DNA from: a virus
Lineage: Duplodnaviria > Heunggongvirae > Uroviricota > Caudoviricetes
DNA: 46,757 bases
Virus record (IMG/VR): IMGVR_UViG_2681813146_000008
Span: 1-46,757 of that record
Strand: one strand, 5' to 3'
Shown here: one piece after another, positions 1 through 46,757 of the stretch
Position numbering within the stretch: the first letter of the stretch is position 1
How the letters are laid out: each line of letters starts with the position of its first letter
Notes under the pieces: generated by a model
Databases searched by the model: none
What the model was told of the DNA's origin: nothing
The model's input: the letters and a program-made list of their open reading frames with translations, nothing else
Translations under genes and position numbers: made by a program

Positions 1-483
1 ATGACGAAGAAAAAAGCACATAAACCTGGTTCAGCGACCATCGCGCTTAACAAGCGCGCCCGTCACGAATACTTTATCGAAGAAGAGTTCGAAGCGGGAC
101 TTGCCCTGCAAGGCTGGGAGGTTAAATCCCTGCGCGCAGGAAAAGCCAATATCAGCGACAGCTATGTCCTTCTGCGCGACGGAGAGGCATTTCTGTTTGG
201 CGCTAACATCACGCCAATGGCTGTGGCCTCCACGCATGTGGTGTGCGATCCTACCCGTACCCGCAAGTTACTTCTCAACCAGCGCGAACTGGACTCATTG
301 TACGGTCGCGTCAATCGAGAAGGCTATACCGTAGTGGCGCTCTCCCTGTACTGGAAAAATGCCTGGTGCAAAGTGAAAATCGGCGTCGCCAAAGGTAAGA
401 AACAGCACGATAAACGTTCAGATATCAAAGAACGCGAATGGCAGGTGGATAAAGCGCGTATCATGAAAAACGCCCACCGTTAA
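1..483 (+). CDS. smpB: SsrA-binding protein SmpB
   Basis: 160-aa ORF recognised as enterobacterial SmpB; lies immediately upstream of the tmRNA gene as in E. coli. Confidence 0.96.
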
Positions 484-696
484 ACCTATATAAGCGATAC
501 TAATCAAATCCTCACCGCGCCTCCCTATCCGGTGGCGCGAATGAACATCTTATCGACTGTCAAATCTGACACAGATGTAGCCATCCCATTGCTTAATCGA
601 AAAAAATCATACTATGCAGGCGCTAATTCCAGGATGATAACGCCTTTTGGGCTAGTCATGCTGCTCATAAATCTGGTATACTTACCGTTACACATT

Positions 697-1059
697 GGGG
701 CTGATTCTGGATTCGACGGGATTTGCGAAACCCAAGGTGCATGCCGAGGGGCGGTTGGCCTCGTAAAAAGCCGCAAAAAATAGTCGCAAACGACGAAAAC
801 TACGCTTTAGCAGCTTAATAACCTGCTTAGAGCCCTCTCTCCCTAGCCTCCGCTCTTAGGACGGGGATCAAGAGAGGTCAAACCCAAAAGAGATCGCGTG
901 GAAGCCCTGCCTGGGGTTGAAGCGTTAAAACTTAATCAGGCTAGTTTGTTAGTGGCGTGTCCGTCCGCAGCTGGCAAGCGAATGTAAAGACTGACTAAGC
1001 ATGTAGTACCGAGGATGTAGGAATTTCGGACGCGGGTTCAACTCCCGCCAGCTCCACCA
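697..1059 (+). ncRNA. ssrA: tmRNA (SsrA), 363 nt
   Basis: Starts GGGGCTGATTCTGGATTCGACGGG, contains the tag reading frame gcaaacgacgaaaactacgctttagcagcttaa (ANDENYALAA-stop, about 786-818) and ends with the tRNA-like acceptor arm GGGTTCAACTCCCGCCAGCTCCACCA. Confidence 0.96.
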
Positions 1060-1062
1060 AAT
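1015..1062 (+). repeat. Prophage att repeat, ssrA-proximal copy (48 bp, covers the ssrA 3' end)
   Basis: atgtaggaatttcggacgcgggttcaactcccgccagctccaccaaat, identical to 33268-33315. Confidence 0.9.
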
Positions 1063-1069
1063 AAATCAA

Positions 1070-1100
1070 GGGGTTACGTGAAAGCGTAGCCCCTTTTTCT
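1070..1100 (+). terminator. Intrinsic terminator downstream of ssrA
   Basis: GC hairpin (ggggttacg / cgtagcccc) followed by a T5 run. Confidence 0.6.
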
Positions 1101-1182
1101 TAGGTAGTGGCGGCAAAATGGCGACAGACTTTTGCGTCCATCTTGCCTGTCGCCATCTTGAAATCATGCAAAGAGGTTTGAC

Positions 1183-1665
1183 ATGGAAGAACTTCACTTT
1201 GTTTACATCAATGCAAATGGTCGTATCGGTGTTCACTCTATACAGAGCATCAGTTATAGCGAAAATCATATACAGGGCATTTGTAAGAACACCGATCGAA
1301 TAAAAACCTTCCGAAAAGACCGCATTCTTAAACAGTACGATTCACCAGAACAAGCCATTCAGGAATGCACATCATTCCTCCCCGAAAACTACTCACATCT
1401 CACTAAGCAGTCTGGTCCGAAAAAAAATACATTCGATGTGTGTTTCACCGGATTTAAGAAAGCAGATAAAGAAAGATTGGTTGATAAGGCGAATGAACAA
1501 GGATTAACGGTAAGAACCTCTGTAACCCAAAGCCTTCAGATGCTCTGTTGCGGTTACAATGCAGGCCCATCAAAAGTATCGGCAGCCAGGATGAAAGGCA
1601 CAATCATCATAGATGAGCCTGGCTTTATACATTTTCTTGAAACGGGTGAGATCCCAGATGAATAA
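1183..1665 (+). CDS. Hypothetical protein with WYL-like N-terminal motif and BRCT-like C-terminal domain
   Basis: 160-aa ORF with AGAGG RBS; RTFRxDRI-type motif (KTFRKDRI); C-terminal pattern resembles the LigA BRCT domain. AT-rich relative to neighbours. Confidence 0.6.
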   Translation: MEELHFVYINANGRIGVHSIQSISYSENHIQGICKNTDRIKTFRKDRILKQYDSPEQAIQECTSFLPENYSHLTKQSGPKKNTFDVCFTGFKKADKERLVDKANEQGLTVRTSVTQSLQMLCCGYNAGPSKVSAARMKGTIIIDEPGFIHFLETGEIPDE

Positions 1666-1691
1666 AAACCTGCCGTAGCAGGTTCTCTTTC

Positions 1692-1910
1692 TCAAAAATT
1701 CATATGCCCCTGACCACCTGGCAATGGATGTGGAGGAGCAGTAGCAATCAGTGCGGGTGTCACAATAAACCGGACCACTGTTTCATGGGTAACAAAAGTG
1801 CTCCCGCAGTTAATATTTTGGCACTGGCAGTAACGCTCTTTGGTGCTTTCAGTTACTTGAAAACTGCTCCTTGTGTGTGCCGCATGACCACACTTTGGAC
1901 AATTCATCAT
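1692..1910 (-). CDS. ogr: Ogr/Delta-family zinc-finger late transcription activator
   Basis: C-x2-C...C-x4-C motif (CPKCGHAAHTRSS...CQCQNINCGSTF) closely matching P2 Ogr; start set at the internal Met to give 72 aa; located after gene D next to the att site as in P2. Confidence 0.9.
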   Translation of the reverse strand: MMNCPKCGHAAHTRSSFQVTESTKERYCQCQNINCGSTFVTHETVVRFIVTPALIATAPPHPLPGGQGHMNF

Positions 1911-1978
1911 ATCCAGATCCCTACCTTTGCTATCAGAATTATTGTAATGATACACAAAATATCAATATTGAGAACGCT

Positions 1979-3079
1979 TTATTCCATTTCAAGATCATCA
2001 ATCTTCACTTCGAGTTCAATACTGGTTGTAAAACCGTTATCCGGGCTGACGGTATGTGTCAGAGTCGTAATGGTCCATTCCGCATCATCTATCGGCTGTT
2101 TAAAACCACTGACCTTCACAGGCATTTCCGTGTAGAGATCTGCCCGCCCTTCTGCCAGTTGTAGCGAAAATGACGCAACGCCGCGTTGCAGGCGTTCCCA
2201 CTGCATTTTCGCCGCTCGTTCGGCGTTGCTCCGGTTGGCATAAGTGCGATTAAGTACCAGCACGTTTTCATCCGTACCCACCAGGTAATCGCCCTGCTTC
2301 GCTTCCGGCTCTTTCTTCTGCTTCTTAGTTCTGCGCTTACGCTTCACCGTGGTGCTTTCTTTCTTCGCAGGTTCGCGGGTATGCAACCAGCTGGCAATTA
2401 CGCCCGTGTAGGCTCCGCGATCTGCCAGGGTAAATCGGTGACTGTCGCCGTCCTTGCGTGTGATAGTGATCACTGGCAGAGGTTTACCAGTGGCGCTTTT
2501 GCCCTGCCCCTGCCGGATGAATAACAGATTGCCATTTTTCACCGACGCGATGGCACCGTACTGTCGCGCCAGCCGCATCAGAAAACTGCCGTCACTCTCA
2601 TTAGTCTGGTCTATATGCTCCACGGGCTTATCCGACAGGTCTTTACCCAGTGCCATCTTCAGCTTGTGCCGCGCGGCTATTTCCTTCACCACTTCCCCGA
2701 CGGTGGTCTTATGCCACGATTTTTCACGGCGGGTATTCAGCGTTTCCCGAAAATCAGCACTTCGCGCCCGGATAGTCAGGCGGTCCGGTGCGCCAGTGTG
2801 TTCAATCTCGTCCACTGTGAATGCCCCTTTAGGGAAAAGCGGCTGCCCCTTCCAGCCCAGCGCCAGCGTAATGACCGCACCACGGCGCGGCAGCACGATT
2901 TTTCCGTCAGCGTCATCCAGCTCCAGATCAAGCTGGTCCGCTTCAAAGCCCCGGTTATCCGTCAGCGTCAGACTCATCAGGCGGTTATCCAGCACAGTGG
3001 TGATATCCCTGCCCTCAATACTGATGCTGAATGCGGGAGTTTTGTTGCCTTTGTTAAGCAGTTCAGAGCTGAAATTCAC
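1979..3079 (-). CDS. D: Tail protein D (late control gene D family)
   Basis: 366 aa; position after U-T and before ogr; recognised P2 gpD-like sequence. Confidence 0.88.
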   Translation of the reverse strand: MNFSSELLNKGNKTPAFSISIEGRDITTVLDNRLMSLTLTDNRGFEADQLDLELDDADGKIVLPRRGAVITLALGWKGQPLFPKGAFTVDEIEHTGAPDRLTIRARSADFRETLNTRREKSWHKTTVGEVVKEIAARHKLKMALGKDLSDKPVEHIDQTNESDGSFLMRLARQYGAIASVKNGNLLFIRQGQGKSATGKPLPVITITRKDGDSHRFTLADRGAYTGVIASWLHTREPAKKESTTVKRKRRTKKQKKEPEAKQGDYLVGTDENVLVLNRTYANRSNAERAAKMQWERLQRGVASFSLQLAEGRADLYTEMPVKVSGFKQPIDDAEWTITTLTHTVSPDNGFTTSIELEVKIDDLEME

Positions 3080-3561
3080 GACAGCAGCCCTCCCACCGTT
3101 TTACTGATATCGCTTAAGGCAGACGTTGCCGTTTCCTGCAGATTATTCAGTTGCGCACTGAGATCACCGAACATATCGGACAGGGATTCATCCACCCGTT
3201 TGAGCGACAGGGTGAACTCAATCCGGCGCGGCATACCGTCGCGGAAAAACTCCGTTTTAGTCTGATTCAGTCCCTCAATCACATACATGCCATAAATCGT
3301 GCCGCTGCCTTCAATCAGGGGCCATGCTTTCCCCTGTTCTGCCATCTGCTCCAGTGCCAGCAACGACAGCCTGCCACCTGTTATCTCCGGCATAAGAACA
3401 CCGGAAAGCGTCAGCATGTCGTTGTCCGGTCCCAGAAACTGCGTGGACGGACGTCGGTTTACCCGGCTGTTTGCCGCATGTCGCCAGCTGCGTTGATACT
3501 GCAGCTCCTGATACGGCACGGTGCGCAGCATAAACACGTACAATCCCAGCACCATCATCAT
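3076..3561 (-). CDS. U: Tail protein U
   Basis: 161 aa, overlaps D start and T stop; P2 gpU-like. Confidence 0.88.
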   Translation of the reverse strand: MMMVLGLYVFMLRTVPYQELQYQRSWRHAANSRVNRRPSTQFLGPDNDMLTLSGVLMPEITGGRLSLLALEQMAEQGKAWPLIEGSGTIYGMYVIEGLNQTKTEFFRDGMPRRIEFTLSLKRVDESLSDMFGDLSAQLNNLQETATSALSDISKTVGGLLS

Positions 3562-6500
3562 GCGTCGTATCCCCCCTGATCGCTGTAGTTACTCCTGGCT
3601 TTTGCTTTCAGCCTGCGTTCACGTTCATCAAGCTGGCGGGCCACCTCCCGCGCAATATCCTGCGCACTTTGTCCTGGCTGCGTCTGAATGATGATCTGCA
3701 TCGGTGCCTCAATCCGTTGAACGGGCGGCACAGTGGCTGCACGACTCACCATCGCTTCGCCGCCTTTCGCGGGAAGTGCCAAAGGGTGCAACGGTGGAAG
3801 CTCTGCAGGCGCGGCAGCAACGCCCATCATTCCGGCAACAACGGCAGCCAGTGCAGCTGTATTTCTCCGGCTGGTCACATTTGCCGGGCCGTTAACAATT
3901 TCCGGCCCGTTTTCACCGACGATGCCAAACTGCCCGCGCGGGATATACCCGCCGCTGTCATACATTCCCGCAAAGCCATATCCCCATGATGGAAAACCAC
4001 CCGATGGCATCATCACTTTACCGTCTGCATTCACCGTCGCAGGTTGCTGACGCGTCACGCTTTCCGGCAGTTTTGCCTTTGCGGCCTCTTTACTGACAAT
4101 GCCGAGCTTCTCCAGCAACCAGGAAACGCCGGATTTCAGGGAGTCCAGCGGATGCATGACCATATTCAGCCCTTCCGCCAGTGCCTCCCCGAATCGTCGC
4201 CCCATTGCCGCTGCACTCTGCAGTTCGGCAGAGGTCGACTTAACGGGCGTAAGCAGATCAGTAAACCAGCCCCACAGCGCCTGTACTTTGTCGCCAATCC
4301 ACTGAAACACAGGCTTAAGTGGTTCGAATGCAGCACTGACGGGACCTGCCGCCGCTTTGAATCCTTCCACCACGCCACCGAGAAATGCGGTGATGGGTTG
4401 CCAGTATTTCCAGACAACCAGCGCCACGCCCGCCAGTGCAGTAACCACAAGACCTATCGGACTGAGCAGAGCACCTAACAGACCAGATACGGCATACAGA
4501 GCAACGCGCAGCATCGCCAGCGGACCAGATGCCAGCACTCGCAGCACCGCGCCTGCGGCGGTCAGTCCACCGCGCAGTACCGCCAGTGGATTCATAAACA
4601 TCACAGCAACCGCACGTAAACCGGATAATCCAGACCGCAACAGTGCAACTGGCGCACCTGCTACAGTTTTCAGGACATTTCCCGTCAGTGATGCCGTACG
4701 GCGCAAAGATGACAACGGCGCAGTAAGTAAACCCGCAGCATTGCCCGATGAAGCAAGCCCGCGTCGCAGCAGTGCCAGTGGAGCGCCAGCCAGCCAGGAC
4801 AACGCGCTGCTGGTTCGTGTTACTGCTGCCGTAACGGAAGGTAACGTTTTGATACCCAGCACAGAGAATCCCAGACGGATCACTGCCAGCGGCCCCAGCA
4901 CTGCAGCCAGCGCCACCGCTAAGGTGCCGAGGCCGACGGTAACCGCAGCCACAACGGCCGACGCTTTCATCAGTGTGCCTGTCAGTTCCGGGTTAGCTTC
5001 CACCCAGCGACGTAACGCCCCCGTGACGCTTTTCACCGTGTACAGAATATCCATCAGCGGCTGGCGCAGCGTTTCGCCCAGGCTGCTGAAGGTGTTCTGC
5101 GCTCCGGTTTTGACCAGCAACCACTGCGCAGAAAGTGAATCCTTGTTAATGTCGGATTCTTTCTGCATGGAGCCGAGCGCATCATTGCCCGCTGTCAGTT
5201 TTAACTGACGCTGCAGTTCCGGCAGGTTATTTGCCAGTTTCGCCGCGTCATCGCCAAACTCTTTACCAAACAACATAGTCATGGCAGACAGGCGCTTGTC
5301 CTGCGGCAGCGCGTTTACCTTCTCCAGCACGCGCTGGATGGTTCCCATCGCATCCTTCGTCATCTGCTTTTCAATCACTTCAGGATTGAGTTTCAGCAGA
5401 TTCATCCCTTCAAAGAAACTCTTGCTTTGCATGGTGGCAATGGACAATTCACGCACCATCGCGTTTGCTGCACTGGCTGCAACCTCCGGCGCAGCGCCCA
5501 GTGTCAGGAAGGTGGAACCCAGCGCCGCCGCTTTACGATAATCCAGACGGTCAGCCACACCGCCCAGACGTTGCATCACATCAATGATGTCTGCCCCTTT
5601 CGACATGGCGTTATCATCCAGATAGTTCAGCGCATCACCGAGCTGTTCAATATTGCGGGTGGGGATTTTGTAGAGCTGGGCGATTTTCCCCAGACTTTCT
5701 GACAGTTCATCCGCTGGCAGCTCAAAGGCTGTTGCCGCCTTTGCTGCCGTACTGGCGAAGGCCAGCAGGTCACGTTTCTGATCTTCCCAGCTGTCGTCAG
5801 GGTTTGCGACGTTCATGCGCGCACCACCTTCAACCAGTGCAGCGAAGTCCACCGCACCGTTTTCCATCGGCAACTGTTCGCTGGCAGCCTTGATGGCATC
5901 CTGCATTTGATAAAAACGTGCAGTGCGGTTGCCATTATCGTCACGCAGACCATTGACCTGCTTTGCCACACCTTTCATGGCATCTTCCATGCTGGTATAG
6001 CTTTTTACTGCCGCCATCACTGGCGCACCCATTGCCAGCCCTGCAGCCGTGGTGGTGGCTCCGGCACCTGCAATACGATCACGCACCTCCAGCGAGCTGG
6101 CATAACTGGCACGCGCTGCATTCATCCTGCGCTGAGCTTCCCCCAGTCGCTTCAGCCGCGCCTCCTGTTTCGAAAGTTCCTGGTTATAACGTGATGTTTC
6201 ACGGGCTAAACGGGCAGTTGCTCCCGCATCGTCTTTCGCAGAAATTCCCGCCCGGTACAGTTCAGCACGCACAAGCGCCGTCTGCTGCTGCAGCTTTTTC
6301 TGGCGTTCTTCCAGGCGCTGAACAGCCAGCCGTTGACGGCCCAGAGCAACAACCTGACGTTGCGAAGGCGGCCCCATCGCTCCCAGTTCCTGACTGAGCA
6401 AATTTGCACGCTGGCGGGCATAGTTCAGCCTGTCGCCTAATTTCTGATTTTCTGCCTGCAGCTTTCGGAAGCTGTCCAGACTGCTCCCGGCCTGATCAAG

Positions 6501-6635
6501 CTGCTTTATTGCATCGCGGGATTTTTTGACAGCAGCAGCCAGTTCTCTTGAACTGGCCTGCGCAGATCGAAATGGGCGGGTGAGCTTGTCAACCGCATTA
6601 AGAATGACCTGCAGACGCAGGTTGTTATCACTCAT
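3558..6635 (-). CDS. T: Tail tape measure protein T
   Basis: 1025-aa Ala/Leu-rich coiled-coil and hydrophobic segments typical of tape measure proteins; P2 gene order E-E'-T-U-D. Confidence 0.9.
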   Translation of the reverse strand: MSDNNLRLQVILNAVDKLTRPFRSAQASSRELAAAVKKSRDAIKQLDQAGSSLDSFRKLQAENQKLGDRLNYARQRANLLSQELGAMGPPSQRQVVALGRQRLAVQRLEERQKKLQQQTALVRAELYRAGISAKDDAGATARLARETSRYNQELSKQEARLKRLGEAQRRMNAARASYASSLEVRDRIAGAGATTTAAGLAMGAPVMAAVKSYTSMEDAMKGVAKQVNGLRDDNGNRTARFYQMQDAIKAASEQLPMENGAVDFAALVEGGARMNVANPDDSWEDQKRDLLAFASTAAKAATAFELPADELSESLGKIAQLYKIPTRNIEQLGDALNYLDDNAMSKGADIIDVMQRLGGVADRLDYRKAAALGSTFLTLGAAPEVAASAANAMVRELSIATMQSKSFFEGMNLLKLNPEVIEKQMTKDAMGTIQRVLEKVNALPQDKRLSAMTMLFGKEFGDDAAKLANNLPELQRQLKLTAGNDALGSMQKESDINKDSLSAQWLLVKTGAQNTFSSLGETLRQPLMDILYTVKSVTGALRRWVEANPELTGTLMKASAVVAAVTVGLGTLAVALAAVLGPLAVIRLGFSVLGIKTLPSVTAAVTRTSSALSWLAGAPLALLRRGLASSGNAAGLLTAPLSSLRRTASLTGNVLKTVAGAPVALLRSGLSGLRAVAVMFMNPLAVLRGGLTAAGAVLRVLASGPLAMLRVALYAVSGLLGALLSPIGLVVTALAGVALVVWKYWQPITAFLGGVVEGFKAAAGPVSAAFEPLKPVFQWIGDKVQALWGWFTDLLTPVKSTSAELQSAAAMGRRFGEALAEGLNMVMHPLDSLKSGVSWLLEKLGIVSKEAAKAKLPESVTRQQPATVNADGKVMMPSGGFPSWGYGFAGMYDSGGYIPRGQFGIVGENGPEIVNGPANVTSRRNTAALAAVVAGMMGVAAAPAELPPLHPLALPAKGGEAMVSRAATVPPVQRIEAPMQIIIQTQPGQSAQDIAREVARQLDERERRLKAKARSNYSDQGGYDA

Positions 6636-7064
6636 CGTTGGCCCCGCTTCTCTGAATCGCTTTATACCGCCATTCCAGCACTTCGGTCAGCGGCATAACG
6701 TCAGTAACGGATGGCGGCCAGTGAAAAATGGTGGCGATATCTGCCACCAGATCGTCAACCGTCAGGCTGTCGGTAAACCGGCAAGCACCGACTTCTTCAA
6801 CAAAAAAGTGACAACCTCAACCGACATGGCAGTGAGATCTGCCGGGTCCATCTCTGCAATTTCCTGTGCAGTCAGTGCCGGACTGGAGATGCGGGGGATC
6901 ACGGTCATCATCGCGTTTACATCCATATCCATAATGGCCTGCAGGCGTGTACCGCGCAGCGCACCGGACTGCGGTTTACGCAGCACAATTTCGGTGATTT
7001 CTGTTTTACCGCGCTTGATGGGGGTATCCAGTTGAATGGTCTTTTCAGTCTGCTTATCGCTCAT
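6628..7064 (-). CDS. Tail assembly chaperone E+E' fusion via programmed -1 frameshift
   Basis: Slippery T6G on the minus strand at 6801-6807; the -1 frame stays open for 57 codons to a TGA at 6628-6630, overlapping the T start; predicted fusion about 145 aa (P2 E+E' is about 142 aa). Confidence 0.7.
6762..7064 (-). CDS. E: Tail assembly chaperone E
   Basis: 100-aa ORF between FII and T; contains the slippery heptamer TTTTTTG near its 3' end. Confidence 0.88.
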   Translation of the reverse strand: MSDKQTEKTIQLDTPIKRGKTEITEIVLRKPQSGALRGTRLQAIMDMDVNAMMTVIPRISSPALTAQEIAEMDPADLTAMSVEVVTFLLKKSVLAGLPTA

Positions 7065-7118
7065 TTTGCTGTCCTGTCAATTGGGTTCTGGCGCGGTATC
7101 CCGCGCCGTTCAGATATA

Positions 7119-7634
7119 TCAGAGGCCGAGGGCGTTGCGGTGCGCTTCCATCAGGTCCACACCGTCCACAATTTCCACCATGTTGATAAGGTCCACTTCA
7201 TAGAGCACCTCACCATTGATGGTCAGCTTCGCGTAGCTGTTGGTACTGGTCACTTTGGTGGTGTTGCTTTCGCCCGTCTTCCACTCGCCGGAATCCACTT
7301 CTTTGTGACGTCCACGCACGACAAGCTCCACGGGCTGCACTTCCCCGGTATCGTCACGCTGAATAGAGCCGGTAAAGCGCAGCTGGATGCCATCCACCGT
7401 GGCTTTACCCATCTGTTTAAACAGCAGCAATTCAGTACCACCAATGGAAAATTCTGTGTCCAGCGCACTGTCATCAAGCCCCAGATCCACATCCACCGCA
7501 CCCGGCATTCCGCCGCCGCGATACTTCTCATATTTGCGGGTAAATTTCGGCAGCGTCAGCGACTCAACGATCCCCTGCCAGTTGTTCCCGTCGTTAAACA
7601 GGTTCAAGTGTTTTAATTTGCGTGGTAAAGCCAT
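7119..7634 (-). CDS. FII: Tail tube protein FII
   Basis: 171 aa, P2 gpFII-like, downstream of sheath. Confidence 0.9.
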   Translation of the reverse strand: MALPRKLKHLNLFNDGNNWQGIVESLTLPKFTRKYEKYRGGGMPGAVDVDLGLDDSALDTEFSIGGTELLLFKQMGKATVDGIQLRFTGSIQRDDTGEVQPVELVVRGRHKEVDSGEWKTGESNTTKVTSTNSYAKLTINGEVLYEVDLINMVEIVDGVDLMEAHRNALGL

Positions 7635-7643
7635 GTTGTCCCC

Positions 7644-8816
7644 TTACGCGCTGACCTGGCTGGCGAAATTCACCAGGTACTGATCGGTGATGCGCTGGCG
7701 CAGCATCAGATTTTCAAGTGGCGGCACTGGCGTGTAGTCATAGTCGATGGTGAGTTTTCCGGCTTTCAGCGTGTCTTTGTCGTTCACCGACTCATCCAGC
7801 CAGCAATCACCACCAATGAGATAGCCCTGACTGACCAGGCTGCGCATTTTGGCGCGGATACCTTCGATAATGTCGCGGGCCAGCGACGGGTTAAGCGGTT
7901 TATCCACCGCCCACATGTGTGCTTCTGCCATCGTGTCCATCAGCACCTGCGCCGTGCGGGTGTAGTTTTCGAAGGCAAAGAGCGGGTCATCACTCAGGCA
8001 GCGGGAACCCCAGAAGCGGAAACCGTCCTTGCGCACAAGCGTGGTGACGTCGTTCTGGTTCAGCAGACCTGCATCGGTTGCCGGGTCCTGCAGATCCCAG
8101 AACACATCTGCAGAAATTCCGGTGACACCGTTCACGCCCACGTTGGACAGGCTTTTGTGCCATCCGGTCTGCTCGTCAATTTTGGCGCGCAGACCAAGCG
8201 CACGGGCGGTGGCATATGCCGTTGCTTCGGCATTCAGCACCGTGTCCCAGCCAGTAAAGTCAGGCCAGATCAGCATCCCTTCGCGCTGGCTGAAGTTTTC
8301 GCGGTAAGTGATCGCCTCCTGCACTGTCTTGCAGCCATACGCTGACAGGTAAGCAAATCCACGCAGGCTTTGCGCCACGCTCAGCAACTCAGTAGCTACC
8401 GCCTTGGTGTCGTGGCCTGGCACGCCGAGAATGCGCGGTTTAACGCCGAGCTGTGACTGGGCAGATAACAGGGCTTTCATACCTGTTTTTTTACCTTCAG
8501 CAGTCACTGCGCCGATGATATTGGTCGTGGTTTCGTCTTCCGTTTCACCCTGCGGCACACGCACAACAATGGTCACGGGTTTTGCCTGGTCAGCGATGGC
8601 ATCCAGCGAACGGGCCAGAGTACCGGACTCACCCGCTTTACCGCTGGCAGTCAGCACATCAGTGATCAGCACGGGTTTATTAAGAGGAAACATTTTTGCA
8701 TCGGCATCATCGCCCGTGCAGACCATACCCACGATGGCGGTGCTCACCGTGGTAATAGATCGGGTGCCTTCGTTGACTTCAACAACGCGCACCCCGTGGT
8801 GGTAATCCTGAGCCAT
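7644..8816 (-). CDS. FI: Contractile tail sheath protein FI
   Basis: 390 aa, P2 gpFI-like. Confidence 0.92.
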
Positions 8817-8892
8817 AGTGGCGAACCTCCTGATTGGATTAGGCTTCGCCCTATGTTGAAGTGATTGTGCCTGACAAACAGCTAAGCGCAGT

Positions 8893-8910
8893 TGTGTCGT
8901 TATTCACACA
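8893..8910. promoter_or_regulatory. Ogr-type activator dyad (TGT-N12-ACA) upstream of FI (late promoter PF-like)
   Basis: TGTGTCGTTATTCACACA centred about 85 nt upstream of the FI start codon. Confidence 0.5.
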
Positions 8911-8958
8911 AAATAACGATATTTGTCTGCTTGCAGGGATAATCAACATAATGCTGAT

Positions 8959-9531
8959 TCAGGGGGATTCATTGATCTTATTTGCCGGAAATTTTCTATA
9001 AATGGTAGAAACGCCTACATCAAAAATCAGTGCAATACGCTGTCTTGATTCTCCGGCCTCGAGTAAACGCCCAATCTGTGCCCACTGTTCGGTGGTCAAC
9101 TTAGGACGGCGTCCACCTACTCTGCCTTTGGTACGAGCTGCAGCCAGCCCTGCCCTGGTACGTTCAACTATCAGTTCGCGTTCCATTTCAGCCAGGGCAC
9201 CCATGACATGAAAAAAGAAACGGCCCATTGGGGTACTGGTATCAATACTGTCAGTCAGGCTTCTGAAATTCACACCACGCTGGCGCAACTCTTCTATCAG
9301 CGTAACAAGATGCCGCATACTGCGCCCCAACCTGTCCAGCTTCCAGACAACCAGCGTGTCTCCTGCCGATAGTGTCCTGAGTAGTTTTTTCAGCCCCGGT
9401 CTGTCGGACTTAGTGCCACTGATTTTGTCCTCAAAAATCCGCTCACATCCCGCGCAGTTCAGTGCATTACGTTGCAAATCGGTGTTCTGGTCATTTGTTG
9501 ACACGCGTACATAGCCAATAAGCATGATCAT
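8959..9531 (-). CDS. Serine recombinase, DNA invertase (Gin/Hin/Pin/Cin family)
   Basis: 190 aa; N-terminal catalytic motif YVRVSTNDQ and C-terminal HTH; adjacent to inverted tail-fibre segments. Confidence 0.9.
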   Translation of the reverse strand: MIMLIGYVRVSTNDQNTDLQRNALNCAGCERIFEDKISGTKSDRPGLKKLLRTLSAGDTLVVWKLDRLGRSMRHLVTLIEELRQRGVNFRSLTDSIDTSTPMGRFFFHVMGALAEMERELIVERTRAGLAAARTKGRVGGRRPKLTTEQWAQIGRLLEAGESRQRIALIFDVGVSTIYRKFPANKINESP

Positions 9532-9580
9532 CCCCCTGAATAAAAACCGGAGATGATGCCAGTTAGCTGTTACCTCTGCA

Positions 9581-9606
9581 TTTTCTTAAACGTTGGTTTG
9601 GGAGAA
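9581..9606. repeat. Invertase crossover site, left (gix/hix-like, 12-2-12)
   Basis: ttttcttaaacg-tt-ggtttgggagaa; the 14 bp 9593-9606 are a perfect inverted copy of 11415-11428. Confidence 0.75.
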
Positions 9607-9927
9607 GCGGCAAAACGGAATGTGGGAACTGGGGAAAATCAGATACCTGATATGTCATCATATGCATCAGGTTCAGGCTGGCGAAAAATGCCAGATGGTT
9701 CAATTGAACAGTGGGGACGAATTAGTTTTCCTAGTGAACACGGGCCTGTATCCGCCAATGTTTCATTCCCGATTCCATTTACACAGACACCGGGCATTGT
9801 AATTGTGTGCGATGGTGGTTTCGGGGGTGGGAATATGTGGGGGGCGACCAACTGGAGCACTACCGGCTTCATAGCTCACTGCAATTATGGTCTTGAAGGC
9901 GGTGCGTTTTTCGCTAAGGGCTGGTAA
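9595..9927 (+). CDS. Alternative tail-fibre C-terminal segment (Sv'-like, no own start; expressed only after inversion)
   Basis: In-frame from the crossover core; encodes GLGE followed by about 107 aa; shares the GLGE junction with gene H at the opposite crossover site. Confidence 0.65.
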
Positions 9928-10370
9928 TGATGAAATATCTGTACGTAAACAACCTGGCATATCCTTACGAACTTAAGTCTCTTTATGTTGAAAAAGGTGA
10001 GTGGCCTGAAGAAAAAGGTGTTGATATAGACGAAGTAATTTTCAGGGAATATTTCTATGATACACCACCAGAAGGAAAATACAGATGTGTCGGAGAAGAT
10101 GGACTGCCTGCATGGGTAGATATTCCTCCACCAACACGTGAAGAACAAATTGCATCAGCCGAAACTAAAAAGCAGCAATTGATTAATCAGGCCAACGATT
10201 ACATCAACAGTAAACAATGGCCAGGTAAAGCATCAATTGGTCGTCTGAAAGGTGAGGAACTGGTGCAATATAATTTGTGGCTGGATTATCTGGACGCACT
10301 GGAGCTGATCGATACTTCCGGTGCGCCAGATATTGAATGGCCTACGCCTCCGGCAGTTCAGGCCAGATGA
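9927..10370 (+). CDS. Tail fibre assembly protein, alternative copy (Tfa/U'-like)
   Basis: 147 aa; start overlaps Sv' stop (TAATG); C-terminal part conserved with the opposite-strand Tfa; convergent with it. Confidence 0.75.
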   Translation: MMKYLYVNNLAYPYELKSLYVEKGEWPEEKGVDIDEVIFREYFYDTPPEGKYRCVGEDGLPAWVDIPPPTREEQIASAETKKQQLINQANDYINSKQWPGKASIGRLKGEELVQYNLWLDYLDALELIDTSGAPDIEWPTPPAVQAR

Positions 10371-10953
10371 CATCCGGCGCTGTGCTGGTATCTGTTGCCG
10401 TCACCGCGTCAATGTAATCCAGCACAGCGTTAAGGCGGGTTGTTTCTGCCTGCGTCAGTTTACGTCCGGCCTGCAATTTCAGCTGAATCAGACTGATGGA
10501 GGCCATTGCAGTATCAATCAGCGACTGGCGCTGTGCTTCTGCTGCATCTACTGCTGCGCCGTGCTGTGCCTCGGTATCCGTCACCCATTTCTCACCATCC
10601 CATTTATCGTATGGGGTTAACGGGGCGATAGTGGTTGTATTATCAGGATAATCACCCGGAGCTGTGATTTCTTTCGATTCTCCTGTTTCGGTGCTATAGA
10701 CGATTTCACCGCGATGATCTGGCACATATTTCCATGAATTTAAATCTACAGAGCGACAGATTGCATAACCAGCTTTATGTGTACCTGGTGCATCCAAACA
10801 AGAACATGCCGGAATACCGACGCCGACAGCGAGATATTCAGTTGATGTAGAAATATATTCCCGCGTTTCTCCGTTGTAGTTGTAAACGGTAATAAAGCCA
10901 GCTTCCGTGGCAAATCCGTTTTCATCCAAAGTGATTTTTTTTGTGGTCATCAT
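10342..10953 (-). CDS. Tail fibre assembly protein (G/Tfa-like)
   Basis: 203 aa directly downstream of H; C-terminal motif similar to the 9927-10370 product. Confidence 0.8.
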   Translation of the reverse strand: MMTTKKITLDENGFATEAGFITVYNYNGETREYISTSTEYLAVGVGIPACSCLDAPGTHKAGYAICRSVDLNSWKYVPDHRGEIVYSTETGESKEITAPGDYPDNTTTIAPLTPYDKWDGEKWVTDTEAQHGAAVDAAEAQRQSLIDTAMASISLIQLKLQAGRKLTQAETTRLNAVLDYIDAVTATDTSTAPDVIWPELPEA

Positions 10954-12476
10954 GATGCCCTTACAATGTAGTTAAATGCAATGTTACGTGGTCGGTTTTC
11001 TTCCGCAGTTGGTACAACTCTGGCGGCGGAAAAACCTACGTCATACCTATTACCGGGCGATGAGGTTGTTTGACCAGCGCCGCCTTCGTGTGCAGCATTA
11101 AATGGCCCTGTTACCCACTCGTCTGCTGTCCTCTGGTTTCCCGCAGTGGTCATAAGTCCCAAGAGCTTCCCTGATATGTCCCTTATAGCATCACCTTGTG
11201 CGGACAGCAGCGCTCGCCCTGAATCGACCCCACGCCCGTCATCCCAGCCACGAATAAACTCACCACGTAAATCTGGCAATTTATTTGTCGGATAAACTTT
11301 TGCCAGTTCCGGATACTCTTCGGCAGAAAAAGGTGCACCATTGCATTTCAGCCAGCCTGTTGGCGGAGTGGCTGAAGGCCACGGAACAGGCACACCAACG
11401 GGTAATGCCGAACCTTCTCCCAAACCAAGGTATGCGAGAAGACCAGCTACATCCTTTCCACTCAAATTGGTAAGCGTATTGTCCAGCGGTTGTTTACCTG
11501 CCAGCGCATTAAGCATTGTCGTGGCAAAGTTCGGATCATTCCCCAGTGCCGCCGCCAGTTCGTTCAGTGTATCCAGTGCCGCGGGTGCAGAACCCACCAT
11601 TGCTGCAATCGCTGATTTCACAAAAGCTGTAGTGGCAATCTGTGTATTGTTGACCGACTGTGCCGCAGTAGGTGCTGTTGGCGTTCCGGTGAGTGCCGGA
11701 CTCGACAGCGGCGCTTTTTGTGCCAGCGCATTGTTAATGGTGGTACTGAAATTCGGATCATTGTTAATGGCTGCGGCTATTTCTTTCAGCGTGTCCAGCG
11801 TGGCTGGCGCACCATTAATAAGGGCCGTGAGTGCCGCCTGAACAAACGCGGTGGTCGCAAGCTGCGTGGTATTATTCCCCGCCGCTGGCGTTGGCGCTTT
11901 GGGGGTTCCGGTAAACGTTGGACTTTCTTTGGGTGCATACTGTGAATGCGGGTCCAGTGCGGCAAGATGTTTTGCCATCAGGTCATCCACGTACACCTTC
12001 AGCTCCAGTGCCTTGTCATCCACATACTTGCGGGTTGCCAGCACAACGGCAGGGTCGATTTTCAGGGTGATATTGTCCGTGCTGCTGGTTATCAGCACCA
12101 TGCGCACGGTCTGGGTACGCCCACTGCCTTCAGCCAGTTGCGGCTTATAGCTTTCCGGGCAGTTGCCCACGGCAATCAATGCCCCGGACTCATCAAACAG
12201 GCCCACTTCACGTATCCACCAACCGCCCTCGTTTTCAGGGATCACCTGTTCAGCAATAATCTGGCTGCTGTTCTGCGGGTCGATATAGAGCATATTCAAC
12301 GCAGCCCGGCGTTTCTCATTTACTAATGCTGTCTGCTTTGCGTCCGGCGTTGGCAATGTTCCGCCGCCATCGCCGACCGCCATATGGGTAATTTTTAAAG
12401 GCACACCGAGCGCGGTGGCGCTGGCAAGTTTCGCCGCGCCAATATCCGTCAGCAGGGTATAAAATTTTGTGCTCAT
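10950..12476 (-). CDS. H: Tail fibre protein H (constant N-terminus plus currently fused variable C-terminus)
   Basis: 508 aa; Gly/Ala/Thr-rich repeats typical of tail fibres; crossover site lies in-frame at the GLGE codons. Confidence 0.9.
   Translation of the reverse strand: MSTKFYTLLTDIGAAKLASATALGVPLKITHMAVGDGGGTLPTPDAKQTALVNEKRRAALNMLYIDPQNSSQIIAEQVIPENEGGWWIREVGLFDESGALIAVGNCPESYKPQLAEGSGRTQTVRMVLITSSTDNITLKIDPAVVLATRKYVDDKALELKVYVDDLMAKHLAALDPHSQYAPKESPTFTGTPKAPTPAAGNNTTQLATTAFVQAALTALINGAPATLDTLKEIAAAINNDPNFSTTINNALAQKAPLSSPALTGTPTAPTAAQSVNNTQIATTAFVKSAIAAMVGSAPAALDTLNELAAALGNDPNFATTMLNALAGKQPLDNTLTNLSGKDVAGLLAYLGLGEGSALPVGVPVPWPSATPPTGWLKCNGAPFSAEEYPELAKVYPTNKLPDLRGEFIRGWDDGRGVDSGRALLSAQGDAIRDISGKLLGLMTTAGNQRTADEWVTGPFNAAHEGGAGQTTSSPGNRYDVGFSAARVVPTAEENRPRNIAFNYIVRAS
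11415..11440. repeat. Invertase crossover site, right (inside H)
   Basis: ttctcccaaacc-aa-ggtatgcgagaa; inverted partner of 9581-9606. Confidence 0.75.
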
Positions 12477-13078
12477 GGATTTACTCTCATTGTGTCAATA
12501 ACATGGACCGCCCCGCCTTCATGCGCGGTGCCGCCGGAAATAATTGTTTCGTTGATATACGGATAGATCGTGATTTCTTCGCCAAGATAGCTGGCGGCTC
12601 CCACCCAATGCGGGCCGCTGGTCTGCAGATTGATGGACATGCCGATCATGTGGCGGCTACATGGTTTGGCATCGCTTATCAGTCGCTCAAGTTCCAGATA
12701 GGTATCTTCAGTGATGCCCTGGTCCTGCACGCCGATATCCAGGCGAAACGTGCCCGGTGCCTCTCCGGTTTGCCACCACTCAATAATGCGGATCAGAAAG
12801 CCGAACGGCTCCACCACCCGCCGCACGGCACTGGTGGTCCCTTTATGCTGATGAATATAAAAAGCATCCTTCACCACCTGGCGCTTGACGCTTTCTGTCC
12901 AGCCCTCGTCCCAGCGATCCACAGAGAACGCCCAGGCGAGATAAGGCAGGAAACTGACCGGACAGGTTGCCGGATTCCACAAGTCACGAAGCGGCACCTG
13001 CAGATCAGAAATCCCGCTGCAGGTTTGCGCCAGTCGGCGCTCCAGTGGTGTTGAACCCGGTGGCAGCAGACTATTCAT
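12473..13078 (-). CDS. I: Baseplate assembly protein I
   Basis: 201 aa, P2 gpI-like (WNPxTCP, LAWAFSVDRWDE motifs). Confidence 0.88.
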   Translation of the reverse strand: MNSLLPPGSTPLERRLAQTCSGISDLQVPLRDLWNPATCPVSFLPYLAWAFSVDRWDEGWTESVKRQVVKDAFYIHQHKGTTSAVRRVVEPFGFLIRIIEWWQTGEAPGTFRLDIGVQDQGITEDTYLELERLISDAKPCSRHMIGMSINLQTSGPHWVGAASYLGEEITIYPYINETIISGGTAHEGGAVHVIDTMRVNP

Positions 13079-13979
13079 CCGTTCCTCCGTTGGTTACGCT
13101 CCACTGCGTACATGATGCCGCCTGTGTTTTGTTCAGGACCACATCCGCCAGAGGAGAAGCCAGCTCCACACGCTGCACACCCTCAACATGCAGGGCGGCA
13201 AAGATGGCGCTACGGCGAATATCCCGACCAAGCCGCGTCTGACTGGCGATGTACTTCTGCAGGCTGGCTTTTGCCGCTGCCATTACCGGCTCTGCTTCCG
13301 GTCCAGGATAGAGAAAAATGGTGGCTTCCACGCGATACGGGATGATTTCTGCGCTGCGAACCGTAAGACGGTCAGCCACCGGGCGGACGTTCTCACTGTT
13401 CAGAGCTTTTTCCACCACGTCCAGCAGGTCTTTTTCTGCAGTTCCATCGCCTTCGCGGCTAAGGACAGTCAGCACAACCTCTGCAGGTGCCGGGCTGGTT
13501 GCACTGGCATCCGCCACCCGACCGTCGGCGCTTCGGGCATGAAATTCATAAGCTGCAGTTGGCCCCGCAACTGAAAGCCCTTCAAAGGCTGCAGGCACAC
13601 GCAGGCGTAACGCTTCATCGCTTTCCATCACAGCTGCAACGGGCGGCACAGCGTCATTATCAGCAGGCGTCACCGTCAGGCGTTTTACGTTGTAGTTGGC
13701 AGCGAGCTGGTCAAGATCGCTGCCCATCGCGTAAGCCGCCATCACAGCCTGCGCGGCTTCGTTAATGCGCTGGCGCAGAAGCAACTCACGGTAAGCGTTC
13801 TCCTGCAGCAATTTGGTGACGGGTTCAGATTCCAGTTCCAGCGTGCGGATCACTGCTTCCTGCTCATCTTTCGGATGAAGCGCAACAAATTCGGCCTTGC
13901 GTTCGGCAAGCAGCGTCTCAAAGTCCGGCACATCCACAATCTGCGGCGCAGGCAACTGCGAAAGGTCAATCACTGCCAT
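13071..13979 (-). CDS. J: Baseplate protein J
   Basis: Start moved to internal Met (MAVIDLSQLPAP) giving 302 aa, as in P2 gpJ; the track ORF extends to 14018. Confidence 0.85.
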   Translation of the reverse strand: MAVIDLSQLPAPQIVDVPDFETLLAERKAEFVALHPKDEQEAVIRTLELESEPVTKLLQENAYRELLLRQRINEAAQAVMAAYAMGSDLDQLAANYNVKRLTVTPADNDAVPPVAAVMESDEALRLRVPAAFEGLSVAGPTAAYEFHARSADGRVADASATSPAPAEVVLTVLSREGDGTAEKDLLDVVEKALNSENVRPVADRLTVRSAEIIPYRVEATIFLYPGPEAEPVMAAAKASLQKYIASQTRLGRDIRRSAIFAALHVEGVQRVELASPLADVVLNKTQAASCTQWSVTNGGTDE

Positions 13980-14325
13980 TCTCTGCTCCTGTTGATACGG
14001 AAAGGGAAACAGGCACACCGTTATTACGCCGCCCGCTCAGCGCCACCACCATTGAACCGTCAAAATTGCTGTTGATGGTGATGGAATCCAGCGTCATCCG
14101 TGGCTCCCAGCGACTCAGCGCCACATACACTGCCGACATGACCTGCAGGCGTAATGCCGGATTTTGTGGCTGGTCTATTAGCGACGACAGCAGGGAACCA
14201 TATTCACGACGAGCAATGCGGCTACCCTGCGGCGTCAGCAGAATGTCCCGCACCGACTGGCGCAGATGGTCAATATCAGTAATGACTTTGCCGCTGGTAT
14301 TGTTCATCCCGCTATAAAGCGTCAT
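13966..14325 (-). CDS. W: Baseplate protein W
   Basis: 119 aa, P2 gpW-like; ATGA overlap with V stop. Confidence 0.88.
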   Translation of the reverse strand: MTLYSGMNNTSGKVITDIDHLRQSVRDILLTPQGSRIARREYGSLLSSLIDQPQNPALRLQVMSAVYVALSRWEPRMTLDSITINSNFDGSMVVALSGRRNNGVPVSLSVSTGAENGSD

Positions 14326-14900
14326 ACCGGGCCTCCGGTTGTATCGCCGCCTTTCAGGACGCCAGTATGCTGATGCGCATCAACCACGATCCCGTTAGAA
14401 CTCATCGCTCCGCCGCCCTGGGTAACGCCACCATTAATCACCACTTCGCTGTTAATGCGCGTGCGGTCAGCCTCCAGTACAAACTCACTGGTTTTCATGG
14501 TGATGTTGTCAGCGGCCTCAATGACCATTGATTTGATGCCCCTGACATACCAGCGCCCGGTGGCGGGTTCGTATTCAAACCAGCCACCGTCAGGATGTTC
14601 TGTCACGCAGGCGTCCGCCGACGTCGACGGTGGCGCGAACTGATTCGAATAGATGGCGGGTAACGCAAAGGCGGTTTCCAGATTGCCGCCCAGACTCAGC
14701 AGCACCACCTGCTCACCTTCCGATGGTCGCCACCATGTGCGGGCATTCCCGGCACGCAGCGTCAGCCAGCTGATCCAGTTGGTTTCAAGCTCGCCCGTTT
14801 TCACCCGGCAAAGCCAGTTTTCCCTGTCCACTTCGGTGACTACCCCAGTGCGGATCAGGTTGGTGATAAGGCGCATGATTTCGGTTAATTGTGCGTTCAT
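14322..14900 (-). CDS. V: Baseplate spike/hub protein V
   Basis: 192 aa, P2 gpV-like. Confidence 0.88.
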   Translation of the reverse strand: MNAQLTEIMRLITNLIRTGVVTEVDRENWLCRVKTGELETNWISWLTLRAGNARTWWRPSEGEQVVLLSLGGNLETAFALPAIYSNQFAPPSTSADACVTEHPDGGWFEYEPATGRWYVRGIKSMVIEAADNITMKTSEFVLEADRTRINSEVVINGGVTQGGGAMSSNGIVVDAHQHTGVLKGGDTTGGPV

Positions 14901-14946
14901 AGGGAAAGGTTGCCATCAGGGGAAGAAAGGCGGCAGTGCTGCAACT

Positions 14947-14964
14947 TGTATCAGTGCTGATACA
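14947..14964. promoter_or_regulatory. Ogr-type activator dyad (TGT-N12-ACA) between S and V (late promoter PV-like)
   Basis: TGTATCAGTGCTGATACA within the perfect 20-bp palindrome ttgtatcagtgctgatacaa. Confidence 0.55.
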
Positions 14965-14968
14965 AAGA

Positions 14969-15415
14969 TCACCCCGCCAGCCATTGCAGAATCATGTCGC
15001 GGGTCATTGCCTCAACATCATCATTTACACCCAGCAGGCGGCGCTCTGCGTAACGGACCTCCGGTCCTTTGCGACTGACGCGATCACGCAGGCCGTAATG
15101 GTGAACACGAGCAATACGCTGCACCTTGCCTTCAAACTGTACGCTGGCAGAGTCGGCGCTGGCGGCAGTTTTCAGGTATTTTGTGGTGCGCAGCTTTGCA
15201 AACATCTGACGTTTGATGCGGCCTTTTTTGCTGCGTGCTGTTACCCTGCGCGGTTCATAACTGCTGCCATCTGGATTGCGCTGCATCCTGATATTCTGCT
15301 GCTGTGTCCGGCGCAGTTCCTGCGCCAGCTGGCGCATCATGCGGCTTCTCGTGGCTGGTTCCAGATTCGCCAGCAAGGCACTCAGCCAGTCGTCCACCTT
15401 CTGCAGTTCAGCCAC
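14969..15415 (-). CDS. S: Tail completion protein S
   Basis: 148 aa with GTG start; P2 gpS-like. Confidence 0.85.
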   Translation of the reverse strand: MAELQKVDDWLSALLANLEPATRSRMMRQLAQELRRTQQQNIRMQRNPDGSSYEPRRVTARSKKGRIKRQMFAKLRTTKYLKTAASADSASVQFEGKVQRIARVHHYGLRDRVSRKGPEVRYAERRLLGVNDDVEAMTRDMILQWLAG

Positions 15416-15860
15416 GTTTCACCGTCCACATATCTTCAGGTTCATCGGGTTCTGCTACAGCTTCAACGCTCGACACACTGCCGTCAGTACTGACCAGCAC
15501 ACGTTCCGTCAGTTGCAGGTTAAGGCTGATATCACAGACATCGTTGCGCAAAATATCCACCTCAAAGGTGAATAGCTTTTCCCGTAACGCCGGGTTATTG
15601 ATGGCATCGGGCTGGTTATCCCGAAGCCACAGTAAAACCGGGGCCATCAGCAGATTCTGGTCGCCGCTGAAATCCTCTATCACCACGTTCAGGGTATAGC
15701 GGTACTCCCATGACATGGAGCTGGCCCCCGTGGCAACCAGCGAACCGTTATCCACAAACAGATGCAGTTTGTCCGGGTTATTGCGGACATAAGGCACCGC
15801 TTTATTGAGGGCGTGGCGCAGGGATTGTGGTTTGTTCACTGTTTCGCTCCTGACACGCAA
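15408..15860 (-). CDS. R: Tail completion protein R
   Basis: 150 aa; P2 gpR-like. Confidence 0.85.
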   Translation of the reverse strand: MRVRSETVNKPQSLRHALNKAVPYVRNNPDKLHLFVDNGSLVATGASSMSWEYRYTLNVVIEDFSGDQNLLMAPVLLWLRDNQPDAINNPALREKLFTFEVDILRNDVCDISLNLQLTERVLVSTDGSVSSVEAVAEPDEPEDMWTVKRG

Positions 15861-16092
15861 TAATCATGTCCACTTTGTCTGCACAGACCGCCCAGGCGGC
15901 CTCCGTTTCATCCAGCAACGCGTTCAGGTCACCGTTAGTGCGCGGCGCTGCCTGCCCCAGCCGACACGGTGTCACTCGCGGACAACCACTGACGGTAAGC
16001 TGCACCTCCGGTGAGTGTGGGGCGTTCCCGCAGCCGGATAATGTCAGCAGGCAAAGGAGTATCAGCCCAGCGGCGTAAATCCTCGTTCTCAC
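15802..16092 (-). CDS. lysC: LysC-like outer-membrane spanin (lipoprotein), nested in lysB in another frame
   Basis: 96 aa; lipobox LLTLSGC; fully embedded in the 3' part of lysB, the Rz/Rz1 arrangement. Confidence 0.75.
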   Translation of the reverse strand: MRTRIYAAGLILLCLLTLSGCGNAPHSPEVQLTVSGCPRVTPCRLGQAAPRTNGDLNALLDETEAAWAVCADKVDMIIACQERNSEQTTIPAPRPQ

Positions 16093-16363
16093 GTTTCAGT
16101 TCCTCAATCCGGTGTTGTCGTTGTCTCAGCAGTACACTGGTCTGTTCTGCTTCGGCATAGAGCCGCGCCTGCTCCCGGTTATTGGTTTCAGTCAGAATGG
16201 ACAGGCTGATAAGCTGGCTGTTGCTCTTTGCCAGTGCCTGGCTTTTGCTCCGAAGCTCGTCTGCCTGCGTGCTGATGGTCTGGCTGACATCAGCCAGCCG
16301 CCACGTCTGCCAGCCCAGCGCCGCCAGTAATAACGCCAGCACAACCAGCAGCAACCGGTTCAT
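15935..16363 (-). CDS. lysB: LysB-like inner-membrane spanin
   Basis: 142 aa; N-terminal transmembrane helix then charged coiled-coil region. Confidence 0.8.
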   Translation of the reverse strand: MNRLLLVVLALLLAALGWQTWRLADVSQTISTQADELRSKSQALAKSNSQLISLSILTETNNREQARLYAEAEQTSVLLRQRQHRIEELKRENEDLRRWADTPLPADIIRLRERPTLTGGAAYRQWLSASDTVSAGAGSAAH

Positions 16364-16737
16364 GCTGCTACCTGTTGCGCAATCTGATTACGGATCATCC
16401 AGAAGGCAATAACGGTCAGCAGATAAAAGACCAGGGTAATAGCCCACCCAGTCCAGGCGAAACTTACGACAATCAGCAATCGCATCACCCAGCTGATAAA
16501 TACGTTTTCTTTTCGGGTAATGGTCTTTAGCAAAGATGCCCTCAACTCCTGCCAGAGCGGGCCATTCTGAATTAACGCAGCCAGTGCTACCGGAATTACC
16601 GCCCATGTCAGCAAACAGGCTACCCAAACGCCGGACGCTGCCAGTACCGGAAAGATCCCCTGCGGATACACCATTGCTGCGATTAACAGCGCCATCCATA
16701 ACATCAGAAACAGTCCGCTGATTAATTTCTTTTTCAT
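16360..16737 (-). CDS. lysA: LysA-like membrane protein (lysis timing)
   Basis: Multi-transmembrane small protein; start set at internal Met (MKKKLISG) just after the endolysin stop; the track ORF extends to 16809. Confidence 0.65.
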   Translation of the reverse strand: MKKKLISGLFLMLWMALLIAAMVYPQGIFPVLAASGVWVACLLTWAVIPVALAALIQNGPLWQELRASLLKTITRKENVFISWVMRLLIVVSFAWTGWAITLVFYLLTVIAFWMIRNQIAQQVAA

Positions 16738-16738
16738 T

Positions 16739-17251
16739 TCAGTTTGCTCCCTGTAAGCACCAGGCCATCTCCCGCGCACGGCGGTTATCCAGCCCCTGAT
16801 TAAAAACACCTTTCACATAAACCCAGCGCGGCAACTGTCGGCACGCATCCGCCCAGCGCCGCTGGTTGAGTAATTTCACCAGCGTGGAACTGCAGGCATT
16901 GCCCGTTCCCACGTTGAAGGCAAACGACACCACCGCGTCATACACCTTCTGCGGCGGCTGTTGCTTCACACACCTTTCCAGCGCCCGCTCCACACGCAGC
17001 ACGTTGGAGATCAGCCCTTCCGCTGCCTGTCGTTCCGTAATAATTTTGCCGGGAATGACGCCCGATGTATTACCAATGCCGTCGGTCCAGACACCCGCGC
17101 TGCACTGATACGGCTGCAGACGACAGCCTTCGTAATCGGCAATCAGTTTCAGCCCCTCCACGGAGGTGTGAAGCTGCTGAAAACCCGGCAGCGTGGCAGC
17201 AATAGCCAGCACGGCCCCGACAAGGCAGCGTTTAACGATTGATGGATTCAT
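16739..17251 (-). CDS. Endolysin, phage lysozyme with N-terminal signal-anchor-release (SAR) domain
   Basis: 170 aa; hydrophobic N-terminus LVGAVLAIAATLPG; catalytic-region pattern resembling phage 21 R endolysin. Confidence 0.8.
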   Translation of the reverse strand: MNPSIVKRCLVGAVLAIAATLPGFQQLHTSVEGLKLIADYEGCRLQPYQCSAGVWTDGIGNTSGVIPGKIITERQAAEGLISNVLRVERALERCVKQQPPQKVYDAVVSFAFNVGTGNACSSTLVKLLNQRRWADACRQLPRWVYVKGVFNQGLDNRRAREMAWCLQGAN

Positions 17252-17447
17252 AGTCCTCCCGCGAGATCTGCCCGTCGCGCAGAAGCTGGTAGGCTTTGTG
17301 TTTGTAGTACCAGTTGATAGCCAGCATCAGCACACCAATCATCAGGCCGCCCAGCGTTGAGGCATCCTTGATGGACAAATCGCCCAGCCAGGCCAGCACG
17401 ACGGCGATGCAATACGTGATAAAGGCGCTGATTCGCTCAAGCGTCAT
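17232..17447 (-). CDS. Holin (pinholin-like)
   Basis: 71 aa with two transmembrane segments and a charged C-terminus, immediately upstream of the SAR endolysin. Confidence 0.75.
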   Translation of the reverse strand: MTLERISAFITYCIAVVLAWLGDLSIKDASTLGGLMIGVLMLAINWYYKHKAYQLLRDGQISREDYESINR

Positions 17448-17450
17448 AAT

Positions 17451-17654
17451 TCAGTCCCATAGCTGGACGGTCTGCACGGTGGTGGTTGTCGGAATGTCCG
17501 GCAGCTCCACCTGCAGCCCGTGAGGTAAAAAGGGGCCGTATTCGGCAAGCCCCGGATTTGCCTTCAGTACCTGCTCCGTGACACCCTGCGTGCGCCCGTA
17601 ATGACGCCAGCAAAGTGCGTCCACCGTGTCATACTGATGCGCACGCACTTTCAT
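17451..17654 (-). CDS. X: Tail protein X
   Basis: 67 aa, same length and position as P2 gpX. Confidence 0.85.
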   Translation of the reverse strand: MKVRAHQYDTVDALCWRHYGRTQGVTEQVLKANPGLAEYGPFLPHGLQVELPDIPTTTTVQTVQLWD

Positions 17655-18118
17655 CAGATAAGCTCCACTGTGCAGTGCGGCGCATCCTGCACCCGGCTGA
17701 TGGCCCAGCGGGCGTCACGCCATAAATCACCGCTTGCTTCCGCCAGTTCCTCGCCTCGCTTCGCACCGGATGCCGTGGCGTCATAGTCCTGGTAACGTTC
17801 GTTGAGCATGGCGCGTGCCCAGCAGTAAACCGCGTTGAAATAGTGCTGAATGCGCTCGCTTTTGCCGTCCAGCTGCTCCGCCGGGACTTCTGCCAGCGAG
17901 GCATACCCCAGCATCTGCTGGCGTCTGCGAAACTCATACAGCTCTGCGTTGACCTCCGAAATTGCCGACAGGGCAACCTGTTTTAAACGCGGCTGCGTCA
18001 CCGTGCCGTCAGTGCGCATCACACTGCGAAACTCCGACAGGTCCACATCAGGCCAGAACGGCGTATTCCTGATGATTTCCGCCTGTTCCGGTGCCTGTTC
18101 TGGCGCAACAAACTTCAT
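17654..18118 (-). CDS. L: Head completion/stabilisation protein L
   Basis: Start set at internal Met MKFVAPE preceded by an AGGAG RBS; the track ORF extends to 18181. Confidence 0.8.
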   Translation of the reverse strand: MKFVAPEQAPEQAEIIRNTPFWPDVDLSEFRSVMRTDGTVTQPRLKQVALSAISEVNAELYEFRRRQQMLGYASLAEVPAEQLDGKSERIQHYFNAVYCWARAMLNERYQDYDATASGAKRGEELAEASGDLWRDARWAISRVQDAPHCTVELI

Positions 18119-18213
18119 GCTGCTTTCTCCTGAAATAGAGGGCGGTGGACGGGGTTTTGATGTGGCAGTGCCTTTCGCCACCCCGTGCCGCCCGTGCGCG
18201 GGGGCACGTTCTG

Positions 18214-18864
18214 TCAGCGGCTGTCATTGCGCAGTCTGCGCTCCAGCTGCTGTTTGTCTTTTTTCACGCCACAGCGGGGATCGAGCTGTAACGCATGGTT
18301 GAGATGATTAAGGGCAGACGCCGGATTTCTTTCACTCAGGACAGCGCCAATCGCTTTATGCAGACGCGCCCGTGACTGGTCCGGCATATCCAGACCGTCT
18401 GTCAGCTCCAGGGTCTGCAGCAACAGATCGGCATCAAAGCCGGTGGCGGCAAGCATTGCGCTCTGGGCTGCATCTGCCATTTCCTCTGCCAGCACGGTCT
18501 GCACGTTGCGGTTACCTAACGGCATCACCCAGCCATGACGCAGGGCGTGACGCCCGATCTCCAGCGCCCCGGCATAATCTCCGGCATCAATGCGCCACAG
18601 CATCACGTACATCAGCACGTCATCCTGTTGAGCGCCTCCGGCAGCCAGGACACCCTCCGCCCAGGCGGCGTACTTCGGCAGCAGCTCCACCTTGATTTCC
18701 GCTTTTTTGACCGTGGACTGAACGCCCTTGAGACGGCGGCGGTCTTCCGCCAGTTGCAGCAGCATCAGGTCATAGCCCGATGCGTGGCGAACACTGCCGC
18801 CCTCGCGGGCGGCCTGTTCAGCCTGAACGCGCAGGCGATGCTGCCGTGCGGGACTCAGGCTCAT
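18214..18864 (-). CDS. M: Terminase endonuclease (small) subunit M
   Basis: 216 aa, P2 gpM-like. Confidence 0.85.
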   Translation of the reverse strand: MSLSPARQHRLRVQAEQAAREGGSVRHASGYDLMLLQLAEDRRRLKGVQSTVKKAEIKVELLPKYAAWAEGVLAAGGAQQDDVLMYVMLWRIDAGDYAGALEIGRHALRHGWVMPLGNRNVQTVLAEEMADAAQSAMLAATGFDADLLLQTLELTDGLDMPDQSRARLHKAIGAVLSERNPASALNHLNHALQLDPRCGVKKDKQQLERRLRNDSR

Positions 18865-18867
18865 GGA

Positions 18868-19926
18868 TTACGCTCCGGTTTCGGCTGCGGCGGCGCTGAA
18901 ATCACCAATCTGGATGTTTTCCACCAGTGCGGCGCAGCGGTAGTCCTCAACCACATAGGCTTCATTAACGGATTCAAAGTTTTCAATCCGGTCACGTTTC
19001 GGGTTGTCGATAACTGAACGGCGGCGGGTGTCTTCCTGCCAGTAGATGGACAGGTTATCCAGACGGGTGATCAGCAGCGCATTCGGCGGGAAGAACGGCG
19101 CACGCACGGCCTGCAGGCCACCCATGCGTTTCTGGCTGATGATCATATCGGCAGCCAGTTTTTCACTGTTTTCCTGCTCTTTGTTGACCAGCGGGAAATA
19201 CTTGTCAGACAACAGTTCACGACCGCAAATCACCACCAGATCGTCATCGTCCTGGTAAACCACGTCGATAAGCTCATTGACGGCATCCATCACCACAGCG
19301 TCCAGGTTGGCATATTCGCCACCTTTCCCGACTTTCACCGCACCCGGAGTGGTTTCACCGCCCGTGGTGGTGCTGCCCATGACGTGATCCGGTGCATCCT
19401 CACGGATTTTCTGCAGCCAGCCTTTGTTCACATCCTGCAGCAGCGGGTTTTCACTACGGTTGGAGGTTTTCGCACGCTTCACGCCGTTAAAGCCGATCAT
19501 GATGCGGTCCAGTGCCTGACGTTTCACGATGGCGTCACGGATACGCACCTGGAAATCCTGAAACTTCGCCCACAGGTCCAGCTTCGCGTAGGTCAGCACC
19601 GTGTCAAAGTTGGTCTGCTCGCATTTGTATTCCACATCGACCATCAGCGTCGGATCGACAGGTTCACGCTCTTTCGCGGTGGTATCAGTGGTTCCGGCAA
19701 TGGTGCTGCCAACACCCAGCCCCAGCAGCTGACCGGACTGCTCAGTCACTGGCGTGACGTTAATCAGCGTCAGGAAAGCGGCGGACTGCTGGATCTGGTC
19801 TTCCAGCGTCTGCTGCACAGACGGCTCCACGGTGAACTTGCTGGACAGTTCTTCAACTGCCACACCGTTCAGACGTGCCAGTTGCTGCAGGTAAGCGTTA
19901 AAAGCAAAGCGGGTATTCTTCTTCAT
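18868..19926 (-). CDS. N: Major capsid protein N
   Basis: 352 aa, P2 gpN-like. Confidence 0.92.
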   Translation of the reverse strand: MKKNTRFAFNAYLQQLARLNGVAVEELSSKFTVEPSVQQTLEDQIQQSAAFLTLINVTPVTEQSGQLLGLGVGSTIAGTTDTTAKEREPVDPTLMVDVEYKCEQTNFDTVLTYAKLDLWAKFQDFQVRIRDAIVKRQALDRIMIGFNGVKRAKTSNRSENPLLQDVNKGWLQKIREDAPDHVMGSTTTGGETTPGAVKVGKGGEYANLDAVVMDAVNELIDVVYQDDDDLVVICGRELLSDKYFPLVNKEQENSEKLAADMIISQKRMGGLQAVRAPFFPPNALLITRLDNLSIYWQEDTRRRSVIDNPKRDRIENFESVNEAYVVEDYRCAALVENIQIGDFSAAAAETGA

Positions 19927-19941
19927 CAGGTTTGTGCTCCA

Positions 19942-20775
19942 TCAGCAATTGGTCAGAGTGTCAGCGGGGGCGTTACCGCCTGTTGCACGCTGGCGGTAGT
20001 CCTGGCGGCTGTCTTCATGACTCAGCTTATTCACCAGTTCGTTAAAGGCGGTCTGCTGTGCCTGCAGGGCAGTCTCCAGCTCAGACAGACGTTCTTCCTG
20101 CTCAGACAGGGATTTTTCGGTGCGTGCGCTCAGGTTCTGCTGCTCAGTGGCGACCAGCTCCACGGCCTTATGCACATCAGAGAACCTGGCGTCATCGGAC
20201 TGCTCTTTTTTGGTAAACAGCGCCGTGACGCGGGCAAACAGGGACGGTTTGTCGTCCTGGACTTCTTCCAGTTCGATCACCGTTTCCTCTGCGGCGGTAA
20301 AGAGATTGGCGGGATTCTGCTTGCGGTTTGCCAGCGGGTTATGGGCTGCACTGGCGCTGAATGTCAGCATTTCCGTACCCAGACTGGCAGGATCATCAGT
20401 GGCAGCCAGGCCAACCAGGTAGGCTTTGCCCGTATCAGCGAACTTCGGGCTGACTTCCATAGAGGTGAATAATTTCTGGCCTTTTTTCACCAGTTCCACC
20501 AGGGACTCCGTTGGCTCAACGTCGGCATACAGCGCCATCTTGCCTGCCAGCGGACCTTCCGTGATTTCTTCAGCAAACAGCGCCGTCACCTTGCCGTAGC
20601 GGTTAAAGGTGCTGTCCGGCAGATAAGACTTGATGTGCTCAAGGTTAATCAGCGCGGTATACACCGCCGGGTTGTAGCTGGCTGCCATCTGTTCCAGCCA
20701 TTCACGCTGGATTTCGCGTCCGTCGGTGGTGGCACCTTCCACCCCGATGCGAAAACGCTTTGCTTTCACTGTCAT
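19942..20775 (-). CDS. O: Capsid scaffolding protein O
   Basis: 277 aa, P2 gpO-like. Confidence 0.9.
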   Translation of the reverse strand: MTVKAKRFRIGVEGATTDGREIQREWLEQMAASYNPAVYTALINLEHIKSYLPDSTFNRYGKVTALFAEEITEGPLAGKMALYADVEPTESLVELVKKGQKLFTSMEVSPKFADTGKAYLVGLAATDDPASLGTEMLTFSASAAHNPLANRKQNPANLFTAAEETVIELEEVQDDKPSLFARVTALFTKKEQSDDARFSDVHKAVELVATEQQNLSARTEKSLSEQEERLSELETALQAQQTAFNELVNKLSHEDSRQDYRQRATGGNAPADTLTNC

Positions 20776-20853
20776 GAGCCGTGCTCCGTTAGAAAAAACT
20801 TACTGGAGCCTTATGGTTGCGGTGATGGGGGCAGTGAAACAATGCGCGGTATT

Positions 20854-20871
20854 TGTACCGACAGCCACACA
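20854..20871. promoter_or_regulatory. Ogr-type activator dyad in the divergent O/P late promoter region
   Basis: TGTACCGACAGCCACACA between the O start (20775) and P start (20918). Confidence 0.5.
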
Positions 20872-20917
20872 AACCGCAGGCGGGGAAAGCCTTCATTCAA
20901 GGCTGTAGGTTTGTGCC

Positions 20918-22684
20918 ATGAACACCACACTGACACCCGCAGATCTCGATCCCCGTCGGCAGGCCATGCTGCTGTACTTTCAGGGATACCGCGTAGCCCG
21001 CATTGCTGAAATGCTGGGCGAGAAAGTTGCAACCGTTCACAGCTGGAAAAAACGCGACAAGTGGGGTGACTATGGGCCGCTGGATCAGATGCAGCTCACC
21101 ACCGCCGCACGCTACTGCCAGCTCATTATGAAGGAGCACAAAGAAGGGAAAGATTTCAAAGAGATTGACCTGCTGGCGCGCCAGTCGGAGCGCCATGCGC
21201 GGATCGGCAAGTTTAACAATGGCGGCAACGAAGCCGACTTAAACCCTAACGTCGCCAACCGAAACAAAGGCCCGCGTCGTCAGCCGGAAAAGAACGTTTT
21301 CACCGATGAACAGATTGAGAAGCTGGAAGAAATCTTCCATTCCTCCATGTTCAACTATCAGCGCCACTGGTGGGAAGCCGGAAAAACCAACCGCATCCGC
21401 AACCTGCTGAAGTCACGCCAGATCGGTGCGACCTTTTACTTTGCCCGTGAAGCCCTGATTGACGCCCTGCTTACCGGACGTAACCAGATTTTCCTTTCTG
21501 CCAGTAAGGCACAGGCTCACGTCTTTAAGCAGTACATCATCGACTTCGCCAAAGAAGTGGAGGTGGAGCTGAAAGGCGATCCGATGGTGCTTCCCAACGG
21601 GGCCACACTGTATTTCCTCGGCACCAATGCCCGCACGGCCCAGAGTTACCACGGCAACCTGTATCTGGATGAATATTTCTGGATACCGAAATTCCAGGAG
21701 CTGCGCAAAGTGGCTTCCGGTATGGCTATTCACAAAAAATGGCGACAAACCTATTTTTCCACGCCATCCAGCCTGACCCACAGTGCTTATCCGTTCTGGT
21801 CCGGTGCGCTGTTCAACCGTGGGCGCAACAAGGCCGACAAGGTGGACATCGACCTGTCCCACAGCAATCTGGCCCCCGGCCTGCTGTGCGCAGACGGGCA
21901 ATACCGCCAGATAGTCACCGTGGAAGATGCGGTGCGCGGCGGCTGTAACCTGTTCGACCTTGACCAGTTGCGCATGGAGTACAGCCCGGACGAATACCAG
22001 AACCTGCTGATGTGCGAGTTTGTGGACGATCTCGCGTCCGTGTTCCCGCTCAGCGAGCTGCAGGCGTGCATGGTGGACAGTTGGGAAGTCTGGACCGACT
22101 TTCATGCACTGGCTCTGCGCCCGTTTGGCTGGCGCGAAGTGTGGATCGGTTATGACCCGGCAAAAGGTACGCAAAACGGCGACAGCGCCGGATGCGTGGT
22201 GGTGGCACCGCCAGCCGTGTCGGGTGGTAAGTTCCGCATTCTTGAGCGTCACCAGTGGCGCGGGATGGACTTCCGCGCCCAGGCTGACGCGATCAAAAAA
22301 CTGACCGAACAGTACAACGTGACCTACATCGGCATCGACTCGACCGGCGTCGGTCACGGGGTTTACGAGAACGTGAAAGCGTTTTTTCCAGCCGTCCGGG
22401 AGTTTGTCTACAACCCCAACGTTAAAAACGCCCTGGTACTCAAAGCCTACGACATTATCAGTCACCGCCGTCTGGAGTTTGACGCCGGGCATACCGACAT
22501 TGCGCAGTCCTTTATGGCAATCCGTCGTGCCACCACCGCCAGTGGCAACCGCCCGACCTATGAAGCCAGCCGCAGCGAAGAGGCCAGCCACGCCGATCTG
22601 GCCTGGGCAACAATGCACGCACTGTTTAACGAACCGCTGCAGGGCGAGTCCGCCAATACCAGCAATATTGTGGAGATTTTTTGA
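20918..22684 (+). CDS. P: Terminase ATPase (large) subunit P
   Basis: 588 aa, P2 gpP-like. Confidence 0.92.
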   Translation: MNTTLTPADLDPRRQAMLLYFQGYRVARIAEMLGEKVATVHSWKKRDKWGDYGPLDQMQLTTAARYCQLIMKEHKEGKDFKEIDLLARQSERHARIGKFNNGGNEADLNPNVANRNKGPRRQPEKNVFTDEQIEKLEEIFHSSMFNYQRHWWEAGKTNRIRNLLKSRQIGATFYFAREALIDALLTGRNQIFLSASKAQAHVFKQYIIDFAKEVEVELKGDPMVLPNGATLYFLGTNARTAQSYHGNLYLDEYFWIPKFQELRKVASGMAIHKKWRQTYFSTPSSLTHSAYPFWSGALFNRGRNKADKVDIDLSHSNLAPGLLCADGQYRQIVTVEDAVRGGCNLFDLDQLRMEYSPDEYQNLLMCEFVDDLASVFPLSELQACMVDSWEVWTDFHALALRPFGWREVWIGYDPAKGTQNGDSAGCVVVAPPAVSGGKFRILERHQWRGMDFRAQADAIKKLTEQYNVTYIGIDSTGVGHGVYENVKAFFPAVREFVYNPNVKNALVLKAYDIISHRRLEFDAGHTDIAQSFMAIRRATTASGNRPTYEASRSEEASHADLAWATMHALFNEPLQGESANTSNIVEIF

Positions 22685-23742
22685 TGGGAAAGAGTAAGAA
22701 GAACCGCGCTGCGTCGACGAACCAGATTCAGCATAAAAGCCAGACTTCAGCCGAAGCATTCAGCTTCGGTGATCCCGTTCCAGTACTTGACCGCCGCGAA
22801 CTGCTGGACTATGTGGAATGCGTACAGACAGATCGCTGGTATGAGCCGCCCGTCAGCTTTGACGGACTGGCGCGCACCTTCCGCGCCGCTGTGCATCACA
22901 GCTCCCCCATCAGTGTTAAGCGTGACATTATCAGCAGTACCTATATTCCGCATCGTCTTCTCAGTCAGCAGGCATTTACCCGTTTTGTGCAGGACTATCT
23001 GGTTTTTGGTAACGGCTACCTGGAGAAGCGCACGAACCGTTTCGGTGAAGTTATTTCGCTGGAGCCTGCACTGGCAAAATACACCCGGCGCGGGCTTGAC
23101 CTTGAAACATACTGGTTTGTGCAATACAGCCTGACGACACAGCCGTATCAGTTCACAAAAGGTAACGTCTTCCACCTGATGGAGCCGGATATCAACCAGG
23201 AGATTTATGGTCTGCCAGGTTACCTTTCTGCCATTCCATCCGCCCTGCTCAACGAGTCCGCCACGCTGTTCCGCCGGAAGTATTACATTAACGGCAGCCA
23301 TGCGGGCTTCATCATGTACATGACCGACGCCGCGCAGAACCAGGAGGATGTGAACAACCTCCGCAACGCAATGAAAAGTGCCAAAGGTCCTGGTAACTTC
23401 CGTAACCTGTTTATGTACTCGCCTAACGGCAAAAAGGACGGGCTTCAGATCATCCCGTTATCGGAGGTTGCGGCAAAGGATGAGTTTCTGAACATCAAGA
23501 ACGTGAGCCGCGATGACATGATGGCAGCGCACCGCGTACCGCCGCAGATGATGGGCATTATTCCCAACAATACCGGCGGCTTTGGTGATGTGGAAAAGGC
23601 CAGCCGCGTCTTTGTCCGCAACGAGCTGATGCCGCTGCAGAAGCGACTGCAGGAGCTTAACGACTGGCTGGGTGAAGAGGTGATCTGCTTCGAGCCTTAT
23701 TCTTTACAACTTGATGAAAGTGCTGATAGCAACAGGGGGTAA
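22681..23742 (+). CDS. Q: Portal protein Q
   Basis: 353 aa, P2 gpQ-like; ATGA overlap with P. Confidence 0.92.
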   Translation: MMGKSKKNRAASTNQIQHKSQTSAEAFSFGDPVPVLDRRELLDYVECVQTDRWYEPPVSFDGLARTFRAAVHHSSPISVKRDIISSTYIPHRLLSQQAFTRFVQDYLVFGNGYLEKRTNRFGEVISLEPALAKYTRRGLDLETYWFVQYSLTTQPYQFTKGNVFHLMEPDINQEIYGLPGYLSAIPSALLNESATLFRRKYYINGSHAGFIMYMTDAAQNQEDVNNLRNAMKSAKGPGNFRNLFMYSPNGKKDGLQIIPLSEVAAKDEFLNIKNVSRDDMMAAHRVPPQMMGIIPNNTGGFGDVEKASRVFVRNELMPLQKRLQELNDWLGEEVICFEPYSLQLDESADSNRG

Positions 23743-23745
23743 TGT

Positions 23746-24108
23746 ATGGGATGGATCGGCGTTGATCTGGATGGCACGCTGGCGGTGTACCCGCCAGAGA
23801 GCGGGGCGCTAATAGGTGATGCCATTCCCGGCATGGCGGAAAGGGTCCGCAAATGGCACAAGGATGATATTGAAGTACGAATTTTTACCGTCCGGGCTGG
23901 TTCGCGTGCCGGAGTGAAGCAAGTTAAAGCCTGGTTGAAAGCCAATGAACTGCCGGACCTGATGGTGACGAACGTTAAAGACAGCGGCATGGTGGAATTA
24001 TGGGATGACAGAGCGATACGTGTTATCCGTAATACCGGTTCAGTATGCGCCGGTTGCAACGGCACATCGCAGTTCCACCACCATTCAGGAGATTTCACCA
24101 ACTGCTGA
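23746..24108 (+). CDS. Small HAD-like hydrolase-fold protein (cargo between portal and cos)
   Basis: 120 aa starting 4 nt after the Q stop; HAD motif I IGVDLDGTLAV and a WDD motif near the C-terminus. Confidence 0.6.
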   Translation: MGWIGVDLDGTLAVYPPESGALIGDAIPGMAERVRKWHKDDIEVRIFTVRAGSRAGVKQVKAWLKANELPDLMVTNVKDSGMVELWDDRAIRVIRNTGSVCAGCNGTSQFHHHSGDFTNC

Positions 24109-24138
24109 GCCGGCAGGCATTCCGTTAACCATAACCTG

Positions 24139-24175
24139 AGCGCCTCAGCAGCATTCTGCGGGGCGCTTCTTTTTT
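24139..24175 (+). terminator. Intrinsic terminator after the P-Q-orf120 operon
   Basis: GC-rich hairpin followed by a T-rich run. Confidence 0.6.
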
Positions 24176-24262
24176 GCTGCCGCTCCCTCACCCTCACCGA
24201 TTGAAGCCGCCAGCGTGCCGGAGATTGCGCCGGATTTTCACCATTTCACCCCGTTGCGCGCG

Positions 24263-24281
24263 CTCGTATCCCCGCCACGCC
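24263..24281 (-). other. cos site of the P2-family prophage (19-nt cohesive-end sequence)
   Basis: Minus strand reads GGCGTGGCGGGGATACGAG, 14/19 identical to the P2 cohesive end GGCGAGGCGGGGAAAGCAC; lies just beyond the 3' end of Q as in P2. Confidence 0.65.
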
Positions 24282-24323
24282 TGCCCGCTTTGTGTAGCGG
24301 TTTTCATGCACCTGCATGACATA

Positions 24324-24350
24324 AGCAAAAGCCCGCCAGTTCTGGCGGGC
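24324..24350 (-). terminator. Terminator downstream of the DinI-like operon
   Basis: Hairpin gcccgcc-N6-ggcgggc followed on the minus strand by a T run. Confidence 0.5.
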
Positions 24351-24484
24351 CTCAGCAAAAACGATCCTCAAACGATCATGCGATTTCATGCGGCATAGAC
24401 ATGCACAACAGCACTAACGCCTCGCGTGGCTCGTTGTTCAACCTTGCGGACGGTAAAAACCAGTTTTATCGTCCGCAACGTTCG

Positions 24485-24718
24485 CTAATGTAACCAACTG
24501 TCGTCCTCCCAGACCTGCTGCATTATCTCCATCACCCGCTTTTTGTCTTCATCCAGTTTTAACCCGCTCAGTTCAACGCCATTGGCGCTGCCCTTGCGGA
24601 TACGAATTGCTGTTTTTGGATACAGAGGGCGCAAATTACGGTAAAGCTCGGATTCAAGGGCGTCCAGTGTAGACTGGCTAATCTTCTGCTCTTTATCGAT
24701 CATTATTTCAATGCGCAT
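24485..24718 (-). CDS. DinI-family protein (DNA-damage-inducible protein I-like)
   Basis: 77 aa, MRIE...DAL..EL...W pattern as in DinI; own AGGGA RBS; second gene of an SOS-box-controlled pair. Confidence 0.8.
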   Translation of the reverse strand: MRIEIMIDKEQKISQSTLDALESELYRNLRPLYPKTAIRIRKGSANGVELSGLKLDEDKKRVMEIMQQVWEDDSWLH

Positions 24719-24729
24719 ACAGATTCCCT

Positions 24730-24918
24730 TTAACTGGTTACGTCCATTGACCGGCAGTATTCATGGCTGCGGATTTTCGCCATCAACTCGTCGGTCAGTT
24801 CGGACACCCACTGGATAGCCAGCCGCTTTTCTTCGTCGCTGCACTCACTAGCCGCTACAAGCTTGATAAAAAAATCAATACGCTGGAGCTTTAATGACTC
24901 CAAAAGATAGTCCTGCAT
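24730..24918 (-). CDS. Small hypothetical protein, first gene of the SOS-regulated operon
   Basis: Start set at MQDYLL (AGGAGG RBS 6 nt upstream), 62 aa; the track ORF begins at an upstream TTG (24951). Confidence 0.6.
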   Translation of the reverse strand: MQDYLLESLKLQRIDFFIKLVAASECSDEEKRLAIQWVSELTDELMAKIRSHEYCRSMDVTS

Positions 24919-24966
24919 CTTCCCTCCTATCATTACACGGATACACAACAACTGTATATATACCCA

Positions 24967-24982
24967 CTGTTTATGCGTACAG
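24967..24982. promoter_or_regulatory. LexA (SOS) box CTGT-N8-ACAG
   Basis: CTGTTTATGCGTACAG, with an adjacent weaker box CTGTATATATACCCAC at 24952-24967; overlaps a candidate -10 (TATACT, 24981-24986) with a TTTACA -35 at 25002-25007 (15-nt spacer, short). Confidence 0.65.
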
Positions 24983-25077
24983 TATATGAGAGATTTAAAA
25001 ATGTAAAACTCTTTTTTGTCAGTTAATTGGATAAACTGACGCCAGTCAATAAAGCACGAATTGTTAAAGCTGCAGCA

Positions 25078-27471
25078 TCAGTACCACTGACGCCATTTGT
25101 CATCTTCCTGCAGCCTCTGGTTACGGTAAAAAATACGTAAACCGGCACCGGATGGAATGCTGCCGCCACGCAGAAGCAAATCAATCTCAGATGCACTACC
25201 TTCAAACCCTCTGGCAGTCAGTTCTGCCTCAAGCTGCAGGCGCTGCTGCTCCGAAATACTCTGTATGTATGCTTTTTTCCGCTTCGGTTTTACCAGTCTC
25301 AACCTGGCTGTCAGCTCCCGCCGTTCCTTCTGGCCCATGTTGTGGAGATATTCCTGCAGCTCCTTCTCACCCATGGTTTTAATATCAGGTAAATCACCCC
25401 CTGATTTGTTCAGATTTTCAACAGGGGGACAGTTATTGCCACGAGTCCAAGGGGCGCAAGCGCCCTGGTCGGCTGCCGCCTCCTGAACGTCAACGGCCTT
25501 ACGAACCATTTTCCACTTCACTGCATGAGTGCAGATCTTGCCCTCTGCAATGGGTGACCAGATGCCATAAATACGAATGCCGTGATCGCCATAGGCGGTC
25601 GGCTCTTCGTTGATTTCATAAGCGGTTCTGATCAGGTGATATTTGCGGGGAACCAGTACGCCGCCCTGCTTCATGATGTAGGTGGCAAAACAACCAGCAT
25701 CAGCAGCAGCCAGGATTGCATCAAGGCGCGGGTTATCCAGTACCGGCGCACCTGCTTTTTTGTCCCCCTGTTGCCTTGCCGCCTGACCAGCCAGCAATCG
25801 CAGTTCACGGTAAGCCTGACGCCCCGGAATGCCAAAGAAGCGGAATTGCTGAACACGATGCAGAGACGCCCAGGCATTAACGTATTCAGCATTATCACGC
25901 AGGGATTTCCCCGTTTCCTTGCTGATCTCGCCAGCCAGACCACGCCCGTCAATGTTCTTACTGATGTATTTCGCGATGTAGCTTGTTGGCGTACCTTTGC
26001 GCGGGTTAATCAACTCAGACTTAAAGCGCGGCCCAGTGTTATTGCCCAGCTCCTCGCGGTCTTCACGGATGGCAAACTTACGCAGTAATACAGTGATGGC
26101 GCGGCGGTCTTTTTTGCGCATAAAACACAACAGGTGCCAGTGAACTGTACCGTCATGATGCGGCTCAGCCACCCGCACGCCATACCAGCGCAATCCGGCT
26201 TTGTGCATCGCCTTACGAAATGCAGCAAACATGCCGACCAGGTAATCACTACTTTGTCTTACCGTCGCATTTGTCCAGGTTGGGTTGGGCCTGCCGTTAT
26301 TTAGCGTGGAATGGAAACGTGACGGACAGGTGATGGTGTAGAAAACGGCACAGTCACTGCGCATTTCTGCGATAAGCTCCAGACCTTTAACACAGGCCAT
26401 CATCTCATTGCGGCGATGCGCCGGGTTGCTGCTGCTGGCGTTTACCACATCTTCCATATCCAGCGTGTCACCGTCTTCGTTCACCAGTTCATGAGAACGG
26501 AAAAACTCCAGCGACTTACGGCGCTGCTCACGTTTATGCATCACGGCTTCATAGCTGACATAGGGAGATACTTTTTTGCTGACCAGACAGACAGCACGCA
26601 ACTGCTCTTCCCGCCATTCGCAACGCATCTTCCATAATTTCCTATGCCACCAGTCGGCGCACAGCATACGCGCCAGCGAACCCGGAATGAGTTCATAGGG
26701 CACGGGTTTACGGCGGTTTCTTTTCCGACGGAGTTGCTCAAACGCAGGCGGGATGACATCCAGTCGCAGGGTTTCTGCTGCCACCTTTTCCCATGTCTTG
26801 CGGATTTCTTCTGGCTTAACATCATCGGTGGCGTACAAATCACCACAAGCGGCATCAAGACACATGCTCATATGCGCAGCGACAAGAGTAGACAGGCGTT
26901 TCACCTGATCCTGACTCATTTCAGGCAGGATCAGCAGGCCGTCCAGCCCTTCATGGCTTGCCATAAAGCGAAAAGAAGTGGATAGCTGACTCTCGCGTAC
27001 ATGCTCCAGTCGTTCCAGACATGGCTTAATCGTCTCACGCAAATAGCGGGAATAAGCCTTTGGCCTGCCCAGGCTGCTGAAGTATTCAATACGTTGCATC
27101 AGCGGCTTGCTGATATGGGAAGGCTGGGCGCTGACATCTGCCAGAATGACCATGTCTGGGTTAAAACGCTGCTGCTCATGCGCCAGCTTTGCCCGACTAA
27201 TGAGCTTATCCTGCTCCATTTCGCGCTGGACAGGATCACGGGATTCATTAAAGAAATAACGCTCCCAGACCTGATCACTCAGTGCCTCACGGCGCAGCAG
27301 TTCCTGCTCGTTATCGGCAGCGTACAGAGTGATCAGGTTTGAGAGCGCAGAAACCGGCGCAACTTCCGCCGGGTCCAGATAAGGGTTAATGGCCTTTTTC
27401 GGGCTGTTCCATGAGAACGATGCGGCAGCCTCGTTAAAGCCGCAGCAGTTGTTCATATCGGCATGGTTCAT
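25078..27471 (-). CDS. A: Replication initiation protein A (rolling-circle nickase family)
   Basis: 797-aa ORF with P2 gpA-like motifs ([22 protein letters not shown]); the true start may be an internal Met. Confidence 0.88.
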
Positions 27472-28325
27472 GCACGTACTCCGTACACGGCAGAACTATC
27501 CACGCCACGCGAATAATCAAATCCCACCCAGCAGCGCGGCCCGGAAACAGCGATGATTTCTGTTGCAGATTTACTCTCACCAGCTGCTACGCCGATGCTG
27601 CGTTTTGCCTTGATGTAGTGGTGAGTAAAATTGCGATACAGCGAACGGATCAGGGATGTGTCACTGTTAGAAATAATGACCGGATGTCCTTCTGATGACC
27701 GATGTTCAAGAACGGATGCCAGGTGATACTGGTCATCTTCAGTGAAGCCGTCAGTGTGATAACCGGAAAACGTGCCGTCATACGGCGGATCGCAATACAC
27801 CACATCCCCCGCCTTCAACATCGCTAGCGTTTCATCAAAGCTGGCGCAGATAAACGTTGCCCGCTGGGCTTTTTCTGCAAATGCGCGAATTTCTTTTTCA
27901 GGAAAATACGGATTTTTATAATTACCGTAGGGAATGTTGAAATGCCCGCTCTTGTTATAGCGACATAAACCACGGTAACCGTGACGATTGAGATACAGGA
28001 AATATACCGCTTTCATGAAATCAGTAATTTCAGTTGAGTAATTAAACTCCTGCCTTATGTTGTAATAAGCCACCTCCCTGTTTGCTTCCTCAAATAAAGC
28101 TCTGGCGCGAGATATAAACGATTCACAATCAGCAGCAACCTTTTTATAGAGGTTGATTAAATCAGGATTAATATCCGCAACAAGATAGCTGGGGTACTCC
28201 GTCTCCATCATCACTGCACAGGAACCCGCGAAAGGTTCAACCAGTCGCGGGCCAGCAGGAAGGTGTTTTTTCAGTTCGGACATAATTGCGGTTTTATTTC
28301 CCGCCCATTTCAGGATGGTGCTCAT
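27468..28325 (-). CDS. dam: DNA adenine methyltransferase (Dam family)
   Basis: DPPY catalytic motif and AdoMet-binding FAGSC motif; start set at [11 protein letters not shown] (ATGA coupling with the upstream gene); the track ORF extends to 28385. Confidence 0.85.
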
Positions 28326-28549
28326 ACAGCACCTCCGTTGTAATGTTTGCCTTTCAGCTCTGCGATTTCCTGACAGGTAATGCAAAGCTGCACTCCAGGA
28401 ATGGCGCGGCGGCGTGCTGGCGGAATTGGCGCTTCACATTCAATGCAAAGCACGCGGGACACGCCCGGTGTTTTGGCACGGGCAGCACGGATATGGCGCT
28501 GGCGTTCTTCTTCAACGCGCTGCTGTACGAGATCCATTGCATCAGCCAT
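28322..28549 (-). CDS. TraR/DksA-family zinc-finger protein
   Basis: 75 aa with C-x2-C...C-x2-C (CIECEAP...CITCQ). Confidence 0.75.
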   Translation of the reverse strand: MADAMDLVQQRVEEERQRHIRAARAKTPGVSRVLCIECEAPIPPARRRAIPGVQLCITCQEIAELKGKHYNGGAV

Positions 28550-28788
28550 TAGTGGATCTCCTGCGCTTCGTTCTGGATTGCTTCAGCGGTCACACGCAGC
28601 AGTTCTGCCGCTTCGACGTGGTTTAGCTGGCGGGATGTGATATGACACGCAAGACTATCAAGGCGGGCAGCCATTGCTTCAGCCCTTGCTCGGCGTTCTT
28701 CCAGACGAGCCTCTGTCAGTAAAATATTAAGCCCTGCGTCATCCGGTCCGATTTTAGTCGTGAGGGTTTCAATATTACGCATAATCAA
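28549..28788 (-). CDS. Hypothetical early-operon protein
   Basis: 79-aa ORF in the gene string between cII and A. Confidence 0.55.
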   Translation of the reverse strand: MIMRNIETLTTKIGPDDAGLNILLTEARLEERRARAEAMAARLDSLACHITSRQLNHVEAAELLRVTAEAIQNEAQEIH

Positions 28789-28849
28789 TTCTCCTGAATT
28801 TAGATAAAGGGATGCCCGGCGGGTTTACGCCATTAATTTCATTAGCTGG

Positions 28850-29191
28850 TTAATTCGGCATGGTTAGCCGTCTGGGAAATAAGCTCACCACTGCACGAAA
28901 ATGATTCATTGCTTTAATCAACTCCCGCTTTTCGTCAGTGGTCAGCTCATTAATGCTGATGCTATGACGTTCAGCTGGAATTTTTGCCATAAAGAATATG
29001 GCAGCCAGTGCCCGTTTATTTTGTTCGCTATTAATATCCCGTGGATCACGCATATCTTTAATAAACCGCTCAAGCTCTGACTCAATATTAAGACCAAAAA
29101 CTTTCGCTCTTAATTCCGCAATGTGATTAAGTCCATTCAGGCGTTCACCGGGGCTTAATGGAACAGTCGCCGCAGCGCCTTCAATAGCCAT
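28850..29191 (-). CDS. Hypothetical early-operon protein (position of 186 dhr)
   Basis: 113-aa ORF; function not assignable from sequence. Confidence 0.5.
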   Translation of the reverse strand: MAIEGAAATVPLSPGERLNGLNHIAELRAKVFGLNIESELERFIKDMRDPRDINSEQNKRALAAIFFMAKIPAERHSISINELTTDEKRELIKAMNHFRAVVSLFPRRLTMPN

Positions 29192-29355
29192 TTGTTCCCC
29201 CGTTTTTTCGTTGATAGTTCTGCCAACAATTCATCTTGCGAACGGCACGGATGCCAGCGTTTACCATCCTCACCCATGATCCAGCCGTGACCGTAGTGCA
29301 TTGCCGGACTTTGTTTTACCAGCAGCGATGCAAATGATGGTTCTTTCGTCAGCAT
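29155..29355 (-). CDS. Hypothetical early-operon protein (position of 186 fil)
   Basis: Start set at internal Met MLTKEPSF to avoid overlap with cII; the track ORF extends to 29385. Confidence 0.45.
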   Translation of the reverse strand: MLTKEPSFASLLVKQSPAMHYGHGWIMGEDGKRWHPCRSQDELLAELSTKKRGNKWLLKALRRLFH

Positions 29356-29362
29356 AAGCACC

Positions 29363-29872
29363 TCACAGCAAACCGAATGAAGCACCGAGGCCAGTTACAG
29401 TATCAACTGCACTTGCCATCGCAGGATTAACCTGTAAACGGGCCTGCAATGAAACAGCAGCTAACGCCATCAGTCGTGTAACAGAGTTAATGCTGCTGAT
29501 AGCATCACGACGACCTGCACTGGTTTTTACATCGCCAGATACCGCACCTGCAGCAACACGCCCGATCTCTGCGGTTGCACTCATGACGTAATGTGGCAGT
29601 TTCTCTTTTGCCACCTCATTAATCGGTACACATGGCAGGCAGTGAATCTGTGCCAGAAAACCGTCTACCAGCGTTGAATCTTCCGTCAGATCGGTAAGTA
29701 GCCAGATATCTGGCGCATTGAGCTGATGCGGTTGATCTGGGTTGAGTTTGTTTCGCAGAGTCTGGACATTCATTCCTGCACGTTCTGCCAGCTTCGCCAT
29801 ATTGTGACGAAGTGCAAAAGCTCTACAGGCTTCATCAAAATGCGGGTGTTTGGAAATCTTATAATCAAACAT
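29363..29872 (-). CDS. cII: CII-like transcriptional activator (phage 186 CII family)
   Basis: 169 aa, same length as 186 CII; position after apl in the lytic operon. Confidence 0.75.
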   Translation of the reverse strand: MFDYKISKHPHFDEACRAFALRHNMAKLAERAGMNVQTLRNKLNPDQPHQLNAPDIWLLTDLTEDSTLVDGFLAQIHCLPCVPINEVAKEKLPHYVMSATAEIGRVAAGAVSGDVKTSAGRRDAISSINSVTRLMALAAVSLQARLQVNPAMASAVDTVTGLGASFGLL

Positions 29873-29904
29873 GCTACCCCCTTAGAAAGTTCTCATAATT
29901 GAAC

Positions 29905-30147
29905 TTACTTACCAACAATGACGCGGAAGTTGGAATGACCGAGGGATTCACGGACCTGATCGGTTTTGTACATTAAATAACGCAGGTTTACGCGGCCTTT
30001 GTTTTTTTCTTTCTTGACCATGTATTTAGCAAGCTGACCATGGTGAATTTTTTGATACACGGAGCCGCGGGAGATACCTTCCCATTCCGCGAACTCTGCA
30101 GGCGTAGCCATCTCTTTTGGTACACGAATTGAAATATCAGTGCTCAT
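29905..30147 (-). CDS. apl: Apl/Cox-like excisionase and lytic-promoter repressor
   Basis: 80-aa HTH protein, first gene transcribed away from cI. Confidence 0.7.
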   Translation of the reverse strand: MSTDISIRVPKEMATPAEFAEWEGISRGSVYQKIHHGQLAKYMVKKEKNKGRVNLRYLMYKTDQVRESLGHSNFRVIVGK

Positions 30148-30266
30148 AGTGCAGTATCTCCCGATTAAGGTTTGGTTTACGTCGTTTTATCTCGTTTTAC
30201 TTGATTCAATATTTGATACATCTAGATACTACGATCCAATATTTGATACGTCAACAGGATTAAAAA
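30148..30266. promoter_or_regulatory. Immunity switch region between apl and cI (candidate pR/pL and operators)
   Basis: Two 18-bp direct repeats t(t/c)caatatttgatac(a/g)tc at 30205-30222 and 30235-30252 (30-bp period); candidate minus-strand promoter -35 TTGACG (30249-30254) and -10 TAGTAT (30226-30231); palindrome atctagat at about 30218-30225. Confidence 0.5.
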
Positions 30267-30899
30267 ATGATACAGGTAAAGGTTGGAGAGAATACAGGGG
30301 GAAGAGAGGCTATCCATAGACTAATGGCAGCCTATGATTTCAAGTCCAGACAGCAACTTTGCGATCACTTAGGCGCATCAAAAAGCACCATGGCAAACAG
30401 ATACTTAAGAGATAGTTTTCCTGCAGAGTGGGTGATTCAGTGCGCCTTGGAAACAGGAGTTTCTTTACTGTGGCTAACCACCGGACAGGGGGAGCCAGGT
30501 CCAAACATTGAACCTAAAAAAAATATCAATTCCGTGAACTCCAGCAAGGTTGTACCTCTTTCTGAACTAGTATCTCCTGAAATTGACAAGGCGACTCTCA
30601 ACGGTGGTTTATTGGTCGATGCTGGAAAAGCAATCATTGATAGCAGCATACTCCCCTCAGACTCAAGCAACCTACTGCTGGTGACTACTTCTGGTGATTC
30701 TTATTTAATAGATCGCAACCAAACACCACCAGTAAATGGTATGTGGTTAGTCGATATCGACGGGATAAAAAGCATCGTTAAATTGACCCGACTCCCGGGA
30801 AACAAATTAGTAGTGCATCAGGATGATTCATCGTTTGAGTGCGGTCTGGATGACATTGAGGTAGTAGGCCGCGCACTGAAAATCATTAAGAGCCTTTGA
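30267..30899 (+). CDS. cI: CI immunity repressor (186 CI-like)
   Basis: 210 aa with N-terminal HTH; followed directly by int (lysogenic operon). Confidence 0.8.
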   Translation: MIQVKVGENTGGREAIHRLMAAYDFKSRQQLCDHLGASKSTMANRYLRDSFPAEWVIQCALETGVSLLWLTTGQGEPGPNIEPKKNINSVNSSKVVPLSELVSPEIDKATLNGGLLVDAGKAIIDSSILPSDSSNLLLVTTSGDSYLIDRNQTPPVNGMWLVDIDGIKSIVKLTRLPGNKLVVHQDDSSFECGLDDIEVVGRALKIIKSL

Positions 30900-30900
30900 T

Positions 30901-31920
30901 ATGACCATCAGAAAACAGCCGAACGGAAAATGGTTGTGTGAGTGCTATCCCAATGGACGCAATGGCAAGCGCGTGCGTAAGCAATTTGCCACGAAAGGCG
31001 AAGCCATTGCGTTTGAAAGCTTCACAATGGAAGAAGTGAATAAAAAACCGTGGTTGGGTGAAAAGGATGATCGGCGACGCCTATCAGAATTAATTGAGCT
31101 TTGGTATTCCCTGTATGGTCAGACACTCGCAGACCCCAAGCGCCTCATGGCGAAACTTAGAATTATCTGTAATGGTCTAGGCGACCCCATCGCCTCTGAG
31201 CTGACAGCAGGTGATTTCACAAAATATCGGGAAGCCAGATTAAAGGGGGAGGTCCAAAATGAAGACGGTTCGTTCATGTCACCCGTTAAACCTCGCACAG
31301 TTAATCTTGAGCAGCGTAACCTGTCATCGGTGTTCGGTACATTGAAAAAACTAGGGCACTGGTCCGCACCAAACCCGCTGGCAGGGCTTCCAACCTTCAA
31401 AATTGCTGAAGGTGAATTGGCTTTTCTTTCCACGGACGAAATCAAACGCCTGTTGGCTGCATGTGCTGAATCTCAAAGCCCGAGCCTACTAATGATTACC
31501 AAAATATGCTTAGCTACCGGCGCACGGTGGAGTGAAGCCGAAAAACTGCAGGGCCATCAGTTATCCAAATACCGCATCACTTATACCAAGACGAAGGGCA
31601 AGAAAAACCGTACCGTGCCGATATCTCAGGAGCTGTACAACGAACTTCCTAAAAACCGAGGGAAGTTATTCTCGCCATGCAGAAAAGCCTTTGAGCGTGC
31701 AGTAAAGCGGGCCGGTATTGAGCTTCCAGAGGGTCAATGCACCCATGTATTACGTCATACATTTGCCAGCCATTTTATGATGAACGGAGGAAACATACTT
31801 GTTCTTAAAGAGATTCTCGGTCATACAGATATAAAAATGACAATGGTTTATTCTCATTTTTCCCCAGACCATCTTGAAGATGCCGTTACCAAAAACCCTT
31901 TACATATGTTAACTATTTGA
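30901..31920 (+). CDS. int: Tyrosine integrase (P2/186 type)
   Basis: 339 aa; C-terminal catalytic R...H-x-x-R...Y (HVLRHTFASH, MVYSHF). Confidence 0.92.
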   Translation: MTIRKQPNGKWLCECYPNGRNGKRVRKQFATKGEAIAFESFTMEEVNKKPWLGEKDDRRRLSELIELWYSLYGQTLADPKRLMAKLRIICNGLGDPIASELTAGDFTKYREARLKGEVQNEDGSFMSPVKPRTVNLEQRNLSSVFGTLKKLGHWSAPNPLAGLPTFKIAEGELAFLSTDEIKRLLAACAESQSPSLLMITKICLATGARWSEAEKLQGHQLSKYRITYTKTKGKKNRTVPISQELYNELPKNRGKLFSPCRKAFERAVKRAGIELPEGQCTHVLRHTFASHFMMNGGNILVLKEILGHTDIKMTMVYSHFSPDHLEDAVTKNPLHMLTI

Positions 31921-31930
31921 GCTTACCAAA

Positions 31931-33151
31931 ATGGATATTAAAAACAAAGTCAATAAAGAAAAGTTATTTGAGAACCATTTAAACTCATTATTAAAACAAG
32001 TCATTTCCGAACCAAAATTAAACCCTCCACTTATAGTACATAGAGATATAATAAGTGACTTCACTGAACGTTGCGATAAGTATCTAAAAACAATAATTAA
32101 ATACAAAAGCAACAATAAAGATGGGATGCCGAATTTTGATGAATTAATCAGCAAAGTTAAGAACATTCAAAATGGAATAACATTATCACTTGAAAGTTTT
32201 TTATCAGGTGATATCAAGTCAGCATATGACCACTTTGATAAAACATTCTCTGATAACTCAACAATCCAACACATACATCGCATCACTACTCCACTCAGTA
32301 GCATTTGCAATCATAAAAAACCATTATTTCGAGTTAGAAAAAGTGAAAATCCTCTAACGTCAAGAGATGAAATTTTCCATATTCCATTCTCCAATAGACA
32401 TTTTGTTAGTGCACAAAGATATTCAGTCGCTGGCTTACCATGTTTATATCTTGGCACTTCTGTTTATGTTTGTTGGCAGGAGATGGGAAAACCAGATTTT
32501 GACAAGCTTTTTATTTCATCATTTACTACCAGTGAAACTGAATATAAAGTCTTAAACTTTGCATCACAGCTTTTGTTACATCCCTCACCAAATTACGCCG
32601 ACGAAAATAAACTAGCCGAAACAAATAGAGTAAAGGCCTCTTATCTCATTTTCTGGCCTTTAATTATTGCATGTAATTATTTAAAAAATCATCGTTCTGC
32701 AACATTCATACAAGAGTACATTATCCCTAATTTGTTGATGCAATGGATTAGTAGAAAAACTTACTCGAAAATTGTCGGTGTAGCTTACTTCTCTACAAAA
32801 ATGCCTAATTCACGATTAAGTAACCGCTCAATAAATGTTGTATTTCCACCCAAAGTTACATATGAACAAACGGTAAAACAAAATTTTTGCCCTAAACTCT
32901 CCACATTATTCGACTTTACGCCACCTATTTCGTGGCAGGTCTTAAAAACATTAGATCATTCATCAATAACAGAAAATTCAATAGAATTGATGATGTCAAA
33001 GAGATATCTTCAAAGTCAAGAAAAACTGTCTGGAATTAAAAACTTCGAAGAGGACATTGTAAAACTATACCCCTTAACTGATTTTTACAAACTCGAAAGA
33101 AGTATTGATATGCTATTTGAATATAAAAAGATAGATAACCCCATACTATAA
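31931..33151 (+). CDS. AT-rich hypothetical protein with a RES-like motif (cargo between int and att)
   Basis: 406-aa ORF, strongly AT-rich and Lys/Asn-rich versus neighbouring phage genes; central segment RYSVAGLPCLYLGTSVYVCWQE resembles the RES-domain core; same strand and 10 nt downstream of int. Confidence 0.6.
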   Translation: MDIKNKVNKEKLFENHLNSLLKQVISEPKLNPPLIVHRDIISDFTERCDKYLKTIIKYKSNNKDGMPNFDELISKVKNIQNGITLSLESFLSGDIKSAYDHFDKTFSDNSTIQHIHRITTPLSSICNHKKPLFRVRKSENPLTSRDEIFHIPFSNRHFVSAQRYSVAGLPCLYLGTSVYVCWQEMGKPDFDKLFISSFTTSETEYKVLNFASQLLLHPSPNYADENKLAETNRVKASYLIFWPLIIACNYLKNHRSATFIQEYIIPNLLMQWISRKTYSKIVGVAYFSTKMPNSRLSNRSINVVFPPKVTYEQTVKQNFCPKLSTLFDFTPPISWQVLKTLDHSSITENSIELMMSKRYLQSQEKLSGIKNFEEDIVKLYPLTDFYKLERSIDMLFEYKKIDNPIL

Positions 33152-33267
33152 AACTGGCGACAAATTGGCGGCAGAACTTTAAAATCACATAAAACAGCCA
33201 AACACAAGATAAGACTAATTCACTGATTTAAAACGTAAATATCTATTTTCACTATAATATAAATGGT

Positions 33268-33315
33268 ATGTAGGAATTTCGGACGCGGGTTCAACTCCCG
33301 CCAGCTCCACCAAAT
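33268..33315 (+). repeat. Prophage att repeat, distal copy (48 bp); also the left junction of the P4-like element
   Basis: Perfect copy of 1015-1062. Confidence 0.9.
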
Positions 33316-33348
33316 CATGATCCGGATACGTCCGGTGAAGTACAGAAA

Positions 33349-33380
33349 GCCCGCATGGCACAAGCCCTGCGGGCTTTTTT
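33349..33380 (+). terminator. Hairpin plus T6 downstream of the att repeat
   Basis: gcccgca-N12-tgcgggc followed by tttttt. Confidence 0.45.
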
Positions 33381-33427
33381 GTGTCTGTCGTTGTCCGAGA
33401 ACATCCGGCTAAATCCGGTGATTATTG

Positions 33428-33473
33428 GTATACGTTTAGGTATACGGTAGGATGTATACCTAAAAGCGTATAC
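33428..33473. repeat. Four GTATAC-core repeats upstream of the satellite int (candidate Int/Vis arm-type sites)
   Basis: GGTATACG-type motifs at about 33428, 33440, 33454 and 33468, two in each orientation; two more copies at 45003-45020 near the other att end. Confidence 0.5.
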
Positions 33474-33496
33474 CAATTCATGAAGGAGCGGCCACA

Positions 33497-34684
33497 GTGG
33501 CACGGACAACACGCCCCCTTACCAACACCGAAGTTCTTCGCGCTAAAGCGTTAGAGAAGGATCTAACTCTGCATGATGGCGATGGCCTTTTCCTGATAGT
33601 GAAAACCAGCGGGAAAAAGCTCTGGCGTTTCCGTTATCAACGTCCAGCGACAAAACAGCGGACAATGATGGGGCTTGGTGCTTTCCCCGCCCTTTCACTT
33701 GCTGACGCCCGAGGGTTAAGAGCGGATTACCTTGCCTTGTTAGCCAACGGAATTGACCCACAAATTCAGGCCGAAGTTGCAGAGGAACAGCAGCAAATCG
33801 CTCTGGACAGTATTTTCTCAATGGTCGCCGCTAACTGGTTCCAGCTCAAAAGTAAAAGCGTTACCCCTGATTACGCAAAAGACATTTGGCGCTCATTGGA
33901 GAAAGATGTATTCCCTGCCATCGGTGAGATCCCCGTTCAGCAAATTAAAGCCCGAATATTAGTTGAAGCATTGGAACCAATCAAAGCTCGTGGAGCGCTT
34001 GAGACTGTACGTCGACTAGTGCAGCGTATTAACGAGATAATGATTTATGCCGTAAACACTGGTCTGATTGATGCCAATCCAGCATCAGGTATTGGAATGG
34101 CCTTTGAGAAGCCCAAAAAACAAAACATGCCGACGCTGCGGCCAGAAGAATTGCCGAAGCTGATGCGTTCTTTAGTCATGTCAAATCTGTCTGTTCCGAC
34201 TCGCTGTCTCATTGAATGGCAACTCCTGACGCTCGTGCGCCCTTCTGAGGCCTCTGGTGCCCGTTGGGCAGAGATCGATCTCGATACGAAGCTCTGGACT
34301 ATTCCAGCCGAACGGATGAAAGCTAAGCGGGAACACATTGTTCCTTTATCACCACAGGCATTAGAGATTCTGGATGTAATGAAGCCAATTAGCGCTCACC
34401 GAGAACATGTTTTTCCCAGCAGGAATGATCCTAAACAACCTATGAATAGCCAAACTGCTAATGCTGCTCTTAAAAGGATTGGTTATGGCGGTAAACTCGT
34501 TGCTCATGGGCTTCGTTCTATAGCTAGCACAGCGTTGAACGAGTCTGGTTTTAATTCCGATATTATAGAATCAGCTTTAGCGCATATAGATAAAAATGAA
34601 GTACGGCGGGCGTATAATCGTTCTATTTATTTAGAACAACGCAGAGAATTGATGTCATGGTGGGGTATAAAAGTAAAATCATAG
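33497..34684 (+). CDS. int: Tyrosine integrase, P4/CP4-57 IntA family
   Basis: 395 aa, GTG start with AAGGAG RBS; adjacent to the ssrA 3' end repeat as in CP4-57. Confidence 0.92.
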   Translation: MARTTRPLTNTEVLRAKALEKDLTLHDGDGLFLIVKTSGKKLWRFRYQRPATKQRTMMGLGAFPALSLADARGLRADYLALLANGIDPQIQAEVAEEQQQIALDSIFSMVAANWFQLKSKSVTPDYAKDIWRSLEKDVFPAIGEIPVQQIKARILVEALEPIKARGALETVRRLVQRINEIMIYAVNTGLIDANPASGIGMAFEKPKKQNMPTLRPEELPKLMRSLVMSNLSVPTRCLIEWQLLTLVRPSEASGARWAEIDLDTKLWTIPAERMKAKREHIVPLSPQALEILDVMKPISAHREHVFPSRNDPKQPMNSQTANAALKRIGYGGKLVAHGLRSIASTALNESGFNSDIIESALAHIDKNEVRRAYNRSIYLEQRRELMSWWGIKVKS

Positions 34685-34698
34685 GGCTTTCGCCCTAT
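34681..34698. terminator. Bidirectional hairpin between convergent int and the 913-aa gene
   Basis: atagggc-tttc-gccctat. Confidence 0.4.
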
Positions 34699-34708
34699 GA
34701 TTTAATAA

Positions 34709-37450
34709 TTATAAAGTTTCCAATGCGAAATTTCGATATCTCATTAGTGCATAAATATATCTAGTAGTAGATGCAGGTGTCCATGTTCTCTCAAGTTCTT
34801 TTGCTAGTGCTGCCCCCATCATTTTCTTATCATCATCGCCAAATTTATTTACATAAGCATTTAATATTTTGATAGCTGGAGATTCAGTGACTAACCTAGC
34901 TAAAGCCCTTTCAAGGCTGATGCTTTCTAATATAACTTCTATTTTATTATTTATCACCACACCATCATCTTGTCGAGAACAAAAACCTAAAGAAATTAAA
35001 TCCTGCACTGCATTCCTATGTTTATTCGCCTGAATGAATGAATGGCTCATTTTTTTATTGGCGCACAGATACTCGGCAACTTCGAGTGTTTTTTCTGGCG
35101 AAGTAGCAGCTAAGAAAAGTGATCCTCTTCTATTACGTGCCCCTCTTTTATCTAGATCAATCGCCCCAAATGCTGGGGAAAACAACTCGCCATCATATAT
35201 AACCACAGATTTCCCGATAACCGCTATCAGCCCCGTAAATTGTAACCAAGCCAATAATTTTGAACTATAAGACTTAGGATAACCACCGTCTTTATTCTTA
35301 TAAGTATGGGCTATTATAGATTCATACTTATCGATAGGAACTCTTCTTAAATCGGCATCAACAATATTCTCTGCCAATTCTAACAAAACACTATGACTCT
35401 TAAAATGCTCACGAAGAAACTCAGGGACATTTGTGATAGTCTGTTTACAAACTATATTCCCATTTAAATCTCTGTCTATGAGAACAAAATACTGCAAATC
35501 CATTAAAACATTTATTAATGTTCCCCGACTATATTTTAGTTTAGTTTGCAGTTCATCCAAGCTAATGGTTTTGAACGAGTTTACAACATCAAGAATTAAC
35601 AAAACCATTTTCGGAGATGTTGATGGCATATATGACCATGGTATAACTGGAAGGTCATTTCCTTTCAAGTAATCTCGAAAAACGTCCCAATACACTGATA
35701 ATTTTTCACCTGTTTTAATTACCATCCTATCTGAAATTAGCTCTAAAACAGTATCACTCCCAAACTCTTTAGTAACTTCATATTGACTAATCGGAGAGTT
35801 CTTTGCCACAAATTTTAAACATGAATTTTGTTTTTCAGGCCTATCTAAATCCTCATGAAATAAATTTGAGATCTGTAGTTGACTAACCAACATTTGATCC
35901 TGTGAGATACCTCCTTTTAGTTTTTTGAATACATGAATACAAAGCTTTTTCAATAACCATGGATAACCTTGAGCTTGCTGAATAAGACGCGTGCGTAAAG
36001 GTTTATTTAATTTAAACCCTGTATTTAGCTCGAAACTATTAATTAATTTAGATGAATCTTTTAGATCAAAAGGCTCAAGTTTCTTTTCAACCCTATAATC
36101 TTTTAGCCGATTCCACATTGAGTACGCTGGATTTTCATCCCCTAAAGTAATACCAGTTCTCCATGAGAACCCTACAACTAAATTGCTTTGTAGTGCCGAG
36201 ACATCGAGTGCGAATCGTTCAAATTCTTTAAATAGCCCGAATAGTTCCTCTTTCATAAAGACTTCTTCGAACTGATCAAAGAAAATAGTCAATACCTTAT
36301 CATGTTCGGAAAGGTATTTTAAACATTCCTGAACACTCTCAGATCCTATGATATCCGTAACACTCTCAATCAGGAATGGTTTTTCATATTCGATAAAACC
36401 TTCTTTGATCGCACTGCTGAAAGCTTTAACGACAGCTTCTGCCACAAAACGTCCGCCTCTAGCAGAACGGACATCGACTGGTGTAAGGAAGAATTTATTC
36501 TTCCATTTTTGATTTTTAAATCTTGAGGATAGCCTTGCTATTAAAGATGACTTTCCATTTCCTGAACCGCCTATAAGTGATAGGACTCTACTTTGAGAGC
36601 TATTTCCTCTAACATTCTCAAGATAATCCCAAACTTCTTTCTGTATATATTCGCGACCAACAAAGTCTTTCGGCTGACATGGCTTATAATCCATAAAATC
36701 GTCAGCAAGAATTATTTCACTGACAATTTCCCTTTCGTAATTTTCAGATAATTTTGAAGACGAAACAGTTTGTTCCGGTTCAGATAATATATAAAAATCA
36801 GTTACTTCCAACCCTTCAAAAAGCCCTTGCTCCTTTATAATATCACTTATGCGACTGACACTTGGAATTTTACTATTTTTATTTATAGCGAACGGCACCA
36901 CTCTTATAGGGCTACCATTTTCAACTTCTTGCAAAAGCCAAGTCATTTCTATTTCAGGATGAACTAAAAGTGTTGCACTAGTATATTTTGCCGGAATGTC
37001 ATCTGTTGGAATATCCTCAACCTTACCTGTTGCAAGTATAGATATAAGAATCTCTTTTTTATCAAAAAAAGAATAATCTATACGCTCATCAAGTCTATAA
37101 TCCTCAAGCGTTGACTGAGCATCTTTACCCAAATCAGAAATTGAAAAAAGTGCAATTTTTTTAACTCTCAACCTAAATGCTTGAGAAAATGCCAAATCAA
37201 CCACAGATGAATCAACTTTTTGCTGCATGAATTTACATTCTACATACAGCTTTTCATTTGATGGTGTATGAGTAGCCTGAATATCAATTTCCATGCCAGA
37301 TTTTCTGACTTCCATACCATCAATTCTATACGATTGCCGGCGGAGTATATCAGCGCAAAAATTCTCGAAAAACTTCCCTCTCGAGGTATTGGAATAATTA
37401 CTAGGTACACAAACTATCAAATCTTTATTCAGTGGTAACGGCCTGGCCAT
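34709..37450 (-). CDS. Large hypothetical protein: N-terminal Mrr-like PD-(D/E)xK nuclease motif plus P-loop NTPase; candidate antiviral defence protein
   Basis: 913-aa AT-rich ORF; N-terminus GMEIDIQA...YVECKF (D...E-x-K); Walker A LIGGSGNGKSSL and Walker B-like VLTIFFDQFEE; occupies the position of gop-beta-cII between cos and int. Confidence 0.7.
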   Translation of the reverse strand: MARPLPLNKDLIVCVPSNYSNTSRGKFFENFCADILRRQSYRIDGMEVRKSGMEIDIQATHTPSNEKLYVECKFMQQKVDSSVVDLAFSQAFRLRVKKIALFSISDLGKDAQSTLEDYRLDERIDYSFFDKKEILISILATGKVEDIPTDDIPAKYTSATLLVHPEIEMTWLLQEVENGSPIRVVPFAINKNSKIPSVSRISDIIKEQGLFEGLEVTDFYILSEPEQTVSSSKLSENYEREIVSEIILADDFMDYKPCQPKDFVGREYIQKEVWDYLENVRGNSSQSRVLSLIGGSGNGKSSLIARLSSRFKNQKWKNKFFLTPVDVRSARGGRFVAEAVVKAFSSAIKEGFIEYEKPFLIESVTDIIGSESVQECLKYLSEHDKVLTIFFDQFEEVFMKEELFGLFKEFERFALDVSALQSNLVVGFSWRTGITLGDENPAYSMWNRLKDYRVEKKLEPFDLKDSSKLINSFELNTGFKLNKPLRTRLIQQAQGYPWLLKKLCIHVFKKLKGGISQDQMLVSQLQISNLFHEDLDRPEKQNSCLKFVAKNSPISQYEVTKEFGSDTVLELISDRMVIKTGEKLSVYWDVFRDYLKGNDLPVIPWSYMPSTSPKMVLLILDVVNSFKTISLDELQTKLKYSRGTLINVLMDLQYFVLIDRDLNGNIVCKQTITNVPEFLREHFKSHSVLLELAENIVDADLRRVPIDKYESIIAHTYKNKDGGYPKSYSSKLLAWLQFTGLIAVIGKSVVIYDGELFSPAFGAIDLDKRGARNRRGSLFLAATSPEKTLEVAEYLCANKKMSHSFIQANKHRNAVQDLISLGFCSRQDDGVVINNKIEVILESISLERALARLVTESPAIKILNAYVNKFGDDDKKMMGAALAKELERTWTPASTTRYIYALMRYRNFALETL

Positions 37451-37570
37451 TTATACACTCCTTATCTCATATCCTTTTGACAAGTAAGATATCAACCTCG
37501 AGTTTCAGAAACCAGTATCTTGCGCATATTTACGACATCAAAACTTTTGGTTATGCACCCACAGCGCGCA

Positions 37571-37589
37571 GTGCTTTCCCCGCCTCGCC
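37571..37589 (-). other. cos site of the P4-like satellite (19-nt cohesive-end sequence)
   Basis: Minus strand reads GGCGAGGCGGGGAAAGCAC, an exact match to the P2/P4 cohesive end. Confidence 0.8.
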
Positions 37590-37692
37590 CGCCCGCTTTG
37601 CGGGGCGGTTTTAATACAGTTGCACTGACACGCTCAGACCGCGCCGGGAATGGTGCGGTCTGCAGAAAATGAGGCAGGAAAACGCATGCAAA

Positions 37693-37723
37693 GCCATGCA
37701 CCTTATCGATGCATGGCTTTTTT
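37693..37723. terminator. Hairpin plus T-run between psu and cos
   Basis: gccatgca-N9-tgcatggc followed by tttttt on the plus strand. Confidence 0.4.
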
Positions 37724-37753
37724 CAGTAAAAACGGGAGGATTTTCGGGGAATT

Positions 37754-38326
37754 TTACACAGACTGACGTGATGCCAGTTGCGCACTTTTACGCGAAAAAA
37801 TCATGTTCTGCGCAGGGGTGAATTTTTCACGGCTGTCATCCACCGAAGCCGCGTCAGGCCTGAATCCGATGGTCGTTAAAATGTCACTATCCTGTGCGGA
37901 ATAATTAATTTTTTCCCCCTTCGCAAGCCAGGACAGAAGGGCTTCACGCAGGGCATCTGTGGCACGCTGTATGGCACAGTTTCGGGCAATGGCCGTCAGC
38001 TCACTGTAGCCCATCAGCTCCGGTGCCAGTGCCGCCGCCAGTGCTGTGCCGTGCTGCTGCATAAAATCATTCAGCCGGTCGCGGATGCTGATGTGCTGAA
38101 CGGCTTCATGCGAACGAATATAACGACCGGCGGCCTGATTCACCTGCCATTTTCTGACTTCGATAATATTGCGTAATTCGTCCAGGCGACTGACGTTTCT
38201 GCCTTCTCCTGACTGAAGCCGCAGATATTCCTGTTCGGCCGCAGCCAGCTCATTTTTGCGTTGCAGCCATGCTGCTTTGTTATTCTGACAGGTGTCAAAG
38301 GCCTGCTGTAAGGCTGTGCTTTCCAT
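37754..38326 (-). CDS. psu: Polarity suppression protein Psu (Rho antagonist, capsid decoration)
   Basis: 190 aa, sequence recognised as P4 Psu (MESTALQQAFDTCQNNKAAWLQRK...). Confidence 0.9.
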   Translation of the reverse strand: MESTALQQAFDTCQNNKAAWLQRKNELAAAEQEYLRLQSGEGRNVSRLDELRNIIEVRKWQVNQAAGRYIRSHEAVQHISIRDRLNDFMQQHGTALAAALAPELMGYSELTAIARNCAIQRATDALREALLSWLAKGEKINYSAQDSDILTTIGFRPDAASVDDSREKFTPAQNMIFSRKSAQLASRQSV

Positions 38327-38399
38327 CGTTATCTCTTTCTCATCATGCTGAAGAATAAAAATACGGTGTGCGGCGACGGCCGGTGTTAACCGGCAGCCC

Positions 38400-38900
38400 T
38401 CATTCCAGACGCAGCGAATATGATTGTGTTTTTAACCGTACTGGCGGCAGTTCCTGTTTTTCATGCAGGCTTTCTGCAAGCTCGTCCGGCGTGACCGGGC
38501 GGACAATGAAGCGGTTGATGGTCTGAAGCGTTTTAAACACCAGACCACAGCCCGGATCCGTGCACACATAAAAACGCTCGGTGACTTCCTGAGACAGACG
38601 CCGCGATGTTCTTGACAGCGCAAGGCCTTTACATCTCCGACAACAATATCCGGTAACAAGCATTCTTTTCGGGCGCTTCATGCTGCCGGAGGCTGACGTC
38701 AGTGAATCGCGGTATCTCTGTTTGCCTGAAATGTATTCCATTCCTGAATCTTTACAGTCAGAGAAAAAGCTTTCACTCGCTTCAAATGTCGCAGAGCAAT
38801 AAATATTCCGGCACTGTGCAATCATTATCTTGGTGCCATCGTCCATGAAATGTGCGCAACGGGTGTGAGCAACATGTCCACACGACGGGCAGTAAATCAT
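38400..38900 (-). CDS. delta: Delta late-gene transactivator (tandem Ogr-like zinc fingers)
   Basis: 166 aa with two Ogr-type zinc-finger units (CPSCGHVAHTR... and ...CCRRCKG...CTDPGCG). Confidence 0.9.
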   Translation of the reverse strand: MIYCPSCGHVAHTRCAHFMDDGTKIMIAQCRNIYCSATFEASESFFSDCKDSGMEYISGKQRYRDSLTSASGSMKRPKRMLVTGYCCRRCKGLALSRTSRRLSQEVTERFYVCTDPGCGLVFKTLQTINRFIVRPVTPDELAESLHEKQELPPVRLKTQSYSLRLE

Positions 38901-39631
38901 GACAGCAGTCCTCTGGCCTTAAGCTCTGCTCCCTGCTGGTCTATTTTGTCCTGCCACACCTTGCGCTGTGCCGGTGTGCCTGCCACCTCATAATCCATGT
39001 GCGGGAGTGTTGCCGCTGACAGTCCGGTCAGCCGGAGAACCGGCTCGCCGGTGAGGCTGATTTGCATCTGTTTTATTTTCTGTTCCAGCGATGATTTCAC
39101 CTGCTGCATGACAGCCTTATCGGGTGCGACGTAGCCCTGATGCCCGGTGGTGTTGGCGAGCGGATTTTCCTGTACCAGAATGCTCAGATGCATTGCCCGG
39201 ACAAGCGCCTCACAGGTTTCATTCAGGGCGTGTTCCAGCTCATGCTCTGCATACAGACTCAGAAGGTGATGATGTGCCTTCCGGTAGGCGGTGGCCGTGC
39301 TGTCACACGCCCCTTTCAGGCGTTCGCGTTCAAAATTCAGCACCACGGCCAGATTGTCATATTCCTGTACCAGCTCCCGGCGTGCCACGCGCTCAATGTG
39401 GCGCTGTTTCAGCTCGTCGCTCAGGACACCACCGGCTGCACGAAAGGCCGTGCGCCAGTCGTCAGCGTCGTTTCCGTCGGCCTGCGCCAGCGCATTTTTT
39501 TCCTGCTCTGCCCGTTCAATGGCCGTGACGGTCTCATCCATCAGTCGGGCGTTCTCAAGGTGGGCGGCTCTGGCCTTTTCCAGTTGTGCCAGTGCGGGTT
39601 GCAGATATTCAGGGATGGTGTTGTCAGACAT
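38897..39631 (-). CDS. sid: Sid capsid size determination (external scaffold) protein
   Basis: Start set at MSDNTIPEYL (AGGAG RBS), 244 aa as in P4 Sid; the track ORF extends to 39697. Confidence 0.85.
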   Translation of the reverse strand: MSDNTIPEYLQPALAQLEKARAAHLENARLMDETVTAIERAEQEKNALAQADGNDADDWRTAFRAAGGVLSDELKQRHIERVARRELVQEYDNLAVVLNFERERLKGACDSTATAYRKAHHHLLSLYAEHELEHALNETCEALVRAMHLSILVQENPLANTTGHQGYVAPDKAVMQQVKSSLEQKIKQMQISLTGEPVLRLTGLSAATLPHMDYEVAGTPAQRKVWQDKIDQQGAELKARGLLS

Positions 39632-39665
39632 TTTCCGGCTCCTCGTCACTTCAGGTTGAGAAAAT

Positions 39666-39721
39666 TGTGACGTACACCGGACAACAACACGACGCATTGC
39701 AGATGTGCCAGCCCTGACACA
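39666..39721. promoter_or_regulatory. Psid late promoter with two Delta/Ogr dyads (TGT-N12-ACA)
   Basis: TGTGACGTACACCGGACA (39666-39683) and TGTGCCAGCCCTGACACA (39704-39721), centres about 38 bp apart, 35-90 nt upstream of the sid start. Confidence 0.6.
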
Positions 39722-39801
39722 GGAGACTCATCCTCACACCGGCAAGCCAGGAAAAGGTCGCTGGAAAAAACGGCTTACTGTTTATTTTTTTTATATTTTA
39801 C

Positions 39802-39905
39802 TGTTCACCTCTGTTCACCATAAGAAAAAAGATAAGTAATACAGTAAGTTAAAGGGTGAACAATCGCAGTAATGACTGTTCACCGTCTGTTCACCACTGT
39901 TCACC
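39802..39905. repeat. Iteron cluster (six TGTTCACC octamers), candidate satellite ori
   Basis: Octamers at about 39802, 39812, 39877, 39888, 39898 (direct) and 39855 (inverted), mostly at 10-11 bp spacing. Confidence 0.7.
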
Positions 39906-40064
39906 CGTTGATGGGCTTTTTGTGCTGTTTATTACTGTTTGTTTTTATTAATTCGCCGGGAATGAATAAGAAAAAACGATTTGTATTTCACTATAAAAAT
40001 TACGAATTGCTTTAAGTGGCTTTAAATGACTTTAAGTGGAGATGAACAAAAAATACACAAGCAT

Positions 40065-40082
40065 TGTAAGGCTGCCGGAACA
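40065..40082. promoter_or_regulatory. Delta/Ogr-type dyad upstream of the alpha operon (PLL-like late promoter)
   Basis: TGTAAGGCTGCCGGAACA about 110 nt upstream of the first + strand gene. Confidence 0.4.
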
Positions 40083-40184
40083 AATCCCCCCTGTTGCGTC
40101 TGCTGAAAATATTCACAAAATAAAGCGCTACCCGAAGCCGGACGGACTTATCCGGTGCTGTATGGACATTAACGAGGTAGCCCG

Positions 40185-40451
40185 ATGCAAGCTGTTTTTT
40201 CTTCCCCGTCTCCCGCCCCTGTGACGCCACTGATGCCGCTGCCGGACATCACACAGGAGCGTTTTTTACGTCTTCCGGAAGTGATGCACCTGTGCGGCCT
40301 GTCACGCTCGACCATCTATGAACTCATCCGTAAGGGGGAATTTCCGCCGCAGGTGAGTCTTGGCGGTAAAAATGTGGCCTGGCTGCACTCTGAAGTCACC
40401 GCATGGATGGCCGGGCGCATTGCCGGACGCAAACGGGGGTACGACGCATGA
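40185..40451 (+). CDS. AlpA/Vis-family small HTH regulator
   Basis: 88-aa ORF with GAGG RBS; RLPEV...[11 protein letters not shown]...V.W pattern typical of AlpA-family regulators. Confidence 0.7.
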
Positions 40452-41047
40452 TGATGCCCGCTCTGCAAAAACTCCCTTTTTCTGGCTTGCCTTTTTCCGG
40501 CATTTGCGGATATAGTTTTTCCGCTGCCGCAAAATCGGCAGCCGGGCGTGAGAACCCGAGCAATTCACAGGCGACATATGACGCGCCACGCGTCTTTTTT
40601 TGTGTCGCAATCAATGCCACAGAGCGCCAGATTATGGTGTGGTGTGTGGTCAGTCGTGCAGATGGCATTCCGTGCATCCTGCCCGCGTCCGCTCATTATG
40701 CCGCAGAGTCAATGGTAGCTCAGGCGGGGCAGCCTCCGGGCTGGCCGGTATCCTGTGAAGCCGGTATTCTCACCCCCGTCTGGGCTATCGCCATCGAGCG
40801 TGAGAACTCCGGCGATAGCGTTATTTGCTATTCACAGGAGGCTGCCATCATGGCTACAACCCTTACCCCCTCACACCCTGAATTTGTCTTTGTGTTTGCG
40901 GCTGTCCGTCGCGCAGACCGTCATCCCCGTATCTGTATGCTTCGCACCGTCGCCGGTGATGAACGCAGCGCCCGCCGTTCCCTTGTCCGTGACTATGTGC
41001 TCTCCCTTGCTGCCCGTCTGCCGGTGATGGGGGTGTCCCGTGCGTAA
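40448..41047 (+). CDS. Hypothetical protein (199 aa)
   Basis: ATG overlapping the upstream stop; length matches a P4 alpha-operon ORF; no recognisable motif. Confidence 0.45.
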
Positions 41048-41327
41048 TAAAAAAGCCCCTCAGACCGTCTCAGCGCGTCATGACGCCCGTGAACACCTCA
41101 GCATTGAGGCTTACCATAAGCTCAACCGCGCCAGCGCCGTATCCCAGTTTGTTGGGGGTGATTTGATTCACCGTGAACTCTCCGGCCTGCATCAGCTCTA
41201 CATTCCGCATATTTTCAGCTACCTGAATGAAGATATTGATTTTGTGCTGAATGAGCTGAAAGCCAAAGGCCTGTGCCGCGATTTTCTCGCCCAGCAGAAA
41301 GACCGGGGAGACAGGACGCATGTTTGA
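41040..41327 (+). CDS. Hypothetical protein (95 aa; position of P4 epsilon)
   Basis: 95-aa ORF in the operon leading to alpha; the epsilon assignment is positional only. Confidence 0.5.
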
Positions 41328-41775
41328 TTTTCCCCAGCCCGGTGAGATTTACCGTTCTGCCGGTTTTCCCGATGTGGCCGTGGTCGGCATTCTGGAAGAC
41401 GGTATTCCGTGGGAAATGCCGTACCGCTGCCCGGACATTGTCTGGAATCCGTACCGCCGTAAATTCAGTATCCTTGTGCGTATCCTCGCTGACGGGCGCA
41501 CCACAGACATCCCGCTGGGGCGTTTTCTGCGGGAATTTACCTGTGACCGTCCTGACCTGTTCAAACGCAGCCCCGTAAACCGGCATGCGGTACTGAAAGA
41601 AATGGCCGGAGACCCGGAATTACAGAAATGGCGGGAGAAATATCTGGATATTTACCCGCAGGACCCTGTTCCGGTCAGCCGGGCGGCACCGGTGGCGCGG
41701 GAATGGCGGGAAATTCCCCGCACGGAGCCTGACCCGGAAACCACCCCGGATAACAGTTACCGCAATTATCTGTAA
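41320..41775 (+). CDS. Hypothetical protein (151 aa)
   Basis: Overlapping start with the previous ORF; same length as the P4 ORF preceding alpha. Confidence 0.55.
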   Translation: MFDFPQPGEIYRSAGFPDVAVVGILEDGIPWEMPYRCPDIVWNPYRRKFSILVRILADGRTTDIPLGRFLREFTCDRPDLFKRSPVNRHAVLKEMAGDPELQKWREKYLDIYPQDPVPVSRAAPVAREWREIPRTEPDPETTPDNSYRNYL

Positions 41776-41910
41776 TTAAAAAACGACACCCGAAAAATTA
41801 AATGTGCGTATTCGCGCAGGGATACGCACGTCTTCAGGAGACGCAGATATGCCTTATCAGTTAATGCAACCGGCACGGAATGCAGTCATCTGTCACAGGG
41901 AGGAAAGCAA

Positions 41911-42231
41911 ATGAAAACACCCTTACCGCCCGTCTTACGCGCAGCCCTTTACCGTCGCGCTGTCGCCTGTGCCTGGCTGACCGTGTGCGAACGTCAGCAC
42001 CGCTACCCGCATCTCACCCTTGAGTCACTGGAGGCGGCCATCGCCGCTGAGCTGGAGGGCTTTTATCTGCGCCAGCACGGTGAGGAAAAAGGGCGTCAGA
42101 TAGCCTGTGCCCTGCTGGAAGATTTAATGGAATCCGGCCCCCTGAAGGCCGCGCCGTCGCTGTCCTTTCTCGGGCTGGTTGTGATGGATGAACTCTGTGC
42201 CCGTCACATAAAAGCGCCGGTACTGCACTGA
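41911..42231 (+). CDS. Hypothetical protein (106 aa)
   Basis: ORF immediately upstream of alpha. Confidence 0.55.
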
Positions 42232-42245
42232 AGGAGAACAACACC

Positions 42246-44579
42246 ATGAAAATGAACGTAACCGCCACCGTCAGCCATGCGCTCGGCCACTGGCCGCGTA
42301 TTCTCCCGGCGCTGGGGATTCAGGTGCTGAAGAACCGTCATCAGCCCTGTCCGGTCTGTGGCGGGAGTGACCGCTTCCGTTTTGATGACAGGGAGGGGCG
42401 CGGCACCTGGTACTGCAATCAGTGTGGTGCCGGTGACGGCCTGAAACTGGTTGAAAAGGTGTTTGGTGTTTCCCCGTCCGACGCGGCCGCAAAGGTGGCT
42501 GCCGTGACCGGCAGCCTGCCACCGGCTGACCCGGCAGTGACGACCGCCGCCGTTGCTGAAACAGACGCTGCCCGGAAGAACGCCGCCGCACTGGCACAAA
42601 CCCTGATGGCGAAAACCTGTCCCGGAACCGGTAACGCCTACCTGACCCGCAAGGGCTTTCCCGGCCGGGAATGCCGGATGCTGACCGGCACACACAGAGC
42701 CGGTGGCGTGAGCTGGCGCGCCGGTGACCTTGTGGTGCCACTGTATGACGACAGCGGCGAACTGGTTAACCTTCAGTTAATCAGTGCTGACGGCCGTAAG
42801 CGCACCCTGAAAGGCGGACAGGTCAGGGGCACCTGTCACACCCTTGAAGGACAGAATCAGGCAGGAAAACGTCTGTGGATAGCGGAGGGATACGCGACCG
42901 CACTTACCGTGCATCACCTGACCGGTGAAACGGTGATGGTGGCGCTTTCTTCCGTGAACCTCCTTTCTCTGGCCAGCCTTGCCCGACAGAAGTATCCGGC
43001 CTGTCAGATTGTCCTTGCCGCAGACCGTGACCTCAGCGGTGACGGCCAGACAAAAGCCGCCGCAGCCGCAGATGCGTGTGAGGGCGTTGTTGCCCTGCCG
43101 CCGGTCTTCGGTGACTGGAATGATGCCTTCACGCAGTACGGCGGGGAGGCCACCCGTAAGGCCATTTACGATGCCATCCGGCCACCGGCTGAAAGCCCGT
43201 TCGACACCATGAGCGAAGCGGAGTTTTCCGCCATGAGTACCAGCGAAAAGGCCATGCGTATCTATGAGCATTACGGCGAGGCGCTCGCGGTCGATGCCAA
43301 CGGCCAGCTTCTGTCCCGTTATGAAAATGGTGTCTGGAAGGTGCTGCCACCACAGGACTTTGCCCGGGATGTGGCCGGGCTGTTTCAGCGGCTGCGCGCG
43401 CCGTTCTCCTCCGGGAAGGTGGCCTCCGTGGTGGACACCCTGAAGCTGATTATTCCGCAACAGGAAGCCCCCTCCCGCCGCCTGATTGGCTTTCGTAACG
43501 GCGTGCTCGACACGCAGAACGGCACGTTCCACCCGCACAGTCCGTCACACTGGATGCGCACCCTGTGCGATGTGGATTTCACCCCGCCGGTGGAAGGTGA
43601 AACGCTGGAAACCCACGCTCCCGCGTTCTGGCGCTGGCTTGACCGTGCCGCCGGTGGCCGTGCGGAAAAACGCGACGTGATTCTGGCCGCACTGTTTATG
43701 GTGCTGGCAAACCGCTACGACTGGCAGCTCTTTCTGGAGGTGACCGGTCCCGGCGGCAGCGGCAAAAGTATCATGGCCGAAATAGCCACCCTGCTGGCTG
43801 GTGAGGATAACGCCACGTCGGCCACCATCGAGACGCTGGAATCCCCGCGTGAACGTGCCGCGTTAACTGGCTTCTCACTGATACGCCTGCCGGACCAGGA
43901 AAAATGGAGCGGCGACGGAGCCGGACTCAAGGCCATCACCGGCGGCGATGCGGTGTCCGTTGACCCGAAATACCGGGATGCGTACTCCACGCACATCCCG
44001 GCGGTAATTCTGGCCGTGAACAATAACCCGATGCGCTTCACCGACCGCAGCGGCGGCGTGTCACGCCGGCGGGTGATTATTCACTTCCCGGAACAGATAG
44101 CCCCGCAGGAGCGCGACCCGCAGCTTAAGGACAAAATCACCCGCGAGCTGGCGGTCATCGTGCGTCACCTGATGCAGAAGTTCAGCGACCCGATGCTCGC
44201 CCGGTCACTGCTTCAGTCCCAGCAGAACTCAGACGAGGCACTGAACATCAAACGGGATGCCGACCCGACGTTTGATTTTATCGGCTATCTGGAAACCCTG
44301 CCGCAGACCAGCGGCATGTATATGGGGAACGCCAGTATCATCCCGCGTAATTACCGTAAATACCTCTATCACGCCTATCTGGCCTACATGGAGGCAAACG
44401 GCTACCGGAATGTACTCAGTCTGAAAATGTTCGGGCTGGGGCTGCCGGTGATGCTGAAGGAATACGGACTGAATTACGAGAAGCGCCATACCAAACAGGG
44501 GATACAGACCAACCTGACGCTGAAAGAGGAAAGCTACGGCGACTGGCTGCCAAAATGTGACGACCCTGCAACAACCTGA
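42246..44579 (+). CDS. alpha: Alpha primase-helicase replication protein
   Basis: 777 aa; N-terminal zinc-binding primase motif CPVCGGSDRFRFDD...YCNQCG; Walker A GPGGSGKS in the helicase region. Confidence 0.92.
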   Translation: MKMNVTATVSHALGHWPRILPALGIQVLKNRHQPCPVCGGSDRFRFDDREGRGTWYCNQCGAGDGLKLVEKVFGVSPSDAAAKVAAVTGSLPPADPAVTTAAVAETDAARKNAAALAQTLMAKTCPGTGNAYLTRKGFPGRECRMLTGTHRAGGVSWRAGDLVVPLYDDSGELVNLQLISADGRKRTLKGGQVRGTCHTLEGQNQAGKRLWIAEGYATALTVHHLTGETVMVALSSVNLLSLASLARQKYPACQIVLAADRDLSGDGQTKAAAAADACEGVVALPPVFGDWNDAFTQYGGEATRKAIYDAIRPPAESPFDTMSEAEFSAMSTSEKAMRIYEHYGEALAVDANGQLLSRYENGVWKVLPPQDFARDVAGLFQRLRAPFSSGKVASVVDTLKLIIPQQEAPSRRLIGFRNGVLDTQNGTFHPHSPSHWMRTLCDVDFTPPVEGETLETHAPAFWRWLDRAAGGRAEKRDVILAALFMVLANRYDWQLFLEVTGPGGSGKSIMAEIATLLAGEDNATSATIETLESPRERAALTGFSLIRLPDQEKWSGDGAGLKAITGGDAVSVDPKYRDAYSTHIPAVILAVNNNPMRFTDRSGGVSRRRVIIHFPEQIAPQERDPQLKDKITRELAVIVRHLMQKFSDPMLARSLLQSQQNSDEALNIKRDADPTFDFIGYLETLPQTSGMYMGNASIIPRNYRKYLYHAYLAYMEANGYRNVLSLKMFGLGLPVMLKEYGLNYEKRHTKQGIQTNLTLKEESYGDWLPKCDDPATT

Positions 44580-44595
44580 CCATCATGACTCATCT

Positions 44596-44619
44596 GACCG
44601 GCATCTGCCGGTCTTTTTT
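44596..44619 (+). terminator. Intrinsic terminator after alpha
   Basis: Perfect hairpin gaccggca-tc-tgccggtc followed by tttttt. Confidence 0.7.
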
Positions 44620-44633
44620 CATCCCTGAATCCC

Positions 44634-44938
44634 CCGAAGGTGAACAATCCAGTGTTCACCCTTCACCGTATGTTCACCCGTTATCACACTGAAATTAAAA
44701 GAGAAAAACGAAAGGTGAACAGTGTGAACAATCAAATCAAAAAAAACTTTTTTTCTTCCTGTGTGATTTTCAGTGCGGAGGATTAATCGCCGGTATGAGT
44801 CACACCGGCAGAATGCCGGAGGTGAAGAATCGAATGTTCACCCTTCACCCATTATTTACCACCTATCCAACTGAAATAAAAGGAAAAAACAGAAAGGTGA
44901 ACAGTGTGAACAGTTCTTCCGAAAAAAAATTTTTTTCC
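44634..44938. repeat. crr-like region: two ~120-bp imperfect direct repeats, each with TGTTCACC/GGTGAACA octamers
   Basis: Unit A about 44634-44757 and unit B about 44816-44938; octamers at about 44639, 44653, 44671, 44714 and 44835, 44896 plus degenerate copies; each unit ends in an A-run/T-run. Confidence 0.7.
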
Positions 44939-45082
44939 TGTACGATATAGCATCAATCCAAGTAAAAATGCGCTTTCATTTCACATTAACTTACAGCCAT
45001 TGGTATACGATTAGGTATACGCACAAAAACTGAATTAAACAAAATCATTAAAAATCAAAGCAATACAATATTTATTCAAACT

Positions 45083-45104
45083 CCGCCAGCTCCACCAATC
45101 ATGA
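45083..45104 (+). repeat. Degenerate att repeat at the right end of the satellite
   Basis: ccgccagctccaccaa-tcatga matches the ssrA 3' end with two single-base deletions. Confidence 0.6.
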
Positions 45105-45226
45105 TTGGACGGTGTAAGGACTACACCAACAAAAACAGGAAGTTATAAGTCTCAGCAGGACACCGACCAGACGGTGAGGAGACAAAAAAGGATACGCAAC
45201 GGAGTCGCGACTCCCTATGACATTAA

Positions 45227-45249
45227 AGCCCGCTGATGCGGGCTTTTTT
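45227..45249 (+). terminator. Intrinsic terminator in the host junction region
   Basis: agcccgc-tgat-gcgggct followed by T6; a perfect 14-bp palindrome ggagtcgcgactcc lies just upstream (45201-45214). Confidence 0.5.
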
Positions 45250-45680
45250 ATTGGTCCTGACCCGCCCTGAATAGAATTCATCCAATTACAGTCCAGACAT
45301 ATACAGTATCCCTCAGCTCAGTATCAGCTTCTCGACAAATGGTCACTGTTATTTACCCGTTGCCAGAAAGAGAATAATTTGCTCCCATAGCCAGCCTTCC
45401 CGGAATCTGTATATTCATTAATATTGTTATCGATTCCATCAAGTAACATAGGTTGGATGCGATTGATCTTACTCACATTAGTCGACACGGAACTCAGTAA
45501 GTTGAACTCTGGAAAAGCAGTTTAAATAGCATTTAAACAAATGCCACCAGTTCGAAAAAGAGTATAAGCACACTTAATATATTGTTTTAATTATTCATTT
45601 CCTTTCAACCCAATTCTTATCCCTCACATTATTTGTTATTAATTTGTTATTTTTGATCACAATAAGAAAACAATATGTAA

Positions 45681-46757
<1,077 letters not shown>

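Follow-up and report, generated by a model that had tools for sequence, protein, structure and literature searches.

Tandem integration of a Fels-2-type prophage and a P4-like satellite with different cos sites at the ssrA gene of Escherichia coli

Genomic islands reportedly form tandem arrays at tRNA and tmRNA genes (Williams 2003, 'Traffic at the tmRNA gene'), in which every element brings an integrase and a target-gene fragment of its own. In the Islander collection, integration is most enriched at the tmRNA gene, and the 3,919 islands included 125 tandem arrays (PMC4383910). The window, which is the whole stretch of 46,757 nucleotides analysed here, is organised in the same way. Unlike the usual arrays, its members are a potential helper phage and a satellite, although this pairing itself is recurrent. 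The preliminary description had proposed that a P2-family prophage lies at ssrA with a P4-like satellite behind it, and this layout was confirmed (Table 1). The phage measures 32,253 bp with one att copy and the satellite 11,785 bp from core to core. Both elements are of known kinds, and their common integration site is much used.

The satellite is closest to P4 (NC_001609). Over P4 positions 4291–11624, which run from crr to the right cos end and cover alpha, orf106, orf151, epsilon, the cI region, alpA, sid, delta and psu, the two share 98.2% nucleotide identity, with the same cos 19-mer, gene lengths and gene order, and the satellite has all of the P4-like core genes (7/7). In contrast, the leuX-specific int/attP and gop-beta-cII of P4 (positions 1–4290) are replaced. 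The satellite has a CP4-57 IntA-type integrase, an ssrA att site whose core is 13 bp long, and a nuclease-STAND gene encoding 913 aa, whose product is annotated as 'restriction endonuclease' in the E. coli genome MCJCHV-1. The integrase fits the NF007246 model along its entire length and, like IntA of CP4-57 in E. coli K-12, uses the 3' end of ssrA as its target, but a complete P4 satellite lies behind it. The satellite is a P4 element with another integrase/att module and another hotspot gene.

The prophage resembles the Felsduovirus phages in cos, synteny and identity, and its membership of this genus is putative. It has the cos 19-mer of Fels-2 (NC_010463) and SEN8 (NC_047753) with near-identical flanks, a DinI/Tum-like module adjoining cos, and P2-type synteny. 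Fels-2 is also integrated at ssrA, in Salmonella LT2. The late region is 96% identical to that of Escherichia phage 500465-1 (NC_049342), and the identity to this phage is 96.3% over 94% of positions 1063–25000. In contrast, the cos/DinI region of Fels-2 is only about 83% identical, and the prophage has other accessory genes at the cos-proximal hotspot, between int and att (406 aa) and between att and ogr (160 aa). Gene order, an Ogr-type activator, TGT-N12-ACA late promoters and a 19-nt cos with conserved flanks are shared with P2 and 186/PSP3, and the combination of CI with SOS control is shared with 186. However, the head and packaging proteins are only 48–64% identical to those of P2, whereas P2 and 186 share 73–89%, and the cos 19-mer has five differences from P2/P4 and four from 186. 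The prophage encodes Ogr and a 186-type CI, contains a LexA-box/DinI-Tum module and has all head, tail and lysis genes; to judge from this content, it is a complete Fels-2/SEN8-type P2-family phage.

Table 1. Features of the window, with positions, strands and the basis of each assignment
Feature	Positions	Strand	Basis
smpB, left chromosomal flank	1–483	+	annotated SmpB in E. coli genomes, 99.8–100% match
ssrA (tmRNA), tag peptide ANDENYALAA	697–1059	+	ARAGORN; sequence
Prophage attL, 48-bp identity block, 3' end of ssrA	1015–1062	+	repeat; overlap of MCJCHV-1 alignments
Fels-2/SEN8-type P2-family prophage, unique part, 32,205 bp	1063–33267	.	absent from MCJCHV-1 (precise indel); gene calls, Pfam
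Accessory gene between attL and ogr, 160 aa, BRCT-like	1183–1665	+	phrog_2561 'DNA ligase'
Ogr-family late-gene activator	1692–1955	-	PF04606, E = 1.5e-20
Tail genes in P2 D, U, T, E, FII, FI positions	1979–8816	-	ORF sizes/order and 500465-1 synteny alone
Serine invertase	8959–9531	-	PF00239, PF02796
Alternative tail-fibre tip, opposed to invertase	9553–9927	+	Pfam (8959–10370: PF00239, PF02796, PF21882, PF02413)
Tail-fibre assembly gene	9927–10370	+	Pfam (as above)
Small terminase (gpM homologue), 50% identical to P2 gpM	18214–18864	-	phrog_74
Major capsid protein (gpN homologue), 60% identical to P2 gpN	18868–19926	-	alignment
Large terminase (gpP homologue), 64% identical to P2	20918–22684	+	PHROG terminase; Pfam Terminase_6N/6C
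Portal (gpQ homologue), 60% identical to P2	22681–23742	+	Pfam Phage_portal
Prophage cos 19-mer, Felsduovirus type	24263–24281	-	single match
SOS module: LexA-box-like CTGT-N8-ACAG (24967–24982), small ORF, DinI/Tum-like gene	24485–24982	-	sequence
DinI/Tum-like gene	24485–24718	-	phrog_189; PF06183
Replication endonuclease (gpA homologue)	25078–27471	-	PF05840
Cox/Apl-like excisionase	29905–30147	-	phrog_575/6912 (PHROG hits for 29905–31920)
186-type CI repressor	30267–30899	+	PF07022, PF16452
Phage tyrosine integrase	30901–31920	+	PF00589
Accessory gene between int and attR, 406 aa	31931–33151	+	phrog_7835 (function unknown)
Prophage attR, containing satellite attL core (33300–33312)	33268–33315	+	repeat; MCJCHV-1 alignment
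Satellite integrase, CP4-57 IntA type, 37% identical to P4 Int	33497–34684	+	NF007246, 591 bits
Hotspot cargo, 913 aa, Mrr-type nuclease and STAND NTPase domains	34709–37450	-	PF04471, PF20703
Satellite cos 19-mer, identical to P2/P4	37571–37589	-	single match; right end of P4 record aligns to 37590
psu	37754–38326	-	PHROG; PF07455/PF04606 for psu-delta-sid region; 98.2% nt identity to P4
delta	38400–38900	-	as psu
sid	38897–39631	-	PHROG; psu-delta-sid region 98.2% nt identity to P4
TGT-N12-ACA activator sites at P4 Psid (39704–39721) and PLL (40065–40082) positions	39704–40082	.	sequence
alpA/vis-like gene	40185–40451	+	P4 comparison, gene-family matches
Ash/Icd-region ORF	40448–41047	+	P4 comparison, gene-family matches
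epsilon	41040–41327	+	P4 comparison, gene-family matches
orf151, orf106	between epsilon and alpha, within 40185–44579	+	P4 comparison
alpha primase-helicase	42246–44579	+	P4 comparison, gene-family matches
Satellite attR core, native ssrA-distal host DNA to right	45085–45097	+	sequence; empty-site match
glaH (csiD), right chromosomal flank	45780–46757	+	matches to E. coli genomes including MCJCHV-1

Three copies of the ssrA 3' end had been described, the distal one as decayed. Two of them indeed form a perfect 48-bp repeat, for which the chance expectation is none. The bases just before the two copies are not the same, G at position 1014 and T at position 33267, and the two MCJCHV-1 alignments overlap by the identical 48 bp. 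The ssrA gene is intact through CCA, with its 3' 48 bp now coming from the phage attL. The third copy does exist but is shorter than had been stated, with an exact 13-bp core, GCCAGCTCCACCA, and imperfect similarity on either side (caaactcc and atcatgat). It is also not decayed. Many E. coli genomes contain the reconstructed empty site, ssrA...CCACCA followed by ATCATGATTGGACGG, with 100% identity, so the third copy is the normal attR of a P4-family (IntA-type) satellite integrase, consisting of the 13-bp core and native host DNA. The length of the repeat reflects the amount of ssrA in each attP and is unrelated to age.

The order of arrival is not deducible from the final structure alone. Had the phage integrated first and the satellite later entered the displaced distal ssrA fragment, site-specific recombination would have yielded an identical end structure, and the window alone is compatible with such an order. 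In genome comparison, however, MCJCHV-1 equals the window minus positions 1063–33267, with 0 mismatches over 1,062 + 13,490 bp (about 14.5 kb). MCJCHV-1 and dozens more genomes carry the satellite at ssrA without the phage, with 100% identity at the junction and both flanks, while the phage alone with the flanks of the window was found in none of the complete E. coli genomes. A phage-first order is therefore very improbable. The satellite was resident first and the phage inserted later, precisely and, since the flanks have no mismatch to the pre-insertion state, very recently. The preliminary description had deduced the same order from the quality of the repeats; it is the genome comparison that bears it out. 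In its genome background, the window agrees with the lineage of MCJCHV-1.

The source assembly is scaffold-level, and the window matches scaffold KQ087938.1 of GCA_001030585.1 with 100% identity over 21,221 bp. A draft genome falsely joined across the 48-bp repeat is nevertheless hardly credible, because the window contains 0 N bases, the repeat is short (48 bp), the middle junction is the exact hybrid predicted from integration, and complete genomes show the same architecture. Prophage decay is common, and the helper question would be moot if either element were a defective remnant. This is improbable, since the P4 gene lengths are all kept (psu 190, delta 166, sid 244, epsilon 95 and alpha 777 aa), the P2-type gene complement of the phage is full, with 96% identity to a sequenced phage, and the mismatch-free flanks point to a very recent insertion.

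On re-inspection, the two cos 19-mers had been read correctly, and each occurs once. They match at 14 of 19 positions, and the five differences that had been counted are at positions 5, 14, 16, 17 and 19. The satellite cos, GGCGAGGCGGGGAAAGCAC, is identical to the P2/P4 sequence, as had been claimed. The prophage cos, GGCGTGGCGGGGATACGAG, is identical to those of Fels-2, the E. coli F95 prophage and SEN8, in which the annotated cos abuts the record ends. When the flanks are included, 59–61 of 64 positions match Fels-2/SEN8. The flanks are also conserved with the experimentally defined cos of P2/186/P4, and the cut sites are expected to be as in these phages. The SEN8 cos was itself assigned through annotation (PMC5427200).

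The gpP proteins of ATACGAG contigs were 84–100% identical to that of the window and 62–65% to that of P2, while those of AAAGCAC and AGAGCAT contigs were 85–100% and 82–84% identical to that of P2. The cos type thus tracks the terminase lineage, ...AGCA(C/T) with the P2/186 clade and ...ATACGAG with the Fels-2 clade, and the two cos of the window differ because the elements belong to different lineages. All of the 75 Psu-anchored P4-like satellites sampled had an ...AGCA(C/T) cos and 0/75 had a Fels-2-type cos, in a sample of mostly P4-proper satellites that a rare Fels-2-type-cos satellite could escape. Satellite genes were found on 0 among the 120 ATACGAG contigs listed from IMG/VR, and on 21 among 120 and 85 of 109 contigs listed for the other two cos types; these counts rest on the matches listed, which a rare Fels-2-type-cos satellite could likewise escape. 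Satellites match all three P2/186-clade cos types.

The phage-satellite junction at ssrA was present in 21 of 5,426 complete E. coli genomes. All five tandems examined in full contained an ATACGAG phage. In E. coli F95, SCU-172 and L3_E36_ETEC it was accompanied by a satellite of another cos type, and in the E. coli D3 tandem the phage cos alone was found. The order phage int, satellite int, psu was also observed in at least three IMG/VR contigs, and both cos types occurred together on at least two further ones. These results, a recurrent and always cos-mismatched pairing of elements from different cos/terminase lineages that the preliminary description had overlooked, indicate that the tandem reflects a shared, very popular integration target and not a matched helper-satellite pair.

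The locus is probably best explained as an E. coli ssrA site with a tandem of two independent integrative elements, the satellite first, with distinct cos lineages. The 11.8-kb P4 satellite entered the last 13 bp of ssrA through its CP4-57 IntA-type integrase. The Fels-2/SEN8-type phage then used its own tyrosine integrase, which is unrelated to that of the satellite beyond the catalytic fold (24% identity over 131 aa), to enter the regenerated ssrA at its 3' 48 bp, duplicating these 48 bp and displacing the satellite from the gene by one position. Each element retains its own att pair, integrase and cos and should still excise independently, and each may supply a terminator hairpin just 3' of the ssrA CCA. 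Ogr of the phage could probably activate the satellite late genes and Delta could probably activate the phage, and Sid may act on the phage capsid protein. It is doubtful that the phage terminase would cut and package the satellite cos efficiently.

A working helper would be a different matter. Its terminase would have to tolerate five cos differences, relying on the conserved flanks and the first 13 bases, and Delta/Ogr cross-activation together with Sid would have to yield small capsids with the satellite. We consider this reading possible but rather unlikely as a whole. The cos flanks are conserved, on the left as TGCAT.AAAACC...AAGCGGGC (27/35 bp between phage and satellite, similar to 26/35 between P2 and 186) and on the right as GCGCGC, and 186 and PSP3, which differ from P4 at 2 of 19 cos positions, are reportedly classical P4 helpers. 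TGT-N12-ACA sites are located at the phage late promoters and at Psid and PLL of the satellite. The pairing is recurrent. Since about 24% of complete E. coli genomes contain a member of the phage family, it would be plentiful for a satellite to exploit. However, the small terminase is just 50% identical to P2 gpM, and none of the sampled satellites carried the ATACGAG cos while they match all three cos types of the other clade. Epsilon acts on P2 C, and it should not derepress the 186-type CI of this phage. The gpN homologue is divided: of the sir loci (positions from PMC7552001), M184, Y207, A217 and L221 are conserved and D206 is changed to E (4/5 kept), but the sir loop, residues 185–200, is diverged and has a deletion. 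Adjacency also needs no functional cause, since phages about 96% identical with an identical 406-aa gene lie, in other assemblies, beside unrelated ssrA islands or bare host DNA.

It is plausible that the co-resident prophage is not the cognate packaging helper, because the cos type follows the terminase clade and the Fels-2-type cos was on 0 of the satellites sampled. This reading is unproven: an identical 19-mer is not strictly necessary, as 186 and PSP3 differ from P4 at two positions, and other interfaces needed by a helper are conserved, so that partial or complete helper function is conceivable. Most likely the phage is just a neighbour of the satellite, with helper status unproven. Its 406-aa accessory protein gave no match in Pfam, NCBIfam or PADLOC, and the exact protein lay downstream of the phage int in 10/10 places examined.

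The window contains a single tmRNA gene (ARAGORN) and no ambiguous base (N count, 0), and across 21,221 bp it shows 100% identity with scaffold KQ087938.1 of GCA_001030585.1. The host flanks, smpB-ssrA on one side and glaH on the other, are those of E. coli. The final 45 bases of the tmRNA gene and 3 bases beyond it (1015-1062) recur exactly at 33268-33315, as the preliminary description had reported. The base ahead of this 48-bp repeat differs between the copies, and no such repeat is expected by chance. A third ssrA copy is also present and is shorter, with an exact 13-bp core (GCCAGCTCCACCA, 45085-45097) and imperfect similarity on either side. When the empty site was rebuilt as ssrA...CCACCA followed by ATCATGATTGGACGG..., the best-matching genomes were 100% identical across all 420 bases, and 2,525 of 5,426 complete E. 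coli genomes covered at least 80% of it in one place. Because the empty site exists intact in these genomes, the third copy is the attR of the satellite, composed of the satellite arm, the 13-bp core and native host DNA. It had been called degenerate and decayed; its core is exact, and repeat decay was rejected as a clock.

Each member of the tandem has an integrase of its own and an ssrA fragment of its own in the right orientation (33268-33315; 45085-45097), which is the arrangement named by the Islander criterion. The two integrases share only the common catalytic fold (24% over 131 aa). The middle copy retains the full 48 bp of ssrA. Both att pairs are therefore intact, and the two elements would be expected to excise independently of each other. 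A G+C-rich hairpin with a T run, read by eye and unscored, comes right after the ssrA CCA from each element. By bringing it, each integration would give the tmRNA gene a new terminator.

The final structure by itself could not reveal the order of arrival. E. coli MCJCHV-1 (NZ_CP030111), which carries the satellite alone at ssrA, aligns to 1-1062 and 33268-46757 with 0 mismatches and 0 gaps, and the two segments overlap by 48 bp. The satellite-only junction was observed at 100% identity in dozens more genomes. These genomes indicate that the satellite was resident first and that the phage inserted later, in an event that was precise and very recent; with 0 SNPs against the pre-insertion state, the insertion is precisely dated. 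The satellite-first order proposed earlier is therefore kept on the evidence of the satellite-only genomes, while its original argument from repeat quality is given up.

The prophage (1063-33267) shows complete P2-type synteny by ORF mapping with Pfam and PHROG. The homologues of the P2 portal (Q) and large terminase (P) are divergent from O, capsid (N), small terminase (M) and L, which are followed by lysis and tail genes, D and ogr; A, cox, CI and int lie across cos from the late genes. Positions 1063-25000 are 96.3% identical over 94% to Escherichia phage 500465-1, and many relatives from Klebsiella and Salmonella were also matched. The prophage proteins are only 60% (Q), 64% (P), 48% (O), 60% (N) and 50% (M) identical to those of P2, whereas the same head and packaging proteins of P2 and 186 are 73-89% identical. 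Around cos, in a comparison of that region only, the prophage is ~83% identical to Fels-2. It is a Fels-2-type phage of the P2 family, a known kind. It encodes Ogr, a CI repressor of the 186 type (PF07022 and PF16452) and a Cox/Apl-like excisionase. The LexA-box-like site and the DinI/Tum-like gene suggest SOS induction by analogy with 186, and the invertase and tail-fibre module looks like a host-range switch of the Gin/Cin type.

Accessory genes of the prophage occupy three hotspots. The 406-aa protein had no match in Pfam, NCBIfam or PADLOC. Public assemblies list the exact protein in 176 blocks, and it was downstream of this integrase in all ten places examined; its gene had no nucleotide match in any of the 5,426 complete E. 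coli genomes. Its position agrees with the int-att interval as a minor defence hotspot of P2-like phages (PMC13586616). The prophage edge holds a second accessory gene, that of the 160-aa protein. In relatives, the Q-cos hotspot has quite different contents (TIR, DUF4145, GAPS4-like, GmrSD and AIPR).

Coordinates and strands of features in the prophage and the satellite
Feature	Position	Strand	Remarks
tmRNA gene	697-1059	+	
Hairpin and T run, prophage	1066-1100		
160-aa BRCT-like protein	1183-1665	+	between attL and ogr; phrog_2561 'DNA ligase'; weak PADLOC PDC-S48 match
Serine invertase	8959-9531	-	within 8959-10953, beside expressed H/G genes
Inverted alternative tail-fibre C-terminus (tip)	9553-9927	+	
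Tail-fibre assembly gene	9927-10370	+	
120-aa ORF	23746-24108	+	Q-cos hotspot; resembles, weakly, PHROG families of phosphoheptose isomerase and polynucleotide kinase
LexA-box-like CTGT-N8-ACAG	24967-24982	-	within 24485-24982, adjoining cos; upstream of small ORF and DinI/Tum-like gene
Phage integrase	30901-31920		
406-aa gene	31931-33151	+	between phage integrase and attR; phrog_7835, function unknown
Hairpin and T run, satellite	33346-33382		
Satellite integrase	33497-34684		
913-aa gene	34709-37450	-	N-terminal Mrr-type nuclease domain and nSTAND1 (STAND) NTPase domain

The satellite (33316-45084) was compared with the seven core components of P4-like satellites defined by de Sousa and Rocha (co-localised int, psu, delta, sid, an alpA-type regulator, epsilon/ash and alpha). 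All seven were identified by PHROG and Pfam, in P4 order and with P4 lengths, and none of the ORFs in the element encodes capsid, tail or terminase. Nucleotide identity to P4 is 98.2% across the stretch that starts at crr, takes in alpha, orf106, orf151, epsilon, the cI region, alpA, sid, delta and psu, and runs as far as the right cos end. In place of P4 int/attP and gop-beta-cII, the element carries another integrase, the ssrA att site and the 913-aa gene. This integrase is a full-length match to the CP4-57 IntA-type model and is 37% identical to P4 Int. The satellite is a P4 variant whose integration module has been exchanged, again a known kind. Its cos separates psu from the 913-aa gene, which occupies the hotspot on the int side; the psu-int interval is a known hotspot (PMC9122126). 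The 913-aa protein has an Avs-like domain layout; PADLOC placed it in no defence system and called no complete system among the cargo genes. MCJCHV-1 carries an identical gene under the annotation 'restriction endonuclease'.

Both cos 19-mers were as previously read. GGCGAGGCGGGGAAAGCAC occurs once in the window at 37571-37589(-) as the satellite cos, and GGCGTGGCGGGGATACGAG occurs once at 24263-24281(-) as the prophage cos. They match at 14 of 19 positions, with the five mismatches at positions 5, 14, 16, 17 and 19. The P4 record ends exactly at window position 37590, abutting the satellite 19-mer. The prophage 19-mer equals the cos annotated in Felsduovirus SEN8; it opens the SEN8 record, and the last base of that record aligns to 24282. 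For SEN8 the assignment itself came from annotation (PMC5427200), so the cut positions at 24263-24281 are placed by analogy. The 19-mer matches Fels-2, SEN8 and the E. coli F95 prophage at 19/19 positions, and the extended region matches Fels-2 and SEN8 at up to 61/64. Its flanks contain TGCAT.AAAACC...AAGCGGGC and GCGCGC, common to the measured cos sites of P2, 186 and P4. The cos annotated in PSP3 is identical to that of 186, whereas phiCTX, whose record annotates the cohesive end, has the ending ...GGACGAC.

Three IMG/VR scans were performed, each with one exact 19-mer, and the types are named here by their endings: ATACGAG (Fels-2 type), AAAGCAC (P2/P4) and AGAGCAT.

Contigs recovered with each cos 19-mer and identity of their large terminase (gpP)
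cos type	Contigs	With P4-like genes	gpP to prophage	gpP to P2
ATACGAG	120 listed	0	84-100%	62-65%
AAAGCAC	120 listed	21	62-65%	85-100%
AGAGCAT	109 read	85	61-63%	82-84%

Phage Q or A was present on 103 of the 120 ATACGAG contigs listed. Among the 109 AGAGCAT contigs, 17 carried phage genes only and two were phage-satellite tandems. When satellites were anchored by Psu, the ending was ...AGCA(C/T) in all 75 readable loci (60 AAAGCAC, 8 AGAGCAT and 7 minor variants), and six satellites from other genera had AGAGCAT, ATAGCAT or AAAGCAC. No satellite with a Fels-2-type cos was observed among the 120 IMG/VR contigs listed, 80 Psu-anchored loci and six other-genus loci. Across these three sets, satellite cos in the sampled loci always corresponds to the terminase clade of P2/186 and in no case to that of Fels-2. 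The cos 19-mer type tracks the terminase clade, and P4-like satellites seem to carry the P2/186-clade types only. Neither this rule nor matching of satellites and helpers by cos type was found stated in the literature searched. If confirmed experimentally, the rule would tell which of the many P2-like prophages are able to mobilise P4-like satellites together with their defence genes. The satellite of IMGVR_UViG_2778261640_000001 (L391/L260) has a Psu 99% identical to that of the window and the cos type AGAGCAT. In P4-like satellites, cos type is thus reassorted independently of psu lineage.

The locus sets a common P2-family lineage beside a near-canonical P4, and is a clean natural test case. 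A cognate pair should have the core cos signal in common. Here, besides the 14/19 match, the extended cos regions agree at 47/64 positions, compared with 55/64 for P2-P4 and 54/64 for 186-P4. The 35 bp to the left of the 19-mer are more favourable to a helper, because prophage and satellite match at 27/35, similar to P2 and 186 (26/35). TGT-N12-ACA (Ogr/Delta) sites were also found in the prophage at 20854, 14947 and 8893 (O/P, V and FI promoters) and in the satellite at 39704 (Psid) and 40065 (PLL); the window has 15 matches altogether, and these five all fall within ~1.4 kb of the examined intergenic DNA. As motif presence only, they would be compatible with reciprocal late-gene activation. 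Responsiveness to Sid is defined by the sir loci M184, D206, Y207, A217 and L221 (PMC7552001). The prophage capsid protein keeps M184, Y207, A217 and L221, while D206 is replaced by E and loop residues 185-200 are diverged with a 1-aa deletion. Epsilon is present in the satellite, and the prophage repressor is of the 186 CI type, not the epsilon-sensitive P2 C type. No paper describing Fels-2 or a Felsduovirus as P4 helper was found in the literature searched.

The cos mismatch is systematic in this phage-satellite pairing and a reflection of distinct terminase lineages, by which the prophage is better explained as a neighbour than as the cognate packaging helper. We consider the neighbour reading the probable one. 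The earlier suggestion that the prophage may not be the cognate helper is strengthened by the cos mismatch and the terminase clade, and tempered by the Ogr/Delta sites, the sir loci and the left flank. More tentatively, and with less than even confidence, we propose that Fels-2-type phages are not piratable by P4-like satellites. The ATACGAG terminase would not process ...AGCA(C/T), the tandems would be mismatched neighbours, and the divergence would set, or may even have evolved to set, a boundary of helper range.

The phage and the satellite are co-located since both target ssrA. It is established that tandem arrays occur at tRNA and tmRNA genes and that ssrA is an especially popular target (PMC4383910), and a P4-like element adjoining a large prophage is already on record (PMC8628076). 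Both elements and the ssrA tandem are ordinary, and the locus changes no picture. The CI-int module of the prophage family was detected in 1,316 of the 5,426 complete E. coli genomes, roughly one in four. Phages with the identical 406-aa gene, ~96% identical to the prophage, also lie beside ssrA islands of unrelated kinds or next to host DNA alone.

A junction query consisting of the phage right arm, att and the IntA-type int, counted where at least 80% was covered in one place, was found in 21 of the 5,426 genomes. These are related junctions; the exact junction of the window was absent from this set because the 406-aa gene has no nucleotide match there. On IMG/VR, the order phage-int, satellite-int, psu was observed on three contigs, and both cos types on two more. 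In E. coli F95, D3, SCU-172 and L3_E36_ETEC, the integrase heads a complete P4-like satellite, and the cargo differs in both partners. The phage cos in these four tandems was always ...ATACGAG, and the satellite cos was AAAGCAC in SCU-172 and L3_E36_ETEC and AGAGCAT in F95. In the D3 satellite (L366, NZ_CP010140, 14578-20656), no cos matching GGCGNGGCGGGG was found within the locus, and its cos may be of yet another type. The gene order of this satellite is delta-psu-sid, and its cargo is a Hachimoji-like HamA/helicase.

Follow-up and report, generated by a model that had tools for sequence, protein, structure and literature searches.

The window, that is, the whole stretch of 46,757 nucleotides analysed here, contains a prophage, ~32.25 kb long, that has integrated into the 3′ end of ssrA and is bounded by two copies of a 48-nt repeat (Table 1). 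The gene under study, here called WYL-BRCT, begins 120 nt inside the left prophage end. The original prediction described it as an ORF with a good RBS, lying between the att repeat and ogr and convergent with the latter. This description was accurate in each respect, including the quoted translation, which in the mechanically made ORF list contains KTFRKDRI and CFTGF...GPSKV...GTIII.

Table 1. Features of the window around WYL-BRCT and at the far prophage end
Feature	Position	Strand	Basis or remark
smpB	1-483		ORF list; opens the window
ssrA (tmRNA)	697-1059		only Rfam match
attL core, 48-nt repeat over the 3′ end of ssrA	1015-1062	+	perfect direct repeat; partner at 33268-33315
Phage-supplied terminator hairpin past the reconstituted ssrA end	1068-1095	+	12-bp stem and T-run; kept in attP of MLG42
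TGGCGRCA repeats directly upstream of WYL-BRCT	1108-1155	.	direct pair 1108-1115 and 1119-1126, inverted copy 1148-1155
Shine-Dalgarno AGAGG	1172-1176	+	6 nt before the ATG of WYL-BRCT; read from sequence
WYL-BRCT CDS	1183-1665	+	160 aa plus stop, ATG start; ORF list, PHROG 2561 match, homologues, purifying selection
WYL domain (predicted), aa 1-54	1183-1344	+	five-stranded Sm/SH3-like barrel; conserved Y8, T42, F43 and FRKDRI motif
Linker, aa 55-82	1345-1428	+	a pair of short helices followed by a poorly conserved part that varies in length; alignment columns variable
BRCT domain of RFC1/LigA type, aa 83-160	1429-1662	+	T89, G90 and K131 invariant, K96 near-invariant; ETGEIP tail
Terminator-like hairpin	1667-1684	.	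between convergent WYL-BRCT and ogr; equivalent in MLG42 called on both strands
ogr, late transcription activator	1692-1955	-	Pfam Ogr_Delta, E=1.5e-20; annotated ogr in related phages and genomes
Far prophage end: cI, int and cargo ORF	30267-33151	+	gene order in Cartapus and MLG42
186-type cI	30267-30899	+	Pfam Phage_CI_repr and Phage_CI_C
int	30901-31920	+	
406-aa cargo ORF	31931-33151	+	neighbour of int

WYL-BRCT is a genuine gene under purifying selection and not a chance reading frame. PHROG 2561 matches the protein over its full length (E=3.6e-77), and its start, MEE[LM]HF, is conserved among homologues. A word-seeded search returned 122 homologues. The full profile search yielded 2764 proteins at E<1e-3, 889 at E<1e-10 and 198 at E<1e-30, each of them representing one 50%-identity cluster. 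The retrieved loci that share at least 55% identity include 88 copies, of which 87 are intact. For most close alleles dN/dS is about 0.1 (~0.06-0.3), and in the 70%-identity group synonymous sites are saturated at a dN of ~0.2.

Rfam, searched over positions 480-2100, recognised nothing besides the tmRNA. The short interval between ssrA and the gene carries several sequence elements, among them the TGGCGRCA repeats. The motif occurs 15 times in the window against 4.9 copies expected, a three-fold over-representation, and it is invariant upstream of WYL-BRCT in 12 loci, including those with other att cores. Another direct pair, likewise spaced by 11 bp, is found at 33155-33173, ~100 nt before attR. 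Because the paired motif recurs on the other att arm, we read these repeats as probable Int arm-type sites of the attP P′ arm, with Int as the presumed ligand. For the same reason we rejected the idea that they form a promoter or operator of WYL-BRCT. A possible extended -10 (TGaAATCAT, 1159-1167) was read by eye. A scan for consensus sigma-70 promoters between the ssrA terminator and the ATG, where ~55 nt are left besides the repeats, found none, either here or in MLG42.

At the other end of the prophage lie cI, int and a 406-aa cargo ORF, and in the circular phage these three sit directly upstream of attP and WYL-BRCT. The cargo ORF (named 'RES' in Cartapus) matched nothing in Pfam or PADLOC. 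It is missing from MLG42, which retains WYL-BRCT, and is not linked to the gene studied here. The prophage carries cargo ORFs, and an Mrr-STAND island is located beyond attR.

It had been proposed that the N-terminal part of the protein, ending in KTFRKDRI, is a WYL domain and that the C-terminal ~75 aa form a BRCT domain. Both assignments stood up to closer analysis. The Pfam WYL profile (PF13280) does not match the window protein itself even at E<=10, but it matches 4 of 40 homologues (best E-value 1.5e-5), and three family members score 27.8-28.6 against a cut-off of 21.8. Judged by profile, membership thus holds for the family and not for the window sequence alone.

The predicted structure has the five-stranded β-barrel of WYL and superposes on the WYL barrels of known regulators over 53-54 of 58 residues at 1.6-2.2 Å. 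When the N-domain profile was compared with PDB sequences, the three sub-threshold matches (E 0.46-2.4) were all WYL proteins, which on its own is no evidence. The last-strand motif T42-F43-R44-x-D46-R47-I is strongly conserved across the family (T42 invariant, F43 in at least 90%), and the KTFRKDRI strand aligns with PafBC and Pif1. At the position of the WYL motif, the window protein has N-H-I and many homologues have x-Y-I/L, so that the W is lost. The arginines that flank this motif in CapW/BrxR are also absent from the family.

[quoted passage not shown] In all the WYL proteins with a defined ligand that we found, ssDNA is sensed as a damage signal (PMC11662680). By analogy with PafBC, DriD and CapW, we infer that the WYL domain of WYL-BRCT binds ssDNA as well.

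The C-terminal domain has the β1-α1-β2-β3-α2-β4-α3 succession of a BRCT fold. The window protein scores 19.6 bits with Pfam BRCT (PF00533), against a cut-off of 21.3 (E=1.1e-3). The same model matches 32 of 40 homologues at E<0.01, with relatives scoring 26-54 bits. Among solved structures, the C-domain profile finds first the BRCT of RFC1 (6.3e-6) and then those of LigA (3.4e-5 to 1e-3). The invariant F-T89-G90 of the family aligns with FTG of yeast RFC1, K96 (conserved in at least 90%) with the helix-1 arginine of human RFC1, and the invariant K131 with the lysine of 'GxSK' in RFC1 and LigA. All the phosphate-pocket residues of the RFC1/LigA class (T/S-G in the β1-α1 loop, a basic residue in α1 and a lysine where α2 begins) are therefore present.

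In the RFC1 BRCT these pocket residues reportedly hold the 5′-phosphate of a DNA end, a finding ascribed to Kobayashi et al. in 2010. In tandem BRCTs the same pocket holds phosphoserine. By analogy with RFC1, the BRCT of WYL-BRCT would hold a 5′-phosphate at a nick or a recessed end through its T-G...K(...K) pocket. The calculated pI is 6.95 for the whole protein and 5.3 for the BRCT part.

The linker is modelled poorly: pLDDT falls to 69 over residues 71-80, and pTM for the whole model is 0.52. Because of this low pTM and the low confidence of the ~28-residue linker, the two domains are probably not rigidly held together, and their mutual orientation appears unfixed in the model. The protein consists of WYL, linker and BRCT and nothing else, and it has no enzymatic domain. 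Neither Pfam nor the predicted model revealed an N-terminal wHTH or a C-terminal WCX, and the WYL fold begins as early as residue 3.

This composition does not agree with the names given to the family, namely 'DNA ligase' (PHROG 2561 as well as the RefSeq records of PHL101 ORF34 and of 500465-1) and 'putative exonuclease' (Cartapus). The NCBI pipeline uses 'BRCT domain-containing protein' or 'hypothetical protein'. With LigA models the match is confined to aa 43-156, which align with the BRCT end of the models, and the scores of 11-19.5 bits compare with cut-offs of 369-1051. The DEDDh exonuclease model NF004719 is matched only at positions 229-307 of 331, again the BRCT part, at 26 bits against 389. 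The 160-aa protein lacks the adenylation domain (KxDG), OB fold, Zn finger and HhH of LigA, and it lacks a DEDDh exonuclease domain. Judged by these comparisons the enzymatic labels, which rest on BRCT similarity, are wrong, and they need correcting in PHROGs and in phage records (198 clusters at E<1e-30).

To place the gene in its phage context, we turn to free phages. The closest are Escherichia phages Cartapus and 500465-1 (98%) and Yersinia phage MLG42 (73%), of the genus Elveevirus. The gene order in these phages is cI, int, an optional cargo gene, attP and WYL-BRCT, which faces ogr, followed by D. Integration therefore separates WYL-BRCT from cI-int, and in the prophage ssrA is followed first by WYL-BRCT. 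The present prophage is arranged in this way, as are nearly all of the 80 IMG/VR loci retrieved.

The original prediction asked whether homologues always flank P2-like att sites. They do not: in other P2-like lineages WYL-BRCT mostly lies behind the immunity-repressor gene, 4-32 nt downstream, on the same strand and convergent with D. We found this arrangement in Vibrio phage PV94, in Mannheimia phage PHL101 and its relatives, and in Burkholderia phage vB_FUB5a and its relatives. It also occurs in Hafnia, Brenneria, Rahnella, Acerihabitans, Aeromonas, Marinobacter and Wohlfahrtiimonas, in Pasteurellaceae and in a betaproteobacterium. In PHL101 the annotated RBS of WYL-BRCT even lies within cI. 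The preceding repressor is of the 186-CI type in some of these phages and a self-cleaving S24/LexA-like protein in others. WYL-BRCT is therefore tied to a position in the lysogeny operon and not to one repressor family. The repressor gene is the one neighbour that P2-like phages keep beside it.

WYL-BRCT occupies a slot between the lysogeny module (cI, int, attP) and tail gene D or ogr, and the occupants of this slot differ between phages. In E. coli strain 5735 a gene with a reverse-transcriptase domain and an IS element lie between ssrA and ogr. In P2-like prophages at ybjL, ogr stands directly at the prophage end and the slot is empty, which bears out the earlier statement that WYL-BRCT is not a standard P2/186 gene. 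Among 5426 complete E. coli genomes, 171 (3%) carry WYL-BRCT and 182 carry this ogr allele. WYL-BRCT thus behaves as accessory cargo, a moron, of an Elveevirus-type P2-like temperate phage.

In Burkholderia phage PhiBP82.2 (NC_070912) the slot contains an unrelated 300-aa gene. We considered its gp36 as a possible WYL-BRCT homologue and rejected it, as tblastn with WYL-BRCT gave no match in this phage or in Vibrio phage K139. The PhiBP82.2 cassette is highly expressed in lysogens, its last gene can be deleted, and the genes that follow the repressor have an effect on the lytic switch (PMC13026187). That study supports a cargo slot expressed in lysogens and is silent on the phenotype of the WYL-BRCT family.

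The architecture of the wider family was surveyed in the best 150 representatives from the exhaustive profile search, nearly all of which span both WYL and BRCT. A simple hydropathy test distinguished 79 stand-alone proteins (~150-195 aa), ~20 proteins with soluble extensions, and 45 (~30%) with 1-5 predicted TM segments, N-terminal in 41 and C-terminal in 4. Positive-inside analysis of the anchored forms gave a weak signal (24 positive vs 11 negative), and no conclusion here depends on it. Three P2-like prophages also carry predicted membrane-anchored forms behind the repressor. In some relatives the WYL or the BRCT domain is duplicated. Moreover, a 'domain X' (W-x-QG..F.F.EGD..Y) recurs in the family, either fused at one end of the protein or encoded by an adjacent gene; Pfam has no match for it, and the window contains no counterpart.

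A few copies outside prophages adjoin AbiGi-like or McrB_N-HNH genes. A structure search among viral proteins returned only viral NAD ligases, through their BRCT, and a few small uncharacterised phage proteins of similar size; small WYL-BRCT or BRCT proteins of this kind occur in Vibrio phage SSP002 and Serratia phage JS26. PADLOC-DB contains no system protein that WYL-BRCT matches over its full length. The BRCT part alone matches the C-terminal 70 positions of the candidate PDC-S48 (E=1.8e-7), and a match to SspE is marginal.

Taken together, these observations lead us to favour, tentatively, the view that WYL-BRCT could be a non-enzymatic accessory protein, probably expressed in the lysogen, which binds junctions of ssDNA and 5′-phosphate and excludes incoming DNA. 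With a flexible linker between them, the WYL domain (ssDNA) and the BRCT domain (5′-phosphate) would together recognise places where ssDNA meets dsDNA, for example cohesive ends, gaps and nicks. Produced in the lysogen, the protein would bind such structures on incoming foreign DNA, for instance the cos ends of phages or satellites that superinfect, or ssDNA on its way into the cell. It would then block end-joining by the host ligase, or compete with this enzyme for the structures, or block replication, and so act in superinfection exclusion or defence by capping and not by cutting. Membrane-anchored relatives might act likewise where the DNA enters.

An exclusion or defence role appears the likeliest of those considered because of the operon position, the cargo behaviour, the defence gene known from the same slot and the membrane-tethered variants. 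The RFC1/LigA class of the BRCT, the lack of a catalytic domain, the strong expression of the equivalent PhiBP82.2 slot in lysogens and the AbiGi-like and McrB_N-HNH neighbours of some copies also argue for it. Several observations argue against it. A neutral protein with an acidic BRCT is unusual for a DNA binder and would fit a BRCT that binds protein or nucleotides. The protein lacks the WYL-flanking arginines of CapW/BrxR and has another residue in place of the W of WYL. The PADLOC match is confined to the BRCT part of a candidate system. Finally, in this lineage attP and a terminator part WYL-BRCT from cI-int and no consensus promoter precedes it, which leaves its expression in the lysogen a presumption; transcription may depend on a weak extended -10 or on read-through from ssrA.

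A broader version of this proposal, possible but rather doubtful, is that WYL-BRCT proteins form a widespread, hitherto unrecognised group of prophage immunity factors devoid of an effector. They would recognise the ssDNA/5′-phosphate signature of foreign DNA that enters or replicates (cohesive ends, gaps, single strands) and would cap it or compete with host ligase, without a nuclease. Soluble forms would then act in the cytoplasm and tethered forms at the entry site, all of them produced from the P2-like lysogeny operon.

The position next to the repressor also allows for a different role, in which WYL-BRCT would be a DNA-damage sensor that tunes the lysis-lysogeny decision: the WYL domain would sense ssDNA arising from damage or stalled replication, and the BRCT would bind a partner (the repressor, Int or some other protein of phage or host) and so favour or hold back induction or excision. 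We consider this unlikely. It is consistent with the damage-sensing function of WYL proteins with a defined ligand (PMC11662680), with the operonic linkage to the immunity repressor in many P2-like phages and with the effect of post-repressor genes of PhiBP82.2 on the lytic switch (PMC13026187). Moreover, the gene borders directly on the P′ arm of attP, with a third copy of TGGCGACA overlapping the region upstream of it. On the other hand, the same module stands behind two unrelated repressors, one of which, the S24 type, already senses damage through RecA. The predicted membrane anchors in ~30% of the best 150 representatives, many of them outside P2 contexts, fit poorly with a repressor as partner. 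The last-slot gene of PhiBP82.2 is no homologue, and its deletion left a viable lysogen (PMC13026187). Besides, most P2-like phages do without WYL-BRCT.

The predicted specificity for junctions might instead serve the DNA of the phage itself, whose cohesive ends, nicks or replication intermediates would be protected or bridged through Gam-like end protection or recruitment of host ligase, or the protein might be a counter-defence sponge that conceals ssDNA or nucleotide signals from host sensors such as CapW/BrxR; we regard this pair of roles as quite improbable. P2-type cos ends have 5′ overhangs of 19 nt, which the predicted ssDNA and 5′-phosphate junction specificity would fit. The LigA-like BRCT and the similar small proteins of SSP002 and JS26 agree with a helper of this kind. 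Early anti-defence genes are normally not found in repressor operons, whereas WYL-BRCT lies on the lysogeny strand, convergent with late genes, and in many phages is co-transcribed with the repressor. Most P2-like phages can dispense with it, which argues against both roles. A sponge would exploit the fact that WYL is the domain with which host regulators sense ssDNA (PMC11662680), but membrane anchoring of its relatives would be unexpected.

The original prediction also implied a regulatory role for the WYL domain, and WYL-BRCT might accordingly be taken for a WYL 'regulator' without HTH that acts on a defence locus nearby. WYL domains are indeed enriched beside defence systems (PMC4012209), and the prophage has its cargo ORFs and the Mrr-STAND island beyond attR. 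However, a protein that consists only of WYL, linker and BRCT has no HTH with which to bind DNA and no WCX, the repressor alone is conserved alongside it, and the 406-aa cargo ORF is missing from MLG42. We therefore find the regulatory role very hard to sustain. That WYL-BRCT is a DNA ligase or an exonuclease can practically be dismissed, since these names go back to the resemblance of its BRCT to those of LigA and of a DEDDh exonuclease, a length of 160 aa cannot accommodate an adenylation/OB module or a DEDDh domain, the model scores lie far below the cut-offs and cover the BRCT stretch only, and the N-terminal half is a WYL barrel.

If WYL-BRCT does bind DNA ends or gaps in lysogens, this would represent a non-enzymatic way in which temperate phages protect their host or control the switch. 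The WYL 'ssDNA sensor' would in that case gain a new output, with a BRCT in the place of a transcription factor. The interval between att and ogr, or between cI and D, also emerges as a third cargo slot of P2-like phages, in addition to two hotspots already described for P2, and a search for defence genes there would be worthwhile.

Among known proteins, the regulators PafBC, DriD, CapW and BrxR (wHTH-WYL-WCX) share with WYL-BRCT the WYL barrel fold and the ...TFR-x-DRI strand and, by analogy, probably the ligand, ssDNA. WYL-BRCT differs from them in lacking the wHTH, the WCX dimerisation domain and the RWHVR arginines. Its output domain is a BRCT, and any signal would therefore be passed on by binding and not by transcription. 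Other characterised WYL proteins are a WYL-helicase and the Cas13d accessory protein, whereas WYL-BRCT couples the sensor to a BRCT alone. With the BRCTs of LigA and RFC1 it shares the fold, the FTG loop and the pocket lysine. Unlike them, it has no ligase or AAA+ module, is acidic in this part and ends in the ETGEIP tail, which is conserved and specific to the family. Among BRCT proteins it represents a free-standing bacterial or phage BRCT of the DNA-binding class.

By position, WYL-BRCT is comparable to glo of Vibrio phage K139 and to the PhiBP82.2 slot, both of which lie on the lysogeny strand between the repressor or integrase and the tail genes; the genes themselves have no sequence relationship to it. 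The product of glo is said to be a periplasmic immunity or exclusion factor (Nesper, 1999), whereas the window protein is predicted to be cytoplasmic.

The literature yielded no functional or contextual study of the family and no experiment on any of its members. BRCT was listed among WYL-fused domains in 2014 by Makarova, Anantharaman, Grishin, Koonin and Aravind (PMC4012209), a survey that holds the same two-domain combination but gives no function, context or family description. That architecture, PHROG 2561 and the RefSeq name 'BRCT domain-containing protein' were thus already known. What the present analysis adds to them is the delimitation of the family, its placement in the lysogeny region of P2-like phages, and its membrane-anchored and 'domain X' variants.

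Outside P2 contexts, WYL-BRCT modules are associated with a recurrent domain of about 120–200 aa carrying the motif W-x-QG..F.F.EGD..Y, which is either fused at one or the other end of the module or encoded adjacent to it. We observed it at the fetched loci L096, L097, L099 and L115 and in the family proteins P0121, P0123, P0131, P0155, P0168, P0181, P0185, P0236 and P0254. The domain, which has no Pfam match and is absent from the window, probably works together with WYL-BRCT.

Approximately 30% of the best family representatives, i.e., the top 150 of the exhaustive profile search, each standing for a 50%-identity cluster, carry between one and five predicted transmembrane segments (proteins P0141–P0262). 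These segments are mostly N-terminal and precede the WYL-BRCT module. Some of the transmembrane-bearing forms lie behind the repressor gene in P2-like prophages (loci L118, L120 and L123). In L105, a locus from a gammaproteobacterial MAG, the product of the gene following the WYL-BRCT homologue begins with a WYL-like strand pattern (IHYKDSSGDISERLISNF...AFCHMRNARRTFKLANI) and continues into a domain of no assigned kind; this product has no Pfam match.

Features discussed in the text (positions in the window unless a locus is named)
Feature	Position	Strand	Details
TGGCGRCA direct pair	1108-1126		11 bp apart; WYL-BRCT side of att core
TGGCGRCA extra inverted copy	1148-1155		just ahead of WYL-BRCT start
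305-aa ORF	27468-28385	-	early region; translation ends in DPPY motif
75-aa ORF	28322-28549	-	early region; four cysteines
406-aa ORF	31931-33151	+	directly 3' of int, ahead of attR
TGGCGRCA direct pair	33155-33173		11 bp apart; other side of att core
Second integrase	33497-34684		Arm-DNA-bind_3 domain; immediately past attR
913-aa protein	34709-37450	-	Mrr-type restriction endonuclease domain + nSTAND1/AAA_16 NTPase
Gene after WYL-BRCT homologue	L105 6601-7206		just 3' of the homologue
W-x-QG..F.F.EGD..Y domain	L099 6502-7098		
W-x-QG..F.F.EGD..Y domain	L115 2174-3163		
Replacement genes	L126 3001-5850		E. coli 5735, NZ_CP154887.1; att-ogr slot

The octamer TGGCGRCA occurs 15 times in the window versus 4.9 expected, and the copies around att probably serve Int as arm-type sites in attP. 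A promoter for WYL-BRCT would have to occupy a position that the third, inverted copy overlaps.

Judged by eye from their translations, the two early-region ORFs look like a Dam-type adenine methylase (305 aa) and a TraR/DksA-type zinc finger (75 aa). At the attR end, the 406-aa ORF has no match in Pfam or PADLOC. It shares 45% identity with a protein of the free phage Cartapus annotated as 'RES, NAD+ binding', and phage MLG42 is without a counterpart. With this ORF, the prophage appears to carry a second variable cargo gene. The second integrase and the 913-aa protein form a tandem island at ssrA, the latter being an Avs-like defence candidate.

In E. coli 5735, a P2-like, ssrA-integrated prophage (L126) otherwise similar to that of the window has WYL-BRCT replaced by a gene with a reverse-transcriptase domain, together with a small ORF and IS421. 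The comparison suggests that the att-ogr interval serves as a slot for cargo or defence genes, separate from the two published P2 hotspots.

Follow-up and report, generated by a model that had tools for sequence, protein, structure and literature searches.

A probable two-state tail-fibre switch of the Mu G-segment type in an apparently intact P2-like prophage at ssrA of Escherichia coli

An apparently intact P2-like prophage, integrated at ssrA in E. coli, very probably carries a working two-state tail-fibre switch of the kind represented by Mu G, P1 C and Fels-2 fin. In the 46,757-nucleotide stretch of viral DNA that we analysed as a whole (hereafter the window), we established the anatomy of this switch, its two in-frame fibre products and the family of its enzyme, and in near-identical loci elsewhere we found the segment in both orientations. 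An earlier note on this DNA had interpreted the region as a switch of the Mu G-segment type on a P2-type tail. That interpretation is supported and its structural claims are all correct, since invertase, sites, tip swap and P2 gene order agree.

Results

A serine invertase in a P2-like prophage

Between intact att repeats, which are 48-bp copies of ssrA sequence, the window contains a full P2-type gene set covering head, tail, lysis and replication as well as a repressor and an integrase. Its tail genes run in the order D-U-T-E-FII-FI, then H-I-J-W-V, and are accompanied by a P2-family capsid, gpA, a CI-type repressor and an integrase. The closest phage record is that of Escherichia phage 500465-1 (NC_049342; Peduoviridae, Wadgaonvirus), with 96.2% identity over 94% of window positions 1-25000; like the window, this record starts at smpB and has the same gene order, and it annotates a 'DNA invertase'.

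On the minus strand, an open reading frame of 190 aa occupies positions 8959-9531, all of which had been assigned to a Gin/Hin-family serine invertase. The frame is real, but its third codon (9525) is the likely start, giving a protein of 188 aa (8959-9525), like annotated homologues. As for the family, Pfam detected Resolvase (7.5e-53, residues 5-137) and HTH_7 (1.4e-15, residues 140-183) in the 190-aa frame, that is, the catalytic N-terminal domain and C-terminal helix-turn-helix of a small serine recombinase of about 190 aa. The PDB structure of Gin (3UJ3) matched residues 1-184 (E=5.9e-93), and the protein is 74.6% identical to Mu Gin and 77.3% to P1 Cin, which bears out its assignment to the DNA invertases of the Gin/Cin/Hin/Pin/Fin type. 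None of the five proteins of the region was assigned to a specific NCBIfam family, the invertase matching other serine-recombinase models only, all below cut-off, and a PADLOC search with the invertase returned no match.

The catalytic set is present, with S9 (Gin S9, Hin S10) together with R7, R42, D64, R65 and R68, and the motif YVRVSTNDQ is the same in the invertase and in Gin (3UJ3 itself being an S9A mutant). The protein also has K46, K47 and R50, and the sequence QIGRLL at residues 153-158. If its residue numbering is that of Hin minus 1, as we take it to be, Hin K47/R48/K51 correspond to K46/K47/R50, and Hin Q151/R154/L155 to the Q..RL of QIGRLL. These positions are the Fis-contact residues conserved in Fis-dependent invertases (Hin K47, R/K48 and K/R51; Q151, R154 and L155; PMC3798978).

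Two recombination sites enclose alternative tail-fibre tips

Repeat and template searches recovered both of the gix-like sites that had been proposed, each 26 bp long and the two in mutually inverted orientation. One adjoins the invertase (9581-9606; TTTTCTTAAACG TT GGTTTGGGAGAA) and the other lies within gene H (11415-11440; TTCTCCCAAACC AA GGTATGCGAGAA). Both consist of imperfect inverted 12-bp half-sites around a 2-bp centre, which is AA in each when read from the inner half-site outwards. The longest inverted repeat in 8900-12600 has its arms at 9581-9607 and 11414-11440 (27 nt, 81% complementary). Its perfect 14-bp core, TTGGTTTGGGAGAA, was exact on re-inspection and is unique to the two sites, occurring in the 46.7-kb window only at 9593-9606 (+) and 11415-11428 (-), even at 2 mismatches. 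When the window was searched with a 12+2+12 palindromic template, only these two 26-mers agreed with it at a minimum of 15 positions out of 18, compared with a mean of 0.16 matches in mononucleotide shuffles of the window, a comparison that is partly circular because the template was derived from the same sites. A third crossover site, sought in the whole window with relaxed matching included, was not found; systems with multiple inversions (p15B Min, shufflons and one EPEC locus, which has three repeats and four states) need at least three sites, whereas the window has two only.

The two sites delimit an invertible segment of 1,832 bp between their central dinucleotides (9595-11426), which becomes 1,860 bp when the sites themselves are counted, in line with the previous estimate of about 1.84 kb. 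Residues 1-350 of tail fibre H, its constant N-terminal part, are encoded outside the segment (11427-12476, minus strand). This part matches Pfam Phage_tail_fib (1.7e-65, residues 1-150) and sits in P2 gene order, downstream of homologues of tail protein I and baseplate J. The central AA of the site in H (11427-11428) forms positions 2-3 of codon Leu350 (CTT), and the strand exchange point is the TT of this codon, immediately before GLGE.

In the present orientation, H continues into GLGE plus 154 aa (10950-11426, minus strand), a tip with a Pfam Collar match (5.9e-14, H residues 361-408). H thereby reaches 508 aa, made up of 354 constant and 154 variable residues with LGLGE at residues 350-354, so that inversion would exchange about 154 C-terminal residues together with the chaperone Tfa, as the earlier note had it. 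Tfa (203 aa; 10342-10953, minus strand; Caudo_TAP 7.3e-33) overlaps the H stop codon. The DNA at 10290-11434, comprising most of the expressed tip and Tfa, is 95.6% identical to stf/tfa of the lambdoid phage HK106.

Facing this cassette, on the plus strand, is a silent alternative C-terminus (9595-9927; Pfam Gp53-like_C 7.2e-08), followed by its own tail-fibre assembly chaperone, Tfa' (147 aa; 9927-10370, plus strand). The latter had been read as an alternative chaperone, and its Caudo_TAP match (3.2e-32) agrees; the stop of the silent tip and the start of Tfa' overlap in the sequence TAATG, and the Tfa' and Tfa genes share 29 bp at their 3' ends. The silent tip has 106 aa after GLGE rather than the 107 first counted, and its predicted in-frame fusion at GLGE stands: when the segment was inverted in silico, the tip was joined in frame to H residues 1-350, yielding an open H of 460 aa (354 + 106). 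Beyond the site the two tips are without likeness (best local alignment score 34). The cassette is thus built like those of Mu G and P1 C, with a constant part outside and two opposed tips inside, each with a chaperone and both in frame. The silent cassette also has an upstream ATG of its own, which defines an open reading frame at 9553-9927; the equivalent of this frame is a separate gene in RefSeq annotation.

The segment occurs in both orientations in E. coli genomes

Homologous loci covering at least 80% of the query were found in the window's orientation in 16 E. coli genomes and flipped in 7. Two pairs of loci (L001/L002 and L003/L004) have collinear flanks, and within each pair it is precisely the stretch corresponding to the segment that is reverse-complemented; the junction sequence in all four loci is identical to the window's invertase-proximal site. 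The O25b:H4 assembly GCF_001874485.1 has the locus twice, once in the chromosome and once in a 29.5-kb extrachromosomal record. An inverted homologous segment is all that sets these two copies apart (identity 99.8-100% in the flanks and 99.95% in the segment), and the sequence of their junction sites is the same as the window's. The invertase of this O25b:H4 locus, which is seen both ways, is identical to the window's at 187/188 residues, the sole difference being T132A. Near-identical homologous loci therefore hold the segment in both orientations, and we infer that it also inverts in the window's own strain.

These relatives decide whether the repeat has a recombination function at all. A match by chance, or coding sequence common to two homologous fibre genes, would be in keeping with the shortness of the exact repeat (14-15 bp) and with the LGLGE peptide in both frames. 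However, the tips are alike nowhere but at the site, the layout is 12+2+12 with an invertase-proximal site that aligns with Mu gixR, and the inversion breakpoints in the relatives fall exactly on the repeat. The last point refutes both versions of this explanation, to which we give virtually no weight.

The P2-like prophages of E. coli O25b:H4 and ST131, like phage 500465-1, have sites identical to the window's and invertases that agree with its own at 186-187/188 residues, but their tip and chaperone cassettes are partly unlike it. Because the best E. coli genome match to 8900-11700 reaches only 94.5% identity over 90%, the exact pairing of cassettes in the window is a slightly different mosaic from that in E. 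coli relatives. Matches to the region include pinE and tfaE.

It is also conceivable that the window holds a frozen relic, in which the architecture was inherited, the switch no longer flips and only the Collar-type fibre is ever made. An invertase crippled by T132, a lack of expression of its gene or a degraded enhancer would be possible causes. The single assembled window does show one orientation only, and its invertase has T132 where four close homologues compared (L001, L003, L004 and L006) have A. In addition, a sigma-70 promoter scan of 8800-12600 returned promoter-like matches no commoner than in shuffled sequence, with none immediately upstream of the invertase start. (A terminator scan of the same interval gave 7 matches against 3.6 ± 1.9 in shuffles, a modest excess, and none was informative.) On the other side, the catalytic and Fis-contact residues of the invertase are all intact, each of the two sites has the sequence of a site at which relatives have demonstrably recombined, and the silent tip and its chaperone have kept open frames that Pfam matches significantly. 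Moreover, related invertases act in trans, as PinQ of Qin does in inverting the e14 P segment (PMC12529663), and loss of the resident enzyme alone therefore need not lock the segment. On balance, we consider a switch that has ceased to flip very unlikely.

A putative enhancer in the invertase gene

By homology to P1, whose record annotates an enhancer at cin nt +19..+90, we place a putative Fis-dependent recombinational enhancer at invertase nt +19 to +90 (9436-9507, minus strand). Two 15-mers with G and C ends in this interval, GTGTCAACAAATGAC and GCGCGGGATGTGAGC, align with Mu gin and are centred at +29 and +78, the proximal one lying about 97 bp from the centre of the recombination site. 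Across 9 invertase genes, synonymous-codon identity peaks at the putative enhancer (0.52, compared with 0.35 in the remaining gene), although the comparison is confounded by coding constraint and by sequence pairs that are not independent. By analogy with the known systems, inversion may depend on Fis and this enhancer. The text of PMC3798978 gives AT-rich ATTTA and TAATG as hin enhancer motifs between the Fis sites; at the homologous place the window has GATTTG and GTAATG, a resemblance only.

Discussion

In the working switch that we favour, dimers of the 188-aa serine invertase would bind both 26-bp sites, which would then synapse with a Fis-bound enhancer in the 5' end of the invertase gene, a step assumed from the analogy with Gin, Hin and Cin. 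Cleavage at the central AA/TT dinucleotide, rotation through 180 degrees and religation would flip 9595-11426, and the late-operon transcript would run from constant H (residues 1-350) into one of the two tips. State 1, the window's present one, would produce the Collar-type tip with the 203-aa chaperone (H = 508 aa), and state 2 the gp53-like tip with the 147-aa chaperone (H = 460 aa). A population of lysogens would in this way release two kinds of virion with different receptor specificity. The two alternative tips probably target different hosts, and the switch would then serve as a bet-hedging host-range device.

Invertible tail-fibre switches are already known from Mu G, P1 C, Fels-2 fin and EPEC P2-like prophages, and related phage records annotate the system already. 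The order of elements in Mu G/Gin and P1 C/Cin is that of the window: constant fibre, site, tip and chaperone, convergent chaperone and tip, site. All three have the invertase outside the segment and 26-bp sites with a 2-bp centre. The distance from the invertase-proximal site to the invertase start equals that in Mu except for a 1-nt indel, and the putative enhancer corresponds in position to the one annotated in P1 cin. The window differs in its carrier, a P2-type phage (Peduoviridae) rather than Mu or P1; in its segment length, 1.8 kb where Mu has about 3 kb (boundaries 31966 and 35025) and P1 about 4.2 kb (32225-36480); in its central dinucleotide, AA instead of the GA of Mu gixR; and in its tips (Collar, gp53-like), whose domains are not those of Mu or P1. 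By description, Fels-2 fin (STM2702) and EPEC E2348/69 share a P2-like prophage, an invertase beside H and alternative C-termini. Inversion of the Fels-2 tail-fibre segment between Salmonella LT2 and LT7 has been ascribed to fin (PMC7953296), and in EPEC P2-like prophages two-state and four-state inversions of about 1,800 bp have been measured, with both orientations quantified in culture (PMC4272514).

The e14 P segment with Pin, and PinQ/PinR of cryptic prophages, resemble the window in the family of the invertase and in that tail-fibre C-termini and tfa genes are inverted, but those elements are defective, whereas the window's looks like a complete phage. Their example raises the alternative that inversion serves mainly the lysogen, for instance through a fibre-derived protein that blocks the adsorption of other phages, with host range being secondary. 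The prophage described here is not cryptic, having a complete P2-type gene set between intact att repeats, and in P2 the gene H is part of the operon of late tail genes, of which no expression is expected in a lysogen. In favour of host co-option are the silent cassette's own ATG, with its separately annotated RefSeq equivalent, and the precedent of the cryptic prophage e14, in which a homologous segment, once inverted, is reported to encode a chimeric protein that keeps T2 from adsorbing; for these defective elements a role in host defence has been proposed (PMC12529663). We regard this reading as improbable, even more so than the loss of switching.

The main relevance of the switch is one of annotation. 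Whichever orientation is assembled, H takes the length that goes with it and the silent tip is called as a small gene of its own ('gp53-like domain-containing protein' in some records, 'phage tail protein' in others), effects that can pass for strain variation or misassembly; at least one public assembly has deposited the minor orientation as a separate extrachromosomal record. The alternative tips are modules common to unrelated phages, and this modularity is useful for predicting the host range of P2-like phages and for tailocin engineering. The device as such is ordinary and well known, and opens no new question.

Alongside the switch itself, there is an outside chance, slightly better than that of either lysogen-centred inversion or a frozen segment, that the locus has a second role in the lysogen, in which the invertase would act in trans on other Din-type segments of its genome or one of the orientations would give a fibre-derived product that alters sensitivity to other phages. 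By comparison with PinQ and e14, the separately startable frame at 9553-9927 may be such a product. As to the invertase gene, its ribosome-binding region (9530-9541) can pair perfectly over 12 nt with the region of its stop codon (8957-8968), and that this pairing throttles translation of the invertase is a further small possibility.

A probable invertible segment with a crossover site at each end

The feature is a two-state, Gin-family tail-fibre switch, whose mechanism we infer with high confidence. In 8900-12600, no inverted repeat is longer than the one with arms at 9581-9607 and 11414-11440 (27 nt, 81% complementary), around the invertible segment 9595-11426. The earlier note, made from sequence alone, had described an inverted repeat at two gix-like sites, and on re-inspection these do share an exact 14-mer, TTGGTTTGGGAGAA, which occurs at only two places in the 46.7-kb window, both at the crossover sites, even when two mismatches are allowed. 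A chance repeat is one of three alternatives, discussed with the others below, to which we give only a small probability between them. Both sites are 26-mers in which two 12-bp half-sites flank a 2-bp centre: TTTTCTTAAACG-TT-GGTTTGGGAGAA at 9581-9606 and, within the tail fibre gene H on the opposite strand, TTCTCGCATACC-TT-GGTTTGGGAGAA at 11415-11440. The inner half-sites are identical and the outer ones different, and the central dinucleotide is common to both when each is read outwards from the segment. Neither the 14-mer search with two mismatches nor template matching found a third crossover site in the window, which makes this a two-state system.

Inversion would exchange tail fibre tips and chaperones

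At its N-terminus, the tail fibre H (10950-12476, minus strand, 508 aa) carries a P2-type fibre domain (Pfam Phage_tail_fib, 1.7e-65), and residues 361-408 form a Collar domain. The crossover site within H has its central dinucleotide in codon Leu350, directly followed by GLGE (351-354) and then by the 154 residues previously proposed to be exchanged. When 9595-11426 was reverse-complemented in silico, H remained open at 460 aa, keeping residues 1-354 and gaining 106 new residues with a gp53-like C-terminal domain (Pfam); the in-frame fusion at GLGE proposed in the earlier note thus held, but not its length of 107 aa. Behind each tip comes a separate Caudo_TAP assembly chaperone whose start codon overlaps the stop codon of the tip: 10342-10953 (minus strand, 203 aa) for the Collar-type tip and 9927-10370 (plus strand, 147 aa) for the gp53-like one. 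By local alignment the two tips are unrelated to each other, and likeness between the chaperones is confined to their C-terminal halves. The convergent chaperone genes share 29 bp at their 3' ends (10342-10370), DNA that codes both C-termini on opposite strands, and annotated homologues have the same overlap. Separately, the expressed tip and chaperone (10290-11434) have 95.6% DNA identity to the side tail fibre/tfa genes of lambdoid phage HK106; here tip modules have clearly been exchanged between phages of unrelated types.

A Gin-like invertase with a candidate enhancer

An ORF of 190 codons at 8959-9531 (minus strand) matches Pfam Resolvase (7.5e-53) and HTH_7 (1.4e-15). ORF and family are as first read, but the gene most likely comprises 8959-9525 (188 aa), because annotated homologues begin at the third ORF codon. 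Mu Gin aligns to residues 1-184 (PDB 3UJ3, E = 5.9e-93), and identity is 74.6% to Gin and 77.3% to P1 Cin. The protein retains R7, S9 and R42, with D64, R65 and R68 read from sequence. McLean et al. reported residues conserved specifically in Fis/enhancer-dependent invertases (PMC3798978); these are kept here, with Hin K47/R48/K51 corresponding to K46/K47/R50, and Hin Q151/R154/L155 to the Q..RL of QIGRLL.

The invertase-proximal crossover site aligns with Mu gixR, at a nearly equal distance from the start codon. The Cin enhancer is annotated at cin nucleotides +19 to +90 in the P1 record, and the homologous stretch of the window, 9436-9507, includes two conserved 15-mers (centres at +29 and +78), each with a terminal G and C. 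Among nine diverged invertase genes, synonymous-codon identity was highest over codons 7-30 (0.52 versus 0.35 in the rest of the gene), the pattern expected from an enhancer within coding sequence. Since the pairs compared are non-independent and these codons also encode the catalytic core, we consider the putative enhancer likely and no more. In addition, a perfect 12-nt inverted repeat flanks the gene (8957-8968 and 9530-9541, ATTCAGGGGGAT and ATCCCCCTGAAT) and on the mRNA would join the ribosome-binding region to the stop-codon region. Close E. coli homologues have it too, and the Mu, P1, YP3 and P88 invertase loci lack it; as we estimate ~0.4 such repeats per 3.7 kb by chance, it may be a coincidence.

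Homologous loci are found in both orientations

We used 8900-11700, as is or flipped in silico, to search the complete genomes of E. coli. At a query coverage of at least 80%, 16 genomes matched in the window's orientation and 7 matched the flipped query. In one E. coli O25b:H4 assembly (GCF_001874485.1), the same prophage is present in the chromosome and in a 29.5-kb 'extrachromosomal' record (NZ_CP015088.1). The flanks are 99.8-100% identical, and the sole difference is that the homologous segment (99.95% identical) is reverse-complemented. The alignments share 15-18 bp at each crossover site, the junction sequences match the window's sites exactly, and the invertase departs from that of the window by a single residue, T132A (187/188 identical). 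The same inversion was seen in a second pair, from ST131-type strains. Window-type sites accompanied by a nearly identical invertase therefore lie at loci that occur in both orientations, even within one assembly; that the segment also inverts in the window's own strain we infer from this likeness.

The extrachromosomal record, which looks like the chromosomal prophage assembled a second time in the minority orientation and has several frameshifted genes, is probably an assembly by-product of inversion, not a true replicon. In the ST131-type pair, the oppositely oriented segments are 99.9% identical and the flanking prophage DNA only 96.6-97.8%, which points either to movement of the cassette between prophages or to mosaic flanks.

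The design is that of Mu G and P1 C, but on a P2-like phage, a combination already described. Tail-fibre inversion in Fels-2, between Salmonella LT2 and LT7, was credited to fin (STM2702), a homologue of pin (PMC7953296). In EPEC E2348/69, coexisting orientations were measured by Goldberg et al. for two P2-like prophages, of which one has two states and the other four (PMC4272514, which cites Nguyen et al.). The e14 P segment is inverted by PinQ, and related invertases act in trans (PMC12529663; see also Kutsukake et al., on Typhimurium LT2), so an inactive resident invertase alone would not lock the segment. The remaining two alternatives, a frozen relic and host co-option as reported for PinQ/e14, share with a chance repeat the small probability allotted to all three. 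We retain the reading of a tail-fibre switch of the Mu G-segment type on a P2-type tail, as the earlier note had it: its observation was confirmed and its interpretation supported. Switches of this kind are known already, and in close relatives this one is annotated.

The prophage and a neighbouring element at ssrA

At its left end the window has smpB-ssrA, with 100% identity to many E. coli genomes, and the ssrA 3' end recurs as a perfect 48-bp direct repeat (1015-1062 and 33268-33315) on either side of a P2-like prophage of ~32.2 kb. The P2-type gene set between the repeats is full: tail genes D to FI, the switch, H-I-J-W-V, lysis genes, capsid and terminase, portal, gpA, a Dam-type methylase, CII-/CI-type regulators and an integrase. 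The first 25 kb show 96.2% identity over 94% to Escherichia phage 500465-1 (Peduoviridae, Wadgaonvirus), in whose record a 'DNA invertase' is already annotated in this position. Given these genes and this likeness, the P2-type tail and the location inside the prophage had been correctly recognized.

Two further ORFs lie near the att repeats. A 160-aa ORF (1183-1665, plus strand), between the left repeat and an ogr-like regulator, weakly matches candidate system PDC-S48 in PADLOC (1.8e-07) and carries the label 'DNA ligase' in the related phage record. A 406-aa ORF (31931-33151, plus strand), between integrase and right repeat, had no match in Pfam at E<=1e-5 or PADLOC at E<=1e-3, and may be prophage cargo.

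A third, partial copy of the ssrA repeat (16 bp, 45083-45098) could be where a second element ends. The region 33497-45100, with a P4-type integrase (33497-34684), Psu (37754-38326) and a primase-helicase (42246-44579), appears to be a P4-like satellite in tandem after the prophage; if so, helper and satellite would share a single attachment site. Between its integrase and psu, a 913-aa protein with Mrr-type restriction endonuclease and STAND NTPase domains (34709-37450, minus strand), for which a very weak DndF match was all that PADLOC gave, is a candidate anti-phage cargo gene.

Follow-up and report, generated by a model that had tools for sequence, protein, structure and literature searches.

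The stretch analysed here, referred to below as the window (46,757 nucleotides; IMG/VR record IMGVR_UViG_2681813146_000008), is a segment of an E. coli chromosome with a smpB-ssrA region 99.8% identical to E. coli genomes and the tmRNA gene (ssrA) at positions 697-1059. It carries a prophage of the P2/186 family inserted adjoining ssrA, whose conventional phage map corresponds to the minus strand of the window. The integrase gene (int) and cI lie at the far side, and the gene order runs over an ORF at the apl position, cII, genes for DUF5347 and DUF2732 proteins, a TraR-like gene, dam, gene A, a tum-type operon and cos to the portal and terminase genes, which are transcribed in the opposite direction. 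Gene A (25078-27471, minus strand), an ORF of 797 aa labelled replication endonuclease in all matched records, serves as the upstream landmark for placing the operon. The latter consists of a promoter, a 62-aa ORF (ORF62) and a 77-aa DinI-family gene, and occupies the minus strand between the end of gene A (25078) and cos. This is the position of p95-tum in phage 186, as the initial annotation had suggested; the coordinates and an alignment with 186 agree on it. A 901-bp region covering the operon was matched in 1260 of 5426 complete E. coli genomes, about a quarter.

Several other elements were found along the window. Past the prophage int, a second integrase gene (33497-34684) is followed by an island (33497-46757 with the integrase) that contains isrK (40523-40600), a C4 antisense RNA with an a1b1 target (40510-40795) and a 777-aa ORF (42246-44579); it looks like a P4-like satellite in tandem with a P2-like helper at ssrA. 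Directly after the prophage integrase, a 406-aa ORF (31931-33151, plus strand) with a translation rich in Asn, Lys and Ile and no Pfam match may be cargo or serve in defence at the end of the prophage. A 120-aa ORF (23746-24108, plus strand) between the portal gene and cos has only weak matches (E about 1e-9), to the PHROG families for phosphoheptose isomerase and polynucleotide kinase, and is probably a small moron of the HAD/phosphatase type.

The first gene of the operon, the tumA-like ORF62 (24730-24918, minus strand; ATG at 24918, stop codon at 24732-24730), is preceded by a Shine-Dalgarno sequence, AGGAGG (24923-24928). A longer reading of 73 aa from a TTG at 24951 was rejected, as the homologues begin with MQDY and the ribosome-binding site precedes the ATG at 24918. 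After a gap of 11 nt (24719-24729), which contains the Shine-Dalgarno sequence AGGGA (24725-24729) of the second gene, follows the tumB-like gene of 77 aa (24485-24718, minus strand). The succession of a 62-aa ORF, a stop codon, a separate ribosome-binding site and a DinI-family gene agrees in every element with the initial annotation.

The assignment of the second gene to the DinI family is clear. It scored 85.5 bits against the Pfam DinI model PF06183 (cut-off 24.2; E 3.2e-24) over all profile positions (1-63 of 63), and its product matches the DinI structure PDB 1GHH (E 6.6e-9) with residues 1-75 aligned, including the acidic C-terminal W-E-D-D-S-W. It belongs to PHROG 189, where it covers positions 71-148 of 151, the profile being long enough to span a fused protein of Tum length. 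Against NCBIfam NF007893, the equivalog model of chromosomal DinI, it reached 51.6 bits, below the cut-off of 111 bits, which identifies it as a phage DinI-like paralogue of the TumB type and not an orthologue of host dinI. The protein is 88% identical to both its Fels-2 and its E. coli HS counterparts and shares 41% of its residues with 186 Tum in the C-terminal part of the latter. The gene is the counterpart of PSP3 tumB and of the C-terminal half of 186 Tum. The comparison with PSP3 (our locus L001) also reveals the mosaic nature of the operon (window 24485-24918), for TumB is 89.6% identical and the neighbouring TumA has no BLASTP similarity to ORF62.

Two RNA structures and cos lie downstream, all on the minus strand. 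A stable hairpin without a U-run directly follows the stop codon of the DinI-like gene (24440-24482; RNA fold -21.6 kcal/mol, z-score -4.1); it sits at the place of the partial terminator t95a of 186 and may function as such. The intrinsic terminator of the operon (24321-24353), a GC-rich stem followed by UUUUGCUU, was missed by a generic scan and confirmed by RNA folding (-23.6 kcal/mol, z-score -4.1). The cohesive-end sequence GGCGTGGCGGGGATACGAG (cos, 24263-24281) aligns with the point at which the two ends of 186, right and left, are joined; in 186, cos is annotated at positions 1-19 as GGCGTGGCGGGGAAAGCAT. A search of Rfam over the operon region returned no known RNA.

ORF62 belongs to PHROG 698, a family of unknown function (E 2.8e-36). 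Nothing credible was found for it in Pfam and NCBIfam, and a sequence-profile search of the PDB gave no match; its 480 close relatives are called 'hypothetical protein' in every source that gives them a name, and a search of 1.84 billion representative proteins yielded 58 relatives, down to about 34% identity. We compared a 22-sequence alignment of the ORF62 family with a 17-sequence alignment of 186 Tum N-terminal modules and TumA proteins using hhalign. The two profiles matched with a probability of 95.9% (E 6.1e-9) over 43 columns, pairing residues 2-44 of ORF62 with residues 2-44 of 186 Tum, including a nearly invariant Cys. Both families have in common the motif E-x3-[LI]-[QE]-R-[IV]-x-[LM]-x-A-R-L-x-A-x3-C-x3-[DE]-[KR]-x-[LI]-A. 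This single profile-profile comparison of short helical proteins identifies ORF62 as a remote homologue of the N-terminal module of 186 Tum; its product is a predicted antirepressor of the Fels-2 type. PSP3 TumA, for which BLASTP gave no alignment with ORF62, was placed by MAFFT in the 186 Tum N-terminal alignment, with 27% identity to 186 Tum. The AlphaFold2 model of ORF62 is a two-helix hairpin (helices 2-22 and 27-59; pLDDT 86.6) with the near-invariant Cys in the turn between the helices, and a Foldseek search of the PDB with this model returned only generic helical hairpins, all with E >1. ORF62 is 90% identical to ECHS_RS04495 of E. coli HS and 87% identical to the Fels-2 protein. With dN/dS values of 0.01-0.07 against its orthologues, at dS of up to 1.3, it is a real gene under strong purifying selection at the protein level.

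Upstream of ORF62, the -35 hexamer TTTACA (25002-25007), a spacer of 17 nt (24985-25001) and the -10 hexamer TACTGT (24979-24984) were read from the minus strand. The generic sigma-70 promoter scan did not call this promoter, because TACTGT agrees with the -10 consensus at only three of six positions. The -10 hexamer coincides with bases 1-6 of LexA box 1, so that the overlap of a LexA box with a candidate -10 element, as initially annotated, is borne out. We scored LexA sites with a symmetrised matrix built from an informally compiled set of 28 E. coli sites (training range 12.7-27.1 bits). Box 1 (TACTGTACGCATAAACAGTG, 24965-24984, minus strand; core 24982-24967, CTGTACGCATAAACAG) reached 19.0 bits with a heterology index of 7.5, and box 2 (CAGTGGGTATATATACAGTT, 24950-24969, minus strand; core 24967-24952) 16.8 bits with an index of 9.05. 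They are the two top 20-mers of the whole window, above the weakest training site (12.7 bits) and within the training range, and the third-best scored 9.9 bits; first-order Markov simulations gave 0.33 expected hits per window at >=12.7 bits and 0.02 at >=16.8 bits. The exact pattern CTGT-N8-ACAG occurs twice in the window (0.44 expected), once as the core of box 1, the consensus box that had been recognised at 24967-24982. The second, weaker box proposed at the same time is present and has the lower score, but it overlaps the first instead of abutting it, with one base common to both 16-nt cores and a distance of 15 bp between their centres. The other exact CTGT-N8-ACAG match (24610-24625), inside the DinI-like gene in codons for LYPKTA, was rejected; at 9.9 bits and a heterology index of 13.9 it falls below every training site and is probably not a LexA site. 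Binding of host LexA is thus predicted for 24950-24984.

The promoter was compared across 80 IMG/VR loci with an ORF62 97-100% identical to that of the window, together with Fels-2, E. coli HS and a phage of Yersinia. The alignment comprised 62 distinct segments, in which the -35 hexamer is TTTACA in 54, at a 17-nt spacing, and the -10 hexamer TACTGT in 57; the half-sites of box 1 read CTGT/ACAG in 50 segments and CTGT/CCAG in nine, and those of box 2 GTGG/ACAG in 59. Half-sites are more than 90% conserved, whereas spacers and flanks vary. Scoring of 68 distinct 130-nt upstream sequences placed both boxes at >=12.7 bits and at the 15-bp offset in 65 of them, in the same place relative to the -10 element as in the window. 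In one IMG/VR relative (L007, about 1680-1810) the sequence upstream of the 62-aa gene has been replaced, with the -35 hexamer and box 1 missing and a remnant of box 2 left (13.0 bits); SOS control may be altered in this natural variant.

Could the boxes be chance similarities in an AT-rich promoter region, the operon lying outside SOS control? Box 1 has a spacer containing G/C and a mid-range score, below the family median of 22.3 bits, and box 2 has a degenerate left half-site, GTGG. Yet nothing else in the 46.7 kb scores as high as these two, their exact 15-bp offset is kept in 65 of the 68 distinct promoters, and their half-sites stay conserved amid varying spacers. Moreover, a lexA(Ind-) allele abolishes mitomycin C induction of the P2-like E. 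coli HS prophage DuoHS, a relative with the same box layout (PMC12055606). We therefore give chance similarity hardly any credence, and predict that the operon is under LexA control.

The presumed target of the antirepressor is encoded by cI (30267-30899, plus strand), which is flanked by the ORF at the apl/cox position, the CII gene (PF06892) and int. The product is an immunity repressor of the 186 type, matching Pfam PF07022 (E 5.4e-31) and PF16452 (E 5.6e-28). Pfam gave no match to a self-cleaving peptidase domain in this CI, and SOS induction of the prophage should therefore need an antirepressor. The repressor is 57.6% identical to CI of Fels-2 and 44% identical overall to CI of E. coli HS (76% in the N-terminal and 34% in the C-terminal domain). 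Given this low overall identity, the functional evidence from HS transfers to the window only if the antirepressor recognises a conserved surface.

The range of CI partners bears on this point. With CI clusters defined at <80% identity, near-identical ORF62 proteins (97-100%; loci L007-L086) were found with at least 17 CI clusters, with identities down to 35%, and two loci (L015 and L045) carry a 186-like CI alongside ORF62. In nearly all partner loci the N-terminal domain of CI is 56-88% identical to that of the window, and the C-terminal domain 26-66%. This pattern suggests either a conserved target surface or frequent shuffling of modules. The window-type CI (>=80% identical) is paired with ORF62 in 19 loci, and the pairing is therefore recurrent and not a one-off.

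Such diversity leaves room for a different role of the operon, namely that of an SOS-regulated but mainly host-modulating moron, which tunes the host SOS response through its DinI-like product and does not control the prophage of the window, for instance after a mismatch of antirepressor and CI brought about by recombination. Not every pairing of ORF62 with the many CI clusters need work, and the region is mosaic, as seen against PSP3. The recurrence of the window-type pairing speaks against this explanation, as do the strong purifying selection on ORF62 across these CI backgrounds and the conserved N-terminal domain of nearly all partners, with which a common target surface would agree. Moreover, a CI of the 186 type in which Pfam finds no self-cleaving peptidase domain would need some antirepressor for its SOS induction. 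We consider a moron of this kind unlikely and favour an operon that controls its own prophage. If the conserved N-terminal surface of CI is the target, with which the alignments are compatible, cross-induction of heteroimmune prophages could follow. One might then tentatively picture the 62-aa TumA of the Fels-2 type as a broad-spectrum antirepressor, which recognises the conserved N-terminal DNA-binding domain of many 186-type CIs, so that one SOS-induced copy induces several heteroimmune P2-like prophages in trans, and whose colicin-like double LexA operator, compared with the one box of 186, raises the damage threshold and makes it more all-or-none. This is a possibility that we hold with reserve; neither the broad spectrum nor the threshold set by the double box was found in the literature searched.

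Functional evidence comes from relatives. Tum of 186 is an anti-CI factor, expressed from the LexA-regulated promoter p95, that drives prophage induction and has, according to the authors, a limited 'sequestration capacity' (PMC7708051). In Fels-2 and PSP3, tum is split in two by a stop codon, and the upstream gene of PSP3 is the antirepressor (PMC3121763). The record of PSP3 annotates tumA and tumB. The primary source on the split tum of Fels-2 is Bunny et al. (2002), cited here by way of PMC3121763. A literature search on TumA/TumB returned only unrelated papers.

In DuoHS, an in-frame deletion of 'tum' (ECHS_RS04495) abolished mitomycin C induction, separately from the effect of lexA(Ind-) (PMC12055606). 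In RefSeq, ECHS_RS04495 is a 'hypothetical protein' gene of 189 bp adjoining the DinI-like ECHS_RS04500. The published primers NHR24 and NHR28 match the start and stop codons of the HS 62-aa ORF upstream of the DinI-like gene; the deletion accordingly joined start codon to stop codon in the 62-aa gene and left the DinI-like gene and its ribosome-binding site intact.

These details bear on a further explanation, in which induction is really the work of the DinI-like protein, through RecA or CI, and the 62-aa ORF is only an accessory or a leader peptide needed for downstream expression. No part other than the DinI module belongs to a recognisable family, and databases often label the DinI-like gene 'SOS operon TUM protein'. 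In the accessible part of PMC12055606, no complementation of the tum deletion is seen, so that a polar effect on the DinI-like gene is formally still allowed. Against the DinI-like protein as inducer stands the loss of induction in a deletion that left the DinI ribosome-binding site and gene in place. The record of 186 assigns inhibition of DNA binding by CI only to full-length Tum and a modulating role to its truncated, DinI-only forms, the antirepressor activity of PSP3 is reported for the upstream gene (PMC3121763), and the purifying selection on ORF62 acts on its protein. We regard this explanation as very improbable, and ORF62 as the predicted antirepressor.

The closest known systems differ from the operon of the window in instructive ways. 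The p95-tum unit of 186 likewise lies between gene A and cos and has an N-terminal antirepressor module, to which ORF62 is homologous, ahead of a DinI-like one; it is directed at a CI of the 186 type, the presumed target in the window too, and its -10 element begins at the first base of the LexA box (the record of 186 gives the same base as the start of both). In 186, however, both modules are fused in one Tum protein of 146 aa, with internal starts giving DinI-only products; a single near-consensus LexA box (27.5 bits) takes the place of the two overlapping boxes, and orf97, absent in the window, follows tum. The DinI parts share no more than the 41% identity given above, and the N-terminal modules are alike at the profile level only. 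Fels-2 (STM2728/STM2726.1) and E. coli HS (ECHS_RS04495/ECHS_RS04500) have direct orthologues in the same two-cistron layout and under the same double LexA box; they differ in their immunity repressors and in the presence of extra ORFs between the DinI-like gene and cos, where the window has none. Fels-2 is also integrated, we presume, at ssrA like the prophage of the window. PSP3 shares the split two-cistron operon with its upstream antirepressor gene, but has a single LexA box (29.1 bits), a TumA outside the BLASTP range of ORF62, and an atypical CI of 286 aa with a duplicated N-terminal domain.

The operator itself has its counterpart in colicin operons, in which two LexA boxes overlap in the same manner, with cores sharing one base and centres 15 bp apart. 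The box 2 sequence of Fels-2, CAGTGGTTATATGTACAGTA, is presumably the same as a colicin E1 box. Overlapping paired boxes are a hallmark of colicin operators; two LexA dimers bind there, with very tight repression or late induction as the result, and keep the genes from being expressed at the wrong time (PMC2994835). The colicin operators control a toxin together with a lysis gene, whereas the boxes of the window would control a phage antirepressor gene. A likeness by description exists to Gifsy-1/2/3 and Fels-1 (GfoA, GftA, FsoA), in which LexA-repressed operons encode a DinI homologue and a small antirepressor that binds and so inactivates a non-cleavable repressor (PMC3121763); in these lambdoid phages the gene order is reversed, with dinI first, and the repressor belongs to another family.

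Overall, to judge by the sequence elements observed here, the homologies of both genes, their conservation and the type of repressor, the operon very probably serves for SOS induction of a prophage of the 186/Fels-2 type at ssrA and is composed of a LexA-repressed promoter, a 62-aa antirepressor acting on CI and a DinI-like second product. The initial annotation had proposed that it may be the DNA-damage induction switch of the prophage, split into two cistrons, and this reading is supported by the 186 position, the homology to the Tum N-terminal module, the DinI gene, the 186-type CI and the genetics of the HS orthologue. The dependence on LexA and the need of the 62-aa gene for induction, as demonstrated by others in relatives, would apply to the window by analogy.

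The following course of events may be envisaged. In an undamaged cell, host LexA would sit on the two overlapping boxes, cover the -10 element and the presumed start site of the sigma-70 promoter, and so silence the two-gene transcript. DNA damage would trigger RecA-stimulated self-cleavage of LexA and free the promoter. The 62-aa helical hairpin would then bind the 186-type CI and stop it from binding its operators, a direct contact that we infer, and with CI off the operators the early lytic promoter would fire and the prophage be induced. The DinI-like protein is probably not the inducer itself; most likely it would act on RecA filaments, tuning the strength or duration of the SOS signal. 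By analogy with colicin operators, the paired boxes probably repress the promoter more tightly, and set the threshold for induction higher, than the one box of 186 does.

A split tum antirepressor operon is already known from Fels-2 and PSP3 and has been tested genetically in E. coli HS, so the mechanism is established and the finding confirms rather than extends knowledge. Two points are small additions to the known system, the conserved pair of LexA boxes, where 186 and PSP3 have one, and the occurrence of one antirepressor with so many CI types; residual interest lies in these two features, the breadth of CI partners being an apparent one, and in the unannotated 62-aa family. For the prophage of the window and the relatives matched in roughly one in four complete E. 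coli genomes, the operon would explain how DNA damage is sensed without a cleavable repressor. It is also of value for annotation, as the 62-aa family, where named at all, goes under 'hypothetical protein', without a Pfam or NCBIfam model, and the Tum name is often put on the DinI-like gene. Tying the family to Tum through its profile, and to the genetics of E. coli HS, would let such prophages be annotated as SOS-inducible.

Follow-up and report, generated by a model that had tools for sequence, protein, structure and literature searches.

What the many members of the very large RES-domain toxin family do for their hosts is a matter of continuing debate; classically, they are the toxins of type II toxin–antitoxin (TA) systems. 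The RES-Xre toxins (PF08808, COG5654) include MbcT of M. tuberculosis, PP_2434 of P. putida, VPA0770 of V. parahaemolyticus, and NatT of P. aeruginosa. As of 2024, RES systems had not been linked to immunity, and NatT had no effect when tested against more than 50 phages (PMC11535050); the literature searched held no other experimental test of RES proteins in phage defence.

P2-like phages have a minor hotspot for defence genes, already described, in the interval between the integrase gene (int) and the attachment site (att) (PMC13586616, 2026). Here, we analyse a window of 46,757 nucleotides, the whole stretch of DNA under study, in which such an interval holds a single gene, hereafter the cargo gene, whose product resembles RES toxins. 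Both the hotspot and the RES labels of some relatives of this gene were already known from the work of others. We see about an even chance that the cargo protein is a self-contained, RES-type, NAD+-targeting effector that is expressed in lysogens and would serve in phage defence. Its proposed logic would be similar to that of the SIR2/DSR and TIR-domain systems, namely an infection-triggered collapse of NAD+ brought about by a single polypeptide that is both sensor and effector, but its predicted RES/ADP-ribosyltransferase (ART) fold is unrelated to the SIR2 or TIR catalytic folds.

Prophage layout and the cargo gene

The prophage backbone is phage-186-like, with CI, CII (Phage_CP76), Fil, a GPA replication protein, and a homolog of the P2 gpD tail gene. 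Its bacterial attachment site is the 3' end of ssrA; smpB lies upstream of ssrA, at 1-483. The landmarks of the prophage are these:

697-1059, plus strand: ssrA, the tmRNA gene (ARAGORN tmRNA, tag ANDENYALAA)
1015-1062, plus strand: attL, 48-bp direct repeat at the left end of the prophage, 100% identical to 33268-33315
30267-30899, plus strand: 186-type CI repressor (Pfam Phage_CI_repr 5e-31, Phage_CI_C 6e-28)
30901-31920, plus strand: tyrosine integrase, int (Pfam Int_N 1e-29, Phage_integrase 3.5e-24)
31931-33151, plus strand: cargo gene, 406-aa stand-alone, long-form protein with a predicted RES domain (ATG start; phrog_7835 match 1e-145)
33152-33267, no strand assigned: AT-rich spacer of 116 bp from the cargo stop to the att core, kept in sibling prophages whatever their cargo
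33268-33315, plus strand: attR, 48-bp repeat at the right end of the prophage, 100% identical to 1015-1062
33362-33385, plus strand: displaced ssrA intrinsic terminator (terminator scan: AAGCCCTGCGGGCTT, then a T-run)

The region around attR (33223-33312) gives a sub-threshold Rfam tmRNA match, at 32.5 bits vs a gathering score of 47. A second strain with the same prophage (L004) is 99.9% identical as far as 33321 and diverges beyond it.

An earlier reading, made from the sequence only, had called an AT-rich gene of foreign composition at this position, and the cargo gene was found exactly so, with a GC content of 0.317 (GC3 0.27) vs 0.537 in the rest of the prophage; int stands at 0.46 and cI at 0.445. 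The description "Lys/Asn-rich" is only moderately true of the protein, in which Lys makes up 9.4% and Asn 6.9% but Ser, Leu, and Ile are high too. The coordinates agree with the placement given in that reading, on the strand of int and between int and the 48-bp repeat: the cargo gene begins 10 nt past int, whose stop codon is 31918-31920, and it stops 116 nt short of the repeat. We regard the gene and its boundaries as established. The premise that int normally adjoins att is inaccurate for this phage group, since phage 186 has Orf69 there.

cI is the first gene of the lysogenic operon, and the layout matches the cI-int-Orf69 arrangement of phage 186. Co-transcription of the cargo gene with cI-int in the lysogen is plausible because the annotated lysogenic operon of phage 186 runs through cI-int-Orf69, with its terminator beyond attP. 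The terminator scan found no terminator-like site between int and the cargo gene, and the first such site 3' of cI-int-cargo in the lysogen is the displaced ssrA terminator. The 10-nt gap between int and the cargo gene, GCTTACCAAA, holds no obvious Shine-Dalgarno sequence or other recognisable ribosome-binding site ahead of the ATG, and silencing by H-NS is conceivable for a gene with only 32% GC. RNA-seq of the LF82/Cartapus lysogen (GEO GSE154648) shows above-background transcription of int; its count tables have no entry for the Cartapus homolog of the cargo gene (CARTA_33), and the LF82 moron screen omits it because the gene is absent from the annotation that the screen used. By analogy with phage 186, where Int arm, IHF, and Apl sites lie within the equivalent ~120 bp, the 116-bp spacer is probably an attP arm with predicted sites of these three kinds.

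A variable one-gene slot between int and att

The cargo gene lies in a segment that is exchanged as a unit among related prophages:

31903-33150, no strand assigned: variable one-gene slot, or cassette (blastn breakpoints against sibling prophages L012, L013, and L014)

Among the handful of siblings inspected, this slot is the sole segment that the window prophage does not share with E. coli prophages carrying other cargo, and the flanks are 77-94% identical. On the left, breakpoints fall at 31899-31902, with sibling homology stopping at ~31900, 18 nt ahead of the int stop. On the right, L012 and L013 become homologous again at 33151-33155; L014 does so from 33116, at a low identity of 77%. 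The cargo gene is swapped gene-for-gene with GapS1 (PGAP name; L012), an anti-phage dCTP deaminase (PADLOC 2e-146; L013), and an HNH nuclease (PADLOC 3e-9; L014). Every slot cargo has a GC content of 31-34%. Mobility as one gene and the presence of defence genes in the slot of siblings can be taken as established. In the favoured reading, the cargo gene is a self-contained, single-gene accessory ("moron") module that fills this swappable position, where the lysogenic cI-int operon of the ssrA-integrated prophage comes to its 3' end.

Because sister prophages fill the slot with known anti-phage genes, the cargo gene is a good candidate for a novel, NAD+-based form of phage defence. Its known counterparts are prophage hotspot cargos (PMC9122126, 2022), with the int-att hotspot itself described in PMC13586616; the cargo gene occupies that interval in a P2/186-like prophage. 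Unlike the known hotspot cargos, its family matches no PADLOC model (0 families among the PADLOC-DB v2.0.0 defence models match the cargo at E<=1), and the literature searched holds no report of it.

Distribution and conservation of the family

Databases already list an identical E. coli protein, annotated as hypothetical, in a cluster of 60 members. A megablast search of 5,426 complete genomes of E. coli has no match to the exact gene, and a distant-mode search finds diverged alleles in 32 of them. Relatives of the protein fall into 235 close clusters and, by exhaustive profile search, into 2,687 clusters, with residues invariant. This long-form RES family (~400 aa) extends over Enterobacteriaceae prophages, Vibrio integron cassettes, Bacillus SPbeta, Desulfobulbus, and Bacteroidota. 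True homologs in named phages are Cartapus gp33 (NC_070909, 23583-24788), RE-2010 gp01, and a SopEPhi open reading frame (phrog_7835), all likewise at the cI-int-X-att position but only 45% identical to the cargo allele, and YopC of SPbeta (30% identical, E 1e-41). Curators have labelled yopC a "RES domain-containing protein" and Cartapus gp33 a "putative RES protein, NAD+ binding domain"; in the literature searched, no member of the family, yopC included, has experimental evidence of NADase activity, of toxicity, or of a defence role.

Such breadth bears on whether the gene is merely a decaying, non-functional remnant, a pseudo-enzyme tolerated at the end of a prophage. The missing ribosome-binding site, the extreme AT content, and the lack of a family annotation are what a remnant might display, but thousands of clusters have the open reading frame intact and at full length, 150 diverse sequences agree without exception at catalytic-type residues, AF2 models are confident, and the cargo gene is 99.9% conserved along with the whole prophage in the second strain. 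Scarcely credible, the remnant reading was rejected because of this family-wide conservation. The same pattern of conservation indicates a genuine gene on which selection acts.

The settings of the relatives are diverse. The AIEC strain LF82, a Crohn's-associated E. coli, carries a homolog, as do SopEPhi and RE-2010, two Salmonella phages, and all of these are pathogen contexts. The roles described for characterised RES systems lie in persistence, plasmid stability, and stress (PMC11535050). Both observations would suit a lysogenic conversion that has nothing to do with phages, in which a regulated NAD(P)+-lowering enzyme tunes persistence, stress tolerance, or virulence in the manner of P. 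aeruginosa NatT. We think this unlikely, given that sibling prophages hold bona fide anti-phage genes in the cargo slot. In addition, relatives span free-living taxa with no pathogen link and are found in integron cassettes, next to STAND NTPases, in P4-like islands, in chromosomal islets, and, in one case, fused to a LlaMI-type restriction endonuclease. The V. harveyi homolog is a single-gene integron cassette flanked by attC-type repeats.

Non-phage settings such as integron cassettes and chromosomal islets also count against counter-defence, whereby a phage enzyme would destroy NAD-derived immune signals or blunt host immunity on behalf of the phage. Many phage enzymes that process NAD or ADPr do target host immunity (PMC9503650), and the functional phages Cartapus and RE-2010 carry the gene; however, the cargo gene belongs to the lysogenic operon rather than to an early lytic one, and what shares its slot in siblings is defence, as opposed to anti-defence, genes. 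A counter-defence role is, in our view, highly improbable.

Similarity to RES toxins

The sequence-only reading had seen a resemblance to the RES core in the central segment RYSVAGLPCLYLGTSVYVCWQE (residues 163-184) and had proposed a search against PF08808. Run directly, this search misses: the cargo sequence itself is below every RES HMM threshold, including the Pfam RES gathering score (23.2 bits), and it has no match to Pfam RES, NCBIfam, or PADLOC even at E<=1. PHROGs returns only phrog_7835, an unannotated family. The RES assignment holds up nonetheless, by sensitive methods only. At a cut-off of E<=0.01, weak matches to PF08808 come from 58 relatives in a diverse set of 122 (best 6.3e-6), and each other family is matched by at most one of the 122; one relative (P0195) has a precomputed PF08808 assignment. 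Against Pfam RES, yopC scores 22.4 bits (E 1.4e-4), and the Cartapus homolog reaches E 0.23.

Conservation was gauged over 150 relatives with 25-45% identity to the cargo protein. H150, R163, G168, P170, Y173, and E184 are invariant in this set, and R134, R136, S288, and N302 are conserved in at least 90% of it. Alignment by hhalign to a verified MbcT-clade profile (P 0.0019, at a probability of only 14%) pairs Y173 with MbcT Y58 and E184 with MbcT E69 in its confident stretch; its extended, low-confidence part pairs R163 with MbcT R47 and R134 with MbcT R27. The spacing of the R-Y-E residues is 10 and 11 in the cargo protein vs 11 and 11 in MbcT, where R27, R47, and Y58 are essential (PMC6436930). 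On this alignment, we take equivalents of MbcT R27, R47, Y58, and E69 to be conserved in the cargo family. RES proteins are further recognised by "R-E-S" and R-Y-N signatures. The C-terminal half of the core does not align reliably, and the equivalences of S288 and N302 are motif resemblance only. HMM profiles of the family (full length from 24 and 150 sequences, core from 40) missed the solved RES chains when run against all PDB sequences. Those searches gave coiled-coil and designed-helix noise, or nothing.

Structure prediction divides the protein as follows:

31931-32305, plus strand: N-terminal all-helical domain, residues 1-125 (AF2 helices; no family match)
32306-32965, plus strand: predicted RES/ADP-ribosyltransferase-like catalytic core, residues 126-345 (core-only model, invariant columns, hhalign)

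The N-terminal helices span residues 3-26, 40-61, 69-91, 95-106, and 109-117 in the AF2 model, the core is interrupted by a variable helical insertion at residues ~200-258, and a helical region past the core forms the C-terminus. Mean pairwise identity is 0.37 in the N-terminal domain vs 0.77 in the adjacent core; the core segments stand at 0.77 and 0.63, and the N-terminus, insertion, and C-terminus, at 0.37-0.41, are fast-evolving. We propose that the N-terminal helical domain may be a regulatory or sensor part.

The full-length AF2 model (pLDDT 86.6) has a lone stand-out PDB match, MbcT (6fkg, prob 0.99). A core-only AlphaFold model (pLDDT 90.3), the structural check that had been suggested, returns RES toxins as its top 7 PDB matches. 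VPA0770 (8gug) is the best of these (E 4e-4, prob 1.00, target TM 0.58), and the others include the P. putida RES toxin (9r35, 6gw6) and ParT (6d0h, 6d0i, prob 0.96); in all, the RES core called from the letters finds fold matches to five solved RES toxins. Classical ADP-ribosyltransferases rank below the RES toxins, with non-significant scores. Target TM-scores of 0.5-0.6 with high rmsd in Foldseek fit a remote relative with a large insertion, and Foldseek against the viral BFVD library gave nothing significant. As modelled, then, the cargo protein has a divergent RES/ADP-ribosyltransferase-like fold, and we count this predicted fold and the MbcT-equivalent residues among the established features.

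The predicted fold is that of the RES-Xre toxins, and NAD+ would be the expected substrate, as it is for them. In size the two differ: RES-Xre toxins have 145-190 aa, and the cargo protein has about 400 aa, with additions of a ~125-aa N-terminal helical domain, a ~60-aa core insertion, and a ~60-aa C-terminal extension. The fold is shared by NAD+ phosphorylase toxins (MbcT, Xre-RES, NatT) and by the ADP-ribosylating ParT, and RES belongs to the ART superfamily (PMC9503650). With ParT among the top fold matches, the cargo protein might instead work as ParT does, by ADP-ribosylating one specific phage or host protein or nucleic acid, without depleting NAD+. Such a target-specific enzyme would need no antitoxin, and a toxin with no partner is easier to explain when it is harmless before its target appears. 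Moreover, MbcT has G152 in region 3 where the cargo family has the conserved N302, and the chemistry may therefore differ. We rate a ParT-like enzyme as unlikely: the best fold matches, VPA0770 and P. putida RES, are Xre-RES type toxins, the latter of which degrades NAD+ (Skjerning 2019, as cited in PMC9503650), all residues essential for NAD+ phosphorolysis by MbcT are conserved in the cargo family, and the genomic context offers no candidate target. ParT of Sphingobium (ParST) comes with the antitoxin ParS and a defined protein target, Prs; nothing comparable indicates a target or chemistry for the cargo protein.

Partner genes and the toxin-antitoxin reading

RES-Xre toxins are encoded in TA operons, whereas the cargo gene sits in a prophage defence slot with no adjacent Xre/MbcA/ParS-type antitoxin gene: upstream are cI and int, and downstream are 116 bp and then att. 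Small open reading frames on both strands, Rfam, and promoter and terminator scans yielded no credible partner in the window, and no neighbouring gene recurs among the contexts sampled for relatives, which bears out the earlier observation that no partner gene is present. SPbeta yopC is the only relative with an upstream HTH gene, the small yopB (75 aa), and enterobacterial copies lack yopB. The classical RES-Xre TA reading was rejected because no partner is conserved across the sampled contexts, a point that we regard as established.

A broader form of addiction remains to be weighed, in which the cargo protein would stabilise the prophage together with an unrecognised antitoxin, be it an antisense or small RNA, a tiny open reading frame, or a CI-like prophage protein. 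The classical role of RES toxins in type II TA systems and the yopB-yopC pair lend themselves to this, as do the HTH repressor gene cI, which lies upstream in the same operon of the window, and a promoter-like site on the minus strand at 33019-32990, found by promoter scan within the 3' end of the cargo gene. Yet antisense open reading frames within the gene are short and low-complexity, Rfam has no matches inside it, sampled contexts have no conserved neighbour, the Vibrio homolog is a lone integron cassette, and the slot is swapped gene-for-gene with non-TA defence genes. We judge an addiction module to be very unlikely.

Proposed mechanism and implications

In the favoured reading, a NAD+-targeting defence effector, the cargo gene would form the last part of the cI-int transcript that starts at pL/pE in the lysogen and would share its end at the displaced ssrA terminator; this follows the operon map of phage 186, the spacing of 10 nt, and the lack of a terminator after int. 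With no Xre-type antitoxin to restrain it, the protein would, we propose, be kept inactive in cis by its fast-evolving N- and C-terminal helical regions. A superinfecting phage would lift this inhibition, and the RES core could then consume NAD+, by phosphorolysis or hydrolysis, or ADP-ribosylate a target. Infection would be aborted, or the incoming phage excluded, which would protect the lysogen population and hence the prophage. Expression in lysogens, enzyme activity, and a defence role are thus steps that we infer from layout, predicted fold, and slot context.

More tentatively, the long-form RES family as a whole may be an unrecognised single-protein anti-phage system, in which a helical sensor or lid holds a RES NAD+ phosphorylase in check until a phage component frees it; this is possible, though we lean against it.

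Should a defence role prove negative, the cargo gene would be an ordinary prophage moron with a known enzyme fold. If the defence role is true, RES/ART would join TIR and SIR2 as a third immune fold that depletes NAD+, and this would be the first immune role for the RES family. A TA toxin would have been turned into a self-regulated, single-chain sensor-effector, and a function would be assigned to thousands of "hypothetical" prophage genes, including those of Salmonella phages and LF82.

The cargo gene and its prophage

The prophage is integrated in ssrA, since its 48-bp direct repeat is the 3' end of that gene. Its backbone is of the phage 186/Fels-2-type Peduoviridae: Apl/Cox-like, CII, Fil, DUF5347, DUF2732, a DksA-like zinc finger, Dam, and GPA.

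Features around the cargo gene (window positions)
697-1059: ssrA (tmRNA gene), with smpB upstream
1015-1062 and 33268-33315: 48-bp direct repeat; the second copy is attR
30267-30899: 186-type CI repressor, upstream of int
30901-31920: tyrosine integrase (int), directly upstream of the cargo gene
31903-33150: variable cassette, from homology breakpoints against sibling prophages
31931-33151 (+): cargo gene, ATG start, 406 aa
33362-33385: displaced ssrA terminator; in the integrated state, no terminator-like site comes earlier after the cargo gene

The sequence-only reading had placed an AT-rich gene of foreign composition and 406 codons between int and the repeat, on the same strand as int and 10 nt behind it. 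All of this holds: int ends at 31920, its stop codon is followed by the ten bases GCTTACCAAA and then the cargo ATG, and the cargo stop lies 116 bp short of attR. G+C is 31.7% (GC3 27%), versus 53.7% in the rest of the prophage; cI and int stand at 44-46%. The protein was also called Lys/Asn-rich; Lys (9.4%) and Asn (6.9%) are indeed elevated, but so are Ser, Leu, and Ile.

A complete P4-like satellite (33316-45098) begins right behind attR. Given this satellite, a degenerate att core, and then host csiD, the window is a helper prophage and a P4-like satellite in tandem at ssrA of an E. coli-type chromosome.

Features of the satellite, which also carries DUF5375
33497-34684: integrase
37754-38326: Psu
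38400-38900: Delta
38897-39697: Sid-position ORF
40403-41047: Ash
42246-44579: alpha primase
45075-45098: third att core copy, degenerate (21/24 bases), then host csiD

Between satellite int and psu, an interval that is the published P4 defense hotspot, lies an AT-rich (35% GC) gene for a 913-aa protein (34709-37450, minus strand). It combines an N-terminal Mrr-type restriction endonuclease domain (E 1.4e-7) with a STAND NTPase domain (nSTAND1, E 1.3e-7). Since PADLOC gives just a weak DndF match (4e-4), it may be an uncatalogued nuclease-STAND defense gene. Near the satellite's right end, just ahead of the degenerate att copy, a 122-nt direct repeat occurs twice (44634-44937; 78% identical, 182 nt apart). 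An Rfam match to the IsrM sRNA (33303-33380, plus strand) is far below threshold (39 bits; gathering score 376); it overlaps the attR end and the ssrA terminator and probably reflects only common ssrA-flank sequence.

A variable slot between int and attR

Sibling E. coli prophages at ssrA are 89-94% identical to this backbone through cI-int and have another single gene in the slot, either GapS1, an HNH endonuclease (PADLOC 3e-9), or, on the opposite strand, an anti-phage dCTP deaminase (PADLOC 2e-146). A counter-defense role for the RES cargo, set beside these occupants, is very improbable. All slot cargos have 31-34% G+C. Homology breaks on the left at 31899-31902, 18 nt ahead of the int stop. 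On the right it resumes at 33151-33155, the cargo stop codon, in the GapS1 and dCTP-deaminase siblings, and from 33116, at low identity, in the HNH sibling; these breakpoints define the cassette. A 116-bp AT-rich spacer beside att (33152-33267) is conserved whatever the cargo. In phage 186 the equivalent position is taken by the attP arm with its Int arm, IHF, and Apl sites, and by this analogy the spacer is presumably a recombination arm.

That int normally lies next to att, as the sequence-only reading assumed, is not strictly true: Orf69 takes that place in phage 186, and the int-att interval is already listed as a minor defense hotspot of P2-like phages, with 3% of their systems (2026 survey, PMC13586616).

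Another E. coli assembly contains this prophage with its cargo at 99.9% identity, and the two diverge just beyond attR. None of 5,426 complete E. coli genomes carries the exact allele; 32 of them, LF82 included, have diverged ones (65-68% nucleotide identity). Alleles 45% identical occupy the matching cI-int-X-att position in Salmonella phage RE-2010, SopEPhi, and Escherichia phage Cartapus.

In the circular phage, the side of attP opposite the RES gene holds a 160-aa ORF (1183-1665, plus strand, 41% GC) with no Pfam match, located between attL and an ogr-like gene. Cartapus gp32, matched to it by position alone, is labeled a putative exonuclease and has weak BRCT and PADLOC PDC-S48 matches. 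In the LF82 lysogen no other Cartapus gene reaches its transcript level, 15x background (PMC9928086); a gene at this position may be read through from ssrA. On the circular Cartapus map (L001:5497-5979), accessory genes, RES-like gp33 and gp32, flank attP, and the entire att region thus acts as a cargo site with two sides.

A divergent, long-form RES protein

The central segment had been said to resemble the core of RES toxins. The HMM search proposed as a check finds nothing with the cargo protein itself: Pfam (including RES, PF08808), NCBIfam, and the PADLOC defense models give no match even at E<=1, and the one strong match is to an unannotated phage family, phrog_7835 (1e-145). The resemblance is nevertheless supported by four independent, converging lines: transitive sequence similarity, fold, catalytic residues, and curators' labels of relatives.

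First, YopC of Bacillus phage SPbeta is clearly homologous (E 1e-41, 30% identity across 280 residues) and matches PF08808 at E 1.4e-4 (22.4 bits, just below the 23.2 cutoff). PF08808 is matched at E<=0.01 by 58 of 122 diverse family representatives (best 6.3e-6), among which no other Pfam family is matched by more than one member. Family sequence profiles did not reach solved RES chains. Curated labels agree: RefSeq yopC is a "RES domain-containing protein", and the Cartapus homolog is a "putative RES protein, NAD+ binding domain".

Second, structure prediction bears the idea out. One PDB entry stands out among the matches of the full-length AlphaFold2 model (pLDDT 86.6, pTM 0.88): the RES NAD+ phosphorylase MbcT (6fkg; prob 0.99, E 9e-3; next E 2.2).

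Regions of the cargo protein in AlphaFold2 models (residues)
1-125: N-terminal all-helical domain
126-345: RES core
about 200-258: helical insertion inside the core
346-406: C-terminal helical region

With a core-only model (residues 126-345, pLDDT 90.3), the top seven PDB matches are all solved RES toxins: VPA0770 leads (8gug; E 4e-4, prob 1.00, target TM 0.58), and the others include a P. putida RES toxin (9r35, 6gw6) and ParT (6d0h, 6d0i). A ParT-like, target-specific ADP-ribosylation is a somewhat unlikely reading of the protein's activity. Classical ADP-ribosyltransferases (cholera toxin, LT, PARP13, Tpt1/KptA) rank next, below significance, a result that membership in the ART superfamily would predict. 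The modest target TM-scores (0.5-0.6) are consistent with the modeled insertion of about 60 residues in the core.

Third, across 150 sequences 25-45% identical to the query, H150, R163, G168, P170, Y173, and E184 are invariant, and R134, R136, S288, and N302 are at least 90% conserved; that the gene is a non-functional remnant is scarcely credible. We aligned the family by hhalign with an MbcT-clade profile, built from a sequence identical to PDB 6fkg at 185/186 positions. In this single pre-specified comparison (P 0.0019, probability 14%), LPCLYLGTSVYVCWQE pairs with FPAIYLADSAQACMVE, equating Y173 with Y58 and E184 with E69 of MbcT; a greedier alignment adds R163=R47 and R134=R27. R27, R47, and Y58 are indispensable to MbcT, with a contribution from E69 (PMC6436930). 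Conserved N302 would fit the R-Y-N signature described for RES by the Aravind group (PMC9503650), by motif resemblance only.

We are highly confident of a RES/ART fold in this protein, its catalytic constellation being intact. It belongs to a divergent long-form subfamily rather than to canonical PF08808.

A one-gene module

Within Enterobacteriaceae, two core segments average 77% and 63% identity, and the N-terminus, insertion, and C-terminus only 37-41%, a pattern that suggests a constrained enzyme with fast-evolving flanking parts.

As the sequence-only reading stated, the window offers no partner gene: the remaining ORFs within the cargo gene or behind it are short, low-complexity sequences, and the gene contains no match to an RNA family. 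Nor do the sampled relatives share a neighbor, so the long-form RES family works, or is at any rate mobile, as a single-gene unit, whereas RES-Xre toxin-antitoxin systems are gene pairs. An addiction module with an unrecognized antitoxin is quite improbable.

Contexts are diverse. In Vibrio harveyi (CP125875.1 972411-983550) the homolog is a single cassette (L005:5001-6140) of a chromosomal integron, between two of 16 copies of a 142-nt attC-type repeat (L005:1-11140), among cassettes for NUDIX, GNAT acetyltransferases, and unknowns. In Providencia rettgeri (L009:3536-6167) it lies in a P4/CP4-57-like island with AlpA, YfjT, Antirestrict protein, DUF932, and a GTPase; a canonical 160-aa RES gene (PF08808 E 1.5e-11) stands 1 kb upstream, with no called gene in the roughly 1.4 kb before it or the roughly 1 kb between the two. 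The Desulfobulbus homolog follows a 1,018-aa AAA_16-TPR protein, and that of Aeromonas sits within a small islet. SPbeta yopC alone among sampled relatives follows a small HTH gene, yopB. Two JGI metagenome stretches (L010:3496-6152, L011:344-3000) hold a tight operon of DUF4747 (298 aa), a 194-aa unknown, and, after a 5-nt gap, the RES-like gene; the two partners have no PADLOC match, and the operon may be a multi-gene variant of the system. By profile search, P0150 (611 aa) is an apparent fusion of a long-form RES module (33-325) and an LlaMI/MvaI-BcnI-type restriction endonuclease domain (388-609, E 2.8e-42).

Expression and proposed mechanism

Annotated phage 186 has a lysogenic operon, cI-int-Orf69, with promoters pL and pE and a predicted terminator beyond attP. 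The cargo gene takes the Orf69 position on the same strand, 10 nt past int; no terminator-like site separates the two, and beyond the cargo the displaced ssrA terminator is the first such site. The most economical reading is thus that the gene is co-transcribed with cI-int in lysogens. In the LF82 lysogen in LB, Cartapus cI and int reach 33 and 11.6 normalized counts versus a background of 6.9, and more in other conditions (PMC9928086), in a gene set that leaves out the RES homolog CARTA_33. The lack of an obvious Shine-Dalgarno sequence before the cargo ATG and the very low G+C (a possible H-NS target) call for caution.

The cargo gene encodes a RES-fold protein with conserved catalytic-type residues, has no partner gene, moves alone, and occupies a defense-gene slot ending the lysogenic operon. 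In its predicted mode of action the protein is likened to RES toxins; it departs from canonical RES-Xre membership in its sub-threshold Pfam score and its lack of an Xre antitoxin. Canonical RES toxins are plugged in trans by MbcA/Xre C-terminal helices (PMC6436930), whereas the cargo protein would be produced in lysogens and held inactive in cis by its own variable helical regions. A superinfecting phage would release it, and it would then consume NAD+ (by phosphorolysis to ADPR-1''-phosphate, or hydrolysis) or ADP-ribosylate a target, aborting the infection. We regard this whole chain, from lysogen expression to abortion, as an even call. Modulation of host physiology, as by NatT, is an unlikely role.

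The RES label for relatives is already in databases and the int-att hotspot in the literature. The literature searched holds no experimental study of any long-form member, and a 2024 paper states that no RES system had been linked to immunity (PMC11535050). Defense by long-form RES proteins is offered as a concrete, cheaply testable hypothesis rather than as a demonstrated new system.

Follow-up and report, generated by a model that had tools for sequence, protein, structure and literature searches.

The window analysed in this study, a 46,757-nt stretch of viral DNA (IMG/VR record IMGVR_UViG_2681813146_000008), carries a P4-like satellite, in which we located int, cos, psu, delta, ori, alpha and crr, as the preliminary description of this DNA had stated. 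A P4-type integrase gene (33497..34684, plus strand), recognised by the Pfam domains Arm-DNA-bind_3, Phage_int_M and Phage_integrase, delimits the cargo slot on the left. The right boundary is the P4 cos cohesive-end 19-mer (37571..37589, minus strand), an exact and, within the window, single match to the P2/P4 cos sequence GGCGAGGCGGGGAAAGCAC. Beyond cos lie the conserved satellite gene psu (37754..38326, minus strand; Pfam Psu, E = 4e-88), delta (38400-38900) and alpha (42246-44579), and clusters of the iteron TGTTCACC were found at ori (39802-39905) and crr (44639-44903). A search to the right of the satellite did not reveal the ssrA-derived att repeat for a third time.

The P4-like int and cos/psu enclose a single cargo ORF of 913 codons with an ATG start (34709..37450, minus strand in the ORF listing). 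It is as AT-rich as the preliminary description had claimed, with a GC content of 0.33-0.38 across the ORF (~35%) vs 0.47-0.53 in int and psu (flanks ~52%). Since ~7% of random codons would be stops at this GC content, 913 open codons would arise by chance with a probability of ~1e-29 (hand estimate). The encoded protein, which consists of an Mrr nuclease, a STAND NTPase and a duplicated winged-helix sensor, is identical to WP_000113630.1, and the corresponding RefSeq CDS, annotated as 'restriction endonuclease', bears 100% nucleotide identity to the ORF in 54 E. coli genomes. Direct reading of the sequence revealed a Shine-Dalgarno motif, AAGGAG, 7 nt upstream of the ATG (37458..37463, minus strand). 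A terminator scan placed a hairpin with a 12-bp stem followed by a T-run (34676..34703, minus strand) between the stop codons of the gene and the convergent int, and this terminator is common to both. No sigma-70-like site upstream of the start codon on the minus strand was reported by a consensus scan.

The slot is variable, as the preliminary description had stated. Of 5426 complete E. coli genomes, ~1050 have the psu+cos flank and only 54 (~1%) the 913-aa gene. When the cos-int interval was compared across satellites, the same slot was found to hold the EcoO109I restriction-modification system, or a helicase gene together with one for a hypothetical protein. The gene thus has both hallmarks of P4-hotspot cargo, being located between int and cos/psu and present in a subset of otherwise conserved satellites. 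As it is missing from ~95% of the satellites with the same flank, the gene plays no part in the life cycle of the satellite. This bears on the idea that it serves the satellite itself rather than phage defence, either by interfering with or exploiting the helper or as an island-stabilising addiction toxin. Such a role would suit a gene that directly adjoins cos and psu, and a TIR-NLR of the P4 hotspot does restrict P2 and lower P4 transfer (Rousset et al. 2022, PMC9122126). Nevertheless, we regard it as very improbable, because, besides the patchy occurrence, (i) lone genes of the family reside outside satellites in Serratia, Acinetobacter, Photobacterium and Desulfobacterales, and (ii) an antitoxin-like partner is conserved beside the gene in none of the contexts examined.

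The domain anatomy of the protein was deduced from profile matches, an alignment of 46 homologous sequences with identities down to 28%, and an AF2 model of the full-length protein (mean pLDDT 83.8); all coordinates within the gene given below are on the minus strand. Residues 1-145 (37016..37450) constitute an Mrr-type PD-(D/E)xK nuclease domain, the predicted effector, and pass the gathering threshold of Pfam Mrr_cat (32.1 bits vs a cut-off of 21). The nuclease signature that had been read by eye proved to be real, as the motifs EIDIQA (E54 and D56) and YVECKF (E71 and K73) are invariant throughout the alignment; D56, E71 and K73 (codons 37232-37285) are the predicted catalytic residues. An N-terminal Mrr nuclease is one of the effector types used by Avs proteins, a class whose cell-killing effectors comprise nucleases, TIR, SIR2, proteases and others. 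Residues 146-254 (36689..37015), delimited by DSSP and the pLDDT of the model, comprise a small acidic beta-rich domain (146-222; net charge -6) and an acidic low-confidence linker (223-254; net charge -7), in which the pLDDT falls below 50 at residues 223-238. This is the least conserved N-terminal segment of the protein.

The following segment, residues 255-460 (36071..36688), is a STAND nucleotide-binding domain, as indicated by Pfam matches, invariant motifs and fold matches. The Walker A motif GGSGNGKSS (residues 294-302; 36545-36571) and the Walker B motif (residues 388-396; 36263-36289), which includes IFFDQFEE, had been noticed previously, and both withstood the comparison with homologues: G297, G299, K300, S301 and S302 of the former and D392, E395 and E396 of the latter are invariant in all 46 sequences. 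The Pfam profile nSTAND1 (PF20703) scored 32 bits against a gathering cut-off of 27.1, with only profile positions 8-132 of 379 aligned, and AAA_16 matched as well. PF20703 is also precomputed for nearly all of the 120 homologues listed, and 'nSTAND1 domain-containing NTPase' is the name given by several sources. By fold, the domain matched PAB2304, Orc/Cdc6, ZAR1, NLRP3, MalT, SeAvs3 and EcAvs4. It is followed by residues 461-600 (35651..36070), which the secondary structure of the model resolves into a STAND helical domain with the signature G495-x-P497 and a winged-helix domain (537-600), so that the NBD-HD-WHD order is present in the AF2 model. G495, P497, W498, K501, K502, H506, Y587, W588 and D589 are invariant in this part of the alignment.

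The rest of the protein is the putative sensor. Its first half, residues 601-760 (35171..35650), consists of a winged helix and a helical/winged-helix module, and its second half, residues 776-913 (34712..35125), is an internal duplicate of the first, as detected by hhalign (residues 605-740 against 777-910: probability 97.4%, E = 1.2e-11, 127 columns; reversed or column-shuffled controls: probability <=0.3%). The C-terminal ~450 aa, left unassigned in the preliminary description, can therefore be divided into the helical domain, the winged-helix domain and the duplicated winged-helix sensor. The sensor types described for Avs proteins are TPR-like, WD40 and FGE-like. The sensor of the 913-aa protein belongs to none of these types. 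It consists of a winged-helix plus helical unit that has been duplicated internally, a finding that is new in the present analysis. No solved structure matched the sensor as a whole. It occurs in one architecture only, for which 1.84 billion proteins yielded 87 representatives at 50% identity. Matches of ~420 aa had suggested other sensor-bearing architectures, and those inspected turned out to be 5'-truncated gene fragments of the same family.

The sensor is also the fastest-evolving region of the protein, and the nucleotide-binding domain and residues 461-600 are the most conserved. Among close homologues, the sensor (601-913, ~310 aa) retains 61-70% identity vs 85-88% for the STAND module, and at mid-range divergence the corresponding values are 27-37% and 65%. 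The C-terminal modules most resemble the DNA-binding winged helices of MarR, ArsR, Csa3 and Z-alpha. As modules of this kind often bind nucleic acids, the ligand of the sensor could be DNA or RNA instead of a protein. This raises an alternative in which the protein would sense nucleic acid directly and act as a restriction-like enzyme dependent on NTP, with more in common with type IV restriction enzymes than with receptors of phage proteins. The four consecutive winged-helix modules would then bind phage DNA that is modified, unusually structured or replicating, and the STAND ATPase would switch cleavage by the Mrr domain. Such an enzyme would accord with the RefSeq name, with the matches of the nuclease domain to the cleavage domains of AspBHI (modification-dependent) and LlaBIII (type ISP), and with an NTPase fold close to that of Orc1/Cdc6, initiators that bind DNA. 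A ligand that is duplex or palindromic would also be matched by a sensor duplicated in this pseudo-twofold manner. Nevertheless, the protein-binding winged helices of the RPA32C and Stn1 types match the C-terminal modules equally well, and the modules are nearly neutral rather than markedly basic (net charge -1 to +2.5, family average), so that their net charge says little about DNA binding. The nuclease domain and the winged-helix modules are compatible with type IV or NTP-dependent restriction endonucleases, which combine a DNA-recognition domain with a translocase or GTPase motor for cutting (modified) DNA. The ATPase of the 913-aa protein, however, belongs to the STAND/NOD type and is neither a translocase or helicase nor a McrB-type GTPase. 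Moreover, a sensor that diverges this fast is more readily explained by an arms race with phage proteins than by the reading of some generic feature of DNA. We thus consider direct sensing of nucleic acid unlikely, and favour the interpretation of the protein as an Avs-like receptor.

The closest structural counterpart supports the STAND/Avs-like architecture proposed at the outset. In the Foldseek search, the best PDB match was EcAvs4 in its portal-bound form (8DGF; 8dgf_B, E = 1.6e-10), in which one polypeptide similarly runs from an N-terminal Mrr-like PD-(D/E)xK nuclease through a STAND NTPase to a sensor at the C-terminus. By analogy, the logic in which ligand binding leads to oligomerisation and then to activation of the nuclease is probably common to both. 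Nevertheless, the two proteins share only 13% identity, the Foldseek similarity is local only (TM-scores of 0.20 and 0.13), and, at 913 aa vs 1534 aa, the protein is as short for an Avs protein as had been remarked. The EcAvs4 sensor is a large helical-repeat domain, in contrast to the duplicated winged-helix unit of ~310 aa described above. Neither the single sequence nor the family profile retrieved an Avs chain or any significant match from the PDB (best: a wHTH regulator, E = 0.005, and AF1548, E = 0.02), and no Avs model of PADLOC matched. Neither in sequence nor in a large helical portal-recognising sensor does the protein therefore qualify as a member of Avs4.

Two further systems resemble the protein in different respects. 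Avs8A (PD-lambda-4), which senses HK97-fold major capsid proteins, is an Mrr nuclease fused to a STAND P-loop NTPase in E. coli. Avs8A cleaves DNA in vitro only when trigger protein, ATP and Mg are supplied, and, on the strength of this likeness, we predict trigger- and ATP/Mg-dependent DNA cleavage for the 913-aa protein as well. Unlike the single gene studied here, which is bounded by cos and a terminator, Avs8 is a two-gene operon (Avs8A + Avs8B), and an assignment to Avs8/PD-lambda-4 is contradicted by the single-gene layout in 9 of 9 contexts and by sequence, PADLOC giving no match. The TIR-NLR of the P4 hotspot (Rst_TIR-NLR) occupies the same slot, also as a single gene with an N-terminal effector, a STAND NTPase and a C-terminal sensor, and differs in its TIR (NADase) effector and TPR sensor from the nuclease and winged helices found here. 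It has been validated experimentally as a broad anti-phage defence, and TIR is replaced by Mrr_cat in other proteins of the hotspot (Rousset et al. 2022, PMC9122126). The archaeal Walker-type ATPases PAB2304 and SSO1545 and the Orc1/Cdc6 proteins have neither a nuclease effector nor a duplicated C-terminal sensor, and their role is in replication or not known, not in defence. Mrr and the type IV restriction endonucleases share the Mrr_cat catalytic family and winged-helix modules with the 913-aa protein. According to the Pfam description, however, Mrr itself has its winged helix at the N-terminus, its nuclease at the C-terminus and no STAND NTPase; relative to Mrr, the domain order of the 913-aa protein is reversed, with a NOD module in between.

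We rejected an assignment to any named system, including Avs1-5 and Avs8, as searches of PADLOC v2, NCBIfam and PHROGs gave no qualifying match. Among the PADLOC v2 defence models, which presumably include those for PD-Lambda-4, only a weak match to the P-loop of DndF appeared at E values up to 0.1. NCBIfam gave weak P-loop matches and a marginal one to YraN (E = 0.094), all far below the cut-offs, and no PHROGs entry matched. Still, the claim of a candidate undescribed system has to be withdrawn. The identical WP_000113630.1 is system #13 in Table S1B of Rousset et al. 2022 (PMC9122126), listed there as NLR-like with an endonuclease effector at its N-terminus, and it is also seed #134 (NTPase 264-516) of the 656 seed STANDs in Lee et al. 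2026 (bioRxiv 10.64898/2026.01.04.697583). The 913-aa protein is a member of the known NLR/Avs kind, catalogued since 2022, and, since the general notion of an NLR-like nuclease among P4-hotspot cargo entered the literature in that year, the value of the present finding is incremental. No published test of WP_000113630.1 was found in the tested-system tables of Rousset et al., in the text supplementary files of a 2026 preprint on P4/P2 hotspots or by a full-text search for the accession, and neither a 2025 preprint on modularity networks nor the Domainator paper deals with it. For other cargo of such hotspots, protection was reported for 7 of 18 further P4-hotspot systems (Rousset et al. 2022, PMC9122126) and, in the 2026 hotspot preprint, for 8 of 11 and 6 of 8 systems.

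The survey of Lee et al. 2026 raises a rival on novelty, not on mechanism, namely that the protein already belongs to a named and validated Avs family, for which the E. coli proteins EcAvs19, EcAvs22, EcAvs23 and EcAvs24 of that survey are the candidates; its trigger or phenotype would then be on record. The exact accession is among the seeds, ~110 STANDs were cloned with a preference for Enterobacteriaceae and native promoters, and the four tested families have E. coli representatives. On the other hand, its sensor clustering left out C-terminal regions shorter than 400 aa, and the NTPase boundary of 264-516 leaves 397 aa, just under this cut-off, so that the protein was probably never in the sensor clusters that fed the tests and the compact family may have escaped the survey. 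Moreover, the full-text accession search retrieved no paper, and no source attaches an Avs or other defence name to the protein, which carries generic names only on >1000 contigs. A prior naming of the family therefore appears improbable to us. Length cut-offs of systematic surveys can hide compact families.

In our view, the gene, as exchangeable cargo of the P4-like int-cos hotspot, is likely to encode an Avs-like (bacterial NLR-like) protein that unites antiviral sensor and effector in one polypeptide. The anti-phage phenotype, ligand, oligomerisation and DNA substrate we infer by analogy with Avs3, Avs4 and Avs8. The resting protein would be an autoinhibited monomer, whose variable C-terminal sensor (601-913) would be bound by a ligand from the phage, most probably one of its proteins. 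Binding would free the STAND module (255-600) for ATP binding and oligomerisation, and the oligomer would gather the N-terminal Mrr-type PD-(D/E)xK domains and thereby turn on DNA cleavage. Infection would then be aborted or the phage DNA destroyed, and the host population would be protected against phages other than the helper. It is tempting, albeit distinctly more speculative, to suppose that the protein is the first of a separate, compact Avs family (~900 aa) with a pseudo-twofold duplicated winged-helix sensor, whose trigger would lie outside those of Avs1-24 and might be a particular nucleic-acid structure or else a phage protein that forms dimers. If the defence function is confirmed, a small (~900 aa), single-gene and widely scattered NLR-like nuclease would join the antiviral STAND repertoire. 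Its sensor, made of duplicated winged helices and not of TPR-like repeats, would be of a new type, with a bearing on how ligand modules diversify in bacterial pattern-recognition receptors. As the gene resides on a mobile satellite in ~1% of complete E. coli genomes, it may affect the phage susceptibility of clinical strains.

The relatives of the gene always stand alone, as seen in all nine genomic contexts examined, and most of these contexts comprise mobile-element or defence genes. The Photobacterium relative adjoins IS66, HEPN_Toprim_N and RnlA, and that of Desulfobacterales lies in an island with Abi_alpha, methylase, SMC and SLFN genes. The Aeromonas relative is at the end of an integrase/AlpA/Mob element, another adjoins Mu-like prophage genes and HigB, and the Providencia relative sits between the replication gene and the portal gene of a P2-like prophage, i.e., in the cos-adjacent P2 hotspot. 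Such neighbours were absent in three of the nine contexts (Serratia, Acinetobacter and one metagenome contig). We found no homologue in the phage genome collection, so that the family is undocumented on deposited phage genomes, though it occurs in prophages. Distant relatives are carried on plasmids and scattered over phyla. The 913-aa gene itself was also found in Salmonella and Raoultella, and many of the carrier strains here are human isolates.

The window begins inside smpB, and ssrA lies at 697-1059. At ssrA, a P2-like prophage, with its portal gene (22681-23742), replication gene (25078-27471) and integrase (30901-31920), is followed by a tandemly integrated P4-like satellite, and 43 nt repeated from the 3' end of ssrA (33270-33312) lie between them. 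The satellite carries int (33497-34684), psu (37754-38326), delta (38400-38900) and alpha (42246-44579), as well as an exact 19-mer cos site (37571-37589) and TGTTCACC iteron clusters at 39802-39905 and 44639-44903. We failed to find a third copy of the ssrA repeat to the right of the satellite crr (region ~44580-45780), even with an 18-nt core and two mismatches allowed, and thus the right attachment site of the satellite was either lost or not located.

The int-cos interval of the satellite contains a single gene, the cargo gene, which begins with ATG and encodes 913 aa on the minus strand (34709-37450), exactly where the preliminary description placed it. A Shine-Dalgarno sequence (AAGGAG) is found 7 nt 5' of the ATG on the minus strand, and a terminator with a 12-bp hairpin (34676-34703) separates the stop codons of the cargo gene and the convergent integrase gene. 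The GC content of the ORF is 33-38%, whereas that of the flanking integrase and psu genes is 47-53%, as expected for acquired cargo. The RefSeq annotation of strain 4/4 includes a 69-aa 'hypothetical protein' (WP_071590424.1), corresponding to 37492-37701 on the minus strand, which spans the cos site and a GC-rich stretch upstream of the cargo gene. This ORF probably reflects an annotation error rather than a further cargo gene. The cargo slot is variable across E. coli: the psu and cos flank was detected in ~1050 of 5426 complete genomes, and the cargo gene in just 54, all chromosomal and at least 99% identical. In other satellites, the same slot is occupied by the EcoO109I restriction-modification system, or by a helicase and a hypothetical protein.

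The cargo protein comprises an Mrr nuclease (residues 1-145), an acidic beta-rich domain (146-222), a flexible linker (223-254), a nucleotide-binding domain (255-460), a helical domain (461-536), a winged-helix domain (537-600) and a putative sensor (601-913). Pfam assigned residues 24-117 to Mrr_cat (32.1 bits against a cut-off of 21) and residues 255-402 to nSTAND1 (32 bits against 27.1), and AAA_16 was sub-threshold. A database search recovered 536 homologues, of which the full-length ones are ~890-950 aa long and share an identical layout. Gammaproteobacteria are the main source, and Desulfobacterales and metagenomes contribute others. In an alignment of 46 sequences, reaching down to 28% identity, the invariant positions are E54, D56, E71 and K73 of the nuclease, G297, G299, K300, S301 and S302 of Walker A, D392, E395 and E396 of Walker B, and the G495-x-P497 motif of the helical domain. 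The nuclease and Walker motifs quoted in the preliminary description are thus present and meaningful. An AlphaFold2 model built from this alignment was confident (mean pLDDT 83.8). A Foldseek comparison of this model with solved structures ranked EcAvs4 bound to portal first (8dgf_B, E 1.6e-10), ahead of PAB2304, SSO1545, RuvB, Orc/Cdc6, NOD2 and NLRP3.

The C-terminal region, modelled separately (residues 600-913), also gave a confident structure (pLDDT 87.4, pTM 0.81). Profile-profile comparison showed the region to be an internal duplication, aligning residues 605-740 with 777-910 (probability 97.4%, E 1.2e-11, 127 columns), and reversed, column-shuffled and same-protein domain controls gave probabilities of 5% or less. 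Among close homologues it is 61-70% identical, versus 85-88% for the STAND core, and at mid-range divergence 27-37% versus 65%. Searched exhaustively, 1.84 billion representative proteins yielded the region in only 87 clusters; it occupied the same position in all full-length matches, and the short matches inspected were gene fragments. Such fast divergence and confinement to one architecture are expected for a dedicated, quickly evolving sensor. Its fold is unlike the sensor types described in Avs proteins, namely TPR-like, WD40 and FGE.

The best-supported reading is that the cargo protein acts as an Avs-like abortive-infection receptor. A ligand would bind the sensor, the NOD module would oligomerise in an ATP-dependent manner, and the clustered Mrr domains would then be switched on for DNA cleavage. 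Its anatomy, conservation and context were established here; we infer phenotype, ligand and oligomerisation from Avs3 and Avs4 (structures 8DGC and 8DGF) and Avs8A. The latter shares the Mrr-plus-STAND layout, and its DNA cleavage requires trigger, ATP and Mg. The main mechanistic rival is a restriction-like enzyme, in which nucleic acid would be recognised by the winged-helix array itself; the folds of the winged-helix modules are compatible with this, but their near-neutral charge and the STAND-type ATPase switch argue against it. The functional guess of an antiviral STAND/Avs-like protein is reasonable, and the observation behind it was correct.

In the nine contexts examined, the relatives' gene was always single. 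It adjoins IS66, HEPN_Toprim_N, T5orf172 and RnlA in Photobacterium profundum, neighbours Abi_alpha, a kinase, an N6_N4 methylase, SMC, SLFN/AlbA and ResIII in a Desulfobacterales MAG, takes the terminal position of an integrase/AlpA/Mob element in Aeromonas, and adjoins Mu-like prophage genes, HigB and a Y1 transposase in a JGI metagenome contig. Neither mobile-element nor defence neighbours were obvious in Serratia, Acinetobacter and one ENA contig. In E. coli strain 4/4, the identical protein (WP_000113630.1) is encoded in the same P4-like satellite, there lying directly at ssrA, with int disrupted by IS1. A 916-aa, 29% identical homologue of Providencia rettgeri (GCA_021868735.2, 8001-10751 of region L012) resides in a P2-like prophage between a Toprim replication gene and the portal gene, that is, in the cos-adjacent P2 hotspot; the family thus occupies the equivalent cos-adjacent hotspot of helper-type phage and satellite alike. 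Distant relatives are found on plasmids of Burkholderia, Nostoc, Chryseobacterium, Streptomyces and others, and none was found in the deposited phage genomes searched.

The cargo protein had been proposed as undescribed, which does not hold: it is identical to WP_000113630.1, already catalogued in Rousset et al. (PMC9122126) and Lee et al. 2026 (bioRxiv 10.64898/2026.01.04.697583), and by sequence is a catalogued candidate in the NLR-like/Avs class. The main text of Rousset et al. mentions Mrr_cat-STAND proteins of this kind, and their tested-system tables lack the protein, as searched by protein sequence and by DNA. In Lee et al. 2026, it is seed #134 (NTPase 264-516), and both the sensor analysis and the choice of proteins for testing took in only regions extending 400 aa or more beyond the NTPase. 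With these boundaries, the post-NTPase region of the cargo protein is 397 aa, below the cut-off, and it was therefore probably omitted from their sensor set and tests. It is absent from the text-format supplementary files of a 2026 preprint on P4/P2 hotspots, a full-text search retrieved no paper containing the accession, all sources give only generic names, and no PADLOC v2 model matched. The present analysis contributes a domain assignment for the entire C-terminus, the recognition that the sensor is internally duplicated, the presence of relatives in the P2 hotspot as well, and a plausible reason why the family escaped a systematic survey.

The canonical P2/P4 cos 19-mer had no match in the resident P2-like prophage, even at three mismatches. 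From the sequence, the co-resident elements may not have cohesive ends in common, which makes it a question whether this prophage is the satellite's helper. Downstream of the portal gene (~24262-24282), the minus strand reads GGCGTGGCGGGGATACGAG, differing by eye from the cos 19-mer at five positions. The prophage's own cos-adjacent hotspot, from portal to replication gene (23746-25078), is short (~1.3 kb) and contains small ORFs of 73-77 aa and a 120-aa ORF beginning MGWIGVDLDGTL, by eye a HAD-like DxDGT motif. Inside the prophage, a second AT-rich gene (31931-33151, plus strand, 406 aa, ~30-34% GC) is placed between the integrase and the ssrA-derived att repeat. It matched nothing in Pfam, PADLOC or NCBIfam, and matched PHROG phrog_7835 (function unknown) with E 1e-145. 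Sitting beside the att site, this gene looks like prophage cargo, and it might be a further candidate for a defence or moron gene.
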